Shown here: positions 1-64,000 of the stretch, in pieces
Numbering within the stretch: the first letter of the stretch is position 1
How the letters are laid out: each line of letters begins with the position of its first letter
From: Hemiscyllium ocellatum
Taxonomy: Eukaryota
Direction of reading: 5' to 3'
Length of the DNA: 64,000 nucleotides
Assembly (NCBI RefSeq): GCF_020745735.1
Contig: NC_083438.1
Span: forward strand, 32,362,443 to 32,426,442
Position numbers and translations under genes: made by a program
The notes under the pieces: model-generated
What the model saw: only the letters and a program-made list of their open reading frames with translations
What the model was told of the DNA's origin: nothing
The model's database searches: none

Positions 1-129
1 TAATACCCGGGTCAGTACTACTCTCCATTGTCTTTCAGTGTGGAATGTTGGGCCCACACCCTTCTATCTGGATATCACCGTCCCCCAAACCCCTGTTTCC
101 ACACACCCCCCACCCCCTCCCCCTGCCAG

Positions 130-310
130 TGGGACAGGACATACCCAGGGACAGTGACCGACTAATCTGGGAGATTGGATTGACTCAGTGTATGACCATG
201 TTAGAGGGTCTCCCACTTGGACACCAGTCTCCAGATGTTACTGAGGAGGGTCTGGAGTTACAACTGGGCCGGGTGTGTCTTTGTTGTTTCCTGATTCAAT
301 CCCTGGCTCA
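130..310. repeat. Intron block of the IgV-gene family that lies upstream of the TM exon (paralogs at ~47000-47210, ~51250-51370, ~63560-63770)
   Basis: It shares CCAGTGGGACAGGACATACCCAGGGA...CCAGATGTTA.TGAGG...CTGATTCAATCCCTGG with those loci. This implies copy A continues past the left edge of the window. Confidence 0.7.
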
Positions 311-334
311 GAATCTGTTCCCACCTGTCCAGTA

Positions 335-575
335 TCACCCTCCCCTGACAGGTGGCACCCTCCCCCCAGTAACACCCTCTTCCTGACAGCATGGCACCCT
401 TCCCCCCCCAGTACCATCCTCTCCCTGACAGTATGGCACCCTTCCCCCTCAGTACCATCCTCTCCCTGACAGTATGGTACCCTTCCCCCCCCCCTCCCCA
501 GTACCATCCTCTCCCTGACAGTGTGGCACCCTCCCCCCAGTACCACTCTCTCCCTGACAGCATAACATTCCCCCC
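335..575. repeat. ~40-bp minisatellite (about 6 degenerate units)
   Basis: Repeated CCTGACAG(T/C)(A/G)TGGCACC(C/T)TCCCCCCAGTACCATCCTCTC. It explains the Pro-rich ORFs at 238-649. Confidence 0.85.
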
Positions 576-804
576 ACCTCCATTCTACCGTCGCCCTGAC
601 AGATGCCCATGTACTGCACCCCCTCTATGACAATACAGTGCTCCCCCACCGTACTGCTCCCTCCCCAATGGGGTGGCCCTCAGCAGCAGGGAGTGTGGGC
701 CCCTATTTTATCCCAGGGTCTAATAAAGAGGGATTTGACCCTGTGACCTTCAGACTCAGGTTAGCTGAACCAAGTGAGCCAACCCCTTCCTGCCTCCCCC
801 AGCA

Positions 805-1105
805 TTAGATTACTTACAGTGTGGAAACAGGCCCTTCGGCCCAACAAGTCCACACCGACCCGCCGAAGCGCAACCCACCCATACCCCTACATTTACCCCT
901 AACCTAACACTATGGGCAATTTAGCATGGCCAATTCACCTGACCCGCACATCTTTGGACTGTGGGAGGAAACCGGAGCACCCGGAGGAAACCCACACAGA
1001 CACGGGGAGAACGTGCAAACTCCACACAGTCAGCCGCCCGAGTCGGGAAATGAACCCGGGTTTCAGGCGCTGTGAGACAGCAGTGCTAACCACTGTGCCA
1101 CCGTG
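805..1105 (-). mobile_element. HE1-like tRNA-derived V-SINE
   Basis: Reverse complement of CACGGTGGCACAGTGGTTAGCACTGCTG...TGTGGAGTTTGCACGTTCTCCCCGTGTCTG...GGCCGAAGGGCCTGTTTCCACACTG with a TAATC-type tail. Confidence 0.9.
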
Positions 1106-1151
1106 ATACCCTTTCACAGGGGATTACCTTGGGTTGTATTGAGTTGCTCAC

Positions 1152-1196
1152 CATGATCCGCTTCTGGGGTTTCACTTGGGCCTTGGGTTGGACAAA
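1152..1196 (-). CDS. 45-nt stalk exon of IgV-gene copy A ((V)CPTQGPSETPEADH(G))
   Basis: Splice sites gttgtgttttccag| and |gtgagc, phase 1-1. Same length and flanking intron as the copy C stalk exon at 31853-31897. Confidence 0.7.
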
Positions 1197-2439
1197 CTGG
1201 AAAACACAACAGTGAAACGTGAAACAGATCCAATGTGTACCTTCCACTCCCCCTCCCTCAGTTCCTCAACCACTGAAACCCTCATCTGTGCCTTTATGAT
1301 TCAGATACTGCAATATTCTCCTGGTCAGCGTGTCACATTGAACCCTCTGTTATCTCTCCATCCGTACTTCCCAGACCTCCCTTCCCCCACACCCCTCCCA
1401 TTGGCTGCCTGATTCTTTCCCCTCAGGATGAGGCTCCAGTGAGTATAATGGATTATAAAAGAGCAAATGTAGTGAGGCTGTGAACCTCCTGTGAGGGTTT
1501 GTAGGTTGGGATGATGTTTGCCCAAACAGTGCTGGAGGAATATGAACACGAGGCTGAGGATTCTAAAAACCAAGTGACATTGCAGAGCCAAAAATCACAT
1601 CAATACATTCTCAGGACCAGATGTACCAGCTCTACATCCCCACAGCAGGGTTTGTATTAACAGGCTAAACCCAGCCATTTCCTGACACACAAGGAAAAAC
1701 AACAGGATTGTTTTAAGTTAAAAACGTTGAGATGTGTCGGGGACAAGCCCAGTGTTTAATGTCCCCCTGGAGAAGGTGGGGCTGACCCACTTCATGACCT
1801 GAGTCAGTGCCGCCTGGTGAGGGTCCTCCCACGGTGCCGTTAGCGAGGGAGTTCCAGCATTTGGACCCAGTGACGATGAAGGAACAGTCGGCCTCTCTCC
1901 GTGTCAGGACGGTGTGCTGGAGACTCAGAGGGGAACAAGTGATCTGACGGGGGTATTGCTCGAGTGGTTTCTCACCACTTGATCCTGGAGTCCTCTATCA
2001 CATGAAATAATCAGGACCCGGAACGTTTAAATCTCCTCCCACAGTTCCCAGACCAGGGAAGTGAGGGGTTGTTGAGGAGAAAAAGCATTAGGTCCAAAGA
2101 CGTGCAAATTCTGTTAAACTCACCGTGATCTGATGTGAACGGAGGAGAAAACGTTCTCCAGGTTTTCAAGTTCCCAAACTCCACATAATAAACATCTTTA
2201 GTTGAATTTTTCAGATATCGAATATCTATGATGCACACGTTGTAGCAGCCGGACTGATTAAAAGATGCCCTATAATTCCCAGAGCAGGTTAAGCCATTGC
2301 AAAGTATCTCATCTATTCCACGTTTAAGGACTGGCTTCTGCTCCTCAGTTATACATTTATTTATCATTATATTCGCTGGTCGTTCAGTGGGTGCTGAAAG
2401 AGACAAAATAACAGCTTGAAACAACTTTTCATTTTTAAG

Positions 2440-2950
2440 CAAATAGATGCAGATGGAAGCCATTCAGCCCCTCAAGCTTCCTCCTGCTATACAAAGGTTG
2501 TTGTTCAACTTGAAACTGAAAAGATTTCTTACCAAGGTTGGAGTGTTTGAGCTATAGGGAGAGGCTGAATAGACTGGGGCTGTTTTCCCTGGTGTGACCT
2601 TATAGAGCTTCCTAAAAGCAGGAAGGGCATGGAAAGGGTGAACAGTCAAGGTCATTTCCCTGCGGTTGGGGAGGGCAAAACCAGAGGGTATAGGGATATG
2701 GTGAGAGCAGAAAAATTTAAAAGGGGTGTAATGGACAACTTTTTCACACAGAGGGTGGTACGTGTATGGAATGAACTGCCAGAGGAAGTGGAGGAATCAG
2801 GCATTGAAAAGGGATCTGGTTGGATATGTGAATAGGAAGTGTTTAGAGGGATGAGCCAAAATCGGATTAGATTAATATCGAATAGCTGGTTGGCATGGAC
2901 GAGTTGGACAAAACAGTCTGTTTCTGTGGTGTACAACTCTAATTCGATGA
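2440..2950 (+). mobile_element. CR1/HER1-like LINE 3' fragment
   Basis: GGCTGAATAGACTGGGGCTGTTTTCCCTGG...TTTTTCACACAGAGGGTGGTACGTGTATGGAATGAACTGCCAGAGG (FFTQRVVRVWNELP), ending in a GACTC-type tail. Confidence 0.85.
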
Positions 2951-3399
2951 CTCCCCTATTGTGTAGATTCATGGCTGACCTTCCACCCCACCTATATTTA
3001 CCTTCCTTATCCCCTCATGCACAATACCTTCCAATATCAGTTTTTCTTGAAAATACTGGAAGACTGAACAGTCTCACTTCTCGGAGAGACAGAAATCCAA
3101 GAATTTGAGAAATGGAATTTCTCCTCTCATTCAGAATAGCCATTTCCCTGTGGCTGTGACCCATGGGAAAAGGCTCTTGCTATTCAACTTATCTAGGATC
3201 CTCATGATTTTATAAACGTCTATGAAGGTCACCCCTTAACCTCCTAGAATCTGCCAGCCTTTCTAGTCTGTTTGTAGAACTCAAAACCCTCCATTCTCAG
3301 AAACATCTTGGTCAATCTCCTCTGACCCCTGTCCAATTTAATAATATCCTTCTGAAAACAGGGCGACCAGAACTGGGTGGGACAGTACTGCACAGGAGG

Positions 3400-3604
3400 T
3401 AAAAACAATGACCGCAGATGCTGGAAACCAGATTCTGGATCAGTGGTGCTGGAAGAGCACAGCAGTTCAGGCAGCATCCTAAGTGCAGCGAAATCGACGT
3501 TTCGGGCAAAAGCCCTTCATCAGGAATGGCTTTTGCCCGAAACGTCGATTTCGCTGCTCGTTGGATGCTGCCTGAACTGCTGTGCTCTTCCAGCACCACT
3601 GATC
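3400..3604. mobile_element. Penelope pLTR-derived inverted-repeat cassette with 17-bp flanking direct repeats
   Basis: The arms GATCAGTGGTGCTGGAAGAGCACAGCAGTTCAGGCAGCATCC...CGACGTTTCGGGCAAAAGCC fold onto their reverse complement. Flanks are CAGTACTGCACAGGAGG (3383-3399) and CAGTACTACACAGGAGG (3605-3621). Confidence 0.8.
3492..3527 (-). ncRNA. Minimal type I hammerhead ribozyme (PLE type)
   Basis: Minus strand: AUUC-CUGAUGA-A-GGGC(UUUU)GCCC-GAA-ACGU-C^GAUU. Confidence 0.7.
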
Positions 3605-3717
3605 CAGTACTACACAGGAGGCCATACCAACATCCTGTTGGAATCTTAACACGACGACCCAACTCCTGTACTCAAAGGTCTGAGCAATCAAGGCAAGCGT
3701 CCTAAATACCTTCTTTT

Positions 3718-4035
3718 TGGGTGGCATGGTGGCACAGTGGTTAGCACTGCTGCCTCACAGCGCCAGAGACCTGGGCTCAATTCCTGCCTCAGGCGACTGA
3801 CTGTGTGGAGTTTGCACGTTCTCCCCGTGTCTGCATGGGTTTCCTCCGGGTACTCCGGTTTCCTCCCACAGTCCAAAGATGTGCGGGTCCGGTGAATTGG
3901 CCATGCTAAATTGCCCGTAGTGTTAGGTAAGGGGTAAATGTAGGGGTAGGGGTGGGTTGCGCTTCGGCGGGTCGGTGTGGACTTGTTGGGCCGAAGGGCC
4001 TGTTTCCACACTAAGTAATCTAATCTAATCTAATC
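3718..4035 (+). mobile_element. Full-length HE1-like V-SINE
   Basis: tRNA-like head GGGTGGCATGGTGGCACAGTGGTTAGCACTG with B-box-like GGCTCAATTCC, V-domain TGTGGAGTTTGCACGTTCTCCCCGTG, CR1-like tail and (TAATC)n end. Confidence 0.92.
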
Positions 4036-4482
4036 TTAATTACCCTGCCTATCATGCAAATTTCAAGAATTATATAACTGAACACCTGGATCTCTCTGTT
4101 CTTCAACACTACCAAGGACCTACTGTGAATTATATAAGTACTGCCCCTATTTTTATTTCACAAAAATGCAAGGGGTTCAAACACATTTTCGATGAGTGAC
4201 CTGAATACAGCTTCTGATGACTATTCAGCCACATGGAGCAGAAAAATCCATCCCCAGGCCGGTCCTCAGCTAAGCTCCCGGCAGGGGCGTGGCTGCACTG
4301 TGGTGGTGAGCTGCAACAGGACACGAGCAGTTTCTTCCTTACGTTGCAGCTATAGCGCAGGAACAGACCATTCGGCCCATCTACCCCACACAAGCCTCCT
4401 ACAGTGTCACTGTTCAATGAATTGGGCAGTCACTGAGAAAAAACAGACAAGATATAAAGTGCCACCATTTTCATCACAGAAA

Positions 4483-4683
4483 CTTTACAGAGACACGAAC
4501 ATGTTGATGAAAGTGCTCAGCCATCCTGTCTCAAATCGGACACACGATCTGGTTCCGGTCTGTTTCCCTGAGGTCAGAGATCAGACATTACCAGTTACCA
4601 TGTTCCAGTTGATCTTTGAACAGGTTTGTACTTTTCTGATCTAACGTACTTATTCTGTCAAATCATCATTCCCACCGACAAAC
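4483..4683 (-). pseudogene. Disrupted 3' part of an IgV exon (copy A)
   Basis: Minus strand reads FVGGNDDLTE*...STNLFKDQLEHGNW*CLISDLRETDRNQIVCPI*DRMAEHFHQHVRVSVK. It has stops, has lost its donor, and its 5' half is replaced by CR1. Confidence 0.85.
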
Positions 4684-4699
4684 CAGTCTAAAAGCTAAC

Positions 4700-5555
4700 A
4701 ATCTGACCGGAGGACAACATTGCTAAGTTTGCAGGTGACACCATGATAAGTGGAGGGACAGATAGTGTGGCATACGCAGGGAGGCTGCAGAAGGACTTGG
4801 GTAGTCTAGGAAATGGACTAAGTAATACCAGTGGGATACAATGTGGCTAATAGAGTCATAGAGATGTATAGCATGCAAACAGACCCTTCGATCCAACTTG
4901 TCCACACTGACCAGCTATCCCAACTCAATCTAGTCCCACCTGCCAGCACCCGGCCCATATCCCTCCAAACCCTTCCTATTCATCTACCCATCCAAATGCT
5001 TCTTAAATGTTGCAATTGTACCACCTCCACCACATCCTCTGGCTAATAATGAGGTTATGCAGTTTGGTCAGAAGAAGAGAGGCACATATTCTAAAGGGGA
5101 AAGGTTTCAGAAATCTGAAGCATAAAGAGATTCAGGGCTCTCTTCAAGTTAACGTACAGTTCAGTTGGCTGTTAGGAAGGCAAACGCAATGGTAGCATTC
5201 ATTTCGAGGGGGCTAGAATACAAGAACAGGGATGTACTGCTAAGGTCCGGTCAGATCGCAGCTGAGTATTGAGAGCAGTTTCAGTCCCCAGATCTAAGGA
5301 AGGATGCGCTGGCCTTGGAGGAGATCCAGGGGTTTACAAGAATGATCCCAGAGATGAAGGGCTTGTCATGTCAGAAGTAGTAGAGAGACTGGAAATGGAG
5401 AAGACATTACCATGAGATAGAGAGACAAGGACCAGAGGGCACAGGCTCAGAGGGAAGGAACAACCATTTTGAACTGAGAGGGAGTGGATTTTTCCAGCAG
5501 AGTGTGGTGAATCTGTGGAACCCATTGCCGCTCACTCATTGTCTCAAGTCATTGT
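4700..5555 (+). mobile_element. CR1-like LINE fragment, with a short inverted CR1 3' end nested at ~4855-5045
   Basis: AAGTTTGCAGGTGACACC (KFADDT-like), GCAGAAGGACTTGG, TTCCAGCAGAGTGTGGTGAATCTGTGGAA. Confidence 0.75.
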
Positions 5556-5561
5556 TAAAAT

Positions 5562-5750
5562 GTATAGAATCCCTGCAGTGTGGAAACAGGCCATTCGGCC
5601 CAACAGGTCCACACTAACTCAACAAAGAGTATCCCACTTATTTCACTCTTCTACCTTATCCCTCCATTTCCCAGAACTAATCCACCTAATCTACACATCC
5701 CTGGACACTATGGGCAATTTTTAGCACAGCCAATCTACCAAATCTACACA
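5562..5750 (-). mobile_element. HE1-like SINE 3' fragment
   Basis: CAGTGTGGAAACAGGCCATTCGGCCCAACA...GGGCAATTTTTAGCACAGCCAAT. Confidence 0.75.
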
Positions 5751-6717
5751 TCTTTGAATATCTTTGGTAAATTAGCACTCAGCGTTTCAAACTTCCCAAC
5801 GTTCCTCCCTGTCTGTCCAGCATGATCCAATGTAAGAGCTGAAAACACATGCAGTAGTTTAGAAACAGATTTACCTGGTACAGGTGTGTTCAGTCCAGGT
5901 GTAGAAGCTCGCTCTAAAAAAAAAACAGGCGTTTAGTATGGTGTGTGAAACAAACTACAGAAATGTTCAGAGACTATATCGGGGTATAGGGAAACACATC
6001 CAGGGAGGAATGAGGCTTGATCAGGAGGAATCAGGAACAGGATTTCCAAGTGAAAACAGTATAGGGGTGAGGCAGATGGTGTGAAAGGGGCCAAGGCAAT
6101 GTGGTTCCTCACCTCCCTCCACCACTAACCTGTCAGACCATATCCCTCCCCTCTCCATCCAGTATAGCCTGATCCAGCCTCAGCCAAGGACATGAAGCCC
6201 AATCCTGAGTCCCGATTACCCCACTCCCCTTCCTCAGTGACAGGTCCCAGTTCTACTTACCAATGCTGGAATTAAGAAAACAGACCCCAGTGCCCAGGAA
6301 TCTGTCACACTCCCACTGAATCCCAGTTTCTATCCCAACATCAGCGACTATAAAAACAAAAACAAAAACTAAAACTGGGAAAACAAAAACTGAAGTTGGT
6401 GGAAGTCACTGGACCTGGAATGTTAACTCTTTACAGATGTTGCCAGAGCTGCTGAGCTTTTCCAGCAACTTCTGTTTTTGTTGTCACTGAGTGTAGTTCA
6501 GTAGCTGGATGTCACTGTTCACATCCCAGGGGTTATTCTGAAGACACTAACTGCCTTCCCTACAGTTCTCTCTCACAGTCACAGTGTGTAATGTGTCCCA
6601 CTCCCTCAGTGGGTCCACTTGCAGCCCACACAGCACCTTGAAGCAAGAGGAATTCCTGATTCCCCCCACCCCCAGCCTTTGATCCTGCTGAAATGTTCCA
6701 GCACTCACAGCACTGAC

Positions 6718-6784
6718 CTGAAACAGCAGCAACAACATTTAGCAGCAGAAGTAGCGAGGGGTGTAGTTTCTGTGAGCCATGTCC
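6718..6784 (-). CDS. Leader (signal-peptide) exon of copy A: GHGSQKLHPSLLLLLNVVAAVS(G)
   Basis: Acceptor tgtgttttcttgttgcag|, donor |gtcagt, 67 nt, phase 0-1, hydrophobic Leu run. Confidence 0.75.
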
Positions 6785-7239
6785 CTGCAACAAGAAAACA
6801 CAGTGAGCACCTTGGAGAAACTGAGGACTGCAGATGTTGGAGATCAGCGTCAAAAAGTGTGGTGCTGGAAAAGCACAGACGCTCAGACAGCACCTAAGGA
6901 GCAGGAGAGTCGCCGTTTCCAGCAATAAGCTCTTCATCAGTGAGCCCCTTTCCAAAACATTTAATTCCTTGTCACGTTGATGATTCCGACCCGTCCTCAG
7001 GTATGACTCAGATAAGCCAAATCACGAAAATGACTTCTCTTGCTGTTTGCCAAATTCACCTTTAAAGCCCATTACTTATCCCTTTTAGAACCGCCACACT
7101 CTCAGTCTAACTCCCTTTTCTATGTGGCGAAAGTAAGTATAGCTGATGCTGGAGATGAGAGTCAAGATTAGACTGGTGCTGTGCTTTTCCAACACCACTC
7201 TAATCTTGACTCCTTTTTCAATTAAGTAAAAAATTAAGT

Positions 7240-7790
7240 CTGCAGATGCTGGAGATCACAGCTGAAAATGTGTTGCTGGTTAAAGCACAGCAGGTTAGGC
7301 AGCATCTCAGGAATAGGAAATTCGACGTTTCGAGCATAAGCCCTTCATCAGGAATGAGAGAGAGTTTGCCAAGCAGGGAGGAGGGACTTGGGGGAGGGGT
7401 GTTGGAGGTGGGATATGTGGAAGGAGGTCAAGGTGAGGGTGATAGGCCGGAGTGGGGTGGGGGTGGAGAGGTCAAGAAGGAGATTGCAGGTTAGGAGGGC
7501 GGTGCTGAGTTGAGGGAACCGACTGAGACAAGGTGGGGGGAGGGGAAATGAGGAAACTGGAGAAATCAGAGTTCATCCCTTGTGGTTGGAGGGTTCCCAG
7601 GCAGAAGATGAGGCGCTCTTCCTCCAGCCGTCGTGTTGTTATGTTCTGCCGGTGGAGGAGTCCAAGGACCTGCATGTCCTCGGTGGATTGGGAGGGAGAG
7701 TTAAAGTGGTTGGGTTGGTTGGTCCGGGCGGCCCAGAGGTGTTCTCTGAAGCGTTCCGCAAGTAAGCGGCCTGTCTCCCCTTTTTCAATT
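7240..7790 (-). mobile_element. Penelope-like element 3' fragment: GIY-YIG endonuclease C-terminus, 3' UTR and pLTR
   Basis: Translation MQVLGLLHRQNITTRRLEEERLIFCLGTLQPQGMNSDF is a typical PLE endonuclease tail. A hammerhead follows on the same strand. Confidence 0.85.
7320..7355 (-). ncRNA. Minimal type I hammerhead ribozyme (PLE type)
   Basis: Minus strand: AUUC-CUGAUGA-A-GGGC(UUAU)GCUC-GAA-ACGU-C^GAAU, with a perfect 4-bp stem I (AUUC/GAAU). Confidence 0.78.
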
Positions 7791-7829
7791 ACACAATTGA
7801 CCCTCCGCCCTCCCTCAGATCACTTTACA

Positions 7830-8460
7830 AACTGAGAAGTTCCAGCCCTTTCTGTCTGTCTCGGAGATTGTCAGCATTTCCTTTTAATAAAGAGGTGAGT
7901 GCTGGGGGGGGGGGGTGATGAGGGAGAGAGAGTTTCCCCCCAGATCCTCCTCCCTCCCTCCCTCCGTGTCCCCGGGTGGGAGACACTGACAGTAAGTACC
8001 TGCAGCTCCTTTCCCGGGACCGGGACTGCGATCAGGATCAGAGGCAGACACTGACAGGAGACCGAGAGGCTGCTGAGAAACATTTGGTAAAACTCCGTGT
8101 TGGAGGGAGAGCAGGGTGTGTCTCAGTCAGATACAGCCCGGAGCCGGCCCTACAATGTCCCACTGACTTCACTCCTGGTCATTAAAGTTCGCGCTACAGC
8201 CACCGAGGGGGGGCAGTGGGCGTGTCTGTTAAAGACTGATCCATATTGTAGAGGGGTGTACCATTTCCTGACCCCGCCCCTCTTCTTCTCCCCAGCTCTG
8301 GATTCACAATTTTCCGGGAGTCCGCACTTGGATCCTGGTCTCATTCCAATCCTTCCAGGAGTAAAGCAGTTTTGACCCGGCTTTTCCCGACAGGAGCTGT
8401 ACCCGGATCCATCACACCTCCCCCTCTCTCCAGGTTCGAATGGGAGAACCCAAACAAAGA
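7830..8460 (-). promoter_or_regulatory. GC-rich promoter/first-exon block of copy A (putative ATG exon 8000-8083)
   Basis: Paralogous with 16740-17400, 28600-29300 and 53380-54090. It contains GC boxes and lies upstream of the leader exon in all four copies. Confidence 0.6.
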
Positions 8461-9030
8461 TACAACGCGCAATGATACATAGCCTCTCACTGCGCATGCT
8501 CGGCTGTAGGTATTTTTAAACACTTGTCAAAGTTAAAAATCATACAACACCAGGTTATAATCCAACCGGTTGAGGAGCGCTGCTCCTTCATCAGGTGGTC
8601 GTGAAGTATAAGATTGTGTCTGGCACACAGTATAAGACACAGGATTTATAGTAAGAGTTTACAGTGTGATGCAGCTGAAATTATACATTGAAAAATACCA
8701 TGATTGTTAAGTCTCTCATCTGTTAGAGTGACCATGTTAGTTTCACTACTTTCATATGGAAGTCGCAAAACTTTTTTTAAAAGTTAAATTCTCAAGTGAA
8801 TTTTAACAATTTGTGTCAGTCCAGATAATGTGTTGAAGGTTGCACAATAACCTGTTGTGTGAGTTTTAACTTTGTACACCCCAGTCCAATACTGGCATCT
8901 CCAAATTATAACAACCTTAAACACTGTCAGTCAGGATTTGGAGGAGCCAGTGCTGGACTGGAGTGGGCAAAGTTAAAAATCACACAACACCGGGTTATAG
9001 TCCAATAGGTTTATTTGTAAGTCAGGTAGT

Positions 9031-9065
9031 TACCTGATGAAAGAGCAACACTCTGAAAGCTAGTA
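9031..9065 (+). ncRNA. Minimal type I hammerhead ribozyme (second PLE subfamily)
   Basis: UAC-CUGAUGA-A-AGAG(CAACA)CUCU-GAA-AGCU-A^GUA. It sits inside an inverted pLTR pair (8965-9112) just upstream of a PLE RT fragment on the same strand. Confidence 0.72.
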
Positions 9066-9209
9066 TTTCCAAATAAACCTATTGGGCTATTGGTGTTGTG
9101 TGATTTTTAACTTGGCCTGAGAATGGGAAGACATCTCCCACAGTGCAGCTGAAAAAGATTCACATCTCACCGTCCCCCGCTGTCTGTAAACCCCCCCCCC
9201 CCACCCCAC

Positions 9210-10298
9210 TATTAACAACAACGGCATACTTAAACTACTGGACCTGTGCCTCACTACACACTTCACATTCAACAACCAGAACAAATCAACGGCACACCCA
9301 TGGGCTCACCGATCTCTGGACTCATAGCAGAAGCAGTAATGCAAAGGTTAGAACAAACAGTCTTACCGCAAATACAACCCAAACTCTGGGTCAGATATGT
9401 GGATGACACCTCTGTAATCATTAAAAACACAGAAATAGAGAACACACAGCAGATCATCAACGCCACACTCACAGGAATCCGATTCACGAGAGAGGAAGAA
9501 AAGGACAACCAGCTCCCATTCCTAGACGTGATGGTACAGAGAACACCGAAAGGAGAATTCAGCACAAAGGTATACAGAAAAGCCACACACACAGACCAAG
9601 TCCTGAACATGAAAGCAACCACCCCAACACACACAAACGAAGTTGCATCAGGACACTATTCAAAAAGAGCCACAACACACTGCAGCATACCAGAACTTCA
9701 AAAAGAGGAAGACCTATACAAGGTATTCACCAAAAACGGATACCCGCGCAATTTCATCAACAGATGCCTAAGGGAAAGACAACGGAACGAGGACATGCCG
9801 CAACCAAAGGACTAGCCACACTACCATACATCAGGAGCATTTCTGAACTGACAGCCAGACTACTGCGACCACTAGGACTCCTAACTGCACACAAACCAAC
9901 AGCCACTCTCAGACAACAACTCACCAGGAAAAGGACCCGATACCCAGCATAAGCAAAACTAATGTAGTGTACAAAATCCCATGCAAGGACTGCACAAAAC
10001 ACTACATAGGACAAACAGGAAGACAGCTAACGACTCGCATCCATGAACACCAACTAGCCACAAAATGGCACGACCAGCTATCCTTAGTAGCCACACATGC
10101 AGATGACAAGCAACATGAATTCGACTGGGACAACACTACTATTATAGGGCAAGCCAAACATAGAACAGCCAGGGAATTCCTAGAGGCATGGCACTCATCC
10201 ACAGATTTTATCAACAAACACATCGACCTGGACCCAATATACCGGCCACTGCAGCGGACAGCAAGAACTGACAACCGGAAGCGGCAGAGACAAGCCAC
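9210..10298 (+). mobile_element. Penelope-like retroelement, 5'-truncated: RT C-terminal half plus GIY-YIG endonuclease, frameshifted
   Basis: QINGTPMGSPISGLIAEAVM...KLWVRYVDDT...FTREEEKDNQLPFLDV (PLE RT) and YKIPCKDCTKHYIGQTGRQLTTRIHEH (GIY-YIG). Confidence 0.95.
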
Positions 10299-10596
10299 AT
10301 CTGCTGTGTGTTCTCTATTTCTGTGTTTTTAATGATTACAAAGGTGTCATCCACATATCTGACCCAGAGTTTGGGTTGTATTTGCAGTAAGACTGTTTGT
10401 TCTAACCTTTGCATTACTGCTTCTGCTATAAGTCCAGAGATCAGTGAGCCCATGGGTGTGCCGTTGATTTGTTCGTATATCTGGTTGTTGAATGTGAAGT
10501 GTGTAGTGAGGCACAGGTCCAGTAGTTTAAGTATGCCGTTGTTGTTAATAGTGGGGGGGGGGGGGGGGGGTTTACAGACAGCGGGGGACGGTGAGC
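10299..10596 (-). repeat. Inverted duplicate of 9161-9454 (PLE RT start plus its poly-C flank)
   Basis: ORF 10211-10612(-) repeats INGTPMGSLISGLIAEAVM...YVDDT. The poly-G at 10553-10570 mirrors the poly-C at 9190-9207. Confidence 0.9.
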
Positions 10597-11375
10597 CACA
10601 GAAGCGCTTCATAGGAGGCTCCCAAACACTGAGGATGTCACCTAGACAGGGGCAAAACGTTTGCTACACAAATTCCCAGCTCGGTGAACAGAACCACAAC
10701 ATTCCTCCCCCGCCAACAATCCACTTATTAGCTCCTAAAATCATCTTCTACCCCATTTTCTGTCCCTATCTTCACAGAATACAAAACTATTGAAGGGGGT
10801 TCAGACAAATAAACCCAGAGTTTGGTTCATGTATTAAAGAGGTTTCTTTATTGAAAGGAGCTCCGTTTTAATGATAAATACATCTTGTGGGTGAATCTTT
10901 ACTCTCATCACATCTCCAAACAAATGGAAACATTTTCTTCATACGATAAATTACCTTTATCGTTTGGATTGGGAGTTGAAAATACGCAATGTGAATAATG
11001 CTTTAAACAAAGGACGAAATGTGCAAGGAGCTGGTTGCCGTAAGTGAAACTTATTGATGGACAAGAAACCATGTTAGTATTTGGCAGGGTGGATCCAAAC
11101 GGAGTGGCACCATTTGTTCTGGGGAGAAAACATAGGAACCGAAACCTTCTCTTCTTTGAAGCAAGGACTCACCTCTAACCCTTCTCCCCACCAACTCCCT
11201 ATTCTATCACCCTTTCCCATTTCCCGGCCTCACAATCCCAGCAGCAGCTGGCACTGTCAATTCTTTTCTTTGACTTAAGGAACATCTTCCAAACAAGGGC
11301 TCTTTCTCTCCCACCTTGACAGCAGACACAAGAGAGAAACATCCTGGGATGGAAAAGTAGCACCGAGTCGGTTCT

Positions 11376-12530
11376 CTCATAGAGTCATCGAGTCATTGGG
11401 ATGTACAGCACAGAAATAGACCCTTCGGTCCAACTCATGCCAACCAGGTATCCCAACCCAATCTAGTCCCACCTGCCAGCACCCGGCCCATATCCCTCCA
11501 AACCCTTCCTAGTCACATACCCATCCAAATGCCTTTTACATGTTGCAATTGTACTAGCCTCCACCACTTCATCTGGCAACTCATTCCATACATGTACCAC
11601 CCTCCGCGTGAAAAAGTTGCCCCTTAGGTCTCTTTTATACCTTTCCCCTCTCCCCCTCCAGTTCTGAACTCCCCAACCCCAAGAACTCAAATCCTCCAAC
11701 CCTGGTAACATCTTTGTAAATCTTTTCTGAACCCTTTCAAGTTTCACAACATCTTTCCGATAGGAAGGAGACCAGAACTGCATGCAATATTCCAACAGTG
11801 GCCCAACCAATGTCCTGTACAGCCGCAACATGACCTCCCAACTCCTGTACTCAATACACTGATTCATAATGGAAAGTATACCAAACACCTTCTTCACTAT
11901 CCTATCTACCTGCGACTCCACTTTCAAGGAGCTATGAACCTGCACTCTAAAGTTTCTTTGTTCAGCAACACTCCCTAGGACCTTACCATTAAATGTACAA
12001 GTCCTGCTAAGATTTGCTTTCTCAAAATGCAGCACCTTGCATTTATCTGGATTAAACTCCATCTGCCACTTCTCAGCCCATTGGCCCATCTGATCAAGAT
12101 GACGTTGTCATCTGAGGTAACCTTCTTCGCTGTCTACTACACCTCCAATTTTGATGTCATTTGCAAACTTACTAACTATACCTCTTGTGTCACGTCCGAA
12201 TCATTTATGTAAATGACAAAAAGTAGTGGACCCAGCACCGATCCTTGTGGCACTCCACTGGTCACAGACCTCCAGTCTGAAAAAATCCCCACCACCACCG
12301 TCTGCCTTCTTCCTTCAAGCCAGTTCAGTGTCCAAATGGGTAGTTTCCCTGTATTCCATGAGATCAAAACTTGGTAACCAGTCTCCCATGGGGAACCTTA
12401 TCGAACGCCTTACTGAAGTCCACATAGATCACATCTACCGCTTTGCCCTCATCAATCCTCATTGCTACTTCTTCAAAACCTCAATCAAGTTTGTGAGACA
12501 TGATTTCCCATGCACAAAGCCATGTTGACT
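11376..12530 (-). mobile_element. CR1/HER1-like LINE, 3' 1.15 kb with terminus
   Basis: [17 protein letters not shown]...MGQWAEKWQMEFNPDKCKVLHF...FFTRRVVHVWNELP, with a (GACTCTAT)-type tail. Confidence 0.95.
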
Positions 12531-13399
12531 ATCCCTCTCACAGGGACAAATTTCTCTGGAAGGCATTTAGTGATGTTGGGCGGATAATGCACCCTGTCAC
12601 CTCGTACTCTGAGCACTAGTCCAAAAGCCAATGATCTGACTATTTATTACTCTGACAAATGTTTGATCTTCTTCTGCCTAAAAAGCCAATACGGATACTT
12701 TTTAAATGTAGATTATTTTTTCAGTTCAAAATGACCTTGATGCAAATAGAGAACACTGAAACTGGAATTTACCTGTCAGAGATGAGAGGACTATTGTTGG
12801 GGTCGGTGATCATGTCACTGTGATTTGGAACATGCTTGACTATCTGTCAGGTTCAGGGCACATCACTTTCACTGGAATCCACAAACCAGCAGAAACTAGA
12901 TTGTCCTTTTTGTTGCGATTGAGTTCATTCCAGTCCTCAGGACTTTCTGATTACTAGCTGAAGGCCTTGTTCCAGTTTCTGACACCCACTGGTGATGGAG
13001 AAACAGCTGATATCTTTCCAGGTCGGAATGGTCCATGTGTGGGACTGATGGGGTATGTTCCTGTGATCCTGCTGCCCTTGTCCTGCTCAGGGAGACTGGA
13101 GGTTTCATTGGAAAATGTGGGACTGGGAAAAGAAAAGAACGAAGAGTTGTTCAATTGTCATCCTCAAGGAAGCTTCAGCCCCAGACAATCAATTTCTTTC
13201 TTTCTTTAAAACAAAGAAACTTGTTGAGAATAAATGCAATGCATATCCCATCCCATTAAAATATTTTCCCTTGAGCTTCCCCCTCCCCTCTGAAGTTCCC
13301 CATTCCCTTTCATCTCCACACACACCTTCCAATATTTTACACAGCTTCCTTCCCGAATATCCCCGGCATCCCCAGCTCAGAGATTTTTAAAAATTCATT

Positions 13400-13700
13400 T
13401 GTGGGCGTCACTAGCTGGCCAGCATGGATAGCCCATCTCTATTTGCCCTTGAGAAGGTGGGGGGTGAGCTGCCTTCTTAAATCGCTGCAGTCCACTTGCT
13501 GTGGGTTGACCCACAATGCTGGTAGGGAAGGAATTCCAGGATTTTGATCCAACCACTCTGAAGGAACGGCAGTGTATTCCCAAGTCAGGGTGGTGAGTGG
13601 CTTGGATGGGAACTTGCATGTGGTGGTCTTCCCAAGTACCTGTTGCCCTTGTCCTTCTCGATAGAAGTGGAAGGTGCTGTCGAAGGATCTTTGGTGAATA
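13400..13700 (-). mobile_element. LINE 3' end of the L2/CR1 group (family not assigned)
   Basis: SKSWNSFPTSIVG...GLQRFKKAAH followed by CCTTCTCAAGGGCAA...ATGCTGGCCAGC. The same family occurs at 30745-31330 and in the arms at 38.7/40.0 kb. Confidence 0.65.
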
Positions 13701-13829
13701 ACAGTTCTGCAAAGGGACTGATCTCAGTTTGCCAGGGAGAAAAAAAAGCACTGACAATGGGGATGACAGGTAGGTGAAATTGACGTGGCTGTGCTGAAAG
13801 CAGCCCACAGCAGGGCCTGGGGTGGAGGT

Positions 13830-14500
13830 GAAAGTAAAGGAGATAGAAGGTGTTCAGTTTCTAAAATTATCGATCTCAGTTTTGAGTCCTGAAAGCTGAA
13901 GGGTCGCCATGTGGAAAATGAGACACTGATCTTCCAGTTTGCACTAGATGTCATTGGAGCACTGGAGGAGGCCTGAGGCAGAGATGTTGGTGAGGGAACA
14001 TGGTGGTGCATTGAAGTGGCAGGCAACAGGATGGTATCTGCAAATAGTACAAAGGTGTTCTGCTACACAGACTGGGCAACTGCTTTTTGTCTCTCCCAAA
14101 GTACAGGGGCAGTGAATGTGGTAGACTGGATTGTGTTAACTGCAGGTAAAGTATTGCTTCACCTGAAAGGGATGTCTGGGGCCTTGAATAGCAAGGAGGG
14201 AGGAAGCAAACAGGCAAGTATTGATTCCATTAAGGAAAACTTGTGGACAACTTCACTCTGCGGCGTTCCCCAGATTACCAGTAAACCAGAGGCTTTGCAG
14301 TTACAGGGCAGCACAACCTGCCTCCCAAGGACCCAGAACCTTCTACGATTGATGGGAAGATGCCGGGGAGGTATGGGAGGGTGATGGGAGTGGAGGTGTG
14401 GACCAGAATGTCCCGTAGACTCCCTGCAGAATGCTGACAAGGGACGGGAGGGGTATGTGTGTCCTGTGGTGGCATCTTGCTGGAGGTAGCTCAGAAGCTG
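13830..14500 (-). mobile_element. Degraded Penelope fragments flanking an IgV 5' relic
   Basis: SLRDILVHTS...GIFP linker and a RHVENETLIFQF-like GIY-YIG tail. Confidence 0.55.
14238..14340 (-). pseudogene. 5' fragment of a second IgV exon (copy B)
   Basis: Minus strand reads (G)VLGRQVVLPCNCK-ASGLLVIWGTPQSEVVHKF, homologous to GFLGEQVVLPCTYK...LLVIWRTPKSEMVHTF. Confidence 0.8.
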
Positions 14501-15207
14501 TTGTCACTGGGCTCCATTCTTTATCTGAACAGGTCAACTCCTTTCCAGGCCCCTGAGAGGAACAGCATTCACTCATTCAATGTTCAGACACACTGTCGGG
14601 CTTTAGGGGAAAACATTCCAGGGAGGAATGATGCTCAGGTCAGACTGATCAGGAGGGATCAGCAACAGGATCAGGAGTGAAAATTCCAACAGGATTGCAT
14701 TAACTGTGAAAGGTAGAAATGAAGCTTCCAAAATGATCCTGAGCAGGATCATTCCCAGCATCTTACATCCCCCCGTGGAGAGAATCCTCACAGGATCCTG
14801 GGCCGACTGGGATACACTTTCAAGGTCAGTGCACTGGGTCTTGGAAAGGCTGCTTGGGAGGGGCTGTGGGTCCCACCTCCTGCAACCCAACCTCTGGAGA
14901 CAGAAGGACCATGTTTCTGGGGGGGGGGGGGGGGGAAGTGCAGGTTCTCACACTGTTAACCCCTTCCATCACCCAGTTTGGTAGCTCCATCCTTCAGGGC
15001 TCAGCCAGCTCGCTCAATGGGGCTCATTACTGAGTGACCCTTTTTTTTTCAAAAAACTGAATTTGAATTCTGAACATGTCATGTCGGGATTTGAAGTCAT
15101 TCCCTGGATTATTAGTCCACATCGCTGGAGTAACAAAAACCCTCTGGACTACCATCCCCATAAAATCAGAGTCGCATTACAGAATACTTGAAATCAAAAC
15201 CTCTCAT

Positions 15208-15440
15208 CTGTCAGAGAGAGATGAACATGTTGATGTTGGCAGTCCCCTCAGAAATCTCACACTGATACACATTCTGGTCTGACTCCCTGAGGTCAGAGAT
15301 CAGAACTGACCAGTTGCCTTGTTCCAGTTGATCTTTGAACAGGTTTGTTCTGTTCTGAATCGTGGGTCTTGTTCTCTCAATTTATCATTCCTATCAAGAA
15401 ACGTGTGGACAATTTTCATCTTAGGTGTTACCCAGATGTA
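15208..15440 (-). pseudogene. Frameshifted IgV exon remnant (copy B, first IgV)
   Basis: IWVTPKMKIVHTFLDRNDKLREQDPRFR, then a 1-nt deletion, then RTNLFKDQLEQGNWSVLISDLRESDQNVYQCEI, then a second frameshift. The donor is mutated GT>AT and the LPC-bearing 5' part is missing. Confidence 0.88.
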
Positions 15441-15809
15441 GAAGCATCCCCAGAAGCGATCTAGGTCCTCACTTCCCTCCAGACCTTGTCAGACCTTGGT
15501 TCTGTTCCCCAATAGGTCCAGACCCTGCCCCTCCCAAGACCCAGAGCCCAATCCCCAGTCCTGGCCTGTCCACACTGCACACTCTGAGACAGGTCCGAAT
15601 GTGATCTGATCACAGCACCGCCCCAGACTCTCAGCCTAGCGTGAGAGACACTTGCCAATCTGACCGATTGTTACTCAGTGTTCTGATCCAAACTTTCTGT
15701 GTCCACTTGCAGCCCACACAGCACCTTAAAGCAAGAGGAATTCCTGATTCCCTCCACCACCCCCCCCACTTTGATCCTGCTGAAATGTTCCAGCACTCAC
15801 AGCACTGAC

Positions 15810-15879
15810 CTGAAACAGCAGCAACAACATTTAGCAGCAGCAGCAGCAGCGGGGGGAGTAGTTTCTGTGAGCTGTGTCC
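15810..15879 (-). CDS. Leader exon of copy B: GHSSQKLLPPLLLLLLNVVAAVS(G)
   Basis: 70 nt, ttgcag| ... |gtcagt, (CTG)n encoding Leu6. Confidence 0.75.
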
Positions 15880-16154
15880 CTGCAACAAGAAAACACAGTG
15901 AGTCCCTTTCCAACAGATTCCCTTCCTGATCAGGTTGATGATCCCACTCCGCCCTGGGGTGATGACTGACAGGGGCCGGGCTCCAGAGTAATCCGCCTCA
16001 ATTTGAGACTGAGAGTTTAATGAAATATTCTGATGGTATTTTGTCAGATTATGTTTCTTTAGAAAATATTCTTCACCCATTTTAGATCCATTGAGTCTGG
16101 GTCTAATCCCCTTTTCTAGATTCCAAACTTTTTCTCAAGTATTTTAAAAGAATT

Positions 16155-16720
16155 CCTACAGTGTGGAAATAGACCATTTGGCCAAACAAGTCATACCGTC
16201 CCTCCGAAGAGTAAGCCACCCACACTCATTCCCTTAGCCTATTACTCTACATTTCCCTCCGACTAATGCACCTAACCTGCACATCCCTGGGCATTATGGG
16301 AGAATTTAACATGGCCAATCCACCCTAACCTGCACATCCCTGGGCACTATGGGACAATTTAGCATGGCCAATCCACCCTAACCTACACATCCCTGGACAC
16401 TATGGGACAATTTAGCATGGCCAATCCACCCTAACCTACACATCCCTGAGCACTATGGGACAATTTAGCATGGCCAATCCACCCTAACCTACACATCCCT
16501 GAGCACTATGGGACAATTTAGCATGGCCAATCCACCCTAACCTACACATCCCTGAGCACGATGGGACAATTTAGCACGGCCGATCCACCCTAACCTACAC
16601 ATCCCTGGACACTATGGGTAATTTAACATGGCCAACCTACCCATCTTTGAAGGTGTTGAGGCTGGAATCAAAGCCGGGTCCCTGGTGCTGAGAGTCAGCA
16701 GTGCTAACCCCTGAGCCACC
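16155..16720 (-). mobile_element. HE1-like SINE with an internal 53-bp tandem amplification (~7 units, 16268-16640)
   Basis: Unit CACCCTAACCTACACATCCCTGAGCACTATGGGACAATTTAGCATGGCCAATC starts at 16321, 16374, 16427, 16480, 16533 and 16586. Confidence 0.88.
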
Positions 16721-16739
16721 ATTCACTCACAGAACACTT

Positions 16740-17400
16740 TTATAAACTTCTGAGAAGTTCCAGCCCTTTCTGTCTGTGTCTGAGATTGTCAGCATTTCCT
16801 TTTAATAAAGAGGTGAGTGCTGGGGGGTGATGAGGGAGAGAGAGTTTCCCCCCAGATCCCCCTCCCTCCCTCCCTCCGTGTCCCCGGGTGGGAGACACTG
16901 ACAGTAAGTACCTGCAGCTCCTTTCCCGGGACCGGGACTGCGATCAGGATCAGAGGCAGACACTGACAGGAGACCGAGAAGCTGCTGAGAAACATTTGGT
17001 CAAACTCCGTGTTGGAGGGAGAGCAGGGTGTGTCTCAGTGTGATACAGCCCGGAGCTGACCCTGCAATGTCCCCCTGACTTCTCCCTCCCTCTCTCTCTG
17101 TCCTGGTCATTAAAACTGGCGCCACAGCTGGGGAGGGGGCGGAGCTTGTTACAGACTGACCCACATTGTACTGAGAGATGGGAGGGATCAATCCCTGTGT
17201 CTCACCTCCTCTCAACTCCCCGGCTCTGGACCCACAGTTTTCCGGGAGTCCCCACTCGGATCAGTGTCTAACTCCAATTCCCTCAGGGGATGTGCAGCTT
17301 TGACCTGGCTTCTCCCGAGAGAGGCAGCACCCAGATCCCTCACTCCCCCCTCTCCATGTAAGAATGGTAGAGTCGCCCCGCCCAGCGCGCCAAAATGAAT
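16740..17400 (-). promoter_or_regulatory. GC-rich promoter/first-exon block of copy B (putative ATG exon 16912-16995)
   Basis: Paralog of the blocks at 7.8-8.5, 28.6-29.3 and 53.4-54.1 kb. Confidence 0.6.
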
Positions 17401-17624
17401 GAGCCAGAGCGGGTCTGTATCACAGAGCCCTCCCCACGCCCCTGATCTATAGGCTCCCGGTGTGGAGGGGAGTGGGCAGCTTGGAGCATCACCCGATGGG
17501 TCTGCTCCTGCTCAGGAAGGTTATAAACAACTACAGACAGGGGCCAATTCTGCTTACTGCCTGCCCATTAACAACCCATCTCCTGCGGCTGTGTCCAGAA
17601 TAATCGATATTTATATAACTTGGA

Positions 17625-18144
17625 GTTGGACTGGGATGGACAAAGTAACAACATCACACAACACCGGGTTATAGTCCAACAGGTACCGGTGTTGGACTGG
17701 GATGGACAAAGTAACAACATCACACAACACCGGGTTATAGTCCAACAGGTACCGGTGTTGGACTGGGATGGACAAAGTAACAACATCACACAACACCGGG
17801 TTATAGTCCAACAGGTACCGGTGTTGGACTGGGATGGACAAAGTAACAACATCACACAACACCGGGTTATAGTCCAACAGGTACCGGTGTTGGACTGGGA
17901 TGGACAAAGTAACAACATCACACAACACCGGGTTATAGTCCAACAGGTACCGGTGTTGGACTGGGATGGACAAAGTAACAACATCACACAACACCGGGTT
18001 ATAGTCCAACAGGTACCGGTGTTGGACTGGGATGGACAAAGTAACAACATCACACAACACCGGGTTATAGTCCAACAGGTACCGGTGTTGGACTGGGATG
18101 GACAAAGTAACAACATCACACAACACCGGGTTATAGTCCAACAG
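17625..18144. repeat. 66-bp perfect tandem repeat (~7.9 units) derived from a PLE pLTR end
   Basis: Unit GTTGGACTGGGATGGACAAAGTAACAACATCACACAACACCGGGTTATAGTCCAACAGGTACCGGT. It matches the pLTR motif at 8955-9010 and runs on into pLTR sequence with a degenerate hammerhead (18145-18190). Confidence 0.95.
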
Positions 18145-18464
18145 ACTTATTTGGAAGCACTAGCTTTCAGAGCATTGCTCCTTGTTAGACTTTGGCTCAA
18201 TCTACCAACTTATTTTCTTCTCTGTGTGAGCCCAGTCCTGCGTGCTCTTTAAATAAAGCAATAGGAGAATATATTCAATCTTACACTTTTAGTTTTATTC
18301 TATCAGTAAGTAGATAAAGTATACAGAGCTCTGGGTCTAAACCTTTCTGTCCCTGACAAACTACTCAGTCAGTCAGTTCACAAAGAACAAAAGACGTATT
18401 TCTGCCCCTGACCCAGTCTTTTATACCATACAAGACAGCATACCATCACTCAAGTGAGATTGTC

Positions 18465-18755
18465 TTCTAATTGGCTGTTGCTCTGACTCCATTCCCTGCC
18501 TCCTCGCATTCCCGGATGTTCGATCCCACGTGACCCTCCTTTGTCTCTGAAAAGGAGCACCACGCGGCCTCCTTTCGGGCGCGAAACGGCCGATCACGTG
18601 ACCTCCCGGCACTCTTCCGGAACGAGAAACAGGGAGACCACATGACCGCGCCCGCGTCTCGGAGCATCACGTGATCATCCTCTGTGCACGCATCAGAGGA
18701 CCACGTGACCTCCGAACGCCGAGGACACGCCCACTCAGAAGTTTACCGGTAAGCT
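18465..18755 (+). promoter_or_regulatory. CpG-rich promoter-like island with clustered E-boxes and a splice donor
   Basis: CACGTGA at 18527, 18595, 18668 and 18702. E2F-like GCGCGAAA at ~18579, ETS-like TTCCGG, ATTGG box at ~18471, and donor CCG|GTAAGC at 18749. Confidence 0.5.
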
Positions 18756-19194
18756 ATATATATATTTTACATCCTTCATCAGGTGGTTGCAGAAGTTAAG
18801 GTCATGCTTCATGACACTGGACTCCTGTGAGTATAATCTTAACCTCCACAACCACCTGATGGAGTGGTTCTTCGAAATCTAGTCCTTCCAAATAAGCCTG
18901 TGTGACTATAACCTGGTGTTGTGTGATTTTTAACTATATTTATACGGCATCAAGTTTGCTTATTTAGACAAAGCAGGTGGATGGAGATGGGTGTGTGTGT
19001 GTGTGTAAGGAGCTGTGGGGTGGTCTGGTGTGTGAGAGCTTATTGGGATCTAACCTCCCACATCCCTCCAGGACTAGAATTACCCAGGGATCTGTTTGTA
19101 CTGGGGCTGGTTCTGAATCACTAGGTGCTGAAGGTCTCTGCTGTTAGTTTTGTTTGTGTGTCCCAGTCTGTTAATGGCTTCACTCTGTCTCTAG

Positions 19195-20818
19195 GTCCTG
19201 GACTCTCCACTGGAGCAAGAGTTGGTTTGGGAATCGGGATTGCTGCTGTTTTTATTGTAGCAGGAATTGTGGGTGACATTGTCCTAAAGCGACGAAGAAG
19301 GTGAGTTCTGGAATGTTGCACCGTTTCCATGGTAACCCTTTGGTCTTTGTATAACATTGTGTGAAATGTTGCTGAGCTCTGTCCCTGTCCATTCCCTGAG
19401 CTGTGAGGATGCTTCAATCCAGCCTGTCATTGAGCAGCATCATCCAGTCACTTCCAGCTCGTCATCCTCTCGCTGCTGAACAGTCCCTGTGGATTGGAAA
19501 GGAGCCAATATTATCCCACTGGAGAACCAGAGGATGGGACATATATTGGGAATTTCAGGAGGTATTTGAGAAGGTGCCACACAATAGGTTGTTGTACAAG
19601 ATGAGGGGCCCAGGGGATTGGGGGGTGATATAGCATGGATTGAGGATTGGTTAATGGACAGGAACAGAGCAGGAACAAATGGGTCATTGTCAGTTGTCAG
19701 GATGTAACTGGTGCTGCAAGGATCAGTGCTGGGACCTCAGTGACTCACAATCTATATCAGTGACTGAGATGGGGGGATAGAGTGGGATTGTCCCAGTTTG
19801 CTGCTGATACAAAGCTCAGTGGGAAAGTAAGCTGTGAGGGGGATACAGAGGCTGCAAACAGGGATATGCTGGTTCACGTTTATACTCCATGTGGGTGTGG
19901 GTGTTCCATCATTAAATCTGTTTCAGACTGAGATGGACAGATTTGAACATTCCCATCCTTTTTCCAATCCCTCCATATCCTCCGCCCTCCCTATGTGTAA
20001 CCACCTTCAGCTGTACAGCCCTCAGATCTCTGTGCTCCTGTCTCCCTGATATTTCCATTGCTGCCCCATTGGTGGCTGTGCCTTCAGCTGCCTGGCTCTG
20101 AAGCTCTGCAAATCCTCACCTAAACCTCTTTGACCAAGTTTCTCTCCTTTTGTCTCCCTCTGTCTCTCCAATATCTCTTTCTCTCTTGTCTTTTCCTATA
20201 CTACACAATGTACAAGGTGCTTTTGAAAGGCAAGTTGTTGCTCACTCTCCTGCACTTTTCAAACACAGCCCATCCCTTATCCTGGGAATTGGAGGGTTCA
20301 GTCACTGGGAATACCATCTCCTTTCTTTCCCTCAATATCCACATCTCTGTGCTCCCCGCCTATCCCCACACACAGCCCTCACTGTGGGAGGAGGAACTAT
20401 TGCAGGGTTCTCTCACTCTCTCCCATGGTTTTCTCTCTGTCACTCAGCACAGCTCCTGTGCAGTGCCCAGCGCTTGCCCATTGCCTCCCCTATAAGCCTC
20501 CTCTCCTCTACACTCTGTGCTCCATCACCGTGCAGCTCCTGTCACCCAGTTTCCAGCTGCATTGGAAAAGGATGATGACAGTTATTTAATTTTCCTGAAC
20601 AGCTCCTTTACACTCGTGTCCAAAGTGTTGGATTCTTCTAAACTGTTCTCTTGTTTCTCTCTTCTAGGAATTGTGTTCGAAGCCGACATTCCAGTAATCA
20701 AAATGAAGTATCAAATGATGTCCCGTTGAGAAAGGTGGCCTGTTCAGGTGAAGCACGGAGCCTTGTACCAACAGCACCTGAGCAAAACCTTCTGGGGAAC
20801 GGGGCTGCCCAGCACTGA
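19195..20818 (+). pseudogene. Orphan 3' module of the IgV family: TM exon 19195-19300 and cytoplasmic exon 20668-20818, with no upstream IgV or leader
   Basis: TM (G)PGLSTGARVGLGIGIAAVFIVAGIVGDIVLKRRR. Tail RNCVRSRHSSNQNEVSNDVPLRKVACSGEARSLVPTAPEQNLLGNGAAQH*. Splice sites are intact. Confidence 0.75.
19500..19950 (+). mobile_element. Degraded CR1 fragment within the duplicated 3' module (inverted paralog ~45850-46260)
   Basis: FQEVFEKVPHNRLLYKMR, GATCAGTGCTGGGACCTCAG, TTTGCTGCTGATACAAAG. Confidence 0.7.
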
Positions 20819-22949
20819 CTGAGTTTCCACCGCACTGAGCCTGGCTCAGGGAGTGGGGAATCAGCCCAGTGTTGGGGGGGATCAAGTGATTCCTGGTGGA
20901 AAGCCTGAGCTCAGGAATGGGATCAACAATCACTTCCCACTTTGCACAAACTCTCTGAGCAGCGCCATCTCAGGAGGGAAACTCTCAGTCGAGGGGAGGT
21001 GGAGTGGGGGGGTGGGTTTTATCACTTTACAAGAACAACTCTCCAAATACTTCAGCCTCTTTTATATCTCAGCATTCCTGTTACAAACTGTGTCCAAACC
21101 CAGTCTCAGGTTTCATCTTGATGATTGTCACCCCATTGATCCTTCTTGGGAGAGGTTTTTCCAAGATAATTTCCAAAATTATCTATTCTATTGATGAATG
21201 ATTGGAAACATCAGGTAGTTTCTGATAAATGTGTTTCGTGTGCGAGTGATGCTGCCAGGGCCCCATTTATTGTCCATGTGGTCTTGACCCACTGCAGTGC
21301 TTGTAGTGATGGTGCTCCCACACTGGGGTACATGGGAAGAGGCTTCAGAAACTCCCCCGCAGCAGCACCTACTGGGCAAAGCCAGGAACTACATTATTGC
21401 CTACAGTATTGTATCGAAGGTGGTGATTTTGTATTGATCTTGTAAAGAAATATCCTGTAAGTGTATTTATGACTTCTGTGTATGAAGTAAGATTGTAAAT
21501 ATTTTATTTGTGGACATTTCTGTATTTTTAGCCTGGATATTGCTTTTCTACCTGTGCCTTTTGCTCCAAGCTGTGATTAAAGAGAAGCTGGTGTTGATAT
21601 TAGTGTGCATGTAGTCTGACGTTTATTACCATCATTATTACTAGCAACTGTTTTTGATGCAGGATTCAGATACTGGATGGTTTACAGATTGAAACTGCAT
21701 GTGGACAAAACTGTACTGATGTGTCTTCTGTCTAGCTAACTGTTAATTTTCTTCTAAATTTTTACAATTCTATTTTCAGCATTGTGTATACCAATACAAA
21801 AATATAACTCATCAATAATCAATTCATACAATTGTATTGTAAATATTTTATAAATAAATCTGTCAGGTACAGTTAGGTTTTCTATCAGCACTGTTTGTTC
21901 CAGGGTGCAATTAAATGGAAGCTGGTGATGATGTGTGTAATGTATGTACAGGATTCTGTGAATATTTTAGAGTTGGATTTATCTGTATTTGTATCCTGGA
22001 TATTGATCCTGACATTGGACAGATATGTCTGTGAATTGAAATACGACTTTTGGAAATGAAGTATTTGCTCCAACAATGGTTGGTCATAATTTTCAATGGA
22101 AGGATACAACATTTTTTTCTATGTATTGTTAGTTTTCTACCTGTAGTTTTTGCTCCAAGCTGTGTTAAAGAGAAGTAGGTGCGGATATTAGTGGGTCTAC
22201 AGTAGAATGACTCTGCTGGTCACTGCAAGAACAGAGGGGCTGGTATCTGCAGGCACTAAGTCCCTGATACGACTTGGAGTGAATGGAATTGGCTGAAGAT
22301 TGGGATCAGTGATTGTGGGAATCTCAGGAAGAGGCTGGGGATGATCATCCAGTCGGTGTTCCTGGTGATTGGGAGTATAGGTGTTTGAGTGAGGGGGGCA
22401 TGGGGAGTTTGAGAGCTTCTGTTACCCCAAATACAACATTTAAGGAATATTTATCTTTTTCTATATAAACTTAATTACATTACACCCCCAAACCACACAT
22501 TCCCTGGTGGTGGAGGCTGGTACAATTGCAACATTTAAGAGGCATATGAATAGGAAGGGTTTGGAGGGATATGGGCTGGGTGATGCCAGGTTAGACTAGT
22601 TTGGGTTGGGATATCTGGTCGGCATGGACGAGTTGTACCAAAGGGTCTGTTTCCATGCTGTACATCTCCATGACTTCTTCATCTGGGACATTAGTAACTG
22701 AACTGACGTCATTTTCAGATTTCACCCAGACCTGGACAATTTCTGGCAGTGATTTCACTGGAGACAGGATTTATTCCTAAATGAAATCAGGAATCAATGA
22801 AATGGATGATCTGCTTTCGCCATGAACCAGATTTTGTGGGAGTGGGAACGTGCTGTGCCGTACTTGTGGCAATACACAGTTCAAAACATCTAATTTCACT
22901 GTTATCGGTGACAGGCGACTTTGGGATGTCCTCTGGCCCTGAAGGGCAA

Positions 22950-25210
22950 TGTGGAAATGCAGGTCTTTGTTAAATTTGCTCGAAGGTCTCCATGAAATAC
23001 CACTGTGTGCTCACCTGGTGGCGCTGTTACTATGGCTTGGCCATTTGGCGGTGGACAGCACCGCCATCTACTGGTTCCAGTTACGTACTGACATACCCCC
23101 AGAACACACTCCCCATGGCACAATCCATTGGACACACTGACACACACACACACACTCCATAATACACAGACTGTAATGGACATAGTCTAATACAGACTCC
23201 AACAGATACAAGGAACATCCTAATTGGAATACCTGCCAATACTCAGACGCATCTAGCTCCAGTGAAAGGCGATAGTGATGGCCGTGTCATGGGGGAACCG
23301 CTCTCCAACACAACGCGAAGAGGGACCCCATTGATACTGTCAAGCCAAAAGGATCATTGAAGCTGGGGATGGGATGATGGCCCGGGGCTGGGAGGGATGG
23401 GGAGCTGTCAGAAACACACCCCTTTGTGGGGTACACACCTCCAGGGTTCCATGAGCTGGAGAAAGAGAGCCAGTGCTGAGGGATGTGCACTGGGTTAAGA
23501 GTGACCACCTTTCCAATGCACTGACCAGAAGTGTATGTGGGAGCTGGGGAAGCCTCGAACCATTTCATAAATCCTGTCACCTGATGCTGCTGCAGAAACC
23601 CATGGAAACCACTGAGACTGAGAGCTGGAGCAATCTGGGACTCAAATCAGATCGCTGTTTCCCCCCCCAGGCAGAGACTTCCAACAAATCTGTTCAGGGA
23701 TGTTAGGACACATCTCTGGAGAAGATGGGATTTGAACTGAGGCCAGAGGTGGGCCAGAGGTGGGGTCACTACCACTACACCCATCCCTTCTAGAATAAAC
23801 AGGGTGTCTGATTGGAAAAAGCACTCACCTCCATTTTACAGAATCATTTTGTGGAAGATGAATTGGGGAGGGAGGAGGTGGTGGGGTGGGGGTGGGGGGC
23901 AGTAGGAGAGTGTACCAGGGGCCAGGGGACCAGACGGACAGACACACCGAGAGGGTGTGGGGGGGTTATTAGCAGGAGAGTGTACCAGGGGCCAGGGGAC
24001 CAGACGAACAGACACACTGAGGGGGTGTGGGAGGTTAACAGGAGGGTGTACCTAGGGCCAGGGGACCAGATGGACAGACACACCGAGAGGGTGTGGGGGG
24101 GGTTAGCAGGAGGGTGTACCAGGGGCCAGGGGACCAGATGGACGGACAGACAGACCGAGAGGGTGTGGGGGATCAGCAGGAGGGTGTACCAGGGGCCAGG
24201 GGACCAGATGGACGGACAGACAGACCGAGAGGGTGTGGGGGATCAGCAGGAGGGTGTACCAGGGGCCAGGGGACCAGATGGACGGACACACTGAGGGAGT
24301 GTGTGGGGAGCAGCTTCATTGAGCAGCTGTGCCCATGCTCTCATTCTGGGTGGTAGCCCCACCAGGATCGAGCCTGGGAGCAGTGGAGGGGGGCAACAAG
24401 AGAAAGGGGAATGCAGGGGGGGGGGAGGGGGCCCAGAACTGCCGGCTGGGCTAACCCTGCACACGGCCGGTAGCCCCGAATCCCCGGGGTTGGGAAGGTC
24501 GAAGGGCGGTGAGAGAGAGTCACCGTGGGCCAGGGGCCAGGGAAGGGCTGGAGAGAAAAGGAGAAGCCCCACACAAGGCTGAGGGACATGGAAAGGAGAC
24601 AGGCCCTTTAGGTGGGGAGCAGAGGGCTCAATATCTAAACTTCATGGGGAGAAGGGAACAACGTTAATGGGGAGATTGAAGGGAAATAAAAGGTGGGATC
24701 TCCCAGACTCACCAGAGAAGGGAAAGATCTGGTGGGAAACAGAAACAGAAACTGGGGCAGGATTCAGGGAAAGGCCTGGATAAATCATCTTGGAAATATC
24801 AGAGTTTTTTGGAACGCTCGGAAGAGGAAAGCGTGTGTGTGTGTGTGTGTGTGTGTTCAGAAACTGCAGGATTATTCCAGAGAGGGAGGGAGAAAAGAGG
24901 GGCAGGATGATATAGAAATGTAGAAGAGGGCACACTGTGCTGGGATATGAAGGGCTGGGGAAAAGGAGGCAGCTGTAACTCATAGAGAGCTCTTTCCTCC
25001 TGCACCCTCACTTTTGGGTCAATATCCCCCTCAACCACCAGCATTTAAATCAAACAGAGAATCTGATTATTATGACAGTGCTACGTGTGGGAACTTACTG
25101 TTTGCAAATTAATCACCATCATTCCGATATTACAACAGGCCTTTCACTGACAGGGAAGCATTTTGGGACATGGTACAGAGGTGAAAGGTGCTGTATAATG
25201 TAAACCCTTC
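22950..25210. repeat. Segmental duplicate, direct paralog of ~41440-43230
   Basis: Near-identical text, for example ORF 23473-23706 versus 41943-42257. A ~700-bp sub-block also occurs at 36960-37460 (inverted) and 54250-54690. Confidence 0.85.
23901..24300. repeat. G-rich ~57-66-bp minisatellite (~6-7 units)
   Basis: Repeated CAGGAGGGTGTACCAGGGGCCAGGGGACCAGATGGAC...GAGAGGGTGTGGGGG. The paralog at ~42350 has only one unit. Confidence 0.88.
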
Positions 25211-25221
25211 CTGAAACTGAG

Positions 25222-26330
25222 TCATAGAGTCATAGAGATGTACAGCACAGAAACAGACAGTTCAGTCCAACCCGTCCATGCCGACCAGATATCCCAACCC
25301 AATCTAGTCCCACTTGCCAGCATCTAGCCCATATCCCTCCAAACCCTTCCAATTCATATACCCATCCAGATGCCTTTTAAAAGTTGCAATTGTACCAGCC
25401 TCCACCACTTCCTCAGGCAGCTCATTCCATACATGTACCACCTCTGCGTGAAAACGTTGCCTCTTACGTCTCTTTTATATCTTTCCCCTCTCACCCTAAA
25501 CCTATGCCCTCTACTTCTGGATTCCCCGACCCCAGGGAAAAGACTTTGTCTATTTATCCTATCCATGCTCCTCAAGTTCTATAAACCTCTATAAGGTCAC
25601 TCCTCAGCCTCCGATCTTCCAGGGAAAACAGCCCCAGCCTGTTCAGCCACTTCCTGTAACTCCAATCCTCCAACCTTGGCAACATTCTTGTAAATTCTTT
25701 TCTGAATCCTTTCAAGTTTCACAACATTTTTCCAATAGGAAGGAGACCAGAATTGCACGCAATATTCCAATGGTGGTCTCACCAATGTCCTGTACAGCCG
25801 CAACATGACCTCCCAACTCCTGTATTCAATACTCTGACCAATAAACGAAAGCATACCAAATGCATTCTTTACTATCCTATCTACCTGTGCCTCCACTTTC
25901 AAGGAGCTATGAACCTGCACTCCAAGGTCTCTTTGTTCAGCAACACTCCCTAGGACCTTACCATTAAGTGTAGAAGTCCTGCTAAGATTTGCTTTCCCAA
26001 AATGCAGCACCTCACATTTATCTGAATTAAACTCCACCTGACACTTCTCAGCCCATTGGCCCATCTGATCAAGATCCCGTTGTAATCTGAAGTAACCTTC
26101 GCTGTCCACTACACCTTCAATTTTGGTGTCATCTACAAACTTACTAACTACACCTCTTATGCTCACATTGTATAAATGACGAAAAGTAGTGGACCCTGCA
26201 CCGATCCTTGACCAGCACTCTACTGGTCACAGGCCTCCAGACTGAAAAACAACCCTTCACCACCACCCTCTGTCTTCTACCTTTGAGCCAGTTCTGTATC
26301 CAACTGGCGAGTTCTCCCTGTATTCCGTGA
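25222..26330 (-). mobile_element. CR1/HER1-like LINE 3' 1.1 kb
   Basis: VSKFVDDTKIEGVVDSEGYFRLQRDLDQMGQWAEKCQVEFNSDKCEVLHFG..., with a (GACTCTAT)n tail at 25222. Confidence 0.95.
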
Positions 26331-26752
26331 GAATAATATAAAGGAAAGTGTTCACACCATCAAAGCTCTGCAATGTTGCTGCATTCAGCCTTTAATGGTG
26401 GGGAACCATTCAACATCGAGTGGGAGGTGACTCCATGTCCATCTGTATCCTCAATGATGAGGAAACCTGCATCTGCAGAAGGTGAGAGAGAGAGAGGAGG
26501 AGGAGAGAGCACCCATTGGTGATCATCTTCCCACATTTCTATTCATCCTGCAATGGGTCTTGCAGATTGGAAGCTTGACGATGCTCCCTGCTTCTTTATG
26601 AAATGGTGCAGCACCCAATGGAGAAACCTGCCATTCTTCCCTAGTCTTGTCTATATGTGACTCCAGTCACACATTAACCTGGTGAACATTTATAACTGCC
26701 CCTTGAAATGTCACGTCATGTCAATCAGTGTGCAATCAAACCCCTAGACAGG

Positions 26753-26904
26753 AAAATTATCATCCCTATCCACAAGCCTGTGCAGAAGCTCACTCTTGGG
26801 TGTCCCCTAGATAACCAGTACATCAGAGACTGGGACATTCTTTTGTAGGTACAGGGCAGCACTTTACTCCCCAAAGAACCCAGTAACTGGGACAGGCGAG
26901 TCAC
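26753..26904 (-). pseudogene. Truncated IgV 5' half with stops and frameshifts, no leader
   Basis: ttttccag|GT GAC TCG CCT: GDSPVPVTGFFGE*, frameshift, LPCTYK, frameshift, NVPVSDVLVI*GTPKSELLHRLVDRDDN. TAG at 26807-26809 replaces the core Trp. Confidence 0.88.
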
Positions 26905-27339
26905 CTGGAAAAGATGGAAAGTATTTATCCACAGATAGAACCTCCCTGCTGGTCCCAAGCTTCACATGGTTACACTGCGATGCTGGATTTACAAGAAGCT
27001 CCGATCAGTAACTCACTGCTTTCATTTCTGGGGGAAGGTTAAAGCTCAGACATTGAGGGTCTTCAACTAAAAGCAGCTTGTGCTGGATATTTGTCAGCAC
27101 TGAGCAGCTGGACAGCACTTTGAATCACATGGTTCCCATTTGGACATACAATGGAAGAACACATCTGGATACTGGTTACTACCCTCAGGACCGGGGAAGG
27201 GGGAGGGTGGTTTTTTGGGGGCGCAGGTAGAAGAGGTACAATGTTGGCTGATGTCAAAGTGTTTTGAACAGGTTGTGATGGATGAGAGCATTGTGCAGGG
27301 GTGGTCTGAAAGGGGCTAAGGAAATGTGGATCCGCACAT

Positions 27340-28480
27340 CCCTCCACCACTGAACTGTCTGATCATACTCCTCCTCCCAATACACTCAGACTCTGCATCC
27401 TCCCAGGACCCAAAGCCAAATGTCCTTCACCTCCAAAGGAAGTAGAGGCATTGTTGAGCTTTCAACACATCAACATGGGTGGATCCAGGGCGGATTGTGG
27501 GTGATCAACACTGCCAGGAACTTAACACTCTTGAACATCTCCACCTCAGCTCCATTGATCCATACCCTCCAATCTGCTTCCTGAAGTCAATGACCAAAAC
27601 TATTGTTTTCCTGGTGGTGATGAAGAGATTGTTATCTTTACACCATGCTGTTCAGCACTCTGTCTCTTCCCTATACTCCATATCATCACTGTTTGAAATC
27701 TCACCCACAATATTGCTGTTGTTAGCGAACTTGTGAATGGAGTTGGGGTGGAATTTGGCCACTGAGTTGTGAGTGTATAAGGAGAACAGTAGGGGGTTGA
27801 GGAATCAGCCTTGTCAGGCACTGATGTTGGGGATTATGGTGGGGAATACTGTTACCTATCTTCACTGATTGCAGTCTGTGGGTTATCACATCAAGGATCC
27901 AGTTACAGAGGGGAGAGTGGAGACCTATGTCTTAGAGTTTAGAGATGAATTTGTCTGGAATTCTGGTGTTGAAGGTGGAACTGAGGTCAATAAGTATCCT
28001 TGTTATCCAGAAGTTCCGGGATTGGAGGGCAGGAGCAGGGAAGTGGACTTATTGCATTGATACTGCTGAAAATGTGTTGCTGGAAAAGCGCAGCAGGTCA
28101 GAGAGCATCCAAGGAGCAGGAGAATCGACGTTTCGGGAATGAGGGCTCATACCCGAAACATTGATTCTCCTAGTCTTTGGATGCTGCCTGACCTGCTGTG
28201 CTTTTCCAGCAACACATTTTCAGCTCTGATCTCCAGCATCTGCAGTCCTCACTTTCTCCTTATTGCATTGGTAGGTGAATTGCAAAGGATTCAGCCAATT
28301 TGACAGGCCGACCTTCTCATAATAATGGGGGTCACTGTGGCAGTCATTGAGGCACGGTGCATGCAGTTATTTGGTACCGAGATGATGGTGGTTTTCTTGA
28401 AGCAGGTGGGGACTTCAGACCGGAGCAAGGAGAGGTTAAAGATCTCAGCAATACTCCCGCCAGCTGGTCCGCACAGGATC
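27340..28480 (-). mobile_element. Rex1/Babar-type LINE RT fragments (interrupted by a PLE palindrome at ~28060-28260)
   Basis: AEIFNLSLLRSEVPTCFKKTTIISVP, and by eye LLYSLYTHNSVAKFHPNSIHKFA, a Rex1-like RT region. Confidence 0.7.
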
Positions 28481-28599
28481 GGCATGCATGGCCGGGGACA
28501 CTGTCTGATACAATCGGAGTCCTACATTACACCATGAGGGAAGTCACTCCCTTTCCCCTCATCCATGATACTCAGGAGTTTTGCGTTTGAACTTTTAAC

Positions 28600-29300
28600 C
28601 TGTGACGGAACTGGCCCTAAAAGGACCTCACCCCCCACCCTGTATCAGAGGAAGGAGGCGGGCTCTGGGCTCTCCCATTCTCACAGCGAGGGTGGGGGGA
28701 GGGAAGGAGTGAGCGATCCGGGTGCAGCCTCTGTCGGGAAAAACCGGGTCCAAGCTGCTTTTCCCCTGAAGGGATTGCAGTGAGACAGTGATCCGAGTGG
28801 GGACTGCCGGAAAACTGTGGGTCCAGAACCGGGAGAGCAGAGAGGAAAAAGGGGCATGAACTGGTGCACCCCTGTCTCCCCACAATGTGGGTCAGTCTGC
28901 AGTTTGTAACTTGTTTTTATGAATGAGCCAAATGACCGTGAGTGAACCCAGGGTCAGCTCCGGGCTGTATCTGACTGAGACACACCCTGCTCTCCCTCCA
29001 ACACGGAGTTTTACCAAATGTTTCTCAGCAGCTTCTCGGTCTCCTGTCAGTGTCTGCCTCTGATCCTGATCGCAGTCCCGGTCCCGGGAAAGGAGCTGCA
29101 GGTACTTACTGTCAGTGTCTCCCACCCGGGGACACGGAGGGAGGGAGGGAGGGAGGGGGATCTGGGGGGAAACTCTCTCTCCCTCATCACCCCCCCAGCA
29201 CTCACCTCTTTATTAAAAGGAAATGCTGACAATCTCAGAGACAGACAGAAAGGGCTGGAACTTCTCAGAAGTTTATAAAGTGATCTGTGAGTGAACTGAG
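28600..29300 (+). promoter_or_regulatory. GC-rich promoter/first-exon block of copy C
   Basis: Paralog of the A, B and D blocks. It contains the putative ATG exon 29018-29101. Confidence 0.6.
29018..29101 (+). CDS. Putative ATG exon MFLSSFSVSCQCLPLILIAVPVPGKELQ
   Basis: 84 nt, phase-0 donor CAG|GTACTT (moderate), in frame with the leader exon. Present in all four promoter blocks. The true start is not proven. Confidence 0.4.
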
Positions 29301-30068
29301 GGAGGGGGAGGTTGAATTGAAACATTGAAAAGAGGGTTAGACCGAGACTGCGGCGGTTGTAAAGTGATGCAGAACGATCTCTAAAGATTAATTTGGCAAA
29401 CGGCAAGAAAACAATTATTTTACTGACGGCGTTGTCTGTCCCCGCCCTCCCTCTCACTCCGAGTCCCCATGTCCCAGCCCTTCTCATGGGCTGTATCTGT
29501 CAGGCATCACCCGGGGACAGGGCGGAGCGGGATCATCAACCTGATCAGGAAGGGGATCTGTTGGAAAGGGACTCACTGTGTTTTCTTGTTGCAGGGACAC
29601 AGCTCACAGAAACTACTCCCCCCGCTGCTGCTGCTGCTGCTGCTGCTAAATGTTGTTGCTGCTGTTTCAGGTCAGTGCTGTGAGTGCTGGAACATTTCAG
29701 CAGGATCAAAGGCTGGGGGTGGGGGGAATCAGGAATTCCTCTTGCTTTAAGGTGCTGTGTGGGCTGCAAGTGGACCCACTGAGGGAGTGGGACACAGTAG
29801 GTTCACATTACACGCCGTGATCATGAGAGACAGCTGAAAGGAAGGCATTTAAATATCTTCAGTGGCATCTGGACCCTGAGCAACACTGACACAGGGATCA
29901 GTGGGATAGGGTGTGTAATCAGAAATCAGGGGCTGTCCTGGCATGAAATCGAACTGAGAATTGTCCAGGTATGAAAGGAGTTGGGTATTGGCACTGGGAT
30001 GTAGCGTGTTTTCAATCATGTGTTGTTCACTGTTGTTGCTGGCTACAACTAAACTCATTTATGGTCAA

Positions 30069-30107
<39 letters not shown>

Positions 30108-33100
30108 GTTTGCACATTTGCCGCGTAGCTTCCCCCAGAAATGAAAGCAGTGAGTTACTGATCAGAGCTTCTTGTAAATCCAGCATCGCAGTGTAACCAT
30201 GTGAAGCTTGGGATGTAATGTACCAGCAGGGAGGGTCTATCTGTGGATAAATACTTTCAATCTTTTCCAGGTGACTCGCCTGTCCCAGTTTCTGGGTTCC
30301 TTGGGGAGCAGGTTGTGCTGCCCTGTACCTACAAAGGGAACGTCCCAGTCTCTCTCTTACGGGTAATCTGGAAGACACTCGGCACCAAAACTTTATATGA
30401 GTTCCGTGATGGGGATGATGATTTGTCAAAACAAGACTCTCAATTTGAAAACAGAACAAACCTGTTCAAAGATCAACTGGAACAAGGCAACTGGTCAGTT
30501 CTGCTCTCTGACCTCAGGGAGACAGACCAGGGCGAGTATCTGTGTCTGATTTACAAGAGAACGGTTGTGCAGCATTTTTTGGAGCAGCGTGATTGTGTTT
30601 ATCTCTCTGTAAGAGGTGAAAGCTACCTCCTTCAGAAATTCGGTATTTAATGTCTGTGGTCGTGATAGGATTATGCCACAATATAAATTGTGTATTTAAA
30701 CAAAAATCTGAAAATAGCAAGTTAGTCCCACTAAAAGTGGGATGTGGGTGTCATTGGCTGGGCCAGCATTATTGTCCATCCCCAGTTGCCCTTGAGAAGG
30801 TGGTGATGAGCTGCCTTCTTGAACCGCTGCACTCTGTGTGCTGTGGGTTCGCCCACAATGCCCTTAGGGAGGGAATTCCAGGATTCTGACCCAGCCACAC
30901 TGTCGGAACGGTGATATATTTCTGAGTCAGGATGGTGACTGGTTTGGAGGGGAACTTGCCGGGGGTGGTGTTCCCATATATCTGCTGGTCTTGTCCTTCT
31001 AGACAGACGTGGTCACGTGTTTGGAAGGTGCTGTCTGAGGGTCTTTGGTGAATTTCTGCAGTGCACCTCGCAGATGGTACACACTGCTGCTACTGAGCGT
31101 CAGTGAGGGAGGGAGGGAATATTTGTGCTTTGTCCTGGAAGGTGTTGAGCTTCTTGAATGTTGTTGAAGCTGCACCCATCCTGGCAAGTGGAGAGCATTA
31201 TATTATGTGCCTTCTCACTGATGAACACACTTGGGGGAGTCAGGAGGTGAGTGACTGGCTGCGGTATTCCTAGCCTCTGACTTGCTCTTGTAGCCACTGT
31301 ATGTGTGTGGTGAGTGCAGTTCTCTATCTGGATGATGAGATGAAGATGTTGACAGTGATAGAATCAGTGATAGGAATACCATTGAATGTCAAGGGCCAGT
31401 GTTAGCTTCCATTTTATTGGGGTGGCACAAATGTTAGGTGCCACCTGTGCAGTTGTCTCCTCCAGTGAGTTGTTTAATTGTCCCCCACCATTCACGACTG
31501 GATGTGGGAAAGGCTGGAGGAGGTGAGAGATGGGGAGAGGTAGACAGGCTGAAGGATGGCCCAGGGACGGGGAGGGTTGTTTGAAATTAGAGATTGTTTT
31601 CATGACCTCCTTGTCAACTTTCCAAAACAAGTGAATTTTAAATGGAGCCGTCATTAGACCGGGAGCTGATAAGTGTCAGTGAGTAGCATGTGATAGGGAC
31701 TCATTGTAGTGGGTTGGGGAATAAGGACAGCAGAGTTTGGGATGGACCGGAGGTTACGGAGGGTTCGATGTGACACATTGACCAGGAGAATATTGGAACA
31801 GCTGGATCTGTAGATCATAAACATTGGATCTGTTTTGGCTTTTGTTTTTCAGTTCATTCAACCCAAGAACCAAATGAAATTCTTGAAACAGATTATGGTG
31901 AGTGACTCAATACAACCCAAGGAGCCCCCCTGTGAAAGGGTATAATGCTGGGGGAGGCAAAATGGGGTGGCTCACTGGGTACAGTTAACCTCTGAGTCTG
32001 AAGGTCAGACACGGGAGGAATGGGGTCGGGGGGAGCTGTGACCCAAGGATTGAATCAGGAAACAACAAAGACCAGTTGTAAATCCAGAGCCTCCGAAGTG
32101 ACATCTGGAAACTGGTGTCCAAGTTGGGAGCCTCTCTAACACTGTCATACACTGATTCAATCCTATCTCCCAGATCAGTCAGTCACTGTTCCTGGGTATG
32201 TCCTGTCCCACTGAGGGAGGAGGGCCCACCAGAGATTTGGGGGACAGTGACATCCAGACAGAAGGGAGTGGGCCCAAGATTCTTCTGCAATGAAGACAAT
32301 GGAGAATAATATTGATCTGGGTATTAATGCGGATTGCATCCAGTCCCATGGCTTTGGCATCCAGGAAATAACTTCACAATTTTTCCTTCAGGTTTATTTG
32401 AAGAGAAGTTGCTGGTCAGTGTCCAGTTCTCTCCCATTGTGTGCATGCGTGTGAGTGCATGTGTGTGTGTGGAAGGAGCTATGGGATGGTCTTGTGTGTG
32501 TGTGTGATTATTGGAATCTAACCTTCCACATCCCTCCTAGACTAGAATTAACCAGAGATCTGTTTGTACTGGGGCTGGTTCTGAATCACTAGATGCTGAA
32601 GGTCTCTGCTGTGAGTTTTGTTTGTGTGTCCCAGTCTGTTAATGGCTTCATTTTGTCTGTAGGTCCTGGACTCTCCACTGGAGCAAGAGTTGGTTTGGGA
32701 ATCGGGATTGCTGCTGTTTTTGTTGTACCTGGAATTGTGGGTTACATTGTCCTAAAGCGACAAAGAAGGTGAGTTCTGGAATGTTGCACTGTTTCCATGG
32801 TAACCTTTTGATCTTTGTATAATGTTGTGTGAAATGTTGCTGAGCTCTGTCCCTGTCCATTCCCTGAGCTGTGAGGATGCTTCAATCCAGCCTGTCATTG
32901 AGCAGCATCATCCAGTCACTTCCAGCTTGTCATCCTCTCGCTGCTGAACAGTCCCGTGGATTGGAAAGGAGCAAATATTATCCCACTGGAGAACCAGAGG
33001 ATGTAGTTATGTCCCACAGACCCTCTGAGAGAAACAGAAGAGCAGTTTTCTCAGCAAATCTCAGGCAATGTAAAAGTAATAGGGTCGTGATTGTAGGGAA

Positions 33101-35323
33101 TTTCAACATCGAGGATAAATGGCTCTGTCATTGTGTGAGAGGTTTAGAGTGTGGGATTCTTACAATGCATCCAGGACAGCTTCAGAAGACCATGTGAGAG
33201 AGAGTGATCCTCGGCTTGATTTTAGGTTATGAAGCTCAGCGAGTGATTGAAGTATCAGTTGGGGAACGGTTTGTCGACAGTGGTCATAACTCAGTCAGAT
33301 TCCAGCTTGTTTTGGGAAAGGGAAAGGGTAGGCTTGAAATCAAAGTCTGAATTGAAGAAGGCCAATTTTAATAAGGAGATATGACCTGGCCAGAGGGGAG
33401 CTTCTGGGTAAATCTGTGACAGAAAACTGTTTCTATGTTTTAAGATCAGGTGGGACACACTCACCAAGGAAATAGGGAGAGCACAGGGCCATCCTATTCC
33501 AATAAAGGTAAAGGGTGGCACCAACAAATTCAGCAAACCCTGGTATCGAGTGATGTACAGGATTAGACTGGATTGGATTTATTGACATGTGTACTGAGGC
33601 ACAGTGAAAAGCTTTGTCTTGAGAGCAATACAGGCAGATCAGAGAGTTAAGGAGCATAGATAAGTAAATAATGGGGAAACAGCAGCAAAAACCAAAACAC
33701 AGCTACAGGCAAATGCTAAGAGTTTGTGAGTCCATTCAGCATTCTGACAACAGTAGGGTAGAAACTGTTTCGAGACCGGCTGGTGCGTATGTTTAGGCTT
33801 ATGTACCCTCTCCCCGATGGTAGAGTTTGTAGAAAAGCATTGCCAGGGTGGGATGGATCTTTGAGAATGCTGGCAGCCTTTCCTTGACAGTGGGCCTGGT
33901 AGATGGGATTCTGTAGATGGGAGGTTGTCTTTTGTGATTGTCCGGGCCGAGTTCACCACTCTCTGTAACCAAGGAGACTGATGGCAGATACTGATGGTCG
34001 GATCAGTAGAAACCCTGGATGTGTACAGTCTGTGCATGGAGAAACTTAGAAAGGAAATGACGAAAGTTAAAAGGGGGTTTGGGAGAATAACGATGGGTAA
34101 AATACAGGCAACTCCAAAGTTACTTTACAAGTTATTCAAGGAAGGGTGGACAAATCACACAACACCAGGTTATAGTCCAACAGGTTTATTTGGAAGTACT
34201 GTACTTGCTTTCAGAATGCTACTCCTTCATCACGTAGCTAGTGGGCAGGATCATAAGAATTTATCGCAAAAGATCAGTGTCATGACATTTGAAACAGACC
34301 TAGATTGCTGTTCAGTCTTTCATCTTTTAGAATAGGTTGCAGGTTTTGGTTCATTAATACGTCAATCCCAGAAGTTCTTTTAAGTCACATTCTCAGATAA
34401 CTTAAGGTTGTATAAAAAAAAAGGTGACATCTCAGCTCAGACACTCCAGTAAAGGTGTGCGGTTATATAAATGTGTTCTTTTTGGGTCAAGTTGATGAAC
34501 TTTATTCAGTGTTTGCTCTTTCCCTAATTATTCAGATATCACCCTGCCCTCACTGACCCACACTGACTTTGTTCAGCAATGATTTGATTCTAGTATTCTC
34601 CTCCCTCTATGCTTTTCCCCTGGCACCTCTCTGGCACCTCCCCCAGATCTGTAACCCTCTGAGATCGCCATACTCCTCCCTTGCTCCTCGAAAACATTGT
34701 CCAGTTTCTCATTGTTTAACCATTGGTGACCAGACGTTCAGCTGCCTGAAAGCTCATAATTGTGGTCATTCCCATCACAAACTTCTCTGCCTCTTCCTGT
34801 TCTCTTCTTTGGATGTTCCTTAAGTCCCACCTTTCTGCCTCAGTTTGTTTTCATGTGGCTTGGTATCATCATCTGTCTGATTCCTCCCATGAATTATGTT
34901 TGGATGTTCTGTTCAGGCTGCTGTACAAATGCAAGTCTTTCCCCAACACTCTATAACCCGTCCCCTTAATACAGGCATCGGAAGACTCGATGACTTGGGA
35001 AGGCCGTCTTTACCATTTTCCAGCTGCCATTGGTCCCCAAGATGTTGAGGGTTATTTACTGGGTCTGTGCTCCTGAACAGCTCCTTTACACACACGTCCA
35101 AAATGGTGGATTCTTCTAACCTGTTCTCTGCTTGTTCCTCCCTTCTAGGAATTGTGTTCGAAGCCAACACTCCAGCGATCGAAATGAAGCATCGAATGGT
35201 GTCCCTTTGAGAGAGGTGGTCTGTTCAGGTGAAGCACGGAGCCTTGTACCAACAGCACCTGAGCATCAGGATGGAGCGGCTGGAGAACAAAACCTTCTGG
35301 GGAACGGGGCTGCCCAGCACTGA
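29018..35323 (+). CDS. Apparently intact single-IgV type I membrane protein gene (B7/butyrophilin/MOG-like IgV), copy C, ~276 aa
   Basis: Exons 29018-29101 (putative), 29595-29670, 30271-30615, 31853-31897, 32663-32768 and 35149-35323 sum to 831 nt (277 codons). All have GT-AG sites and compatible phases (0,1,1,1,2). Confidence 0.78.
29595..29670 (+). CDS. Leader exon of copy C: GHSSQKLLPPLLLLLLLLNVVAAVS(G)
   Basis: ctcactgtgttttcttgttgcag| ... |gtcagt, 76 nt, Leu8. Confidence 0.82.
30071..30105. repeat. (GT)n microsatellite
   Basis: About 17 GT units. Other (GT/CA)n tracts lie at ~18990, 24834, 41457, 42468, 46780, 54488 and 63353. Confidence 0.95.
30271..30615 (+). CDS. Intact IgV exon of copy C
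   Basis: GDSPVPVSGFLGEQVVLPCTYKG...VIWK...FENRTNLFKDQLEQGNWSVLLSDLRETDQGEYLCLIY...YLSVR. It has B-strand Cys, C-strand Trp and D-x-G-x-Y-x-C. 345 nt, phase 1-1. Confidence 0.95.
30745..31330 (+). mobile_element. L2/CR1-group LINE 3' fragment (antisense to its own ORF) in the intron of copy C
   Basis: GCCAGCATTATTGTCCATCCCCAGTTGCCCTTGAGAAGGTGGTGATGAGCTGCCTTCTTGAACCGCTGCA, same family as 13400-13700. Confidence 0.65.
31853..31897 (+). CDS. 45-nt stalk exon of copy C ((V)HSTQEPNEILETDY(G))
   Basis: ttttgtttttcag| ... |gtgagt, phase 1-1. Paralog of 1152-1196. Confidence 0.78.
32663..32768 (+). CDS. TM exon of copy C ((G)PGLSTGARVGLGIGIAAVFVVPGIVGYIVLKRQR)
   Basis: tttgtctgtag| ... AAG|gtgagt, 106 nt, phase 1-2. 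Hydrophobic span followed by a KRQR stop-transfer. Confidence 0.88.
32869..32947 (+). CDS. Possible proximal alternative cytoplasmic exon (SCEDASIQPVIEQHHPVTSSLSSSRC*); paralogs 19401-19479(+), 46308-46386(-), 62880-62958(-)
   Basis: Weak acceptor ccattccctgag| 100 nt after the TM donor, phase-2 compatible. There is no indel test of selection. Confidence 0.3.
33600..33975 (-). mobile_element. Rex1/Babar LINE 3' end (paralog 61840-62250 +)
   Basis: LQRVVNSARTITKDNLPSTES...GKAASILKDPSHPG...RFRNSFYPTVVRMLN across frameshifts. Confidence 0.75.
35149..35323 (+). CDS. Distal cytoplasmic (terminal coding) exon of copy C
   Basis: cttgttcctcccttctag|, phase 2: RNCVRSQHSSDRNEASNGVPLREVVCSGEARSLVPTAPEHQDGAAGEQNLLGNGAAQH*. 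The frame is kept in all four paralogs despite indels. Confidence 0.72.
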
Positions 35324-36439
35324 CTGAGTTTCCACTGCACTTAGCCTGGCTCAGGGAGGGGGGAATCAGCCCAGTGTTGGGGGGATCGAGTGATTCCTAT
35401 TGGAAAGTCTGAGCTCAGGATTGGGATCAACAATCACCTTTTATTTTGCACGAATCCTTCTCAGCATTGCCATCTCAGGAGGGAAACTCCCAGTGTCCAA
35501 CTACTTCGTCCTCTGCATCATATCTCAGCATTAATGTTACAGTCTGTGTCCAAACACTGCCTCAGGGTTCAGCTGTGTAACCCTAACTCTAACCCTCAAG
35601 GCTAATCCTGTGAGATATTTTTCACAGATAATTTCTTTATTCTTAATTAATAACTTTAATAACTTATGCTCAGTGTGGGTGATGGTACCAGGGCCCCATT
35701 TATTGTCCATGTGGCCTAGACCCACTGCAGTCCTTGTAGTGATGGTGCTCCCACAGTGGGGATCATGGGAAGAGGCTTCAGAAACTCCCCCTGCAGCAGC
35801 ACCTACTGGGCAAAGCCAGGAACTACATCACAACCACCTGGTGAAGAGGCACTTGGAAAGGTAGGGGTTCCACATGAACCTGTTGGACTATAACCTGATG
35901 TTGTGTGATTTTTAACTTTATTTCCTGCAGTTTTGTAATGCAATGAAGGTATTGATAATGTATTGATCTTATACTGATATGTCCTGGATGTTTATTTCTG
36001 ACTTTTGTGCACGAAACAAGACGGTAAATATTTTATATGCAGATATTTCTGTATTTTTATCCTGGATATTTCTTACTTTTCTACCTCTGCGTTTTGCTCT
36101 GAGCTGTGATTAAAGAAAAGCTGGTGCTGAGATTAGTGGGTCTACAGTCTGATGTTTAATGACTGCTGGTCACTGCATGAACAGAGGGGCTGCTGTCTAC
36201 AGGCAGTAAGTCCCTGATACGACTTGGAGTGAATGGAATTGGCTGAAGACTGGGATCAGTGATTGTGGGAATCTCAGGAGGAGCAGGAACATTTATCCAG
36301 TCGGTGTTCCTGGCTGGAGATGTTCTGTGAACTCTTCAGTCTTTTACATTGTGCCAAGGGAAGGTACATTGGAGCAGGAGTCGGCCAATTAAGTTGTTTG
36401 AGCCTGGTCTGCCATTCTCGATCCTGGCTGATCATCTAC

Positions 36440-36965
36440 TTCAAAAGAACAAAACAACAAAAGAAAAGTACAGCACAGGAACAGGCCCTTCAGCCCTCCA
36501 TCATCATGCTTTCACTAAACTAACAAACAAACCTTCTGCCCTTATTCAGTCTGTATCCCTCTATTCCCTCCCTATTTATGGCATCATCTGGATGCCTCTT
36601 CAATGTCACCAATGTGCCTGCTTCCACCACCTCTTCTGGCAGTGTGTTCCAGGCTCCTACCACAGTGTGAAAACCTTCCCCGAGCACATCTCCTTAAACC
36701 TCCCCCTCTCACCTTGAACCTGTGCCCCCTTGTAATTGAAACTTCAACCCTGGGAAAAAGCCTCTGAGTATCCACCCTATCCATGCCTCTCATAATGCTG
36801 TAGACCTCTGTCAGGTCTCCTCTCAGCCGCTGTCTTCCCAGTGAAAACAACGCTAGTCTTTTTAACCTTTCTTTGTGGCCAATGCCCTCGAGATCTGGCC
36901 CCATCCTGGTGACCCTTCTCTGTGCTCTCTCCATGTCCTTCTGGTGGCATGGCAACCAAACCTCA
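36440..36965 (-). mobile_element. CR1 3' fragment (inverted paralog 43505-44030 +)
   Basis: KDMERAQRRVTRMGPDLEGIGHKERLKRLALFSLGRQRLRGDLTEVYSIMRGMDRVD. Confidence 0.85.
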
Positions 36966-38138
36966 TTACCATATTCCTGCCCCTCCCCCATATCTCTCCC
37001 TGTGATCAGTGACTAGACATTTGCCCCCTCTCCCCAGCCCACTGCCCTGTTCTACATTTCTGTCTCATCCTGCCCCTCGTTTCTCCCTCCCTCTCTGGAA
37101 TAATCCTGCAGTTTATGAACACAAACACACTTTCCTCTTCCTAGAATTCCAGAAAACTCTGATATTCCCAAGATGATTTTTCCAAACCTTTCCCTGAATC
37201 CTGCCCCAGTTTCTGTTTCTGTTTCCCACCAGATCTTTCCCTCCTCCGGTGAGTCTGGGAGATCCCACCTTTTATTTCCCTCAATCTCCCCATTAACATT
37301 GTTCCCTTCTCCCCATGAAGTTTAGATACTGAGCCCTCTGCTCCCCACCTAAAGGGCCTGTCTCCTTTCCATGTCCCTCAGCCTTGTGTGGGGCTTCTCC
37401 TTTTCTCTCCAGCCCTTCCCTGGCCCCTGGCCCACGGTGACTCTCTCTCATCGCCCTTCGACCTTCCCAACCCCGGGGATTCGGGGCTACCGGCCGTGTG
37501 CAGGGTTAGTCCAGCCTCACCCCCCCTAACCCCTTCCCCTCCCCCTGCAATCCCCTTTCTCTTGTTGGAGACATGGAGCAGCTCTGAGCCGGAGTGGAGT
37601 GGAGGCAGGGAGCGGCTGTGAGCCGGGGGCGGGCTGCAGGGGGGGGCCTTATATCGGAAAGTAATGCAACTTGCCTTTTTAATCGCTCTGTCACACCTCC
37701 CGCTGTGGGTCAGTCCCGTTTATTCACAGAAATTGGCAAGTCACAGAGAGACTGAACTGCATGGAGACAGACCATTAGACATTGAGCTGCACTTCCCTCT
37801 CGGTGTGTAACGTTTTAATAAAAGTTTTACGATTTACATATGAAAGAAGTGAAACTAACAAAGTCATTCTAACAGATGAGAGTTATAACACACAATCCAG
37901 GTCTTTTTCAATATATAATTTCAGTTACATCACACTGTAAACTTTTGCTATAAATTCTGTGTCTTACAATCGTGTCCTCCAGAAAGAGTTGGATAGAGCT
38001 CTCAAGGAGAGTGGAACCGAGGGTTATGGGGATAAGGCAGGAACAGGATACTGATTCAGGATGATCAGCCATGATCATAATGAATGGTGGTGCAGGCTCG
38101 AAGGGCAGAATGGCCTCCTCCTGCACCTATTGTCTATC

Positions 38139-38173
38139 CACCTGATGAAGGAGCAGCGCTCCGAAAGCTAGTG
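38139..38173 (+). ncRNA. Minimal type I hammerhead ribozyme (second PLE subfamily)
   Basis: CAC-CUGAUGA-A-GGAGC(AGC)GCUCC-GAA-AGCU-A^GUG. Confidence 0.78.
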
Positions 38174-38700
38174 CTTCTAATTAAATCGGTTGGTCTTTAA
38201 CCTGGTGTTGGGTGATTTTTAACTTTGTGCTTCCAGCCTGTTTATAAACAGGGCTTGGAGTTTGGCCAAGTTCATGATGGATCAGAGGGAAATATTTCTT
38301 TTAATTCATTTCTAGCAGTGACTCGCTGGGCCCGCGTTTATTCTCGGATTAGGAGAATTAGAATATCTTTATTGTCACGTGTACTCAAGTACAGGAGTAC
38401 AGAGGGACCTTTACAATGTCAGACCCTGGATACAATATGGAGCGATTCAAAAGGGAAGTTGTGTTACTTTACCATGATTCACAGTAAGATATAAGACACC
38501 CCTCCAGCCCGTTCCCGGCTCACAGCCGCTCCATGTCCCCGCTCCCTGTCCCCGCTCCATGTCCCCGCTGTGTGCCTCTAACCCACTCACTTGCCCTTGG
38601 GGGGTGGTGCTGAGCCACTTTCCTGACCCACTGCTGTCCATCCCCACTGTGAAAGGAGAAGTTATCACAGTCCTGGAGGACCATGGGGCTGCTCTCATTA

Positions 38701-40112
38701 CAGAGAGAGGGCTGGTGGTGGTTGATATGGTGCCCTGGATTCTGAACCGGTGCCCTCTGGGCCTGGACTCTCAGCTGGGAGCTTCTTGACCCGCTGTAGT
38801 CCATGTGCTGTGGGTAGACCCACAATGTCTTTAGGCAGTTGGCTGGGTGGGAATTAGAATTATGTTTACTGTCAGATGTACTCACATGGGGACAGTGAAA
38901 AGGTGACAAGGCATTGCTTTGGTACTGAGGTACCCAGGCACAGATTGTCGGAATTCATTAGAAAAAGAAAATAAAAGTCCAGCATTAGGTACCAAAATAC
39001 AAAGCCATGGGAATTAATTGGAGAGTAAGTGCAGAGTTCCAGTTTCCCCACTCCAGTCTGTGCTGGTACCTGGTCAGCCTCATCTCCAGACTGCAGCAGG
39101 ACATGGATCTCAGCTCCAGAACATGCTGGGGACTTGTCTCCACACCATGCCAGGCCTGGCCTCCAAGGGCCGGATCCACAGTGCCCCTGCCGCTGCTGAA
39201 GCAGCCCCCACCGCCGAAAGGACCCTGGACAGCCGTTGCTCAAGCTGCGGCTCTCCCTGGCACAAGGAAACGGCCCAGACCCACTGGGCCAGCAGCTCCC
39301 TGCAACCTCCCCCCTTCATTGCAGCTGCAAACAACCACAAACCAAATGCATTTGGTACAAAAGGCAAGTGAATACATTGAAAAAGAGAGAAGGGTTTGTC
39401 CTTGTTGTGTACAGGACATACTGGGACACTTTCCCACATTGTTGGGGAGATACCAGTGTTATAACTGTACTCACAGAGCTAGGGAGACAGCAAGTGTTCC
39501 GCCTGGGAATGATCATCCAGACGGTGTTCCTGGTGGTTGGGAGTATTGGTGTTTGGGAGAGGGGTGGGGATTGTGGGAGTTCCAATTATCCCCAAATACA
39601 ACTTTTAAGGAACATTTGTCATTTTCCACATACATTTAATTACATTACACCCCAAAACCATACCTTCTCTATCACTGCCAGTTTCCCTCCAATCTCCATC
39701 ACCATCTCCCTCTGCCTGGCTGTATTTATTCTGACATTAAACAACACCTCCTTTCACTCACTCCTTGCTTTAAACCAATTAATTCCGATGATTTTATATT
39801 TTTGTACCTAATGTTTGACATTTTTTCTATCGTTTTCTAAGCTATTCCTCCAATCTGTACTCAACAATCTGTGCCTGGGTACCTCAGTACCAAAGCAATG
39901 CCTTGTCACCTTTTCACTGTCCCCATGTGAGTACATCTGACAGTAAACATAATTCTAATTCCCACCCAGCCAACTGCCGAAAGACATTGTGGGTCTACCC
40001 ACAGCACATGGACTACAGCGGCTCAAGAAGGCCCCAGTTGAGAGTCCAGGCCCAGAGGGCACTGGTTCAGAATCCAGGGCACCAGTTCAACCACCATCGG
40101 CCCTCTCTCTGA
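38701..40112. repeat. Fold-back: ~300-bp inverted arms (38701-39005 / 39795-40112) around an ~790-bp spacer
   Basis: The arms are reverse complements. ORF 38520-38909(-) matches ORF 39903-40112(+): MSPFHCPHVSTSDSKHNSNSHPANC. Confidence 0.88.
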
Positions 40113-41591
40113 ATACCCACATGGGAACTGGCTCCCGCTGTCTTTTTGTAGGAGATTGGAACTTTCCTTGGTTCAGTTCCGCACTGAGCCCCTCCTCCAC
40201 CTCTTCCTGTGGTACAGCAGGAACTGAACTGGTGTCATTTTCAGATTTAACTATGAACTGGACAATTCCCACAATTCTGCTTCTGATGTCCACCCTTCTG
40301 TCAGGTTCACATTCTCTCTGCTTACCTCGCTCTGGTTAGTTAACAATGTGAGACCACATGGGATTGTGGATAATATACTGACATAGATTGGGAATAGACA
40401 GACTGTCCGTGCGGCGCTGGGAATATACATTTTAAGAATGTACAGGAACAGGAGGAGGCCATTGGACCCTCCAGCTTGTTTCCTGTTCAATGCCTGATCT
40501 ACCTCAATTCCACTTTCCTGCCTGATTCCTGTGTCCTATAATTCCCAATCAGTCAAAAATCCCAGTGTGGAATTAACCATATTCACCTGTCCTGCAATCC
40601 AGTCCAGGGCAGCATTGATCCAGTGCTCAGTGACTACATTAAGGTCCTACAGGGTTTCAGTGGGTTGTGCCCTCACTTTTGAATCCCAGTGCAGAGGCAA
40701 GAGCCCCACAATGCAGGGTGACAGTCCCAGGGCAGTGTTGAGGGAGTGCTGCACTGTCAAAGGAGACATCGGGACAAATTGCTGCAATGTTGGGTATTCA
40801 GTTGTTTGGGTGAAACATTGAACTGGAGCATCATCTGTTCTTCAGGGGAATGAGAAAAATCCCTTGGTCTGGAAGATGTTCAGGGTGTTTTCAATGGAGA
40901 TCTTTATTCCTAAACACACACAAATTAAATCAGGTGATCTGCTTTTGCCCTGACCAGTTTTAGTGACGTTTTTTGCGGTAACGTGCACTTCAAAACACCT
41001 AATTTCACTCTTATTTCATGGACTAGAAATGAGCTTCAGACGTGTTGGAGAAATACAGGACTTTGTTATTGAAATGATTTGGAGATGCCGGGACAAATGG
41101 TGTAGTGCGGTTTTTCACTTCGTTGTTCAAATGTTGTGAAGCAGCTCTGCAGTACCATCCTTACCCACTTGGTGGCGGTGGACTCAGTGTCTCAGCAATT
41201 TGAAGTTAAAAATCACACACCATCAGGATCTCGTCCAACAGGTTTATGTGGAAGCACTAGCTCTCGGAGCCCTGCACCTTCAGCAGGTAACTAGTGGGGC
41301 AGGATAATAAGACACAGGATTTAGATACAGAGAACTAACAGTCAAATAAATACATCACAAAGCAGCAGAGAACTGGAATGTGTGTGTTGTAATCAAATAA
41401 TTTCACACTGGAACCAGAACAACTACAGTCAACAGAACAGGAAGGTAATCCCCTGAACACACACACACACACACACACACACACATCCTGATTGGAATAC
41501 CTGCCAATACTGGGAAGCATGTTACCCCAGTGAAGGGCTGGAAAAACGCAGCAGGCCAGGCAGCATCCGAGGAGCAGGAGAATGAGGGCTC

Positions 41592-41627
41592 ATTCCTGAA
41601 GAAGGGCCTATGCCCGAAACGTCGATT
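41592..41627 (+). ncRNA. Minimal type I hammerhead ribozyme (PLE type, CUGAAGA core)
   Basis: AUUC-CUGAAGA-A-GGGC(CUAU)GCCC-GAA-ACGU-C^GAUU, inside an inverted pLTR cassette at 41540-41715. Confidence 0.7.
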
Positions 41628-44606
41628 CTCCTGCTCCTCGGATGCTGCCTGACCTGCTGTGTTTATCCAGCACCACATTTTTCAGCTCTGGTCTCCAGCA
41701 TCTGCAGTCCTCACTTTTCTTCTACTCCAGTGAAGGGCTAGAGTGATGGCCGTGTCATGGGGGAACCGCTCTCCAACACAACGGGAAGAGGGACCCCATT
41801 GATACTGTCAAGCCAAAAGGATCATTGAAGCTGGGGATGGGATGATGGGCCCGGGGCTGGGAGGGATGGGGACCTGTCAGAAACACACCCCTTTGTGGGG
41901 TACACACCTCCAGGGGTTCCATGAGCAGGAGAAAGAGAGCCAGTGCTGAGGGATGTGCACTGGGTTAGGAGTGACCACCTTTCCAATGCACTGACCAGAA
42001 GTGTGTGTGGGAGCTGGGGAAGCCTCGAACCATTTCATAAATCCTGTCACCTGATGCTGCTGCAGAAACCCATGGAAACCACTGAGACTGAGAGCTGGAG
42101 CAATCTGGGACTCAAATCAGATCGCTGTTCCCCCCTCCCCCCTAGGCAGAGACTTCTAACAAACCTGTTCGGGGATGTTAGGACACATCTCTGGAGAAGG
42201 TGGGATTTGAACTACGGCCAGAGGTGGGGTCACTACCACAACACCCATCCCTTGTAGAATAAAGAGGGTGTCTGACTGGAAACAGCACTCACCTCCGTTT
42301 TGCAGAATCATTTTGGGGAAGATGAATTGGGGAGGGAGGGGGTGTGGGGTCAGGAGGAGAGTTTACCAGGGGCCAGGGGACTAGAGGGGGCCCGGATCAG
42401 CCGGCTGGACTGACTGCCCACGGCCGGTAGGCCCGAATCCCCGGGGTGTGGGTACATCGATGGGCGGGGTGTGTGTGTGTGTGTGTGTGTGAGAGAGGGG
42501 AGAGAGTCACCGTGGGCCAGGGGCCAGGAAAGGGCTGGAGAGAAAAGGAGAAGCCCCACACAAGGCTGAGGGACATGGAAAGGAGACAGGCCCTTTAGGT
42601 GGGGAGCAGAGGGCTCAATATCTAAACTTCATGGGGAGAAGGGAACAAGGTTAATGGAGAGATTGAAGGGAAATAAAAGGTGGGATCTCCCAGACTCACC
42701 AGAGGAGGGAAAGATCTGGTGGGAAACAGAAACAGGGGCAGGATTCAGGGAAAGGCTTGGATAAATCATCTAGGAAATATCAGAGTTTTCTGGAATTCTA
42801 GGAAAAGGAAAGCATGAGTGTGTGTCTGCGTGTTCAGAAACTGCAGGATTATTCCAGAGAGGGAGGGAGAAACGAGGGGCAGGATGAGACAGAAATGTAG
42901 AACATGGCAGTGGGTTGGGGAGAGGGGGCTTCCTGAGGGCACATTGTGCTGGGATATGGAGGGCTGGGGAAAAGGTGGGAGCTGTAACTGATAGAGAGCT
43001 CTTTCCTCCTGCACCCTCACTTTTGGGTCAATATCCCCCTCAACCACCAGCATTTAAATCAAACAGAGAATCTGATCATTATGACAGTGCTACGTGTGGG
43101 AACTTACTGTGTGCAAATTAATCCCCATCATTCCGATATTACAAGTCCCTTCACTGACCGGGAAGCATTGTGGGATGTGGTACAGAGGTGAAAGGTGCTA
43201 GAAAATGTAAACCCTTCCTGAAATGGAGTCAACATAAAAGAAAGTGTTCACACCATCAAAGCTCTGCAATGCTGCTGCATTCAGCCTTTAATGGTGGGGA
43301 ACCATTCAACATCAAGTGGGAGGTGACTCCATGTCCATCCGTATCCTCAATGATGGGGAACCTACATCTGCTCAAAGAGACGGTGTGTGTGTGTGTCAGA
43401 GGGAGAGAGAGAACACAGGTACTGGAAGCAATTCAGAGGCAAATGGAAGACAGAGCTTGATCAATGTGTAGTCACTGATCACAGGGAGAGATATGGGGGA
43501 GGGGCAGGAATATGGTAATGAGGTTTGGTTGCCATGCCACCAGAAGGACATGGAGAGAGCACAGAGAAGGGTCACCAGGATGGGGCCAGATCTCGAGGGC
43601 ATTGGCCACAAAGAAAGGTTAAAAAGACTAGGGTTGTTTTCACTGGGAAGACAGCGGCTGAGAGGAGACCTGACAGAGGTCTACAGCATTATGAGAGGCA
43701 TGGATAGGGTGGATAGTCAGAGGCTTTTTCCCAGGGTTGAAGTTTCAATTACAAGGGGACACAGGTACAAGGTGAGAGGGGGAGGTTTAAGGAGATGTGC
43801 GCGGGAAGGTTTTCACATTGTGGTATGAGCCTGGAACGCACTGCCAGAAGAGGTGGTGGAAGCAGGCACATTGGTGACATTGAAGAGGCATCCAGATGAT
43901 GCCATAAATAGGGAGGGAATAGAGGGATACAGACTGAATAAGGGCAGAAGGTTTGTTTGTTAGTTTAGTGAAAGCATGATGATGGAGGGCTGAAGGGCCT
44001 GTTCCTGTGCTGTACTTGTGTTGTTTTGTTCTTTTGAAGTAGATGATCAGCCAGGATCGAGAATGGCAGATCAGGCTCAAACAACTTAATTGGCCGACTC
44101 CTGCTCCTATGTACCTTCCCTTGGCACAATGTAAAAGACTGAAGAGTTCACAGAACATCTCCAGCCAGGAACACCGACTGGATAAATGTTCCTGCTCCTC
44201 CTGAGATTCCCACAATCACTGATCCCAGTCTTCAGCCAATTCCATTCACTCCAAGTCGTATCAGGGACTTACTGCCTGTAGACAGCAGCCCCTCTGTTCA
44301 TGCAGTGACCAGCAGTCATTAAACATCAGACTGTAGACCCACTAATCTCAGCACCAGCTTTTCTTTAATCACAGCTCAGAGCAAAAAGCAGAGGTAGAAA
44401 AGTAAGAAATATCCAGGATAAATATATAGAAATATCTGCATATAAAATATTTACCATCTTGTTTCGTACACAAAAGTCAGATATAAACATACAGGACATA
44501 TCAGCACAAGATCAATACATTATAACACTGCAGGAAATAAAGTTAAAAATCACACAACATCAGGTTATAGTCCATCAGGCTCATTTGGAACTACTACCTT
44601 TACAAG

Positions 44607-44748
44607 NNNNNNNNNNNNNNNNNNNNNNNNNNNNNNNNNNNNNNNNNNNNNNNNNNNNNNNNNNNNNNNNNNNNNNNNNNNNNNNNNNNNNNNNNNNNNN
44701 NNNNNNNNNNNNNNNNNNNNNNNNNNNNNNNNNNNNNNNNNNNNNNNN
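44607..44748. other. Assembly gap (142 N)
   Basis: Run of n characters. Confidence 1.
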
Positions 44749-44950
44749 CTGAACCCTGAGACAGGGTTTGGACACAGACTGTAACAGTAATGCTGAGACA
44801 TAATACACAGGATGAAACACCTCGTCCTATTTTTGAGTAAAGGGATAACACTCCCATGGGGCGTTTTCAACCAGGAATCACTCGATCCCCCCAACACTGG
44901 GCTGACTCCGCCCCCCTCCCTGAGCCAGGCTCAGTGCGGTGGAAACTCAG

Positions 44951-45110
44951 TCAGTGCTGGGCAGCCCCGTTCCCCAGAAGGTTTTGTTCTCCAGCCGCTC
45001 CATCCTGATGCTCAGGTGCTGTTGGTACAAGGCTCCGTGCTTCACCTGAACAGGTCACCTCTCTCAAAGGGACACCATTCGATGCTGCCGTCTTGTGTAG
45101 GTTCTGTTTC
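44951..45110 (-). CDS. Distal cytoplasmic exon of copy D (RKQNLHKTAASNGVPLREVTCSGEARSLVPTAPEHQDGAAGEQNLLGNGAAQH*)
   Basis: ttttctctctccatag|, phase 2, 160 nt. Confidence 0.7.
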
Positions 45111-46778
45111 CTATGGAGAGAGAAAACAGCAGGGAACAGGTTAAAAGAATCCACTACTTTGGACATGTATGTCGGGGAGCTATTCAGGGGCACAGACACA
45201 TTAAATCACCCTCAACATCCTGGGGACCAATGGCAGCTGGAAAATGGGTGACAGGAGCTGCACGGTGATGGAGCACAGAGTGTAGAGGAGAGGAGGCTTA
45301 TAGGGGAGGCAATGGGCAAGAGCTGGGCACTGCACAGGAGCTGTGCTGACTGACAGAGGGAGGGCCAGAGGAGAGAGTGAGAGAACCCTGCAATAGTTCC
45401 TCCTCCCACAGTGAGGGCTGTGTGTGGGGAAAAGCGGGGAGCAATGATGTAGATATTGAGGGAAACAAGGAAGATGGGCTTCCCAGTGACTGAACACTTC
45501 AGTCCCAGGATAAAGGGTGGGCTGTGTTGTTCGAAAAGTGCAGGATAGTGAGCAACAACTTGCATTTCGATAGCACCTTACACATTGTGGAGTATAGGAA
45601 AAGACAAGAGAGTGGCAGTGGAGAGACAGAGGGAGACGAGGGAGAGAAACTCAGACAAAGAGGTTTAGGTGAGGATTTGCAGAGCTTCAGAGCCAGGCAG
45701 CTGAAGGCACAGCCACCAATGGGGCAGCAATGGAAATATCAGGGATACAGGAGCACAGAGATCTGAGGGCTGTACAGCTGAAGGTGGTTACACATAGGGA
45801 GGGCTGAGGATATGGAGGGATTGGAAAAAGGATGGGAATGTTCAAATCTGTTCATCACAGTCTGAAACAGATTTAACGATGGAACATCCACACCCACATG
45901 GAGTATAAACGTGAACCAACATATCCCTGTTTGCATCCTCTGTATCCCCCTCACAGCTTACTTTCCCACTGAGCTTTGTATCAGCAGCAAACTGGGACAA
46001 TCCCACTCTATCCCCCCATCTCAGTCACTGATATAGATTGTGAGTCACTGAGGTCCCAGCACTGATCCTTGCAGCACCAGTTACATCCTGACAACTGACA
46101 ATGACCCATTTGTTCCTGCTCTGTTCCTGTCCATTAACCAACCCTCAATCCACGCTATATCACCCCCCAATCCCCTGGGCCCTCATCTTGTACAACAACC
46201 TATTGTGTGGCATCTTCTCAAATACCTCCTGAAATTCCCAATATATGCCCCATCCTCTGGTTCTCCAGTGGGATAATATTTGCTCCTTTCCAATCCACGG
46301 GGACTGTTCAGCAGCGAGAGGATGACAAGCTGGAAGTGACTGGATGATGCTGCTCAATGACAGGCTGGATTGAAGCATCCTCACAGCTCAGGGAATGGAC
46401 AGGGACAGAGCTCAGCAACATTTCACACAATGTTATACAAAGATCAAAGGGTTACCATGGAAATGGTGCAACATTCCAGAACTCACCTTCTTTGTCGCTT
46501 TAGGACAATGTGACCCACAATTCCTGCTACAACAAAAACAGCACCAATCCCGAATCCCAATCCAACTCTTTCTCCAGTGGAGCGTCCAGGATCTAGAGAC
46601 AGAGTGAAGCCATTAACAGACTGGGACACACAAACAAAACTAACAGCACAGACCTTCAGCACCTAGTGATTCAGAACCAGCCCCAGTACAAACAGATCCC
46701 TGGGTAATTCTAGTCCTGGAGGGATGTGGGAGGTTAGATCCCAATAAGCTCTCACGCACCAGACCACCCCACAGCTCC

Positions 46779-46817
<39 letters not shown>

Positions 46818-49800
46818 CAATGTGATTGATAGATGCTTTCCAATAGCGAGAACTGGGCACTTACCAGCAGCAGTTTCCCTTCAATTAAACTGAACAGCAA
46901 CTGAAATTATCATTAATTTTACAAGTAAAGTGTTTCACACTGCCTTCAATCCAGGGTCACGACCTCCAGATTATATCTCTCTGTGCCCTCACCTCTGGTG
47001 GGCCTGTCCTTCCAGTGGGACAGGACATACCCAGGGATGGTGATCGGGGAGTCTGGGATGTTGTGTTATTTCTGTCAGTGTGACTATGTCCCACAGTGTC
47101 CCAAGTTGGACCCCAGTCCCCAGATGTTAGTGAGGGGGACTTTGCAGGGTCAGCTGGGCTAGCTGTGACATTGCTGTGTCCTGATTCGATGCCTGGCTCA
47201 CAGCCAGTGACCAATTCAGTTTTATTGTGGATTTTCCTGTCTAGGGGTGTGGTATAAACTGATTGATGTGGTCAATTAAAGAGGGCAGTTAAATGTCTCC
47301 CCCCGCCCCACTTTGTGTGGAACTGGAGTCACATATATTGAACAATGTGAATTTAAGGTCTGAAAGTACCACAGTAGGATTTGATCTCTCTCTCTCTCTC
47401 TCTCTGTTATTAATCCAGATTTCTGGATTACACGTCTAGTAACATAACCCCAGCACTCCCATCCCCATAACATCAGAGATCCAATACAGAATCCCTGAAA
47501 CAGAAACCTCTTACCTGTTACAGAGAGATGAACACGTTGATGAAAGTGTAGACCCGTCCTGTCAGAAATCTGACACTGACACTCGTCCTGGTCTGTCTCC
47601 CTGAGGTCAGACATCAGAACTGACCAGTTGCCTTGTTGAAGTTGATCTTTGAACAGGTTTGTTCTGTTTCTGAACAGTGGGTCTTGTTCTCTTAAATCAT
47701 CGCTCCCATTCACAAAAGTGTGTACCATTTCACTCTTGGGTGTCCTCCAGATTACCAGTAAATCAGAGACTGAGACATTCCCTTTGTAGGTACAGGGCAA
47801 CACAACCTGCTCCCCAAGGAACCCAGAAACTGGGACAGGCGAGTCACCTGGAAAAGATTGAAAGGATTTACCCACAGATAGACCCTCCCTGCTGGTACAT
47901 TACATCCCAAGCTTCACATGAGCATACTTCAGAGAGAAGTCAGGTGGGCAAAAAGGGGACATGAGATAGCTTGGGCCAATAGGGCTAAGGAGAACCTAAA
48001 GCGATTCTCTAAATTCATTGAGGACAAAAGGGTAACGAGGGAGAGAATAAGACCCCGCAAAGATTAGTAAGGCAGCCTTTGTGTGGAACTGCAGGTGATG
48101 GGGGAGATACTAAATAACTATTTGGCATCAATGTTTACTGTGGAGAAGGATCTGGAAGATTGAGAACTGGGTGAAACAGATAGTGACATCTTGAAAAGTG
48201 TCCATATTACAGAGAAGGTGGTGCTGGATGCCTTAAAACACATAAAGGTGGATAAATCCCCAGGACCTGATCAGGTGTACCCTAGAACTCTGTGGGAAGC
48301 TAGGGAAGTGATTGCTGGACCCGTTGCTGAGATATTTGTACCATCGAATGTCACAGGTGAGGTGCCAGAAGACTGGAGGTTGACTAATGTGATGCCACTA
48401 CTTAAGAAAGGTGGTAAGGAACAGCCGGGCAACTATAGACCAGTGAGTCTGACATTAATGGTGGGCAAGTTGTTGGAGGGAATCCTGAGGGACAGCAGTA
48501 AATGTATTTGGAAAGGCAAGGACTGATTCAGGGAAGTCAGGCTGGCTTTGTGCTTCGGAAATCATGCTCATGAACTTGATAGAGTTTTTGAAGAAGTAAC
48601 AAAGAGGGTTGATGAGGGCAGAGCGGTGGAGGTGATCTATGTGGACTTCACTAAGGAGTTTGAGAAGGTTCCTCAATGGGAGACTGGTTAGTGAGGTTAG
48701 ACAGCATGGAGTACAGGGAGAACTAGCCATTTGGATACAGAACTGGCTCGAGGGTAGAAGGCAGAGGGTGGTGGTGGAGGGTTGCTTTTCAGACTGGAGG
48801 CTTGTGATCAATGGTATGCCACAAGGATCAGTGCTGGGTCCACTCTTTTTCATCACTTATTTAACTGTTTAGATGTGAGCAGAGGAGGTAGTTAGTAGGT
48901 TTGCAGCTGACACCAAAATTGGATCATAGAATCCCTAATGTGGAAACAGACCATTGGCCCAACAAGTCCTCACTGACCCTCCAAACAGTATCCCACCCAG
49001 ACCCATTCCCCAACCCTATATTTCCCCTAAGTAACATGCCTCACATCCCTGAACACTATAGGCAATTTAGCACAGCCAATTCACCCAAACCTACACATCT
49101 TCAGACTGTGGGAGGAGACCAGAGCACCCAGAGGAAACCCACACAGACTCAGTGAGAATGTGCAAACTCCACACAGATAATTCCCTGAGGTTGGAATTGA
49201 ACCCAGATCCCTAGTGCTGCAAGGCAAAAATGCCAACCACTGAGCCACGACGCCGCATAGTGGACAGTGAAGGTTATCACAGAGTACAACGGGATCTTGA
49301 TCAGATGGGCCAATGGGCTGAGGAGTAGCAGATGGAGTTTAATTTAGATAAATGTGAGGTGCTACATTTTGGTAAGGTAAATCAGAGCAAGGCTCATACA
49401 CTTAACGGTCATGTCTTGGGCAGGTGATGCTGAACAAAGAGACCTTGGAATGCAGGTTCAGAGTTCCTTGAAAGTAGAGTCACAGGTAGATACGATAGTG
49501 AAGTAGGCCTTTGGTATGCTTTCCTTTACTGGTCAGTATTGAGGACAGGAGTTGGGAGGTCATGTTGCGGCTGTACAGGGCATTGTTAAGGCCACTTTTG
49601 GAATATTGCGTGCAATTTTGGTCTCCCAATGACAGCATTTGTAGGGTTTGAGCTCGAGGGAAAGGCGGAATAGGCTGGAGCTGTTTTCCCTGTAGTGTCA
49701 GAGGTTTGAGGGATGACCTTTTAGAGGTTTATCAAATCATGAGGGGCATGGATAGAGTGAACAGCCAAGGTCTTTTCCCCAGGGTAGGGGAGTCCAAATT

Positions 49801-52800
49801 TAGAGGGCATAGGTTTAGGGTGAGAGGGGTATGATTTTAAAAAGGACCTTTTTCACAGAGAGGGTGATGCATGGACTGAATGAGAATAGAAAGGTAAATG
49901 AATAGAAAGAATATATAGAGGGATATGGGTCAAATGCTGGTAAATGGGACTTGGTTAATTTAGGGTATCTGGATAGCATGGATGATGTGGAGTGAAGGGT
50001 CTCTTTCCATGCTGTCCCGTTCTATAATTCTATGACTCTCACTGAGTCATTTGGCAAAATATCACACAGCATTACAAACTTTCCAATGTTCCTCCCTGTC
50101 TATCCAACATGATCCAATGTAAGAGCTGAAAACACATGCAGTAGTTTAGAAACAGATTTACCTGGTACAGGTGTGTTCGGTCCAGGTGTAGGAGCTCGCT
50201 CTAAAGGAAACATCGTGTGGTAAGTACGGTGTGTGAAACAAACTGCAGAAATGTTCAGAGACTCTATTGGGCTTTAGGGAAACACGCCCAGGGAGGAATG
50301 AGGCTCAGGTCAGACGGAGCAGGAGGGATCAGGAACAGATAAAAGCAAATTACTACAGATGCTGGAATCTGAAACCAAAAGAGAAAATGCTGGAACATCT
50401 CAGCAAGTCTAGCAGCATCTGTAAGGAGAGAAAAGAGCTGACGTTTCGAGTCTAATTATCCCTGTATCAAAGTTTTGACAAAGGGTCAGTTAGACTCGAA
50501 ACATCAGCACTTTTCTCTCCTTACAGATGCTGCCAGACCTGCTGAGATTTTCCAGCATTTTCCCTTTTGGTATCAGCAACAGGATCGGGAGTGAAAATTC
50601 CAACAGGATTGCATTAACTGGGAAGGGTAGAATGGAAGTTTCCAGAGTGACCCTGAGCAGGATCATTCCCAGCAGCTTACATCCCCCTGTGGAGAGAATC
50701 CTCACAGGATCCTGGGCCGACTGGGATACACTTTCAAGGTCAGTGCACTGGGTCTTGGAAAGGCTGCTTGGGAGGGACTGTGGGTCCCACCTCCTGCAGC
50801 CCAACCTCTGGAGACGGAAGGACCATGTTTCTGGGGAGGAAGTGCAGGTTCTCACACTGTTAACCCCTTCCATCACCCAGTTTGGTAGCTCCATCCTTCA
50901 GGGCTCAGTCAGCTCGCTCAGTGGGGTTTATTACTGAGTGACTCTTGGGGATGGACAGGGAAGATCCACTCAGTAGATTCTGTGTCTGTGTGACCCTCAG
51001 TTGTTCCCCCAAGTGGGGGTGAACATTGTGGGGTACCCATTGATCAGCTGAGGGAGGGCAGTAGATGAAAATCAGCAGGAGGTTTCCAGGCCCATGTTTG
51101 ACCCGAGGCTGAGAGACTTCATGGGGCTCAGAGTCAATGTTGAGGAGCCCAATCCCCTCTCCCTCCTGACTGTATCCCCCTGGGGTGATCGGACACAGCC
51201 CGGGATGGTGATAGTGCAGTCTGGGGTAGACAGGGGATTCTGTCAGGATGGCTCTGTCACACAGCCCAACATACAGAGCCCAGATGTCAGTGACTGGGTC
51301 TTTGCAGAGTCAACTGGGCTGGGCGTGTCTTTGTTGTTGCCTGGTTCAATCCCTGGGTCACAGCCAGTGGGTCTGTTCAGGTTTAATCTTGTTCCTCTTC
51401 ATCATGGAGAGATTGAAAATCATTGTCAACTCAGGTAAATGTCCCCCAGGTTGGTGTGGGACTGGAGTCACAGAGACCAGACCGGGTAAGGACGGCAGAT
51501 TTCCTTCCCTAAAGGGACAAGAGGGAACCAGTTGGGGTTTTACAACAATCCAACAGCTTCATGGTCAGCAGTTCTGAGGATGGGTCACTCAACCCAAAAC
51601 ATGAACTCTGCTTTCTCTCCAGAGGTGCTGCCAGACCTGCAGAGCTTTTCCAGCAATTTCTGTTTTTGTTTCTGATTTACAGCATCTGCAGTTCTTTTGA
51701 TTTTTATTTAGCTTCATGGTCTCTTTTATTGCAGCTGAATTTATATTTCCAGATTATAATTCAAATACACTCCTTAGATTGTCTCAGAATGGCATATAAC
51801 CCCTGCACAAACACAGACAGAAAATCACAGATTAAATACTGAACATCTGAAGGAGATCGCTCTCACCTTTTACAGAGAGATCGACATAATGATGCTCTGA
51901 ATAAAAAAGCACACCAACTCTCTTTCGAATCCAACACTGATACACATCCTGGTCTGTCTCCCTGAGGTCAGAGATCAGAACTGACCAGTTCCCTTGTTCC
52001 AGTTGATCTTTGAACAGGTTCGCTCGGTTTCTGAACCGTGGGTCTTGTTGGGCCAAATCATCATTCCCATCGACAAACACGTTTAAAGTTTCATGCTTCT
52101 GTGTCCCCTAGATTACCAGTAAATCAGAGACTGGGACATTCCCTTTGTAGGTACAGGGCAGCACAACCTGCTCCCCAAGGAACCCAGAAACTGGGACAGG
52201 CGAGTCACCTGGAAAAGATGGAAAGTATTTATCCACAGATAGACCCTCCCTGCTGGTACATTACATCCCAAGCTTCACTGCGATGCTGGATTTACAAGAA
52301 GCTCTGATCAGTAACTCACTGCTTTCATTTCTGGGGGAAGGTTAAAGCTCAGACATTGAGGGTCTTCAACTAAAAGCAGCTTGTGCTGGATATATGTCAG
52401 CACTGAGCAGCGGGACAGCACTTTGAATCACATGGTTCCCATTTGGACACCCACTGGGAGACTGGGGAGGGATTGGGAGCAAAGATCTTCAATGGGAGGT
52501 GGTGATCAGGAGTAAAACACTGAAGCTCTAACTTAAAGGGGGAAATGGGTGGGGAAGTGTACCCAAGGATGTGCAGGGAGTCTGAAACAACTTGCCTCTC
52601 CCCCACAACACGGAGACTGTCCCTCCCATGACCCAAAGCCTCACCTCCTCTCCCACATTCTGAGACAATTCCCACCTCTCTTTGATCCAAGGACTTTCCC
52701 AGATTCCTGATTCCAGTGCTCAGGACCCAGCCCCCCCATCCCAGTGTCACTGAGTATTGCTCAGGGTCCAGATGCCACTGTTCCTATCCCAGGGGTTAAT

Positions 52801-53631
52801 CTGAAGATATTAAATGCCTTCCTTTCAGCTCCCTCTCATGATCACGGTGTGTAATGTGAACCTACTGTGTCCCACTCCCTCAGTGGGTCCACTTGCAGCC
52901 CACACAGCACCTTAAAGCAAGAGGAATTCCTGATTCCCCCCACCCCCAGCCTTTGATCCTGCTGAAATGTTCCAGCACTCACAGCACTGACCTGAAACAG
53001 CAGCAACAACATTTAGCAGCAGCAGCAGCAGCAGCGGGGGGAGTAGTTTCTGTGAGCTGTGTCCCTGCAACAAGAAAACACAGTGAGTCCCTTTCCAACA
53101 GATTCCCTTCCTGATCAGGTTGATGATCCCGCTCCGCCCTGTCCCCGGGTGATGCCTGACAGATACAGCCCATGAGAAGGGCTGGGACATGGGGACTCGG
53201 AGTGAGAGGGAGGGCGGGGACAGACAACGCCGTCAGTAAAATAACTGTTTCCTTGCCGTTTGTCAAATTAATCTTTAGAGATCGTTCTGCATCACTTTAC
53301 AACCGCCGCAGTCTCGGTCTAACCCTCTTTTCAATGTTTCAATTCAACCTCCCCCTCCCTCAGTTCACTCACAGATCACTTTATAAACTTCTGAGAAGTT
53401 CCAGCCCTTTCTGTCTCTCTGAGATTGTCAGCATTTCCTTTTAATAAAGAGGTGAGTGCTGGGGGGGTGATGAGGGAGAGAGAGTTTCCCCCCAGATCCC
53501 CCTCCCTCCCTCCGTGTCCCCGGGTGGGAGACACTGACAGTAAGTACCTGCAGCTCCTTTCCCGGGACCGGGACTGCGATCAGGATCAGAGGCAGACACT
53601 GACAGGAGACCGAGAAGCTGCTGAGAAACAT
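44951..53631 (-). CDS. IgV membrane-protein gene copy D with two IgV exons; V1 has a nonsense codon, and skipping V1 gives an intact ~251-aa protein
   Basis: Exons 53548-53631 (putative), 52992-53064, [51867-52208 with stop], 47515-47847, 46487-46592 and 44951-45110. Without V1 they sum to 756 nt (252 codons). Confidence 0.65.
46487..46592 (-). CDS. TM exon of copy D ((D)PGRSTGERVGLGFGIGAVFVVAGIVGHIVLKRQR)
   Basis: gtctctag| ... AAG|gtgagt, 106 nt. Confidence 0.86.
47515..47847 (-). CDS. Intact IgV exon V2 of copy D
   Basis: GDSPVPVSGFLGEQVVLPCTYKGNVSVSDLLVIWRTPKSEMVHTFVNGSDDLREQDPLFRNRTNLFKDQLQQGNWSVLMSDLRETDQDECQCQISDRTGLHFHQRVHLSVT. 333 nt, ttttccag| ... |gtaaga. Confidence 0.93.
47930..50036 (+). 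mobile_element. CR1/HER1-like LINE, ~1.8 kb 3' portion, interrupted by a SINE
   Basis: LKHIKVDKSPGPDQVYPRTLWEAREVIAGP...[21 protein letters not shown], 3' GACTC tail. Confidence 0.92.
48925..49257 (-). mobile_element. HE1-like V-SINE nested in CR1
   Basis: GTGGAAACAGACCATTGGCCCAACAAG...GAGAATGTGCAAACTCCACACAG...CCACTGAGCCAC. Confidence 0.85.
51867..52208 (-). pseudogene. IgV exon V1 of copy D, full length, single nonsense mutation at the core Trp (TAG 52108-52110)
   Basis: ...LPCTYKGNVPVSDLLVI*GTQKHETLNVFVDGNDDLAQQDPRFRNRANLFKDQLEQGNWSVLISDLRETDQDVYQCWIRKRVGVLFYSEHHYVDLSVK. 342 nt with intact splice sites. Confidence 0.9.
52992..53064 (-). CDS. Leader exon of copy D: GHSSQKLLPPLLLLLLLNVVAAVS(G)
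   Basis: 73 nt, Leu7, canonical splice sites. Confidence 0.8.
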
Positions 53632-54090
53632 TTGGTAAAACTCCGTGTTGCAGGGAGAGCAGGGTGTGTGTCAGTCAGATACAGCCCGGAGCTGACCCTG
53701 GGTTCACTCACGGTCTTCCTGATGAAGGGCTTATGCCCGAAACGTCGAATTTCCTGTTCCTTGGATGCTGCCTGACCTGCTGTGCTTTAACCAGCAACAC
53801 ATTTTCAACTGTCTCATTCATAAAAACAAGTTACAAACTGCAGACTGACCCACATTGTGGGGAGACAGGGGTGCACCAGTTCATGCCCCTTTTTCCTCTC
53901 TGCTCTCCCGGTTCTGGACCCACAGTTTTCCGGCAGTCCCCACTCGGATCACTGTCTCACTGCAATCCCTTCAGGGGAAAAGCAGCTTGGACCCGGTTTT
54001 TCCCGACAGAGGCTGCACCCGGATCGCTCACTCCTTCCCTCCCCCCACCCTCGCTGTGAGAATGGGAGAGCCCAGAGCCCGCCCTCAAGG
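53380..54090 (-). promoter_or_regulatory. GC-rich promoter/first-exon block of copy D, with a PLE pLTR fragment inserted at ~53715-53805
   Basis: Paralog of the 28600-29300 block. The insertion is absent from copy C. Confidence 0.6.
53715..53750 (+). ncRNA. Minimal type I hammerhead ribozyme (PLE type)
   Basis: CUUC-CUGAUGA-A-GGGC(UUAU)GCCC-GAA-ACGU-C^GAAU. Confidence 0.72.
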
Positions 54091-54998
54091 TTGTGTCACA
54101 GTCGAGAGGAAAAAAGATCACCCGAAAATCATAGATTCCTCACTGTCTGACCAAGACTGCCAGGTTGGTCGTCGCATTATGTGTGCTTCCTGCACAGAAG
54201 AGTCGGGTTGTTACAATCCACATGTACAAGACGACAGGAACGACTGGGAGGCCAGGGAAGGGCTGGAGAGAAAAGGAGAAGCCCCACACAAGGCTGAGGG
54301 ACATGGAAAGGAGACAGGCCCTTTAGGTGGGGAGCAGAGGGCTCAATATCTAAACTTCATGGGGAGAAGGGAACAACGTTAATGGAGGGATTGAAGGGAA
54401 ATAAAAGGTGGGATCTCCCAGACTCACCAGAGGAGGGAAAGATCTGGTGGGAAACAGAAAAAAAAACTGGGACAGAAGTCAGGGAAAGGCCTGGAGAAAT
54501 CATCTTGGGAATATCAGAGTTTTCTGGAATGTTAGGAAGAGGGAAGTGTGTGTGTGTGTGTGTGTTCAGAAACTGCCTTATTCCAGAGAGGGAGGGAGAA
54601 ACGAGGGGCAGGATGAGACGGAAATGTAGAAGTGGGCAGTGGGCTGGGGAGAGGGGGCTTCCTGAGGGCACATTGAGCTGGGATATGAAGGGCTGGGGTC
54701 AGGTAGGCAGCTGGGGCGGGGTGGGGGCGGAGTTTGGAGCAGAGGCTGAGGGGAGCTGAGCAGGAGACAGAGGGAGGGAGGGAGAGGGGGAGGAGATTCA
54801 GGCTGTCTCCCACAGGGATAGATGTCCTGTCTCCAGACACTGGCGGTGAAATGTTGCTGCTGAATCTGGGTTGAAATAATTGATGTTTGGTTTTGCGGGG
54901 GGAGAGAGAGTCAGGTTGGTCAAACAGCACGTGGAGCTCTGTGGGTGCCCTGCAGTGTCACTCACTGAAAATTTCTCCCTAATGTGCTCTGTGTTGTG

Positions 54999-55123
54999 GT
55001 TCTGAAGCTGTTTGCTGGGCAGTGGGTTGGAACAGATTCCTTTTGGATTTCCTTTCGTTAAAGGAAGGTTCTGAAGCTGTTTGCTGGGCAGTGGGTTGGA
55101 ACAGATTCCTTTTGGATTTCCTG
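54999..55123. repeat. Two-copy ~56-bp direct repeat
   Basis: GGTTCTGAAGCTGTTTGCTGGGCAGTGGGTTGGAACAGATTCCTTTTGGATTTCCT occurs twice. Confidence 0.85.
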
Positions 55124-55394
55124 TCATTCTGCCCTGGGTTGGGAGGGGTTTGGAGGGGAAATGTACTGCAAAGCTGAAGGATTTGAGGATTCTAGTTCCT
55201 GCAACAGTTCTTAGGAGACGAGGGGGAAATTAGTTTAACTTCAGATTTAGAAACAAATATTTCAGGTGGTTTTGAATTCTAAACAGAAAGAAACGAAGAC
55301 ATTTGCAGAGATTTGATTCATCTTCCATCTAGCTGCAGGGCTGGGGCAAGTTCCCGAGCTTTAAAGATTCCAGTTCCTGGGGAATGGGGAACAC

Positions 55395-56337
55395 TGTGAC
55401 CAGAAAGCCGAAATACATTGCCACAACTGTGCAGGAAGCTCTTGTCATTTTCAAATTCCAAACCCTCAAACCCAAGTTACAGATGAAATAATGACCTTTG
55501 TCCACAAGTCCATCAGGAAGTAGTCAGCACGTAGTGTCCTTGAGACCCTTTGGGAAAAAGGGAGGGCATATCCTATCGAGTGGTTCCCTGAGCAGACTGT
55601 CAAAGCCATTTGGCAGAATGCCTCACTGCCAGAACTTTCCAACTAGCACCAAGACATGGCTTGGCTGGTGGTGAGAAGGGCTCTGCCTGTGAGATCATTC
55701 ATGCACGCCTGGACTCTCTGCCGCACCGCACGCTGCCCTCGAAGCGGCTGCGGGGGGGATGAGACTGTCACACACCTCCTTCTGGAATGTGCCTTCGCAG
55801 AAGAAGTCTGGAGAGGAATGCAGTGGTGTTTGTCGAGGTTCGTCCCGAGCAGCGCCGTGACGCGTGTCTCCGTGCTCTACGGTCTGTTCCCCAGGACGCA
55901 CACCGAGACGAACATCAACTGTGCCTGGAGGATCATCAACTCGGTGAAGGACGCTCTCTGGGTGGTCGGAAACCTGTTGATCTTCCAGCTGAAGGAGTTG
56001 ACCCTGACTGAGTGTTGCAGACTGGCACATTCCAAGGTCCAGGACTACGTGTTGAGGGACGTGCTGAAGCTCCGGGCAGCTGCCGCCAAGGCGCGGTGGG
56101 GAAAGACCACTGTGTAACATCTGCCTGCCTAAGCACAGGGTCCGACGCAATAAGGGGGCTCCGCTGACCCCCCCCCCCGCTAAATATGTGGATAGTAATC
56201 GTACAGAATGGTATATATGAATGATTACTGTCTCTGTATGCCAAGAAATGGAAGGTTTTACGAATGTATGGCATGACCAATTGTACAGATTATCAAAATA
56301 TTTTATGAATAAAGTATATTTTGAATTTAAAAAAATT
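55395..56337 (+). mobile_element. Tx1/L1-group non-LTR retrotransposon, 5'-truncated (ORF2 C-terminal zinc knuckle, 3' UTR, poly-A)
   Basis: MAWLVVRRALPVRSFMH...CPRSGCGGDETVTHLLLECAFAEEVW (C-x4-C...ETxxH-x4-C motif)...KARWGKTTV*. AATAAA at ~56310 and an A-tail at 56329-56337. Confidence 0.85.
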
Positions 56338-56829
56338 GGAATGTGGTCAACTCCCAGGGGACACAGGAACCAGGGATCCCCAAGACCCACAACCTGCTGA
56401 TCTGTAATGGTGTGTGAGTGTCTCTGGAAAAGGCCACACAATGTACACTTTCAACAAACCGATGACCCAGAACATTGTTTAATCCCACCCAATGATTGTA
56501 AAAGCGAGGTTAAGGCAGGTCACAGAATGTGCAGCACTATCGAAATGCAGAAACGAGAAGGAAAGTGAATGTACAGATACACAGACGGGAGGTTTGTATT
56601 TGGAGTGGAACATGTTTCCATGATCACCTGGAGCAGGGGAGATTATACATTACCCCAGGGGGAGGTCATATCCAACACAAACAGACTAATTTGAAATCTC
56701 TTAGGGGCTGCAGGAAGATGCTGGGTTAAAGTTAAGATTCACCAATCATTATCCCAGCTGCAAGTGTTTCAGGGGATCAGGGAAAGGTTAGGTCTTACTT
56801 GTAAAACCAGGCTCAGCTCTTCAACATGA

Positions 56830-57160
56830 GGCACAATCCTCTATCCCAACACTATACTCCCACTCTCTCCCCAAACCCCTCAACACCTTCAGCCTGGAGT
56901 AATGGGTTTTCTGAAACATATTCAGTGATTTCCCCTCCACAGCTTCCTGTGGGAGAGAATCCCACAGCTTCACTGCCCTCTGAGTGAAGACATTTCTCCT
57001 CAGCTCAGACTGGAATACTCTCTCCCGTATCCTCAGGCTGTGGCCCCTTGCTCTGGAGCACTGGCCAAGGGGAAACATTGTCCCTGCATCCAGTCTGTCC
57101 CACCCTGGAACGGTTTTATTTCGGGAAGTCCTGTTTCCTGTTATCTCTAACCTGATCTTT
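56830..57160 (-). mobile_element. CR1 3' fragment
   Basis: RARGHSLRIRERVFQSELRRNVFTQRAVKLWDSLPQEAVE. Confidence 0.8.
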
Positions 57161-59131
57161 CTGAAACATGCTGTCCGGGTCCCTGAGTCTGTGAGACGTT
57201 GAAATGTGTTCAAAAGGGGTTTTCTCAAATCAGCCCAGAGATGTGATGACACACTTCTGGGGCAGGTGGGACTTGCACCTGGGTCTTCTGGCTCAGACTT
57301 AGGGACACTACCACTGCACCCCTCTCCCTTCTCTATGAAAGATTACTGGGGGATCTGATTGATTACCCATAATGAAGATGATGAAAATGATTTCATGGGT
57401 GGGGACATATTGTCCAACACAACACAATGCTCCATGGCCACCATCTGTCTCAGGCTGGTCACAGTTCTCCAGCAAAGCACAGTCCACGCTGGAAGAAGAT
57501 AAATTGAGGTGAACAATGTTAGAGCTGGAGGCACTTTCTCCCATGACCTTACCCCAACCCCACACACCAGACTTTGTCACCACGGGGGCTGTTACCCCAC
57601 CCAACCCATTGTTAACTTCCAACAGTCCCCATTAGCAGCTATTCATTCTCCCACACTGACCTTGACCCAGGCCTTGGTCTGTCTTAATATTTTTGGGCAA
57701 CTCATCCCACCCATCATTTACTCTCTACCCCATCCCTATCTTCTGCACAAATCCCAACCTTTACGCAGCTGCCATCAGTTCTGAAGAAGGGTCACTGAAC
57801 CAGAAATGTTAACGCTGCTTTCTCTGCACAGGTGCTGCTAGACCTGCAGACTTTTTCCAGAAATTTGTTTTTCTTTAGTTTCCGGTCTCTGCAGATTTGT
57901 TATTTACTGACGGTACAGAGTCAGTATGGATTTGAGGAGGAGGCTTCAGGGATTGAGACAGGCTGGGTGAGTGGGTACATGGAATATAATGGGGAGAAGT
58001 GTAAGATTACCCACTTTGGTGGGAGGAACAGAGGGGCAGAGTATTGTTTAAAAAGTGAGATTGGAAAGTGATACGTCCAAAGGGACTGAGATGTACTTGT
58101 TCATGAGCTGCTGAGAGATAGCACACAGGTACAGGTAGCAATTCAGAGGCAAATGGAAGACAGAGCTTGATCAATGTCTAGTCCCTGGTCACAGCGAGAG
58201 ATATGGGGAAGGGACAGGAATATTGTCATGAGGTAGATCATCCGCCAGGATCTAGAATGGCAGAGCAAGCTCCAACAATTTAATTGGCCGACTCCTGGCC
58301 CTAGTGTAAAAGACCGAAATATTCACAACCATCTTCAGCCAGGAACACCGACTGGATGATCACTCCTCGCCTCCTCCTGAGATTCCCACAATCACTGATC
58401 CCTGTCTTCAGCCAATTCCATTCACTCCAAGTCGTATCAGGGACTTAGTGCCTGTAGACAGCAGCCCCTCTGTTCATGCAGTGACCAGCAGAGTCAATAA
58501 ACATCAGACTGTAGGCACACTAATATCAGCCCCAGCTTCTCTTTAATCACAGCTTGGAGCAAAACCTTCACTTGGATCATAAAGGTCACAGTGTATATGC
58601 AGGTACAATCATTAGTCGTTAAAATCATTCCAATTGTACTAAATTTCCATAAAAAGTATAAAATGTATAAATAAGGAGAGATAAGGACCTGCAGAATAAA
58701 GATTCATGGTCAGCACTGACAACCGACCAATTGCAGGGCAACAGTTGCACATCCCTGGGTTTAACAATAATGCCCGAGTGTACAAACAGATATCAATTCA
58801 GTATCAGCACCATGGACTGAATGATCCCCTCTCGATCACACAGAATCCACATCCTCACAAGGCAATATAAACGGATTTCAATCTGTAACATTAATGCTGA
58901 AATATAACACAGAGGAGGAAACACTTGGACAGTGTTTCTAAGGAAAGGAGATAACATTCCCACTGGGAGTTTCCCTCCTGAGATGGTGCTGCTCAGAGAG
59001 TTTGTGCAAAGTGGGAAGTGATTGTTGATCCCAATCCTGAGCTCAGACTTTCCATCAGGAATCACTCGATCCCCCCAACACTGGGCTGACTCCCCCCTCC
59101 CTGAGCCAGGCTCAGTGCAGTGGAAACTCAG

Positions 59132-62100
59132 TCAGTGCTGGACAGCCCCGTTCCCCAGAAGGTTTTGTTCTCCGGCCGCTCCATCCTGATGCTCAGGTGC
59201 TGTTGGTACAAGGCTCCGTGCTTCACCTGAACAGGCCACCTCTCTCAAAGGGACACCATTCGATGCTTCATTTCGATCGCTGGAGTGTCGGCTTCGAGCA
59301 CCATTCCTAGAAGAGAGACACAAGCAGAGAACAGGTTAGAAGAATCCACCATTTTGGACGTGTGTGTAAAGGAGCTGTTCAGGAGCACAGACCCAGTAAA
59401 TAACCCTCAACATCTTGGGGATCAATGGCAGCTGGAAAATGGTAAAGACGGCCTTCCCAAGTCATCGAGTCTTCCGATGCCTGTATTAAGGGGACGGGTT
59501 ATAGAGTGTTGGGGAAAGACTTGCATTTGTACAGCACCCAGAACAGAACATCCAAACATAATTCATGGGAGGAATCAGACAGAAGATGATACCAAGCCAC
59601 ATGAAAACAAACTGAGGCAGAAAGGTGGGACTTAAGGAACATCAAAAGAAGAGAACAGGAAGAGGCAAAGAAGTTTGTGATGGGAATGACCACAATTATG
59701 AGCTTTCAGGCAGCTGAACGTCTGGTCACCAATGGTGAAACAATGAGAAACTGGACAATGTTTTCGAGGAGCAAGGGAGGAGTATGGAGATCTCAGAGGG
59801 TTACAGATCTGGAGGAGGTGCCAGGGGAAAAGCACAGAGGGAGGAGAATACTAGAATCAAATCATTGCTGAACAAAGTCAGTGTGGGTCAGTGAGGGCAG
59901 GGTGATATCTGAATAATTAGGGAAAGAGCAAACACTGAATAAAGTTCATCAACCTGACCCAACAAGAACACATTTATATAAATGATTTGGATGTGAATAT
60001 AGGAGGTATGACTCGCAAGTTTGCAGATGATACCAACATAGCTGGTGCAGTGGACAGTGAAGATTATCTCAGAATACAATGGGATCATGATCAGATGGGC
60101 CAATGGGCTGAGGAGTGGCAGAGCACCTTCAATTGAGACAAACGTGAGGTGTTGCATTTCGATAAGACAAACCAGGATACATAATGGTAGGGTCCTGGGA
60201 AATGTTGCTGAACAAAGAGACTGAAGGGTGCAGGTACATAGCTCCCTGGAGGTGGAGGCACAGGTAGACAGGCTGGTGAAGGCAGCATTTGGCACATTTC
60301 CCTTCGTTGGTCAGTGCATTGAGTTTAGGAGTTGGGACGTCATGTTGCAGCTGTACAAGACATTGGTGAGGCCACGTTTGGAACACTGTGTACAATTCTG
60401 GTCCTCATTATATCGGAAAAATGATGTTTAACTTGAAGGTGCAGAAAAGATTTAAGGATATTGCTGCAAATGGAGGGTTTGTGCTAGAGAGAGGCTGAAT
60501 TGGCTGGGGCTATTTTCACTGGAGTGGTGACTGAGGATGACCTTCTAGAAGTTTATAAAATCATGAGGGACATGAATAGGATGAATGGCCAAGGCCTTTT
60601 CCCAGGGTAGATGAGTCCAAAACTAGAGGGCCTAGATTTAGTTGAGAGGGGAAAGATATATAAACATCCTGGAGGGGTAACAATTTCACACAGAGGGGGG
60701 TGTGTTTATGGAATGAGCTGCCAGAGAGAGTAGTGGAGGTTTGTACAATTGCAATATTTAAAGGGCATCTGGATTGTGCATGAATAGGAAAAGGTTAAAG
60801 AGGGATATGGGCCAAGTGCTGGTAAATAGGACCAGGTCAGATTGGGATGTCTGGTTGACGTGGATGAGTTGGATCGAAGGGTCTGTTTCGATGCTGTTTA
60901 ACTCTCTGTGGAAGAGGCTGGAGATTGCATGATGTAGCTATCAATTCTGTCAGGAACCATCGACCCAGAGTGCAAGCAAGTCACCTCGAGCCTGAGGGAC
61001 CACCCAGGGAGAAGGATTGGGGAATTGTTGAGTCTGTGATGAGAGGGATTGATATGAGAGTTTCAGCAGCAAATGAGCTGAATCAAGCAGTAGGAACAGG
61101 TGATGTGACAGATTTGAAAGTACACAGTGCGGGTGATGGACATGAGACTAGAAACTGAGCTCAGGGTTAAATGGGAAGCTGAGCTTGTAAACACTTCACT
61201 GCAACCTCACACAGTGACCAGGGAGGACTGTGTCCGGGTTTCAGGATCCCAGAGAGAATATGCAGTCAGCTTGGGGGGAGAGGGGAAAGATTTATAAAGC
61301 TCCACTCTTTTCCTCGTTATCCTTGGGGTACAGACAGACTCTAACCTCACACCTTTACTGCACTCTCTGAGCTGAGATGTCACCTTTTTTTTTGATAAAA
61401 CCTTAAGTTATCTGAGAATGTGACTTAAAAGAACTTCTGGGATTGACGTATTAATGAACCAAAACCTGCAACCTATTCTAAAAGATGAAAGACTTAACAG
61501 CAATCTAGGTCTGTTCCAAATATCACACCAGTTGCATGACACTGATCTTTTGTGATAAATTCTTATGATCCTGCCCATTAGCTACGTGACGAAGAAGCAG
61601 CACTCTGAAAGCAAATACAGTACTTCCAAATAAACCTGTTGGACTATAACAGGTTGTGTGATTTGTCCACCCTTCCTTGAATAACTTGGAAAGTAACTTT
61701 GGAGTTGCCTGTATTTTACCCATCATTATTCTCCCAAACCCCCTTTTCACTTTTGTCATTTCCTTTCTCAGTTTCTCCATGCACAGACTGTACACATCCA
61801 GGGTTTCTACTGATCCGACCACATCAGTATGTGCCATCAGGCTCCTTGGTTACAGAGAGTGGTGAACTCGGCCCGGACAATCTCCAAGGACAACCTCCCA
61901 TCTACAGAATCCCATCTACCAGGCCCACTGTCAAGGAAAGGCTGCCAGCATTCTCAAAGATCCATCCCACCCTGGCAATGCTTTTCTACAAACTCTACCA
62001 TCGGGGAGAGGGTACATAAGCCTAAACATACGCACCAGCCGGTCTCGAAACAGTTTCTCCGCTACTGTTGTCAGAATGCTGAATGGACTCACAAACTCTT

Positions 62101-63164
62101 AGCATTTGCCAGTAGCTGTGTTTTGGTTTTTGCTGCTGTTTCCCCATTATTTACTTATCGATGCTCCTTAACTCTCTGATCTGCCTGTATTGCTCTCAAG
62201 ACAAAGCTTTTCACTGTGCCTCAGTACACATGTCAATAAATTCAATCCAGTCTAATCCTGTACATCACTCGATACCAGGGTTTGCTGAATTTGTTGGTGC
62301 CACCCTTTACCTTTATTGGAATAGGATGGCCCTGTGCTCTCCCTATTTCCTTGGTGAGTGTGTCCCACCTGATCTTAAAACATAGAAACAGTTTTCTGTC
62401 ACAGATTTACCCAGAAGGTCCCCTCTGGCCAGGTCATATCTCCTTATTAAAATTGGCCTTCTTCAATTCAGACTTTGATTTCAAGCCTACCCTTTCCCTT
62501 TCCCAAAACAAGCTGGAATCTGACTGAGTTATGACCACTGTCGACAAACCGTTCCCCAACTGATACTTCAATCACTCGCTGAGCTTCATAACCTAAAATC
62601 AAGCCGAGGATCACTCTCTCTCGTATGGTCTTCTGAAGCTGTCCTGGATGCATTGTAAGAATTCCACACTCTAAACCTCTCACACAATGACCGAGCTATT
62701 TATCCTTGATGTTGAAATTCCCTACAATCACGACCCTATTACTTTTACATTGCCTGAGATTTGCTGAGAAAACTGCTCTTCTGTTTCTCTAAGACTCTCA
62801 GAGGGTCTGTCGGACACAACTACATCCTCTGGTTCTCCAGTGGGATAATATTTGCTCCTTTCCAATCCACGGGGACTGTTCAGCAGCAAGAGGATGACAA
62901 GCTGGAAGTGACTGGATGATGCTGCTCAATGACAGGCTGGATTGAAGCATCCTCACAGCTCAGGGAATGGACAGGGACAGAGCTCAGCAACATTTCACAC
63001 AATGTTATACAAAGATCAAAGGGTTACCATGGAAACAGTGCAACATTCCAGAACTCACCATCTTTGTCGCTTTAGGACAATGTAACCCACAATTCCTGCT
63101 ACAATAAAAACAGCAGCAATCCCGATTCCCAAACCAACTCTTGCTCCAGGGGAGAGTCCAGGAC
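59132..63164 (-). CDS. 3' part of IgV membrane-protein gene copy E (TM exon 63059-63164, cytoplasmic exon 59132-59306); upstream exons lie beyond the window
   Basis: TM (G)PGLSPGARVGLGIGIAAVFIVAGIVGYIVLKRQR. Tail (W)NGARSRHSSDRNEASNGVPLREVACSGEARSLVPTAPEHQDGAAGEQNLLGNGAVQH*. Canonical splice sites. Confidence 0.78.
59985..60905 (+). mobile_element. CR1 LINE 3' fragment inserted in the last intron of copy E (absent from copy C)
   Basis: ATAAATGATTTGGATG...AAGTTTGCAGATGATACC (KFADDT), QCIEFRSWDVMLQLYKTLVRPRLEHCVQFWS. Confidence 0.88.
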
Positions 63165-64000
63165 CTAGAGACAGAGTGAAGCCATTAACAGACTGGGACA
63201 CACAAACAAAACTAACAGCAGAGACCTTCAGCACCTAGTGTTTCAGAACCAGCCCCAGTACAAACAGATCCCTGGGTAATTCTAGTCCTGGAGGGATGTG
63301 GGAGGTTAGATCCCAATAAGCTCTCACACACCAGACCACCCCACAGCTCCTTGCACACACACACACACACAATGTGAGTGATACATGCTTTCCAATAGCG
63401 AGAACTGGGCACTTACAAGCAGCAGTTTCCCTTCAATTAAACTGAACAGCAACTGAAATTATTGTTAATTTTACAAGGAAAGGAAAGTGTTTCACACTGC
63501 CTTCAATCCAGGGTCACGACCTCCAGATTATATCTCTCTGTGCCCTCACCTCTGGTGGGCCTGTCCTTCCAGTGGGACAGGACGTACCCAGGGATGGTGA
63601 TAGGGGAGTCTGGGATGTTGTGTTATTTCTGTCAGTGTGACTATGTCCCACAGTGTCCCAAGTTGGACCCCAGTCCCCAGATGTTAGTGAGGGGGACTTT
63701 GCAGGGTCAGCTGGGCTGGCTGTGACATTGCTGTGTCCTGATTCGATGCCTGGCTCACAGCCAGTGGTCCATTCAGTTTTATTGTGGATTTTCCTGTCTA
63801 GGAGTTTGATTGATGTGAAACTAATTGATATGCTCAGATAATTAAAAAGGGCAAGTAAACTTTCCCCAGGTTAATGTGGACTGAAGGGTCTCTTTCCATG
63901 CTGTATAGCTCTATAACTCTATGGGACTCTCACTGAGTCATTCTTTGGTAAAATATCACAAAGCATTTCAAACTTTCCAATGTTCCTCCCTGTCTATCCA

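Follow-up and report, generated by a model that had tools for sequence, protein, structure and literature searches.

Organization of the IgV gene cluster

A cluster of membrane-protein genes was found in the window, defined here as the whole 64-kb stretch of Hemiscyllium ocellatum DNA analyzed, which sits on a 40.2-Mb epaulette shark record. A search with the family profile located seven IgV-like segments and no others in the window, at positions 4486-4769, 14237-14332, 15209-15443, 26753-26911, 30271-30615, 47515-47847, and 51867-52208. Across the two strands, the start exon, the leader, the 106-nt transmembrane (TM) exon, and the full tail exon were each identified four times, together with an additional tail fragment at 14489-14540. 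The initial annotation, which had proposed a cluster of IgV membrane-protein genes in both orientations, was borne out by these positions. Two of the seven IgV exons are intact (that of gene C and the second V of gene D) and five are broken; a third V exon that had been called intact (GTQKHETLNVFVDG) carries a TAG codon in place of the invariant Trp. An assembly gap (44607-44748) lies ~200 nt 3' of the gene D stop (44951) and touches no exon. Both of its flanks are collinear with the paralogous units of genes C and E, and no reading frame therefore depends on it.

As had been predicted, the genes follow a common exon order. The start exon and leader precede one or two IgV exons, which are joined by a stalk micro-exon, the TM exon, and the Tyr-free tail. 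The splice sites are GT-AG. This chassis is that of a type I membrane protein with a poly-Leu leader, phase-1 ectodomain exons, and a Pro/Thr-rich stalk. The proposed 45-nt stalk exon exists, but a second size of 39 nt (in gene D, ERAPTPGPNTPVPG) was also found. The 106-nt TM exon is uncharged, with no charged TM residue in genes C, D, or E. The cytoplasmic tail of 53-58 residues contains no Tyr, and thus no ITIM, ITSM, or ITAM, and ends in TAPEHQDGAAGEQNLLGNGAxQH, a motif that is near-invariant across the family relatives. The usual ectodomain consists of one or two B7-H4-like IgV domains without IgC or B30.2.

Gene C, on the plus strand, is intact. Its six exons have canonical splice sites and can be joined in silico to a 276-aa open reading frame identical to RefSeq P0049. 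The start exon E0 (29018-29101; MFLSSFSVSCQCLPLILIAVPVPGKELQ) contains the ATG and a GT donor and encodes P0049 residues 1-28. It is followed by leader exon E1 (29595-29670; AG/GT), which matches P0049, encodes the poly-Leu signal peptide, and ends in phase 1. The 345-nt IgV exon (30271-30615; phase 1-1, AG/GT) was assigned to the Pfam V-set with an E value of 5e-10, and its AF2 model had a pLDDT of 80.5. Downstream lie the 45-nt stalk micro-exon (31853-31897; VHSTQEPNEILETDYG; AG/GT), present in both P0049 and P0211, the 106-nt TM exon with its hydrophobic stretch (32663-32768; AG/GT), and the Tyr-free tail exon (35149-35323; AG acceptor, TGA stop), which ends in TAPEHQDGAAGEQNLLGNGAAQH and is 100% identical to P0049. 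The RefSeq isoform P0211 corresponds to gene C without its V exon; in-frame exon skipping is thus modeled in RefSeq. The candidate RNA run X15 contained 57% of the V-exon words, which is a hint only.

Gene A, on the minus strand, was confirmed as a RefSeq gene (P0216), but its V exon is dead and its ectodomain exon had been missed. Its start exon E0 (8000-8083) was placed by the sequence-based gene model. Leader exon E1 (6718-6784) is 100% identical to P0216, which also contains the 39-nt stalk micro-exon (5875-5913; ERASTPGLNTPVP). The IgV exon (4486-4769) has two stops and lacks its N-terminal half, and the RefSeq model skips it. That gene A nevertheless has such a model is due to an ectodomain from another exon, a 270-nt exon of phase 1-1 (2124-2393; AG/GT) that is 100% identical to P0216 residues 64-153 and encodes an 89-aa Cys-rich domain, termed X. 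A 45-nt stalk micro-exon (1152-1196; VCPTQGPSETPEADHG) follows, and the TM and tail of the gene precede the window start. For the X domain, neither Pfam nor the Atlas nor the PDB sequences gave a match, and a word-seeded search for homologues was also negative. A weak Ig-like fold was detected, and the domain is probably Ig-like and unclassified.

Gene D, on the minus strand, has a stop in its first V and yields a translation only when that exon is left out. Start exon E0 (53548-53631), leader exon E1 (52992-53064), the TM exon (46487-46592), and the tail exon with its stop and an RKQNLHK... variant acceptor (44951-45110) were placed by the same gene model. The first IgV (51867-52208), 90% identical to the V of P0017, is a pseudo-exon with TAG at the invariant Trp. 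It is followed by the 39-nt stalk micro-exon (50162-50200; AG/GT) and by the second IgV exon (47515-47847), which is open and was assigned to the Pfam V-set with an E value of 1e-9. In this second V, Tyr is replaced by Cys right before the second canonical Cys (DQDECQC). Since the surviving V has Cys for a structurally conserved Tyr, gene D may be wholly dead. For gene E, also on the minus strand, the TM exon (63059-63164) and the tail exon with its stop (59132-59306) are identical to P0031; the V exon lies past the window end, and the part of the gene inside the window is intact.

The remaining copies are wreckage: gene B, an orphan TM/tail module, and two V fragments. Pseudogene B (minus strand) retains start exon E0 (16912-16995) and leader exon E1 (15810-15879), both from the gene model; its IgV exon (15209-15443) has a frameshift, has lost the region of the first Cys, and carries GA for the GT donor. 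Downstream of gene B, a minus-strand IgV fragment (14237-14332) comprises the B-C strands only. The orphan TM exon (19195-19300, plus strand) has an Asp within the membrane span and neither a leader nor a V upstream, and the orphan tail exon (20668-20818, plus strand) has a 24-nt in-frame deletion. An IgV relic on the minus strand (26753-26911) consists of the first half only and contains stops. It has the TAG-for-Trp change in common with the first V of gene D.

With most V segments broken and the Tyr-to-Cys change in the surviving V of gene D, the window might be taken as a graveyard in which no copy, gene C included, yields a working protein. We consider this very improbable. The gene C reading frame is complete over six canonical exons, its nearest full-length relative, from Chiloscyllium punctatum, is 81% identical, and the lineage to which its V belongs is a well-supported clade that spans hemiscylliid species. 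RefSeq models also exist for genes A, C, and E.

Domain identity, naming, and range of the family

The V domains had been described as B7/butyrophilin-type, which the searches supported. In Pfam, the V domains of the family matched the V-set and no other family. Against the PDB, the family profile gave CD276 at 5e-20, VTCN1 (B7-H4) at 4e-18, and PD-L1 at 5e-14, and the best single-domain solved match was the B7-H4 IgV, with 69 bits and 31% identity, compared with 42 bits for MOG. Foldseek matched PD-L1, MOG, B7-H4, BTN3A1, and B7-2.

The absence of IgC and B30.2 domains also held, both in the window and in 75 shark relatives, for which only V-type Pfam matches were obtained. In gene C, the V exon is followed by the 45-nt stalk and then the TM, with no membrane-proximal IgC between them. 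Neither a C1- nor a C2-set match was found in 20 open stretches of the gene C and D introns and flanks, and a fish BTN IgC query gave no match by tblastn. The tail exon stops after 53-58 residues, and no B30.2 was found in the genes or introns. A tblastn search with fish PRY/SPRY returned GNKRWDLPDSPEEGKIWWETE, a stretch of 25 residues with E values of 0.004-0.02, which was rejected as a chance match. It sits at four repeated places (24682, 37282, 42669, and 54397), of which at least those at 37282 and 42669 are oriented opposite to the adjacent genes, and Pfam gave no match in its two scannable open stretches (37055-37321 and 54298-54756).

The RefSeq names within the family are unreliable and include sodium channel beta-4-like, CD86-like, ICOS ligand-like, MOG-like, and JAM-like. 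P0049 (gene C) is named "sodium channel subunit beta-4-like" and P0031 (gene E) "CD276 antigen homolog." If the former name were taken at face value, together with the MOG-like and JAM-like labels, the proteins would be non-immune adhesion or channel-auxiliary molecules of the SCN4B, MPZ, or MOG type. The architecture of IgV, TM, and short tail matches such a role, and MOG, JAML, and MXRA8 are among the solved-structure matches. However, neither the single-domain search nor that with the family profile placed a sodium channel beta chain in its best 60 solved matches, the B7-H4 score exceeds that of MOG as given above, and pseudogene-rich clusters of a dozen paralogues are rare for housekeeping adhesion genes. 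An adhesion or channel function is thus unlikely, and the RefSeq name of P0049 is, judged by sequence comparison, misleading. If the proteins were ordinary adhesion molecules after all, the value of the analysis would lie mainly in the corrected annotation.

Relatives were found only in sharks (75 matches in five orders), in line with the lineage-specific family that had been proposed; no member was found in rays or chimaeras with the word-seeded searches used, which are able to miss distant kin. The nearest non-shark kin were ray-finned-fish tandem-IgV "BTNL2/CD276-like" proteins with 33-41% identity. We found no paper describing a shark IgC-less B7-like family, and it is not treated in publications on the phylogenomics of butyrophilins, on the conservation of the IgSF, or on the whale shark genome. 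The suggestion that the family is undescribed stood to this extent, but genes A, C, and E are already RefSeq models, inconsistently named. UrIg/UrIg2, which consist of a VJ domain and C1 domains (PMC12227049), are unrelated to the family.

Evolution of the V domains

Divergence between copies is distributed unevenly along the V exon. Three V exons were compared for dN/dS (that of gene C and the two of gene D, one of which is a pseudo-exon). Copies are 95-100% identical over the 5' region and the initial third of the V exon, and the flanks are homogenized at 97-100% identity. The C-C'-C'' segment is the most divergent, with synonymous divergence of 1.1-1.4 for gene C versus each gene D V and 0.54 between the two gene D Vs, and with dN/dS values of 0.34-0.56. 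The contrast between the saturated C-C'-C'' segment and the 95-100% identical 5' part is one of mosaic ancestry combined with homogenization. The copies are mosaics: homogenization covers the tracts from promoter to leader and the initial third of the V exon, whereas the V core derives from old lineages, and the loop differences between copies mostly represent such old V lineages (synonymous divergence >1). The initial annotation had read divergent loops on nearly identical frameworks as a sign of diversification, which these values do not support.

Positive selection on the binding loops was considered as the source of the differences between paralogues. The F-FG-G segment was the only one with ratios near 1 (1.43, 1.08, and 0.71, one value per pair), on small counts of 4 synonymous versus 14-19 replacement changes, and family-wide entropy was maximal in the CC' and FG loops. 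However, the most divergent segment is synonymously saturated with low dN/dS, the three exons include a pseudo-exon, and recombination and conversion are evident. Selection as the main cause is therefore doubtful, though it retains some plausibility. On the AF2 model, the family variability maps to the predicted GFCC' face (CC' loop, F strand, FG loop, and G strand), and the modeled ABED face is conserved, with two conserved N-glycan sites. Relaxed constraint could account for part of the variability on the GFCC' face.

The cluster had also been described as rapidly turning over, which its age does not support. V lineages are common to the carpet sharks Hemiscyllium, Chiloscyllium, Rhincodon, and Stegostoma, and the duplicated non-coding tracts differ by 2-9%. 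At the mutation rate measured for the epaulette shark, 7e-10 per site per generation, this difference implies a long time since duplication.

Proposed function and relation to known families

An immune role of the family is likely by analogy only. We favor, with moderate confidence, the interpretation that the cluster encodes shark type I proteins built on one chassis, with a B7-H4-like IgV, that act as B7-like cell-surface ligands. The ligand reading is based on the absence of signaling motifs and on analogy: like B7 proteins, the family members would serve as ligands rather than as signaling receptors, the GFCC' face may bind a putative partner on another cell, and the invariant tail would probably serve sorting or anchoring by binding a putative conserved partner inside the cell. 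The converse, that the proteins signal as immune receptors of the NITR, LILR, or KIR style, whether activating or inhibitory, has in its favor that a multigene family with variable V domains and birth-and-death evolution with many pseudogenes is typical of innate receptors. It is nevertheless rather improbable, since the Tyr-free tails exclude the motifs named above, the TM has neither a basic nor an acidic residue through which an adaptor could pair (the orphan relic excepted), and the V domain is nearest to ligand-type B7 domains.

Among the closest known systems are B7-H4 and CD276. They have the same N-terminal V-set motif (NRT.LF...L..GN.S..L..L...D.G.Y.C) and are likewise type I membrane proteins whose tails lack known signaling motifs. 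In contrast, the shark family has no membrane-proximal IgC, contains some tandem IgV-IgV members with a micro-exon stalk between the domains, and has expanded into a cluster rich in pseudogenes; its conserved 53-58-residue tail is absent from B7-H4. Butyrophilins (BTN, BTNL) belong to the same IgV superfamily and also form multigene clusters, but the shark genes and introns lack IgC and PRY/SPRY (B30.2), and the tail is short. Automated pipelines name several shark members BTNL2- or BTN1A1-like. In MOG and chicken BG, a single IgV is joined to the TM without IgC, as in the shark family. MOG, however, is single-copy and has a second membrane-associated hydrophobic segment, in contrast to the multigene shark family and the gene C tail, and its IgV scores lower than that of B7-H4 (42 versus 69 bits). 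Chicken BG is a multigene birth-and-death family whose IgV-TM proteins have a long heptad-repeat coiled-coil tail, whereas the shark tail, at 53-58 residues, has no heptad pattern and a conserved motif of its own.

Among living lineages whose immunity is based on antibodies and T cells, sharks are the oldest, and to our knowledge little is known of their co-signaling ligands. The family, IgC-less, B7-like, and conserved in five orders, provides concrete candidate ligands for shark lymphocyte receptors. A more far-reaching version, which we regard as speculative and not probable, is that these are shark-specific diversified ligands with swappable ectodomains on one chassis that co-evolve with a putative set of lymphocyte receptors, the tail motif being a new sorting or signaling module. 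The ectodomains concerned would be the B7-H4-like IgV, two IgV domains in tandem, or an unclassified Ig-like domain that evolves fast, and the model for such co-evolution is the pairing of butyrophilins with gamma-delta T-cell receptors.

The ray-finned-fish tandem-IgV "BTNL2/CD276/MOG-like" models in RefSeq and UniProt have the same IgV motif, often in tandem, and several are V-set only. They differ from the shark family in lacking its chassis of leader, stalk, TM, and tail, and some carry IgC, PRY/SPRY, lectin, or LRR domains.

Gene copies and exon inventory

The window (64 kb, G+C content 48%) contains a single N run, at 44607-44748. Tblastn with the clearest V domains and hmmsearch with the family profile concordantly located V-like segments at seven places, and neither search found any further V-like segment in the window. 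Six lie on the − strand: 4486-4769 (gene A), 14237-14332, 15209-15443 (gene B), 26753-26911 (a V relic), 47515-47847 (gene D, second V) and 51867-52208 (gene D, first V). The seventh, 30271-30615 (gene C), is on the + strand. The remaining exon types were located by mapping shark homologues back to the window, which yielded four start exons (MFLSS...), four poly-Leu leader exons, stalk micro-exons of 39 nt (two) and 45 nt (two), four 106-nt transmembrane (TM) exons and four full tail exons, with an additional tail fragment at 14489-14540. The leader exons (6718-6784, 15810-15879, 29595-29670 and 52992-53064) contain a CTG (Leu) run with in-frame length differences of 3, 6 and 9 nt, which makes the poly-Leu core of the signal peptide vary by copy from 5 to 8 residues.

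Gene C (+ strand, 29018-35323) has six exons with canonical AG/GT sites throughout. Its open reading frame of 276 residues runs from the start exon and leader through one IgV and the 45-nt stalk to the TM and a tail of 58 residues. It is identical at every residue to P0049, an H. ocellatum RefSeq protein annotated as "sodium channel subunit beta-4-like isoform X1." The recorded gene span of 6306 nt (GCA_020745735.1) equals that of the exon model, and no other called gene is on record within 10 kb of gene C. The 161-residue RefSeq isoform P0211 corresponds to gene C minus the V exon; because all ectodomain exons are phase 1-1, exon skipping preserves the frame. The window end truncates gene E (− strand), whose TM (63059-63164, −) and tail (59132-59306, −) exons are identical to the final 92 residues of P0031, the RefSeq "CD276 antigen homolog isoform X2."

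The other copies are damaged to different degrees. Gene D (− strand, 53631-44951) comprises seven exons, two of them IgV, and its splice sites are canonical. The first V carries a TAG at the position of a Trp found in every family member. The second is open, with a Cys instead of the conserved Tyr that stands just ahead of the second canonical Cys. The reading frame is open only when the first V is skipped, and no protein among the RefSeq entries retrieved maps to gene D. The V relic at 26753-26911 shares the TAG of the first V, indicating that the stop is real and predates that duplication. In gene B the start and leader exons are intact; the V contains a frameshift, is missing the first Cys region and carries a GA donor instead of GT. 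An orphan TM/tail module (19195-19300, 20668-20818) is open, with an Asp within the membrane span and a 24-nt deletion in the tail, and has no leader or V upstream. The gene A V exon (4486-4769) is dead, with two stops and the N-terminal half missing. The cluster of IgV genes described in the initial annotation is real, although its working members were overcounted: the V exons of genes A and B are dead, and the first V of gene D is stopped.

The assembly gap at 44607-44748 lies ∼200 nt past the gene D stop codon (− strand). On both sides, the sequence aligns with 3′-flanking sequence of units C and E in conserved order and orientation, and the homologous interval in gene C is 3′ of the stop codon. 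Neither an exon nor a reading frame relies on the gap.

An alternative ectodomain in gene A

The earlier reading of gene A missed an alternative ectodomain exon at 2124-2393 (−; 270 nt, phase 1-1, AG/GT sites). P0216, a 260-residue RefSeq protein (LOC132833952 isoform X2), matches the gene A leader and this exon at 100%, and its start-exon and 39-nt-stalk residues agree with gene A exons. The exon encodes an 89-residue Cys-rich domain (X domain), which P0216 uses in place of the dead IgV. It is followed by a 45-nt stalk exon (1152-1196), and the TM and tail exons lie outside, before the window start. Within the window this is the only X-type exon. X-type domains on the same TM/tail chassis were found in other H. 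ocellatum proteins and in Chiloscyllium punctatum, Scyliorhinus canicula and Cetorhinus maximus (27-47% identity). No sequence match to the X domain was obtained in Pfam, Atlas or PDB. Its AF2 model, which is weak (pLDDT 64), is all-beta with seven strands, and the best fold matches of this weak model are all Ig domains (E ∼0.03, TM-score ∼0.5). Judged from the model, the X domain is probably a very diverged Ig-like domain.

Domain identity, family range and proposed function

V-set was the sole Pfam call for the V exons. A tblastn search of the window with parts of fish butyrophilin-like proteins gave no credible match to IgC or PRY/SPRY, 20 open stretches (each ≥85 residues) inside and 3′ of genes C and D contained no Ig-constant or SPRY domain, and no non-V-type domain occurred in any of 75 shark relatives. 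The proposed B7-like family without IgC or B30.2 is upheld by these scans; a missed exon of either type was found neither in the window searches nor in the 75 relatives. The best solved sequence matches of the V domain are CD276 (two domains summed), B7-H4 and PD-L1, followed by MOG, JAML, MXRA8 and CD80. With the family profile, B7-H4 is the best single-domain solved match (69 bits). The AF2 model of the V domain (pLDDT 80.5) resembles PD-L1, MOG, B7-H4, BTN3A1 and B7-2 in fold. No sodium-channel beta chain is among the best 60 solved matches. Separately, a repeated segment at 24682-24756 (+), 37205-37282 (−), 42669-42746 (+) and 54397-54471 (+), translated as GNKRWDLPDSPEEGKIWWETE, belongs to a repeat of roughly 400-540 nt with copies ∼92% identical. 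Its weak resemblance to the final part of a PRY domain (E 0.004-0.02) was rejected: Pfam gave no match, and the similarity was treated as chance within the repeat.

All matches in two homologue searches were sharks, in line with the shark-specific family initially proposed. Members occur in Orectolobiformes (Hemiscyllium, two Chiloscyllium species, Rhincodon, Stegostoma), Carcharhiniformes (two Scyliorhinus species, Mustelus), Lamniformes (Cetorhinus, Carcharodon), Heterodontus and Pristiophorus; H. ocellatum has at least 10 family products on one 40.2-Mb record. No ray, skate or chimaera members were seen in the homologue searches, which may miss distant kin. Of the non-shark matches to an exhaustive HMMER search, the 20 whose names were looked up were all ray-finned fishes, the best 41% identical; these are mostly tandem-IgV "BTNL2/CD276-like" models, several of them V-set only. 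RefSeq naming across the family is inconsistent and includes CD276, BTNL2, ICOS ligand, CD86, MOG, VTCN1, JAM-like, MXRA8-like, SCN4B-like and uncharacterised. The family had been thought possibly undescribed. Its genes are already in RefSeq, where they are misleadingly named and appear to be uncharacterised, and no published description of the shark family was found in full-text literature outside subscription journals. A Cetorhinus maximus RefSeq protein from outside the window, P0080 ("PRDM7-like"), has a family IgV (64% identical) fused to KRAB and PR/SET. It is probably a merged gene model, and the fusion hints that a PRDM9-like gene adjoins the family in that species.

Among 58 V domains of the family, variability peaks in the CC′ loop, alternate F-strand positions, the FG loop and the G strand. 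Strands A, B, D and E are almost fixed, and so are two N-glycosylation sequons (NRT ahead of strand D, NWS where strand E begins). The variable GFCC′ face is the surface through which B7-family domains contact receptors. The TM has no charged residue, and the tails (tail peptide, TAPEHQDGAAGEQNLLGNGAVQH) are Tyr-free except in a few truncated or variant models and three with a C-terminal Tyr. The motif TAPEHQDGAAGEQNLLGNGAxQH is almost invariant across four orders; its EQNLL is similar to acidic di-leucine sorting signals, although the spacing is not the canonical one. We propose that the family proteins would act as B7-like surface ligands carried on a short, probably O-glycosylated stalk, with a tail that may bind a conserved intracellular partner. 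An immune role is suggested by analogy only.

Divergence, duplication and interspersed elements

Order-specific clades predominate in a tree built from 66 shark V domains, and among carpet sharks V lineages are common to several species. The gene C V clusters with Chiloscyllium proteins (5 rows, support 99), the first V of gene D with two other Hemiscyllium genes and one whale shark gene, and the second V falls in a carpet-shark clade of 11 rows. Identity between genes C and D is a mosaic. It is 97-100% over a 1.2-kb tract that begins upstream of the start exon and takes in the leader, and 95-99% over both the final 100 nt of the intron between leader and V and the initial 95 nt of the V exon, then falls to 67% mid V exon. 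Nei-Gojobori values were computed for pairs among the gene C V and the two gene D Vs, segment by segment. The A-C strands had a dS of 0.04-0.13 and a dN/dS of 0.36-0.55. For C-C′-C″, dS was 1.1-1.4 between gene C and each gene D V and 0.54 between the two gene D Vs (dN/dS 0.34-0.56). F-FG-G had a dS of 0.30-0.58 and a dN/dS of 0.71-1.43, the latter on only 4-6 synonymous changes per pair. The segment-wise divergence indicates that the contrast between loops and framework, initially attributed to loop-directed diversification, is mainly old lineage sequence beside homogenised tracts. From the sequence pattern, this arrangement would reflect mainly gene conversion or unequal exchange; a selective component in the FG region is possible but unproven.

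Self-comparison revealed a patchwork of duplicated segments across the window (75-99.8% identity, both orientations), in which duplicated non-coding tracts diverge by 0.4-9%. At the measured mutation rate of 7e-10 per site per generation (95% CI 1.4-14.1e-10; PMC10587355), 2.5% divergence corresponds to roughly 2e7 generations. Therefore, the initial description of rapid turnover is true only as an abundance of dead copies.

Between genes A and B, the segment 9166-10595 has inverted terminal copies (9166-9454 versus 10595-10299, 95.6%), and the open stretches between them match reverse transcriptase (E 4e-7) and, weakly, GIY-YIG (E 0.007); by sequence, it looks like a Penelope-like retroelement. 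LINE-type reverse-transcriptase fragments lie among the gene units at 11466-12107 (−), 25600-26226 (−) and 55647-56114 (+), with weak RVT_1 matches and zf-RVT at E 1e-8; identity between the copies at 11.7 and 25.7 kb is 87%. Tandem arrays occupy 16265-16642 (53-nt unit, 90-94% identity), 23884-24314 (roughly 70-nt unit, 84-89%) and, just upstream of the orphan TM exon, 17622-18144 (about eight copies of a 66-nt unit, 99.5-99.8%).
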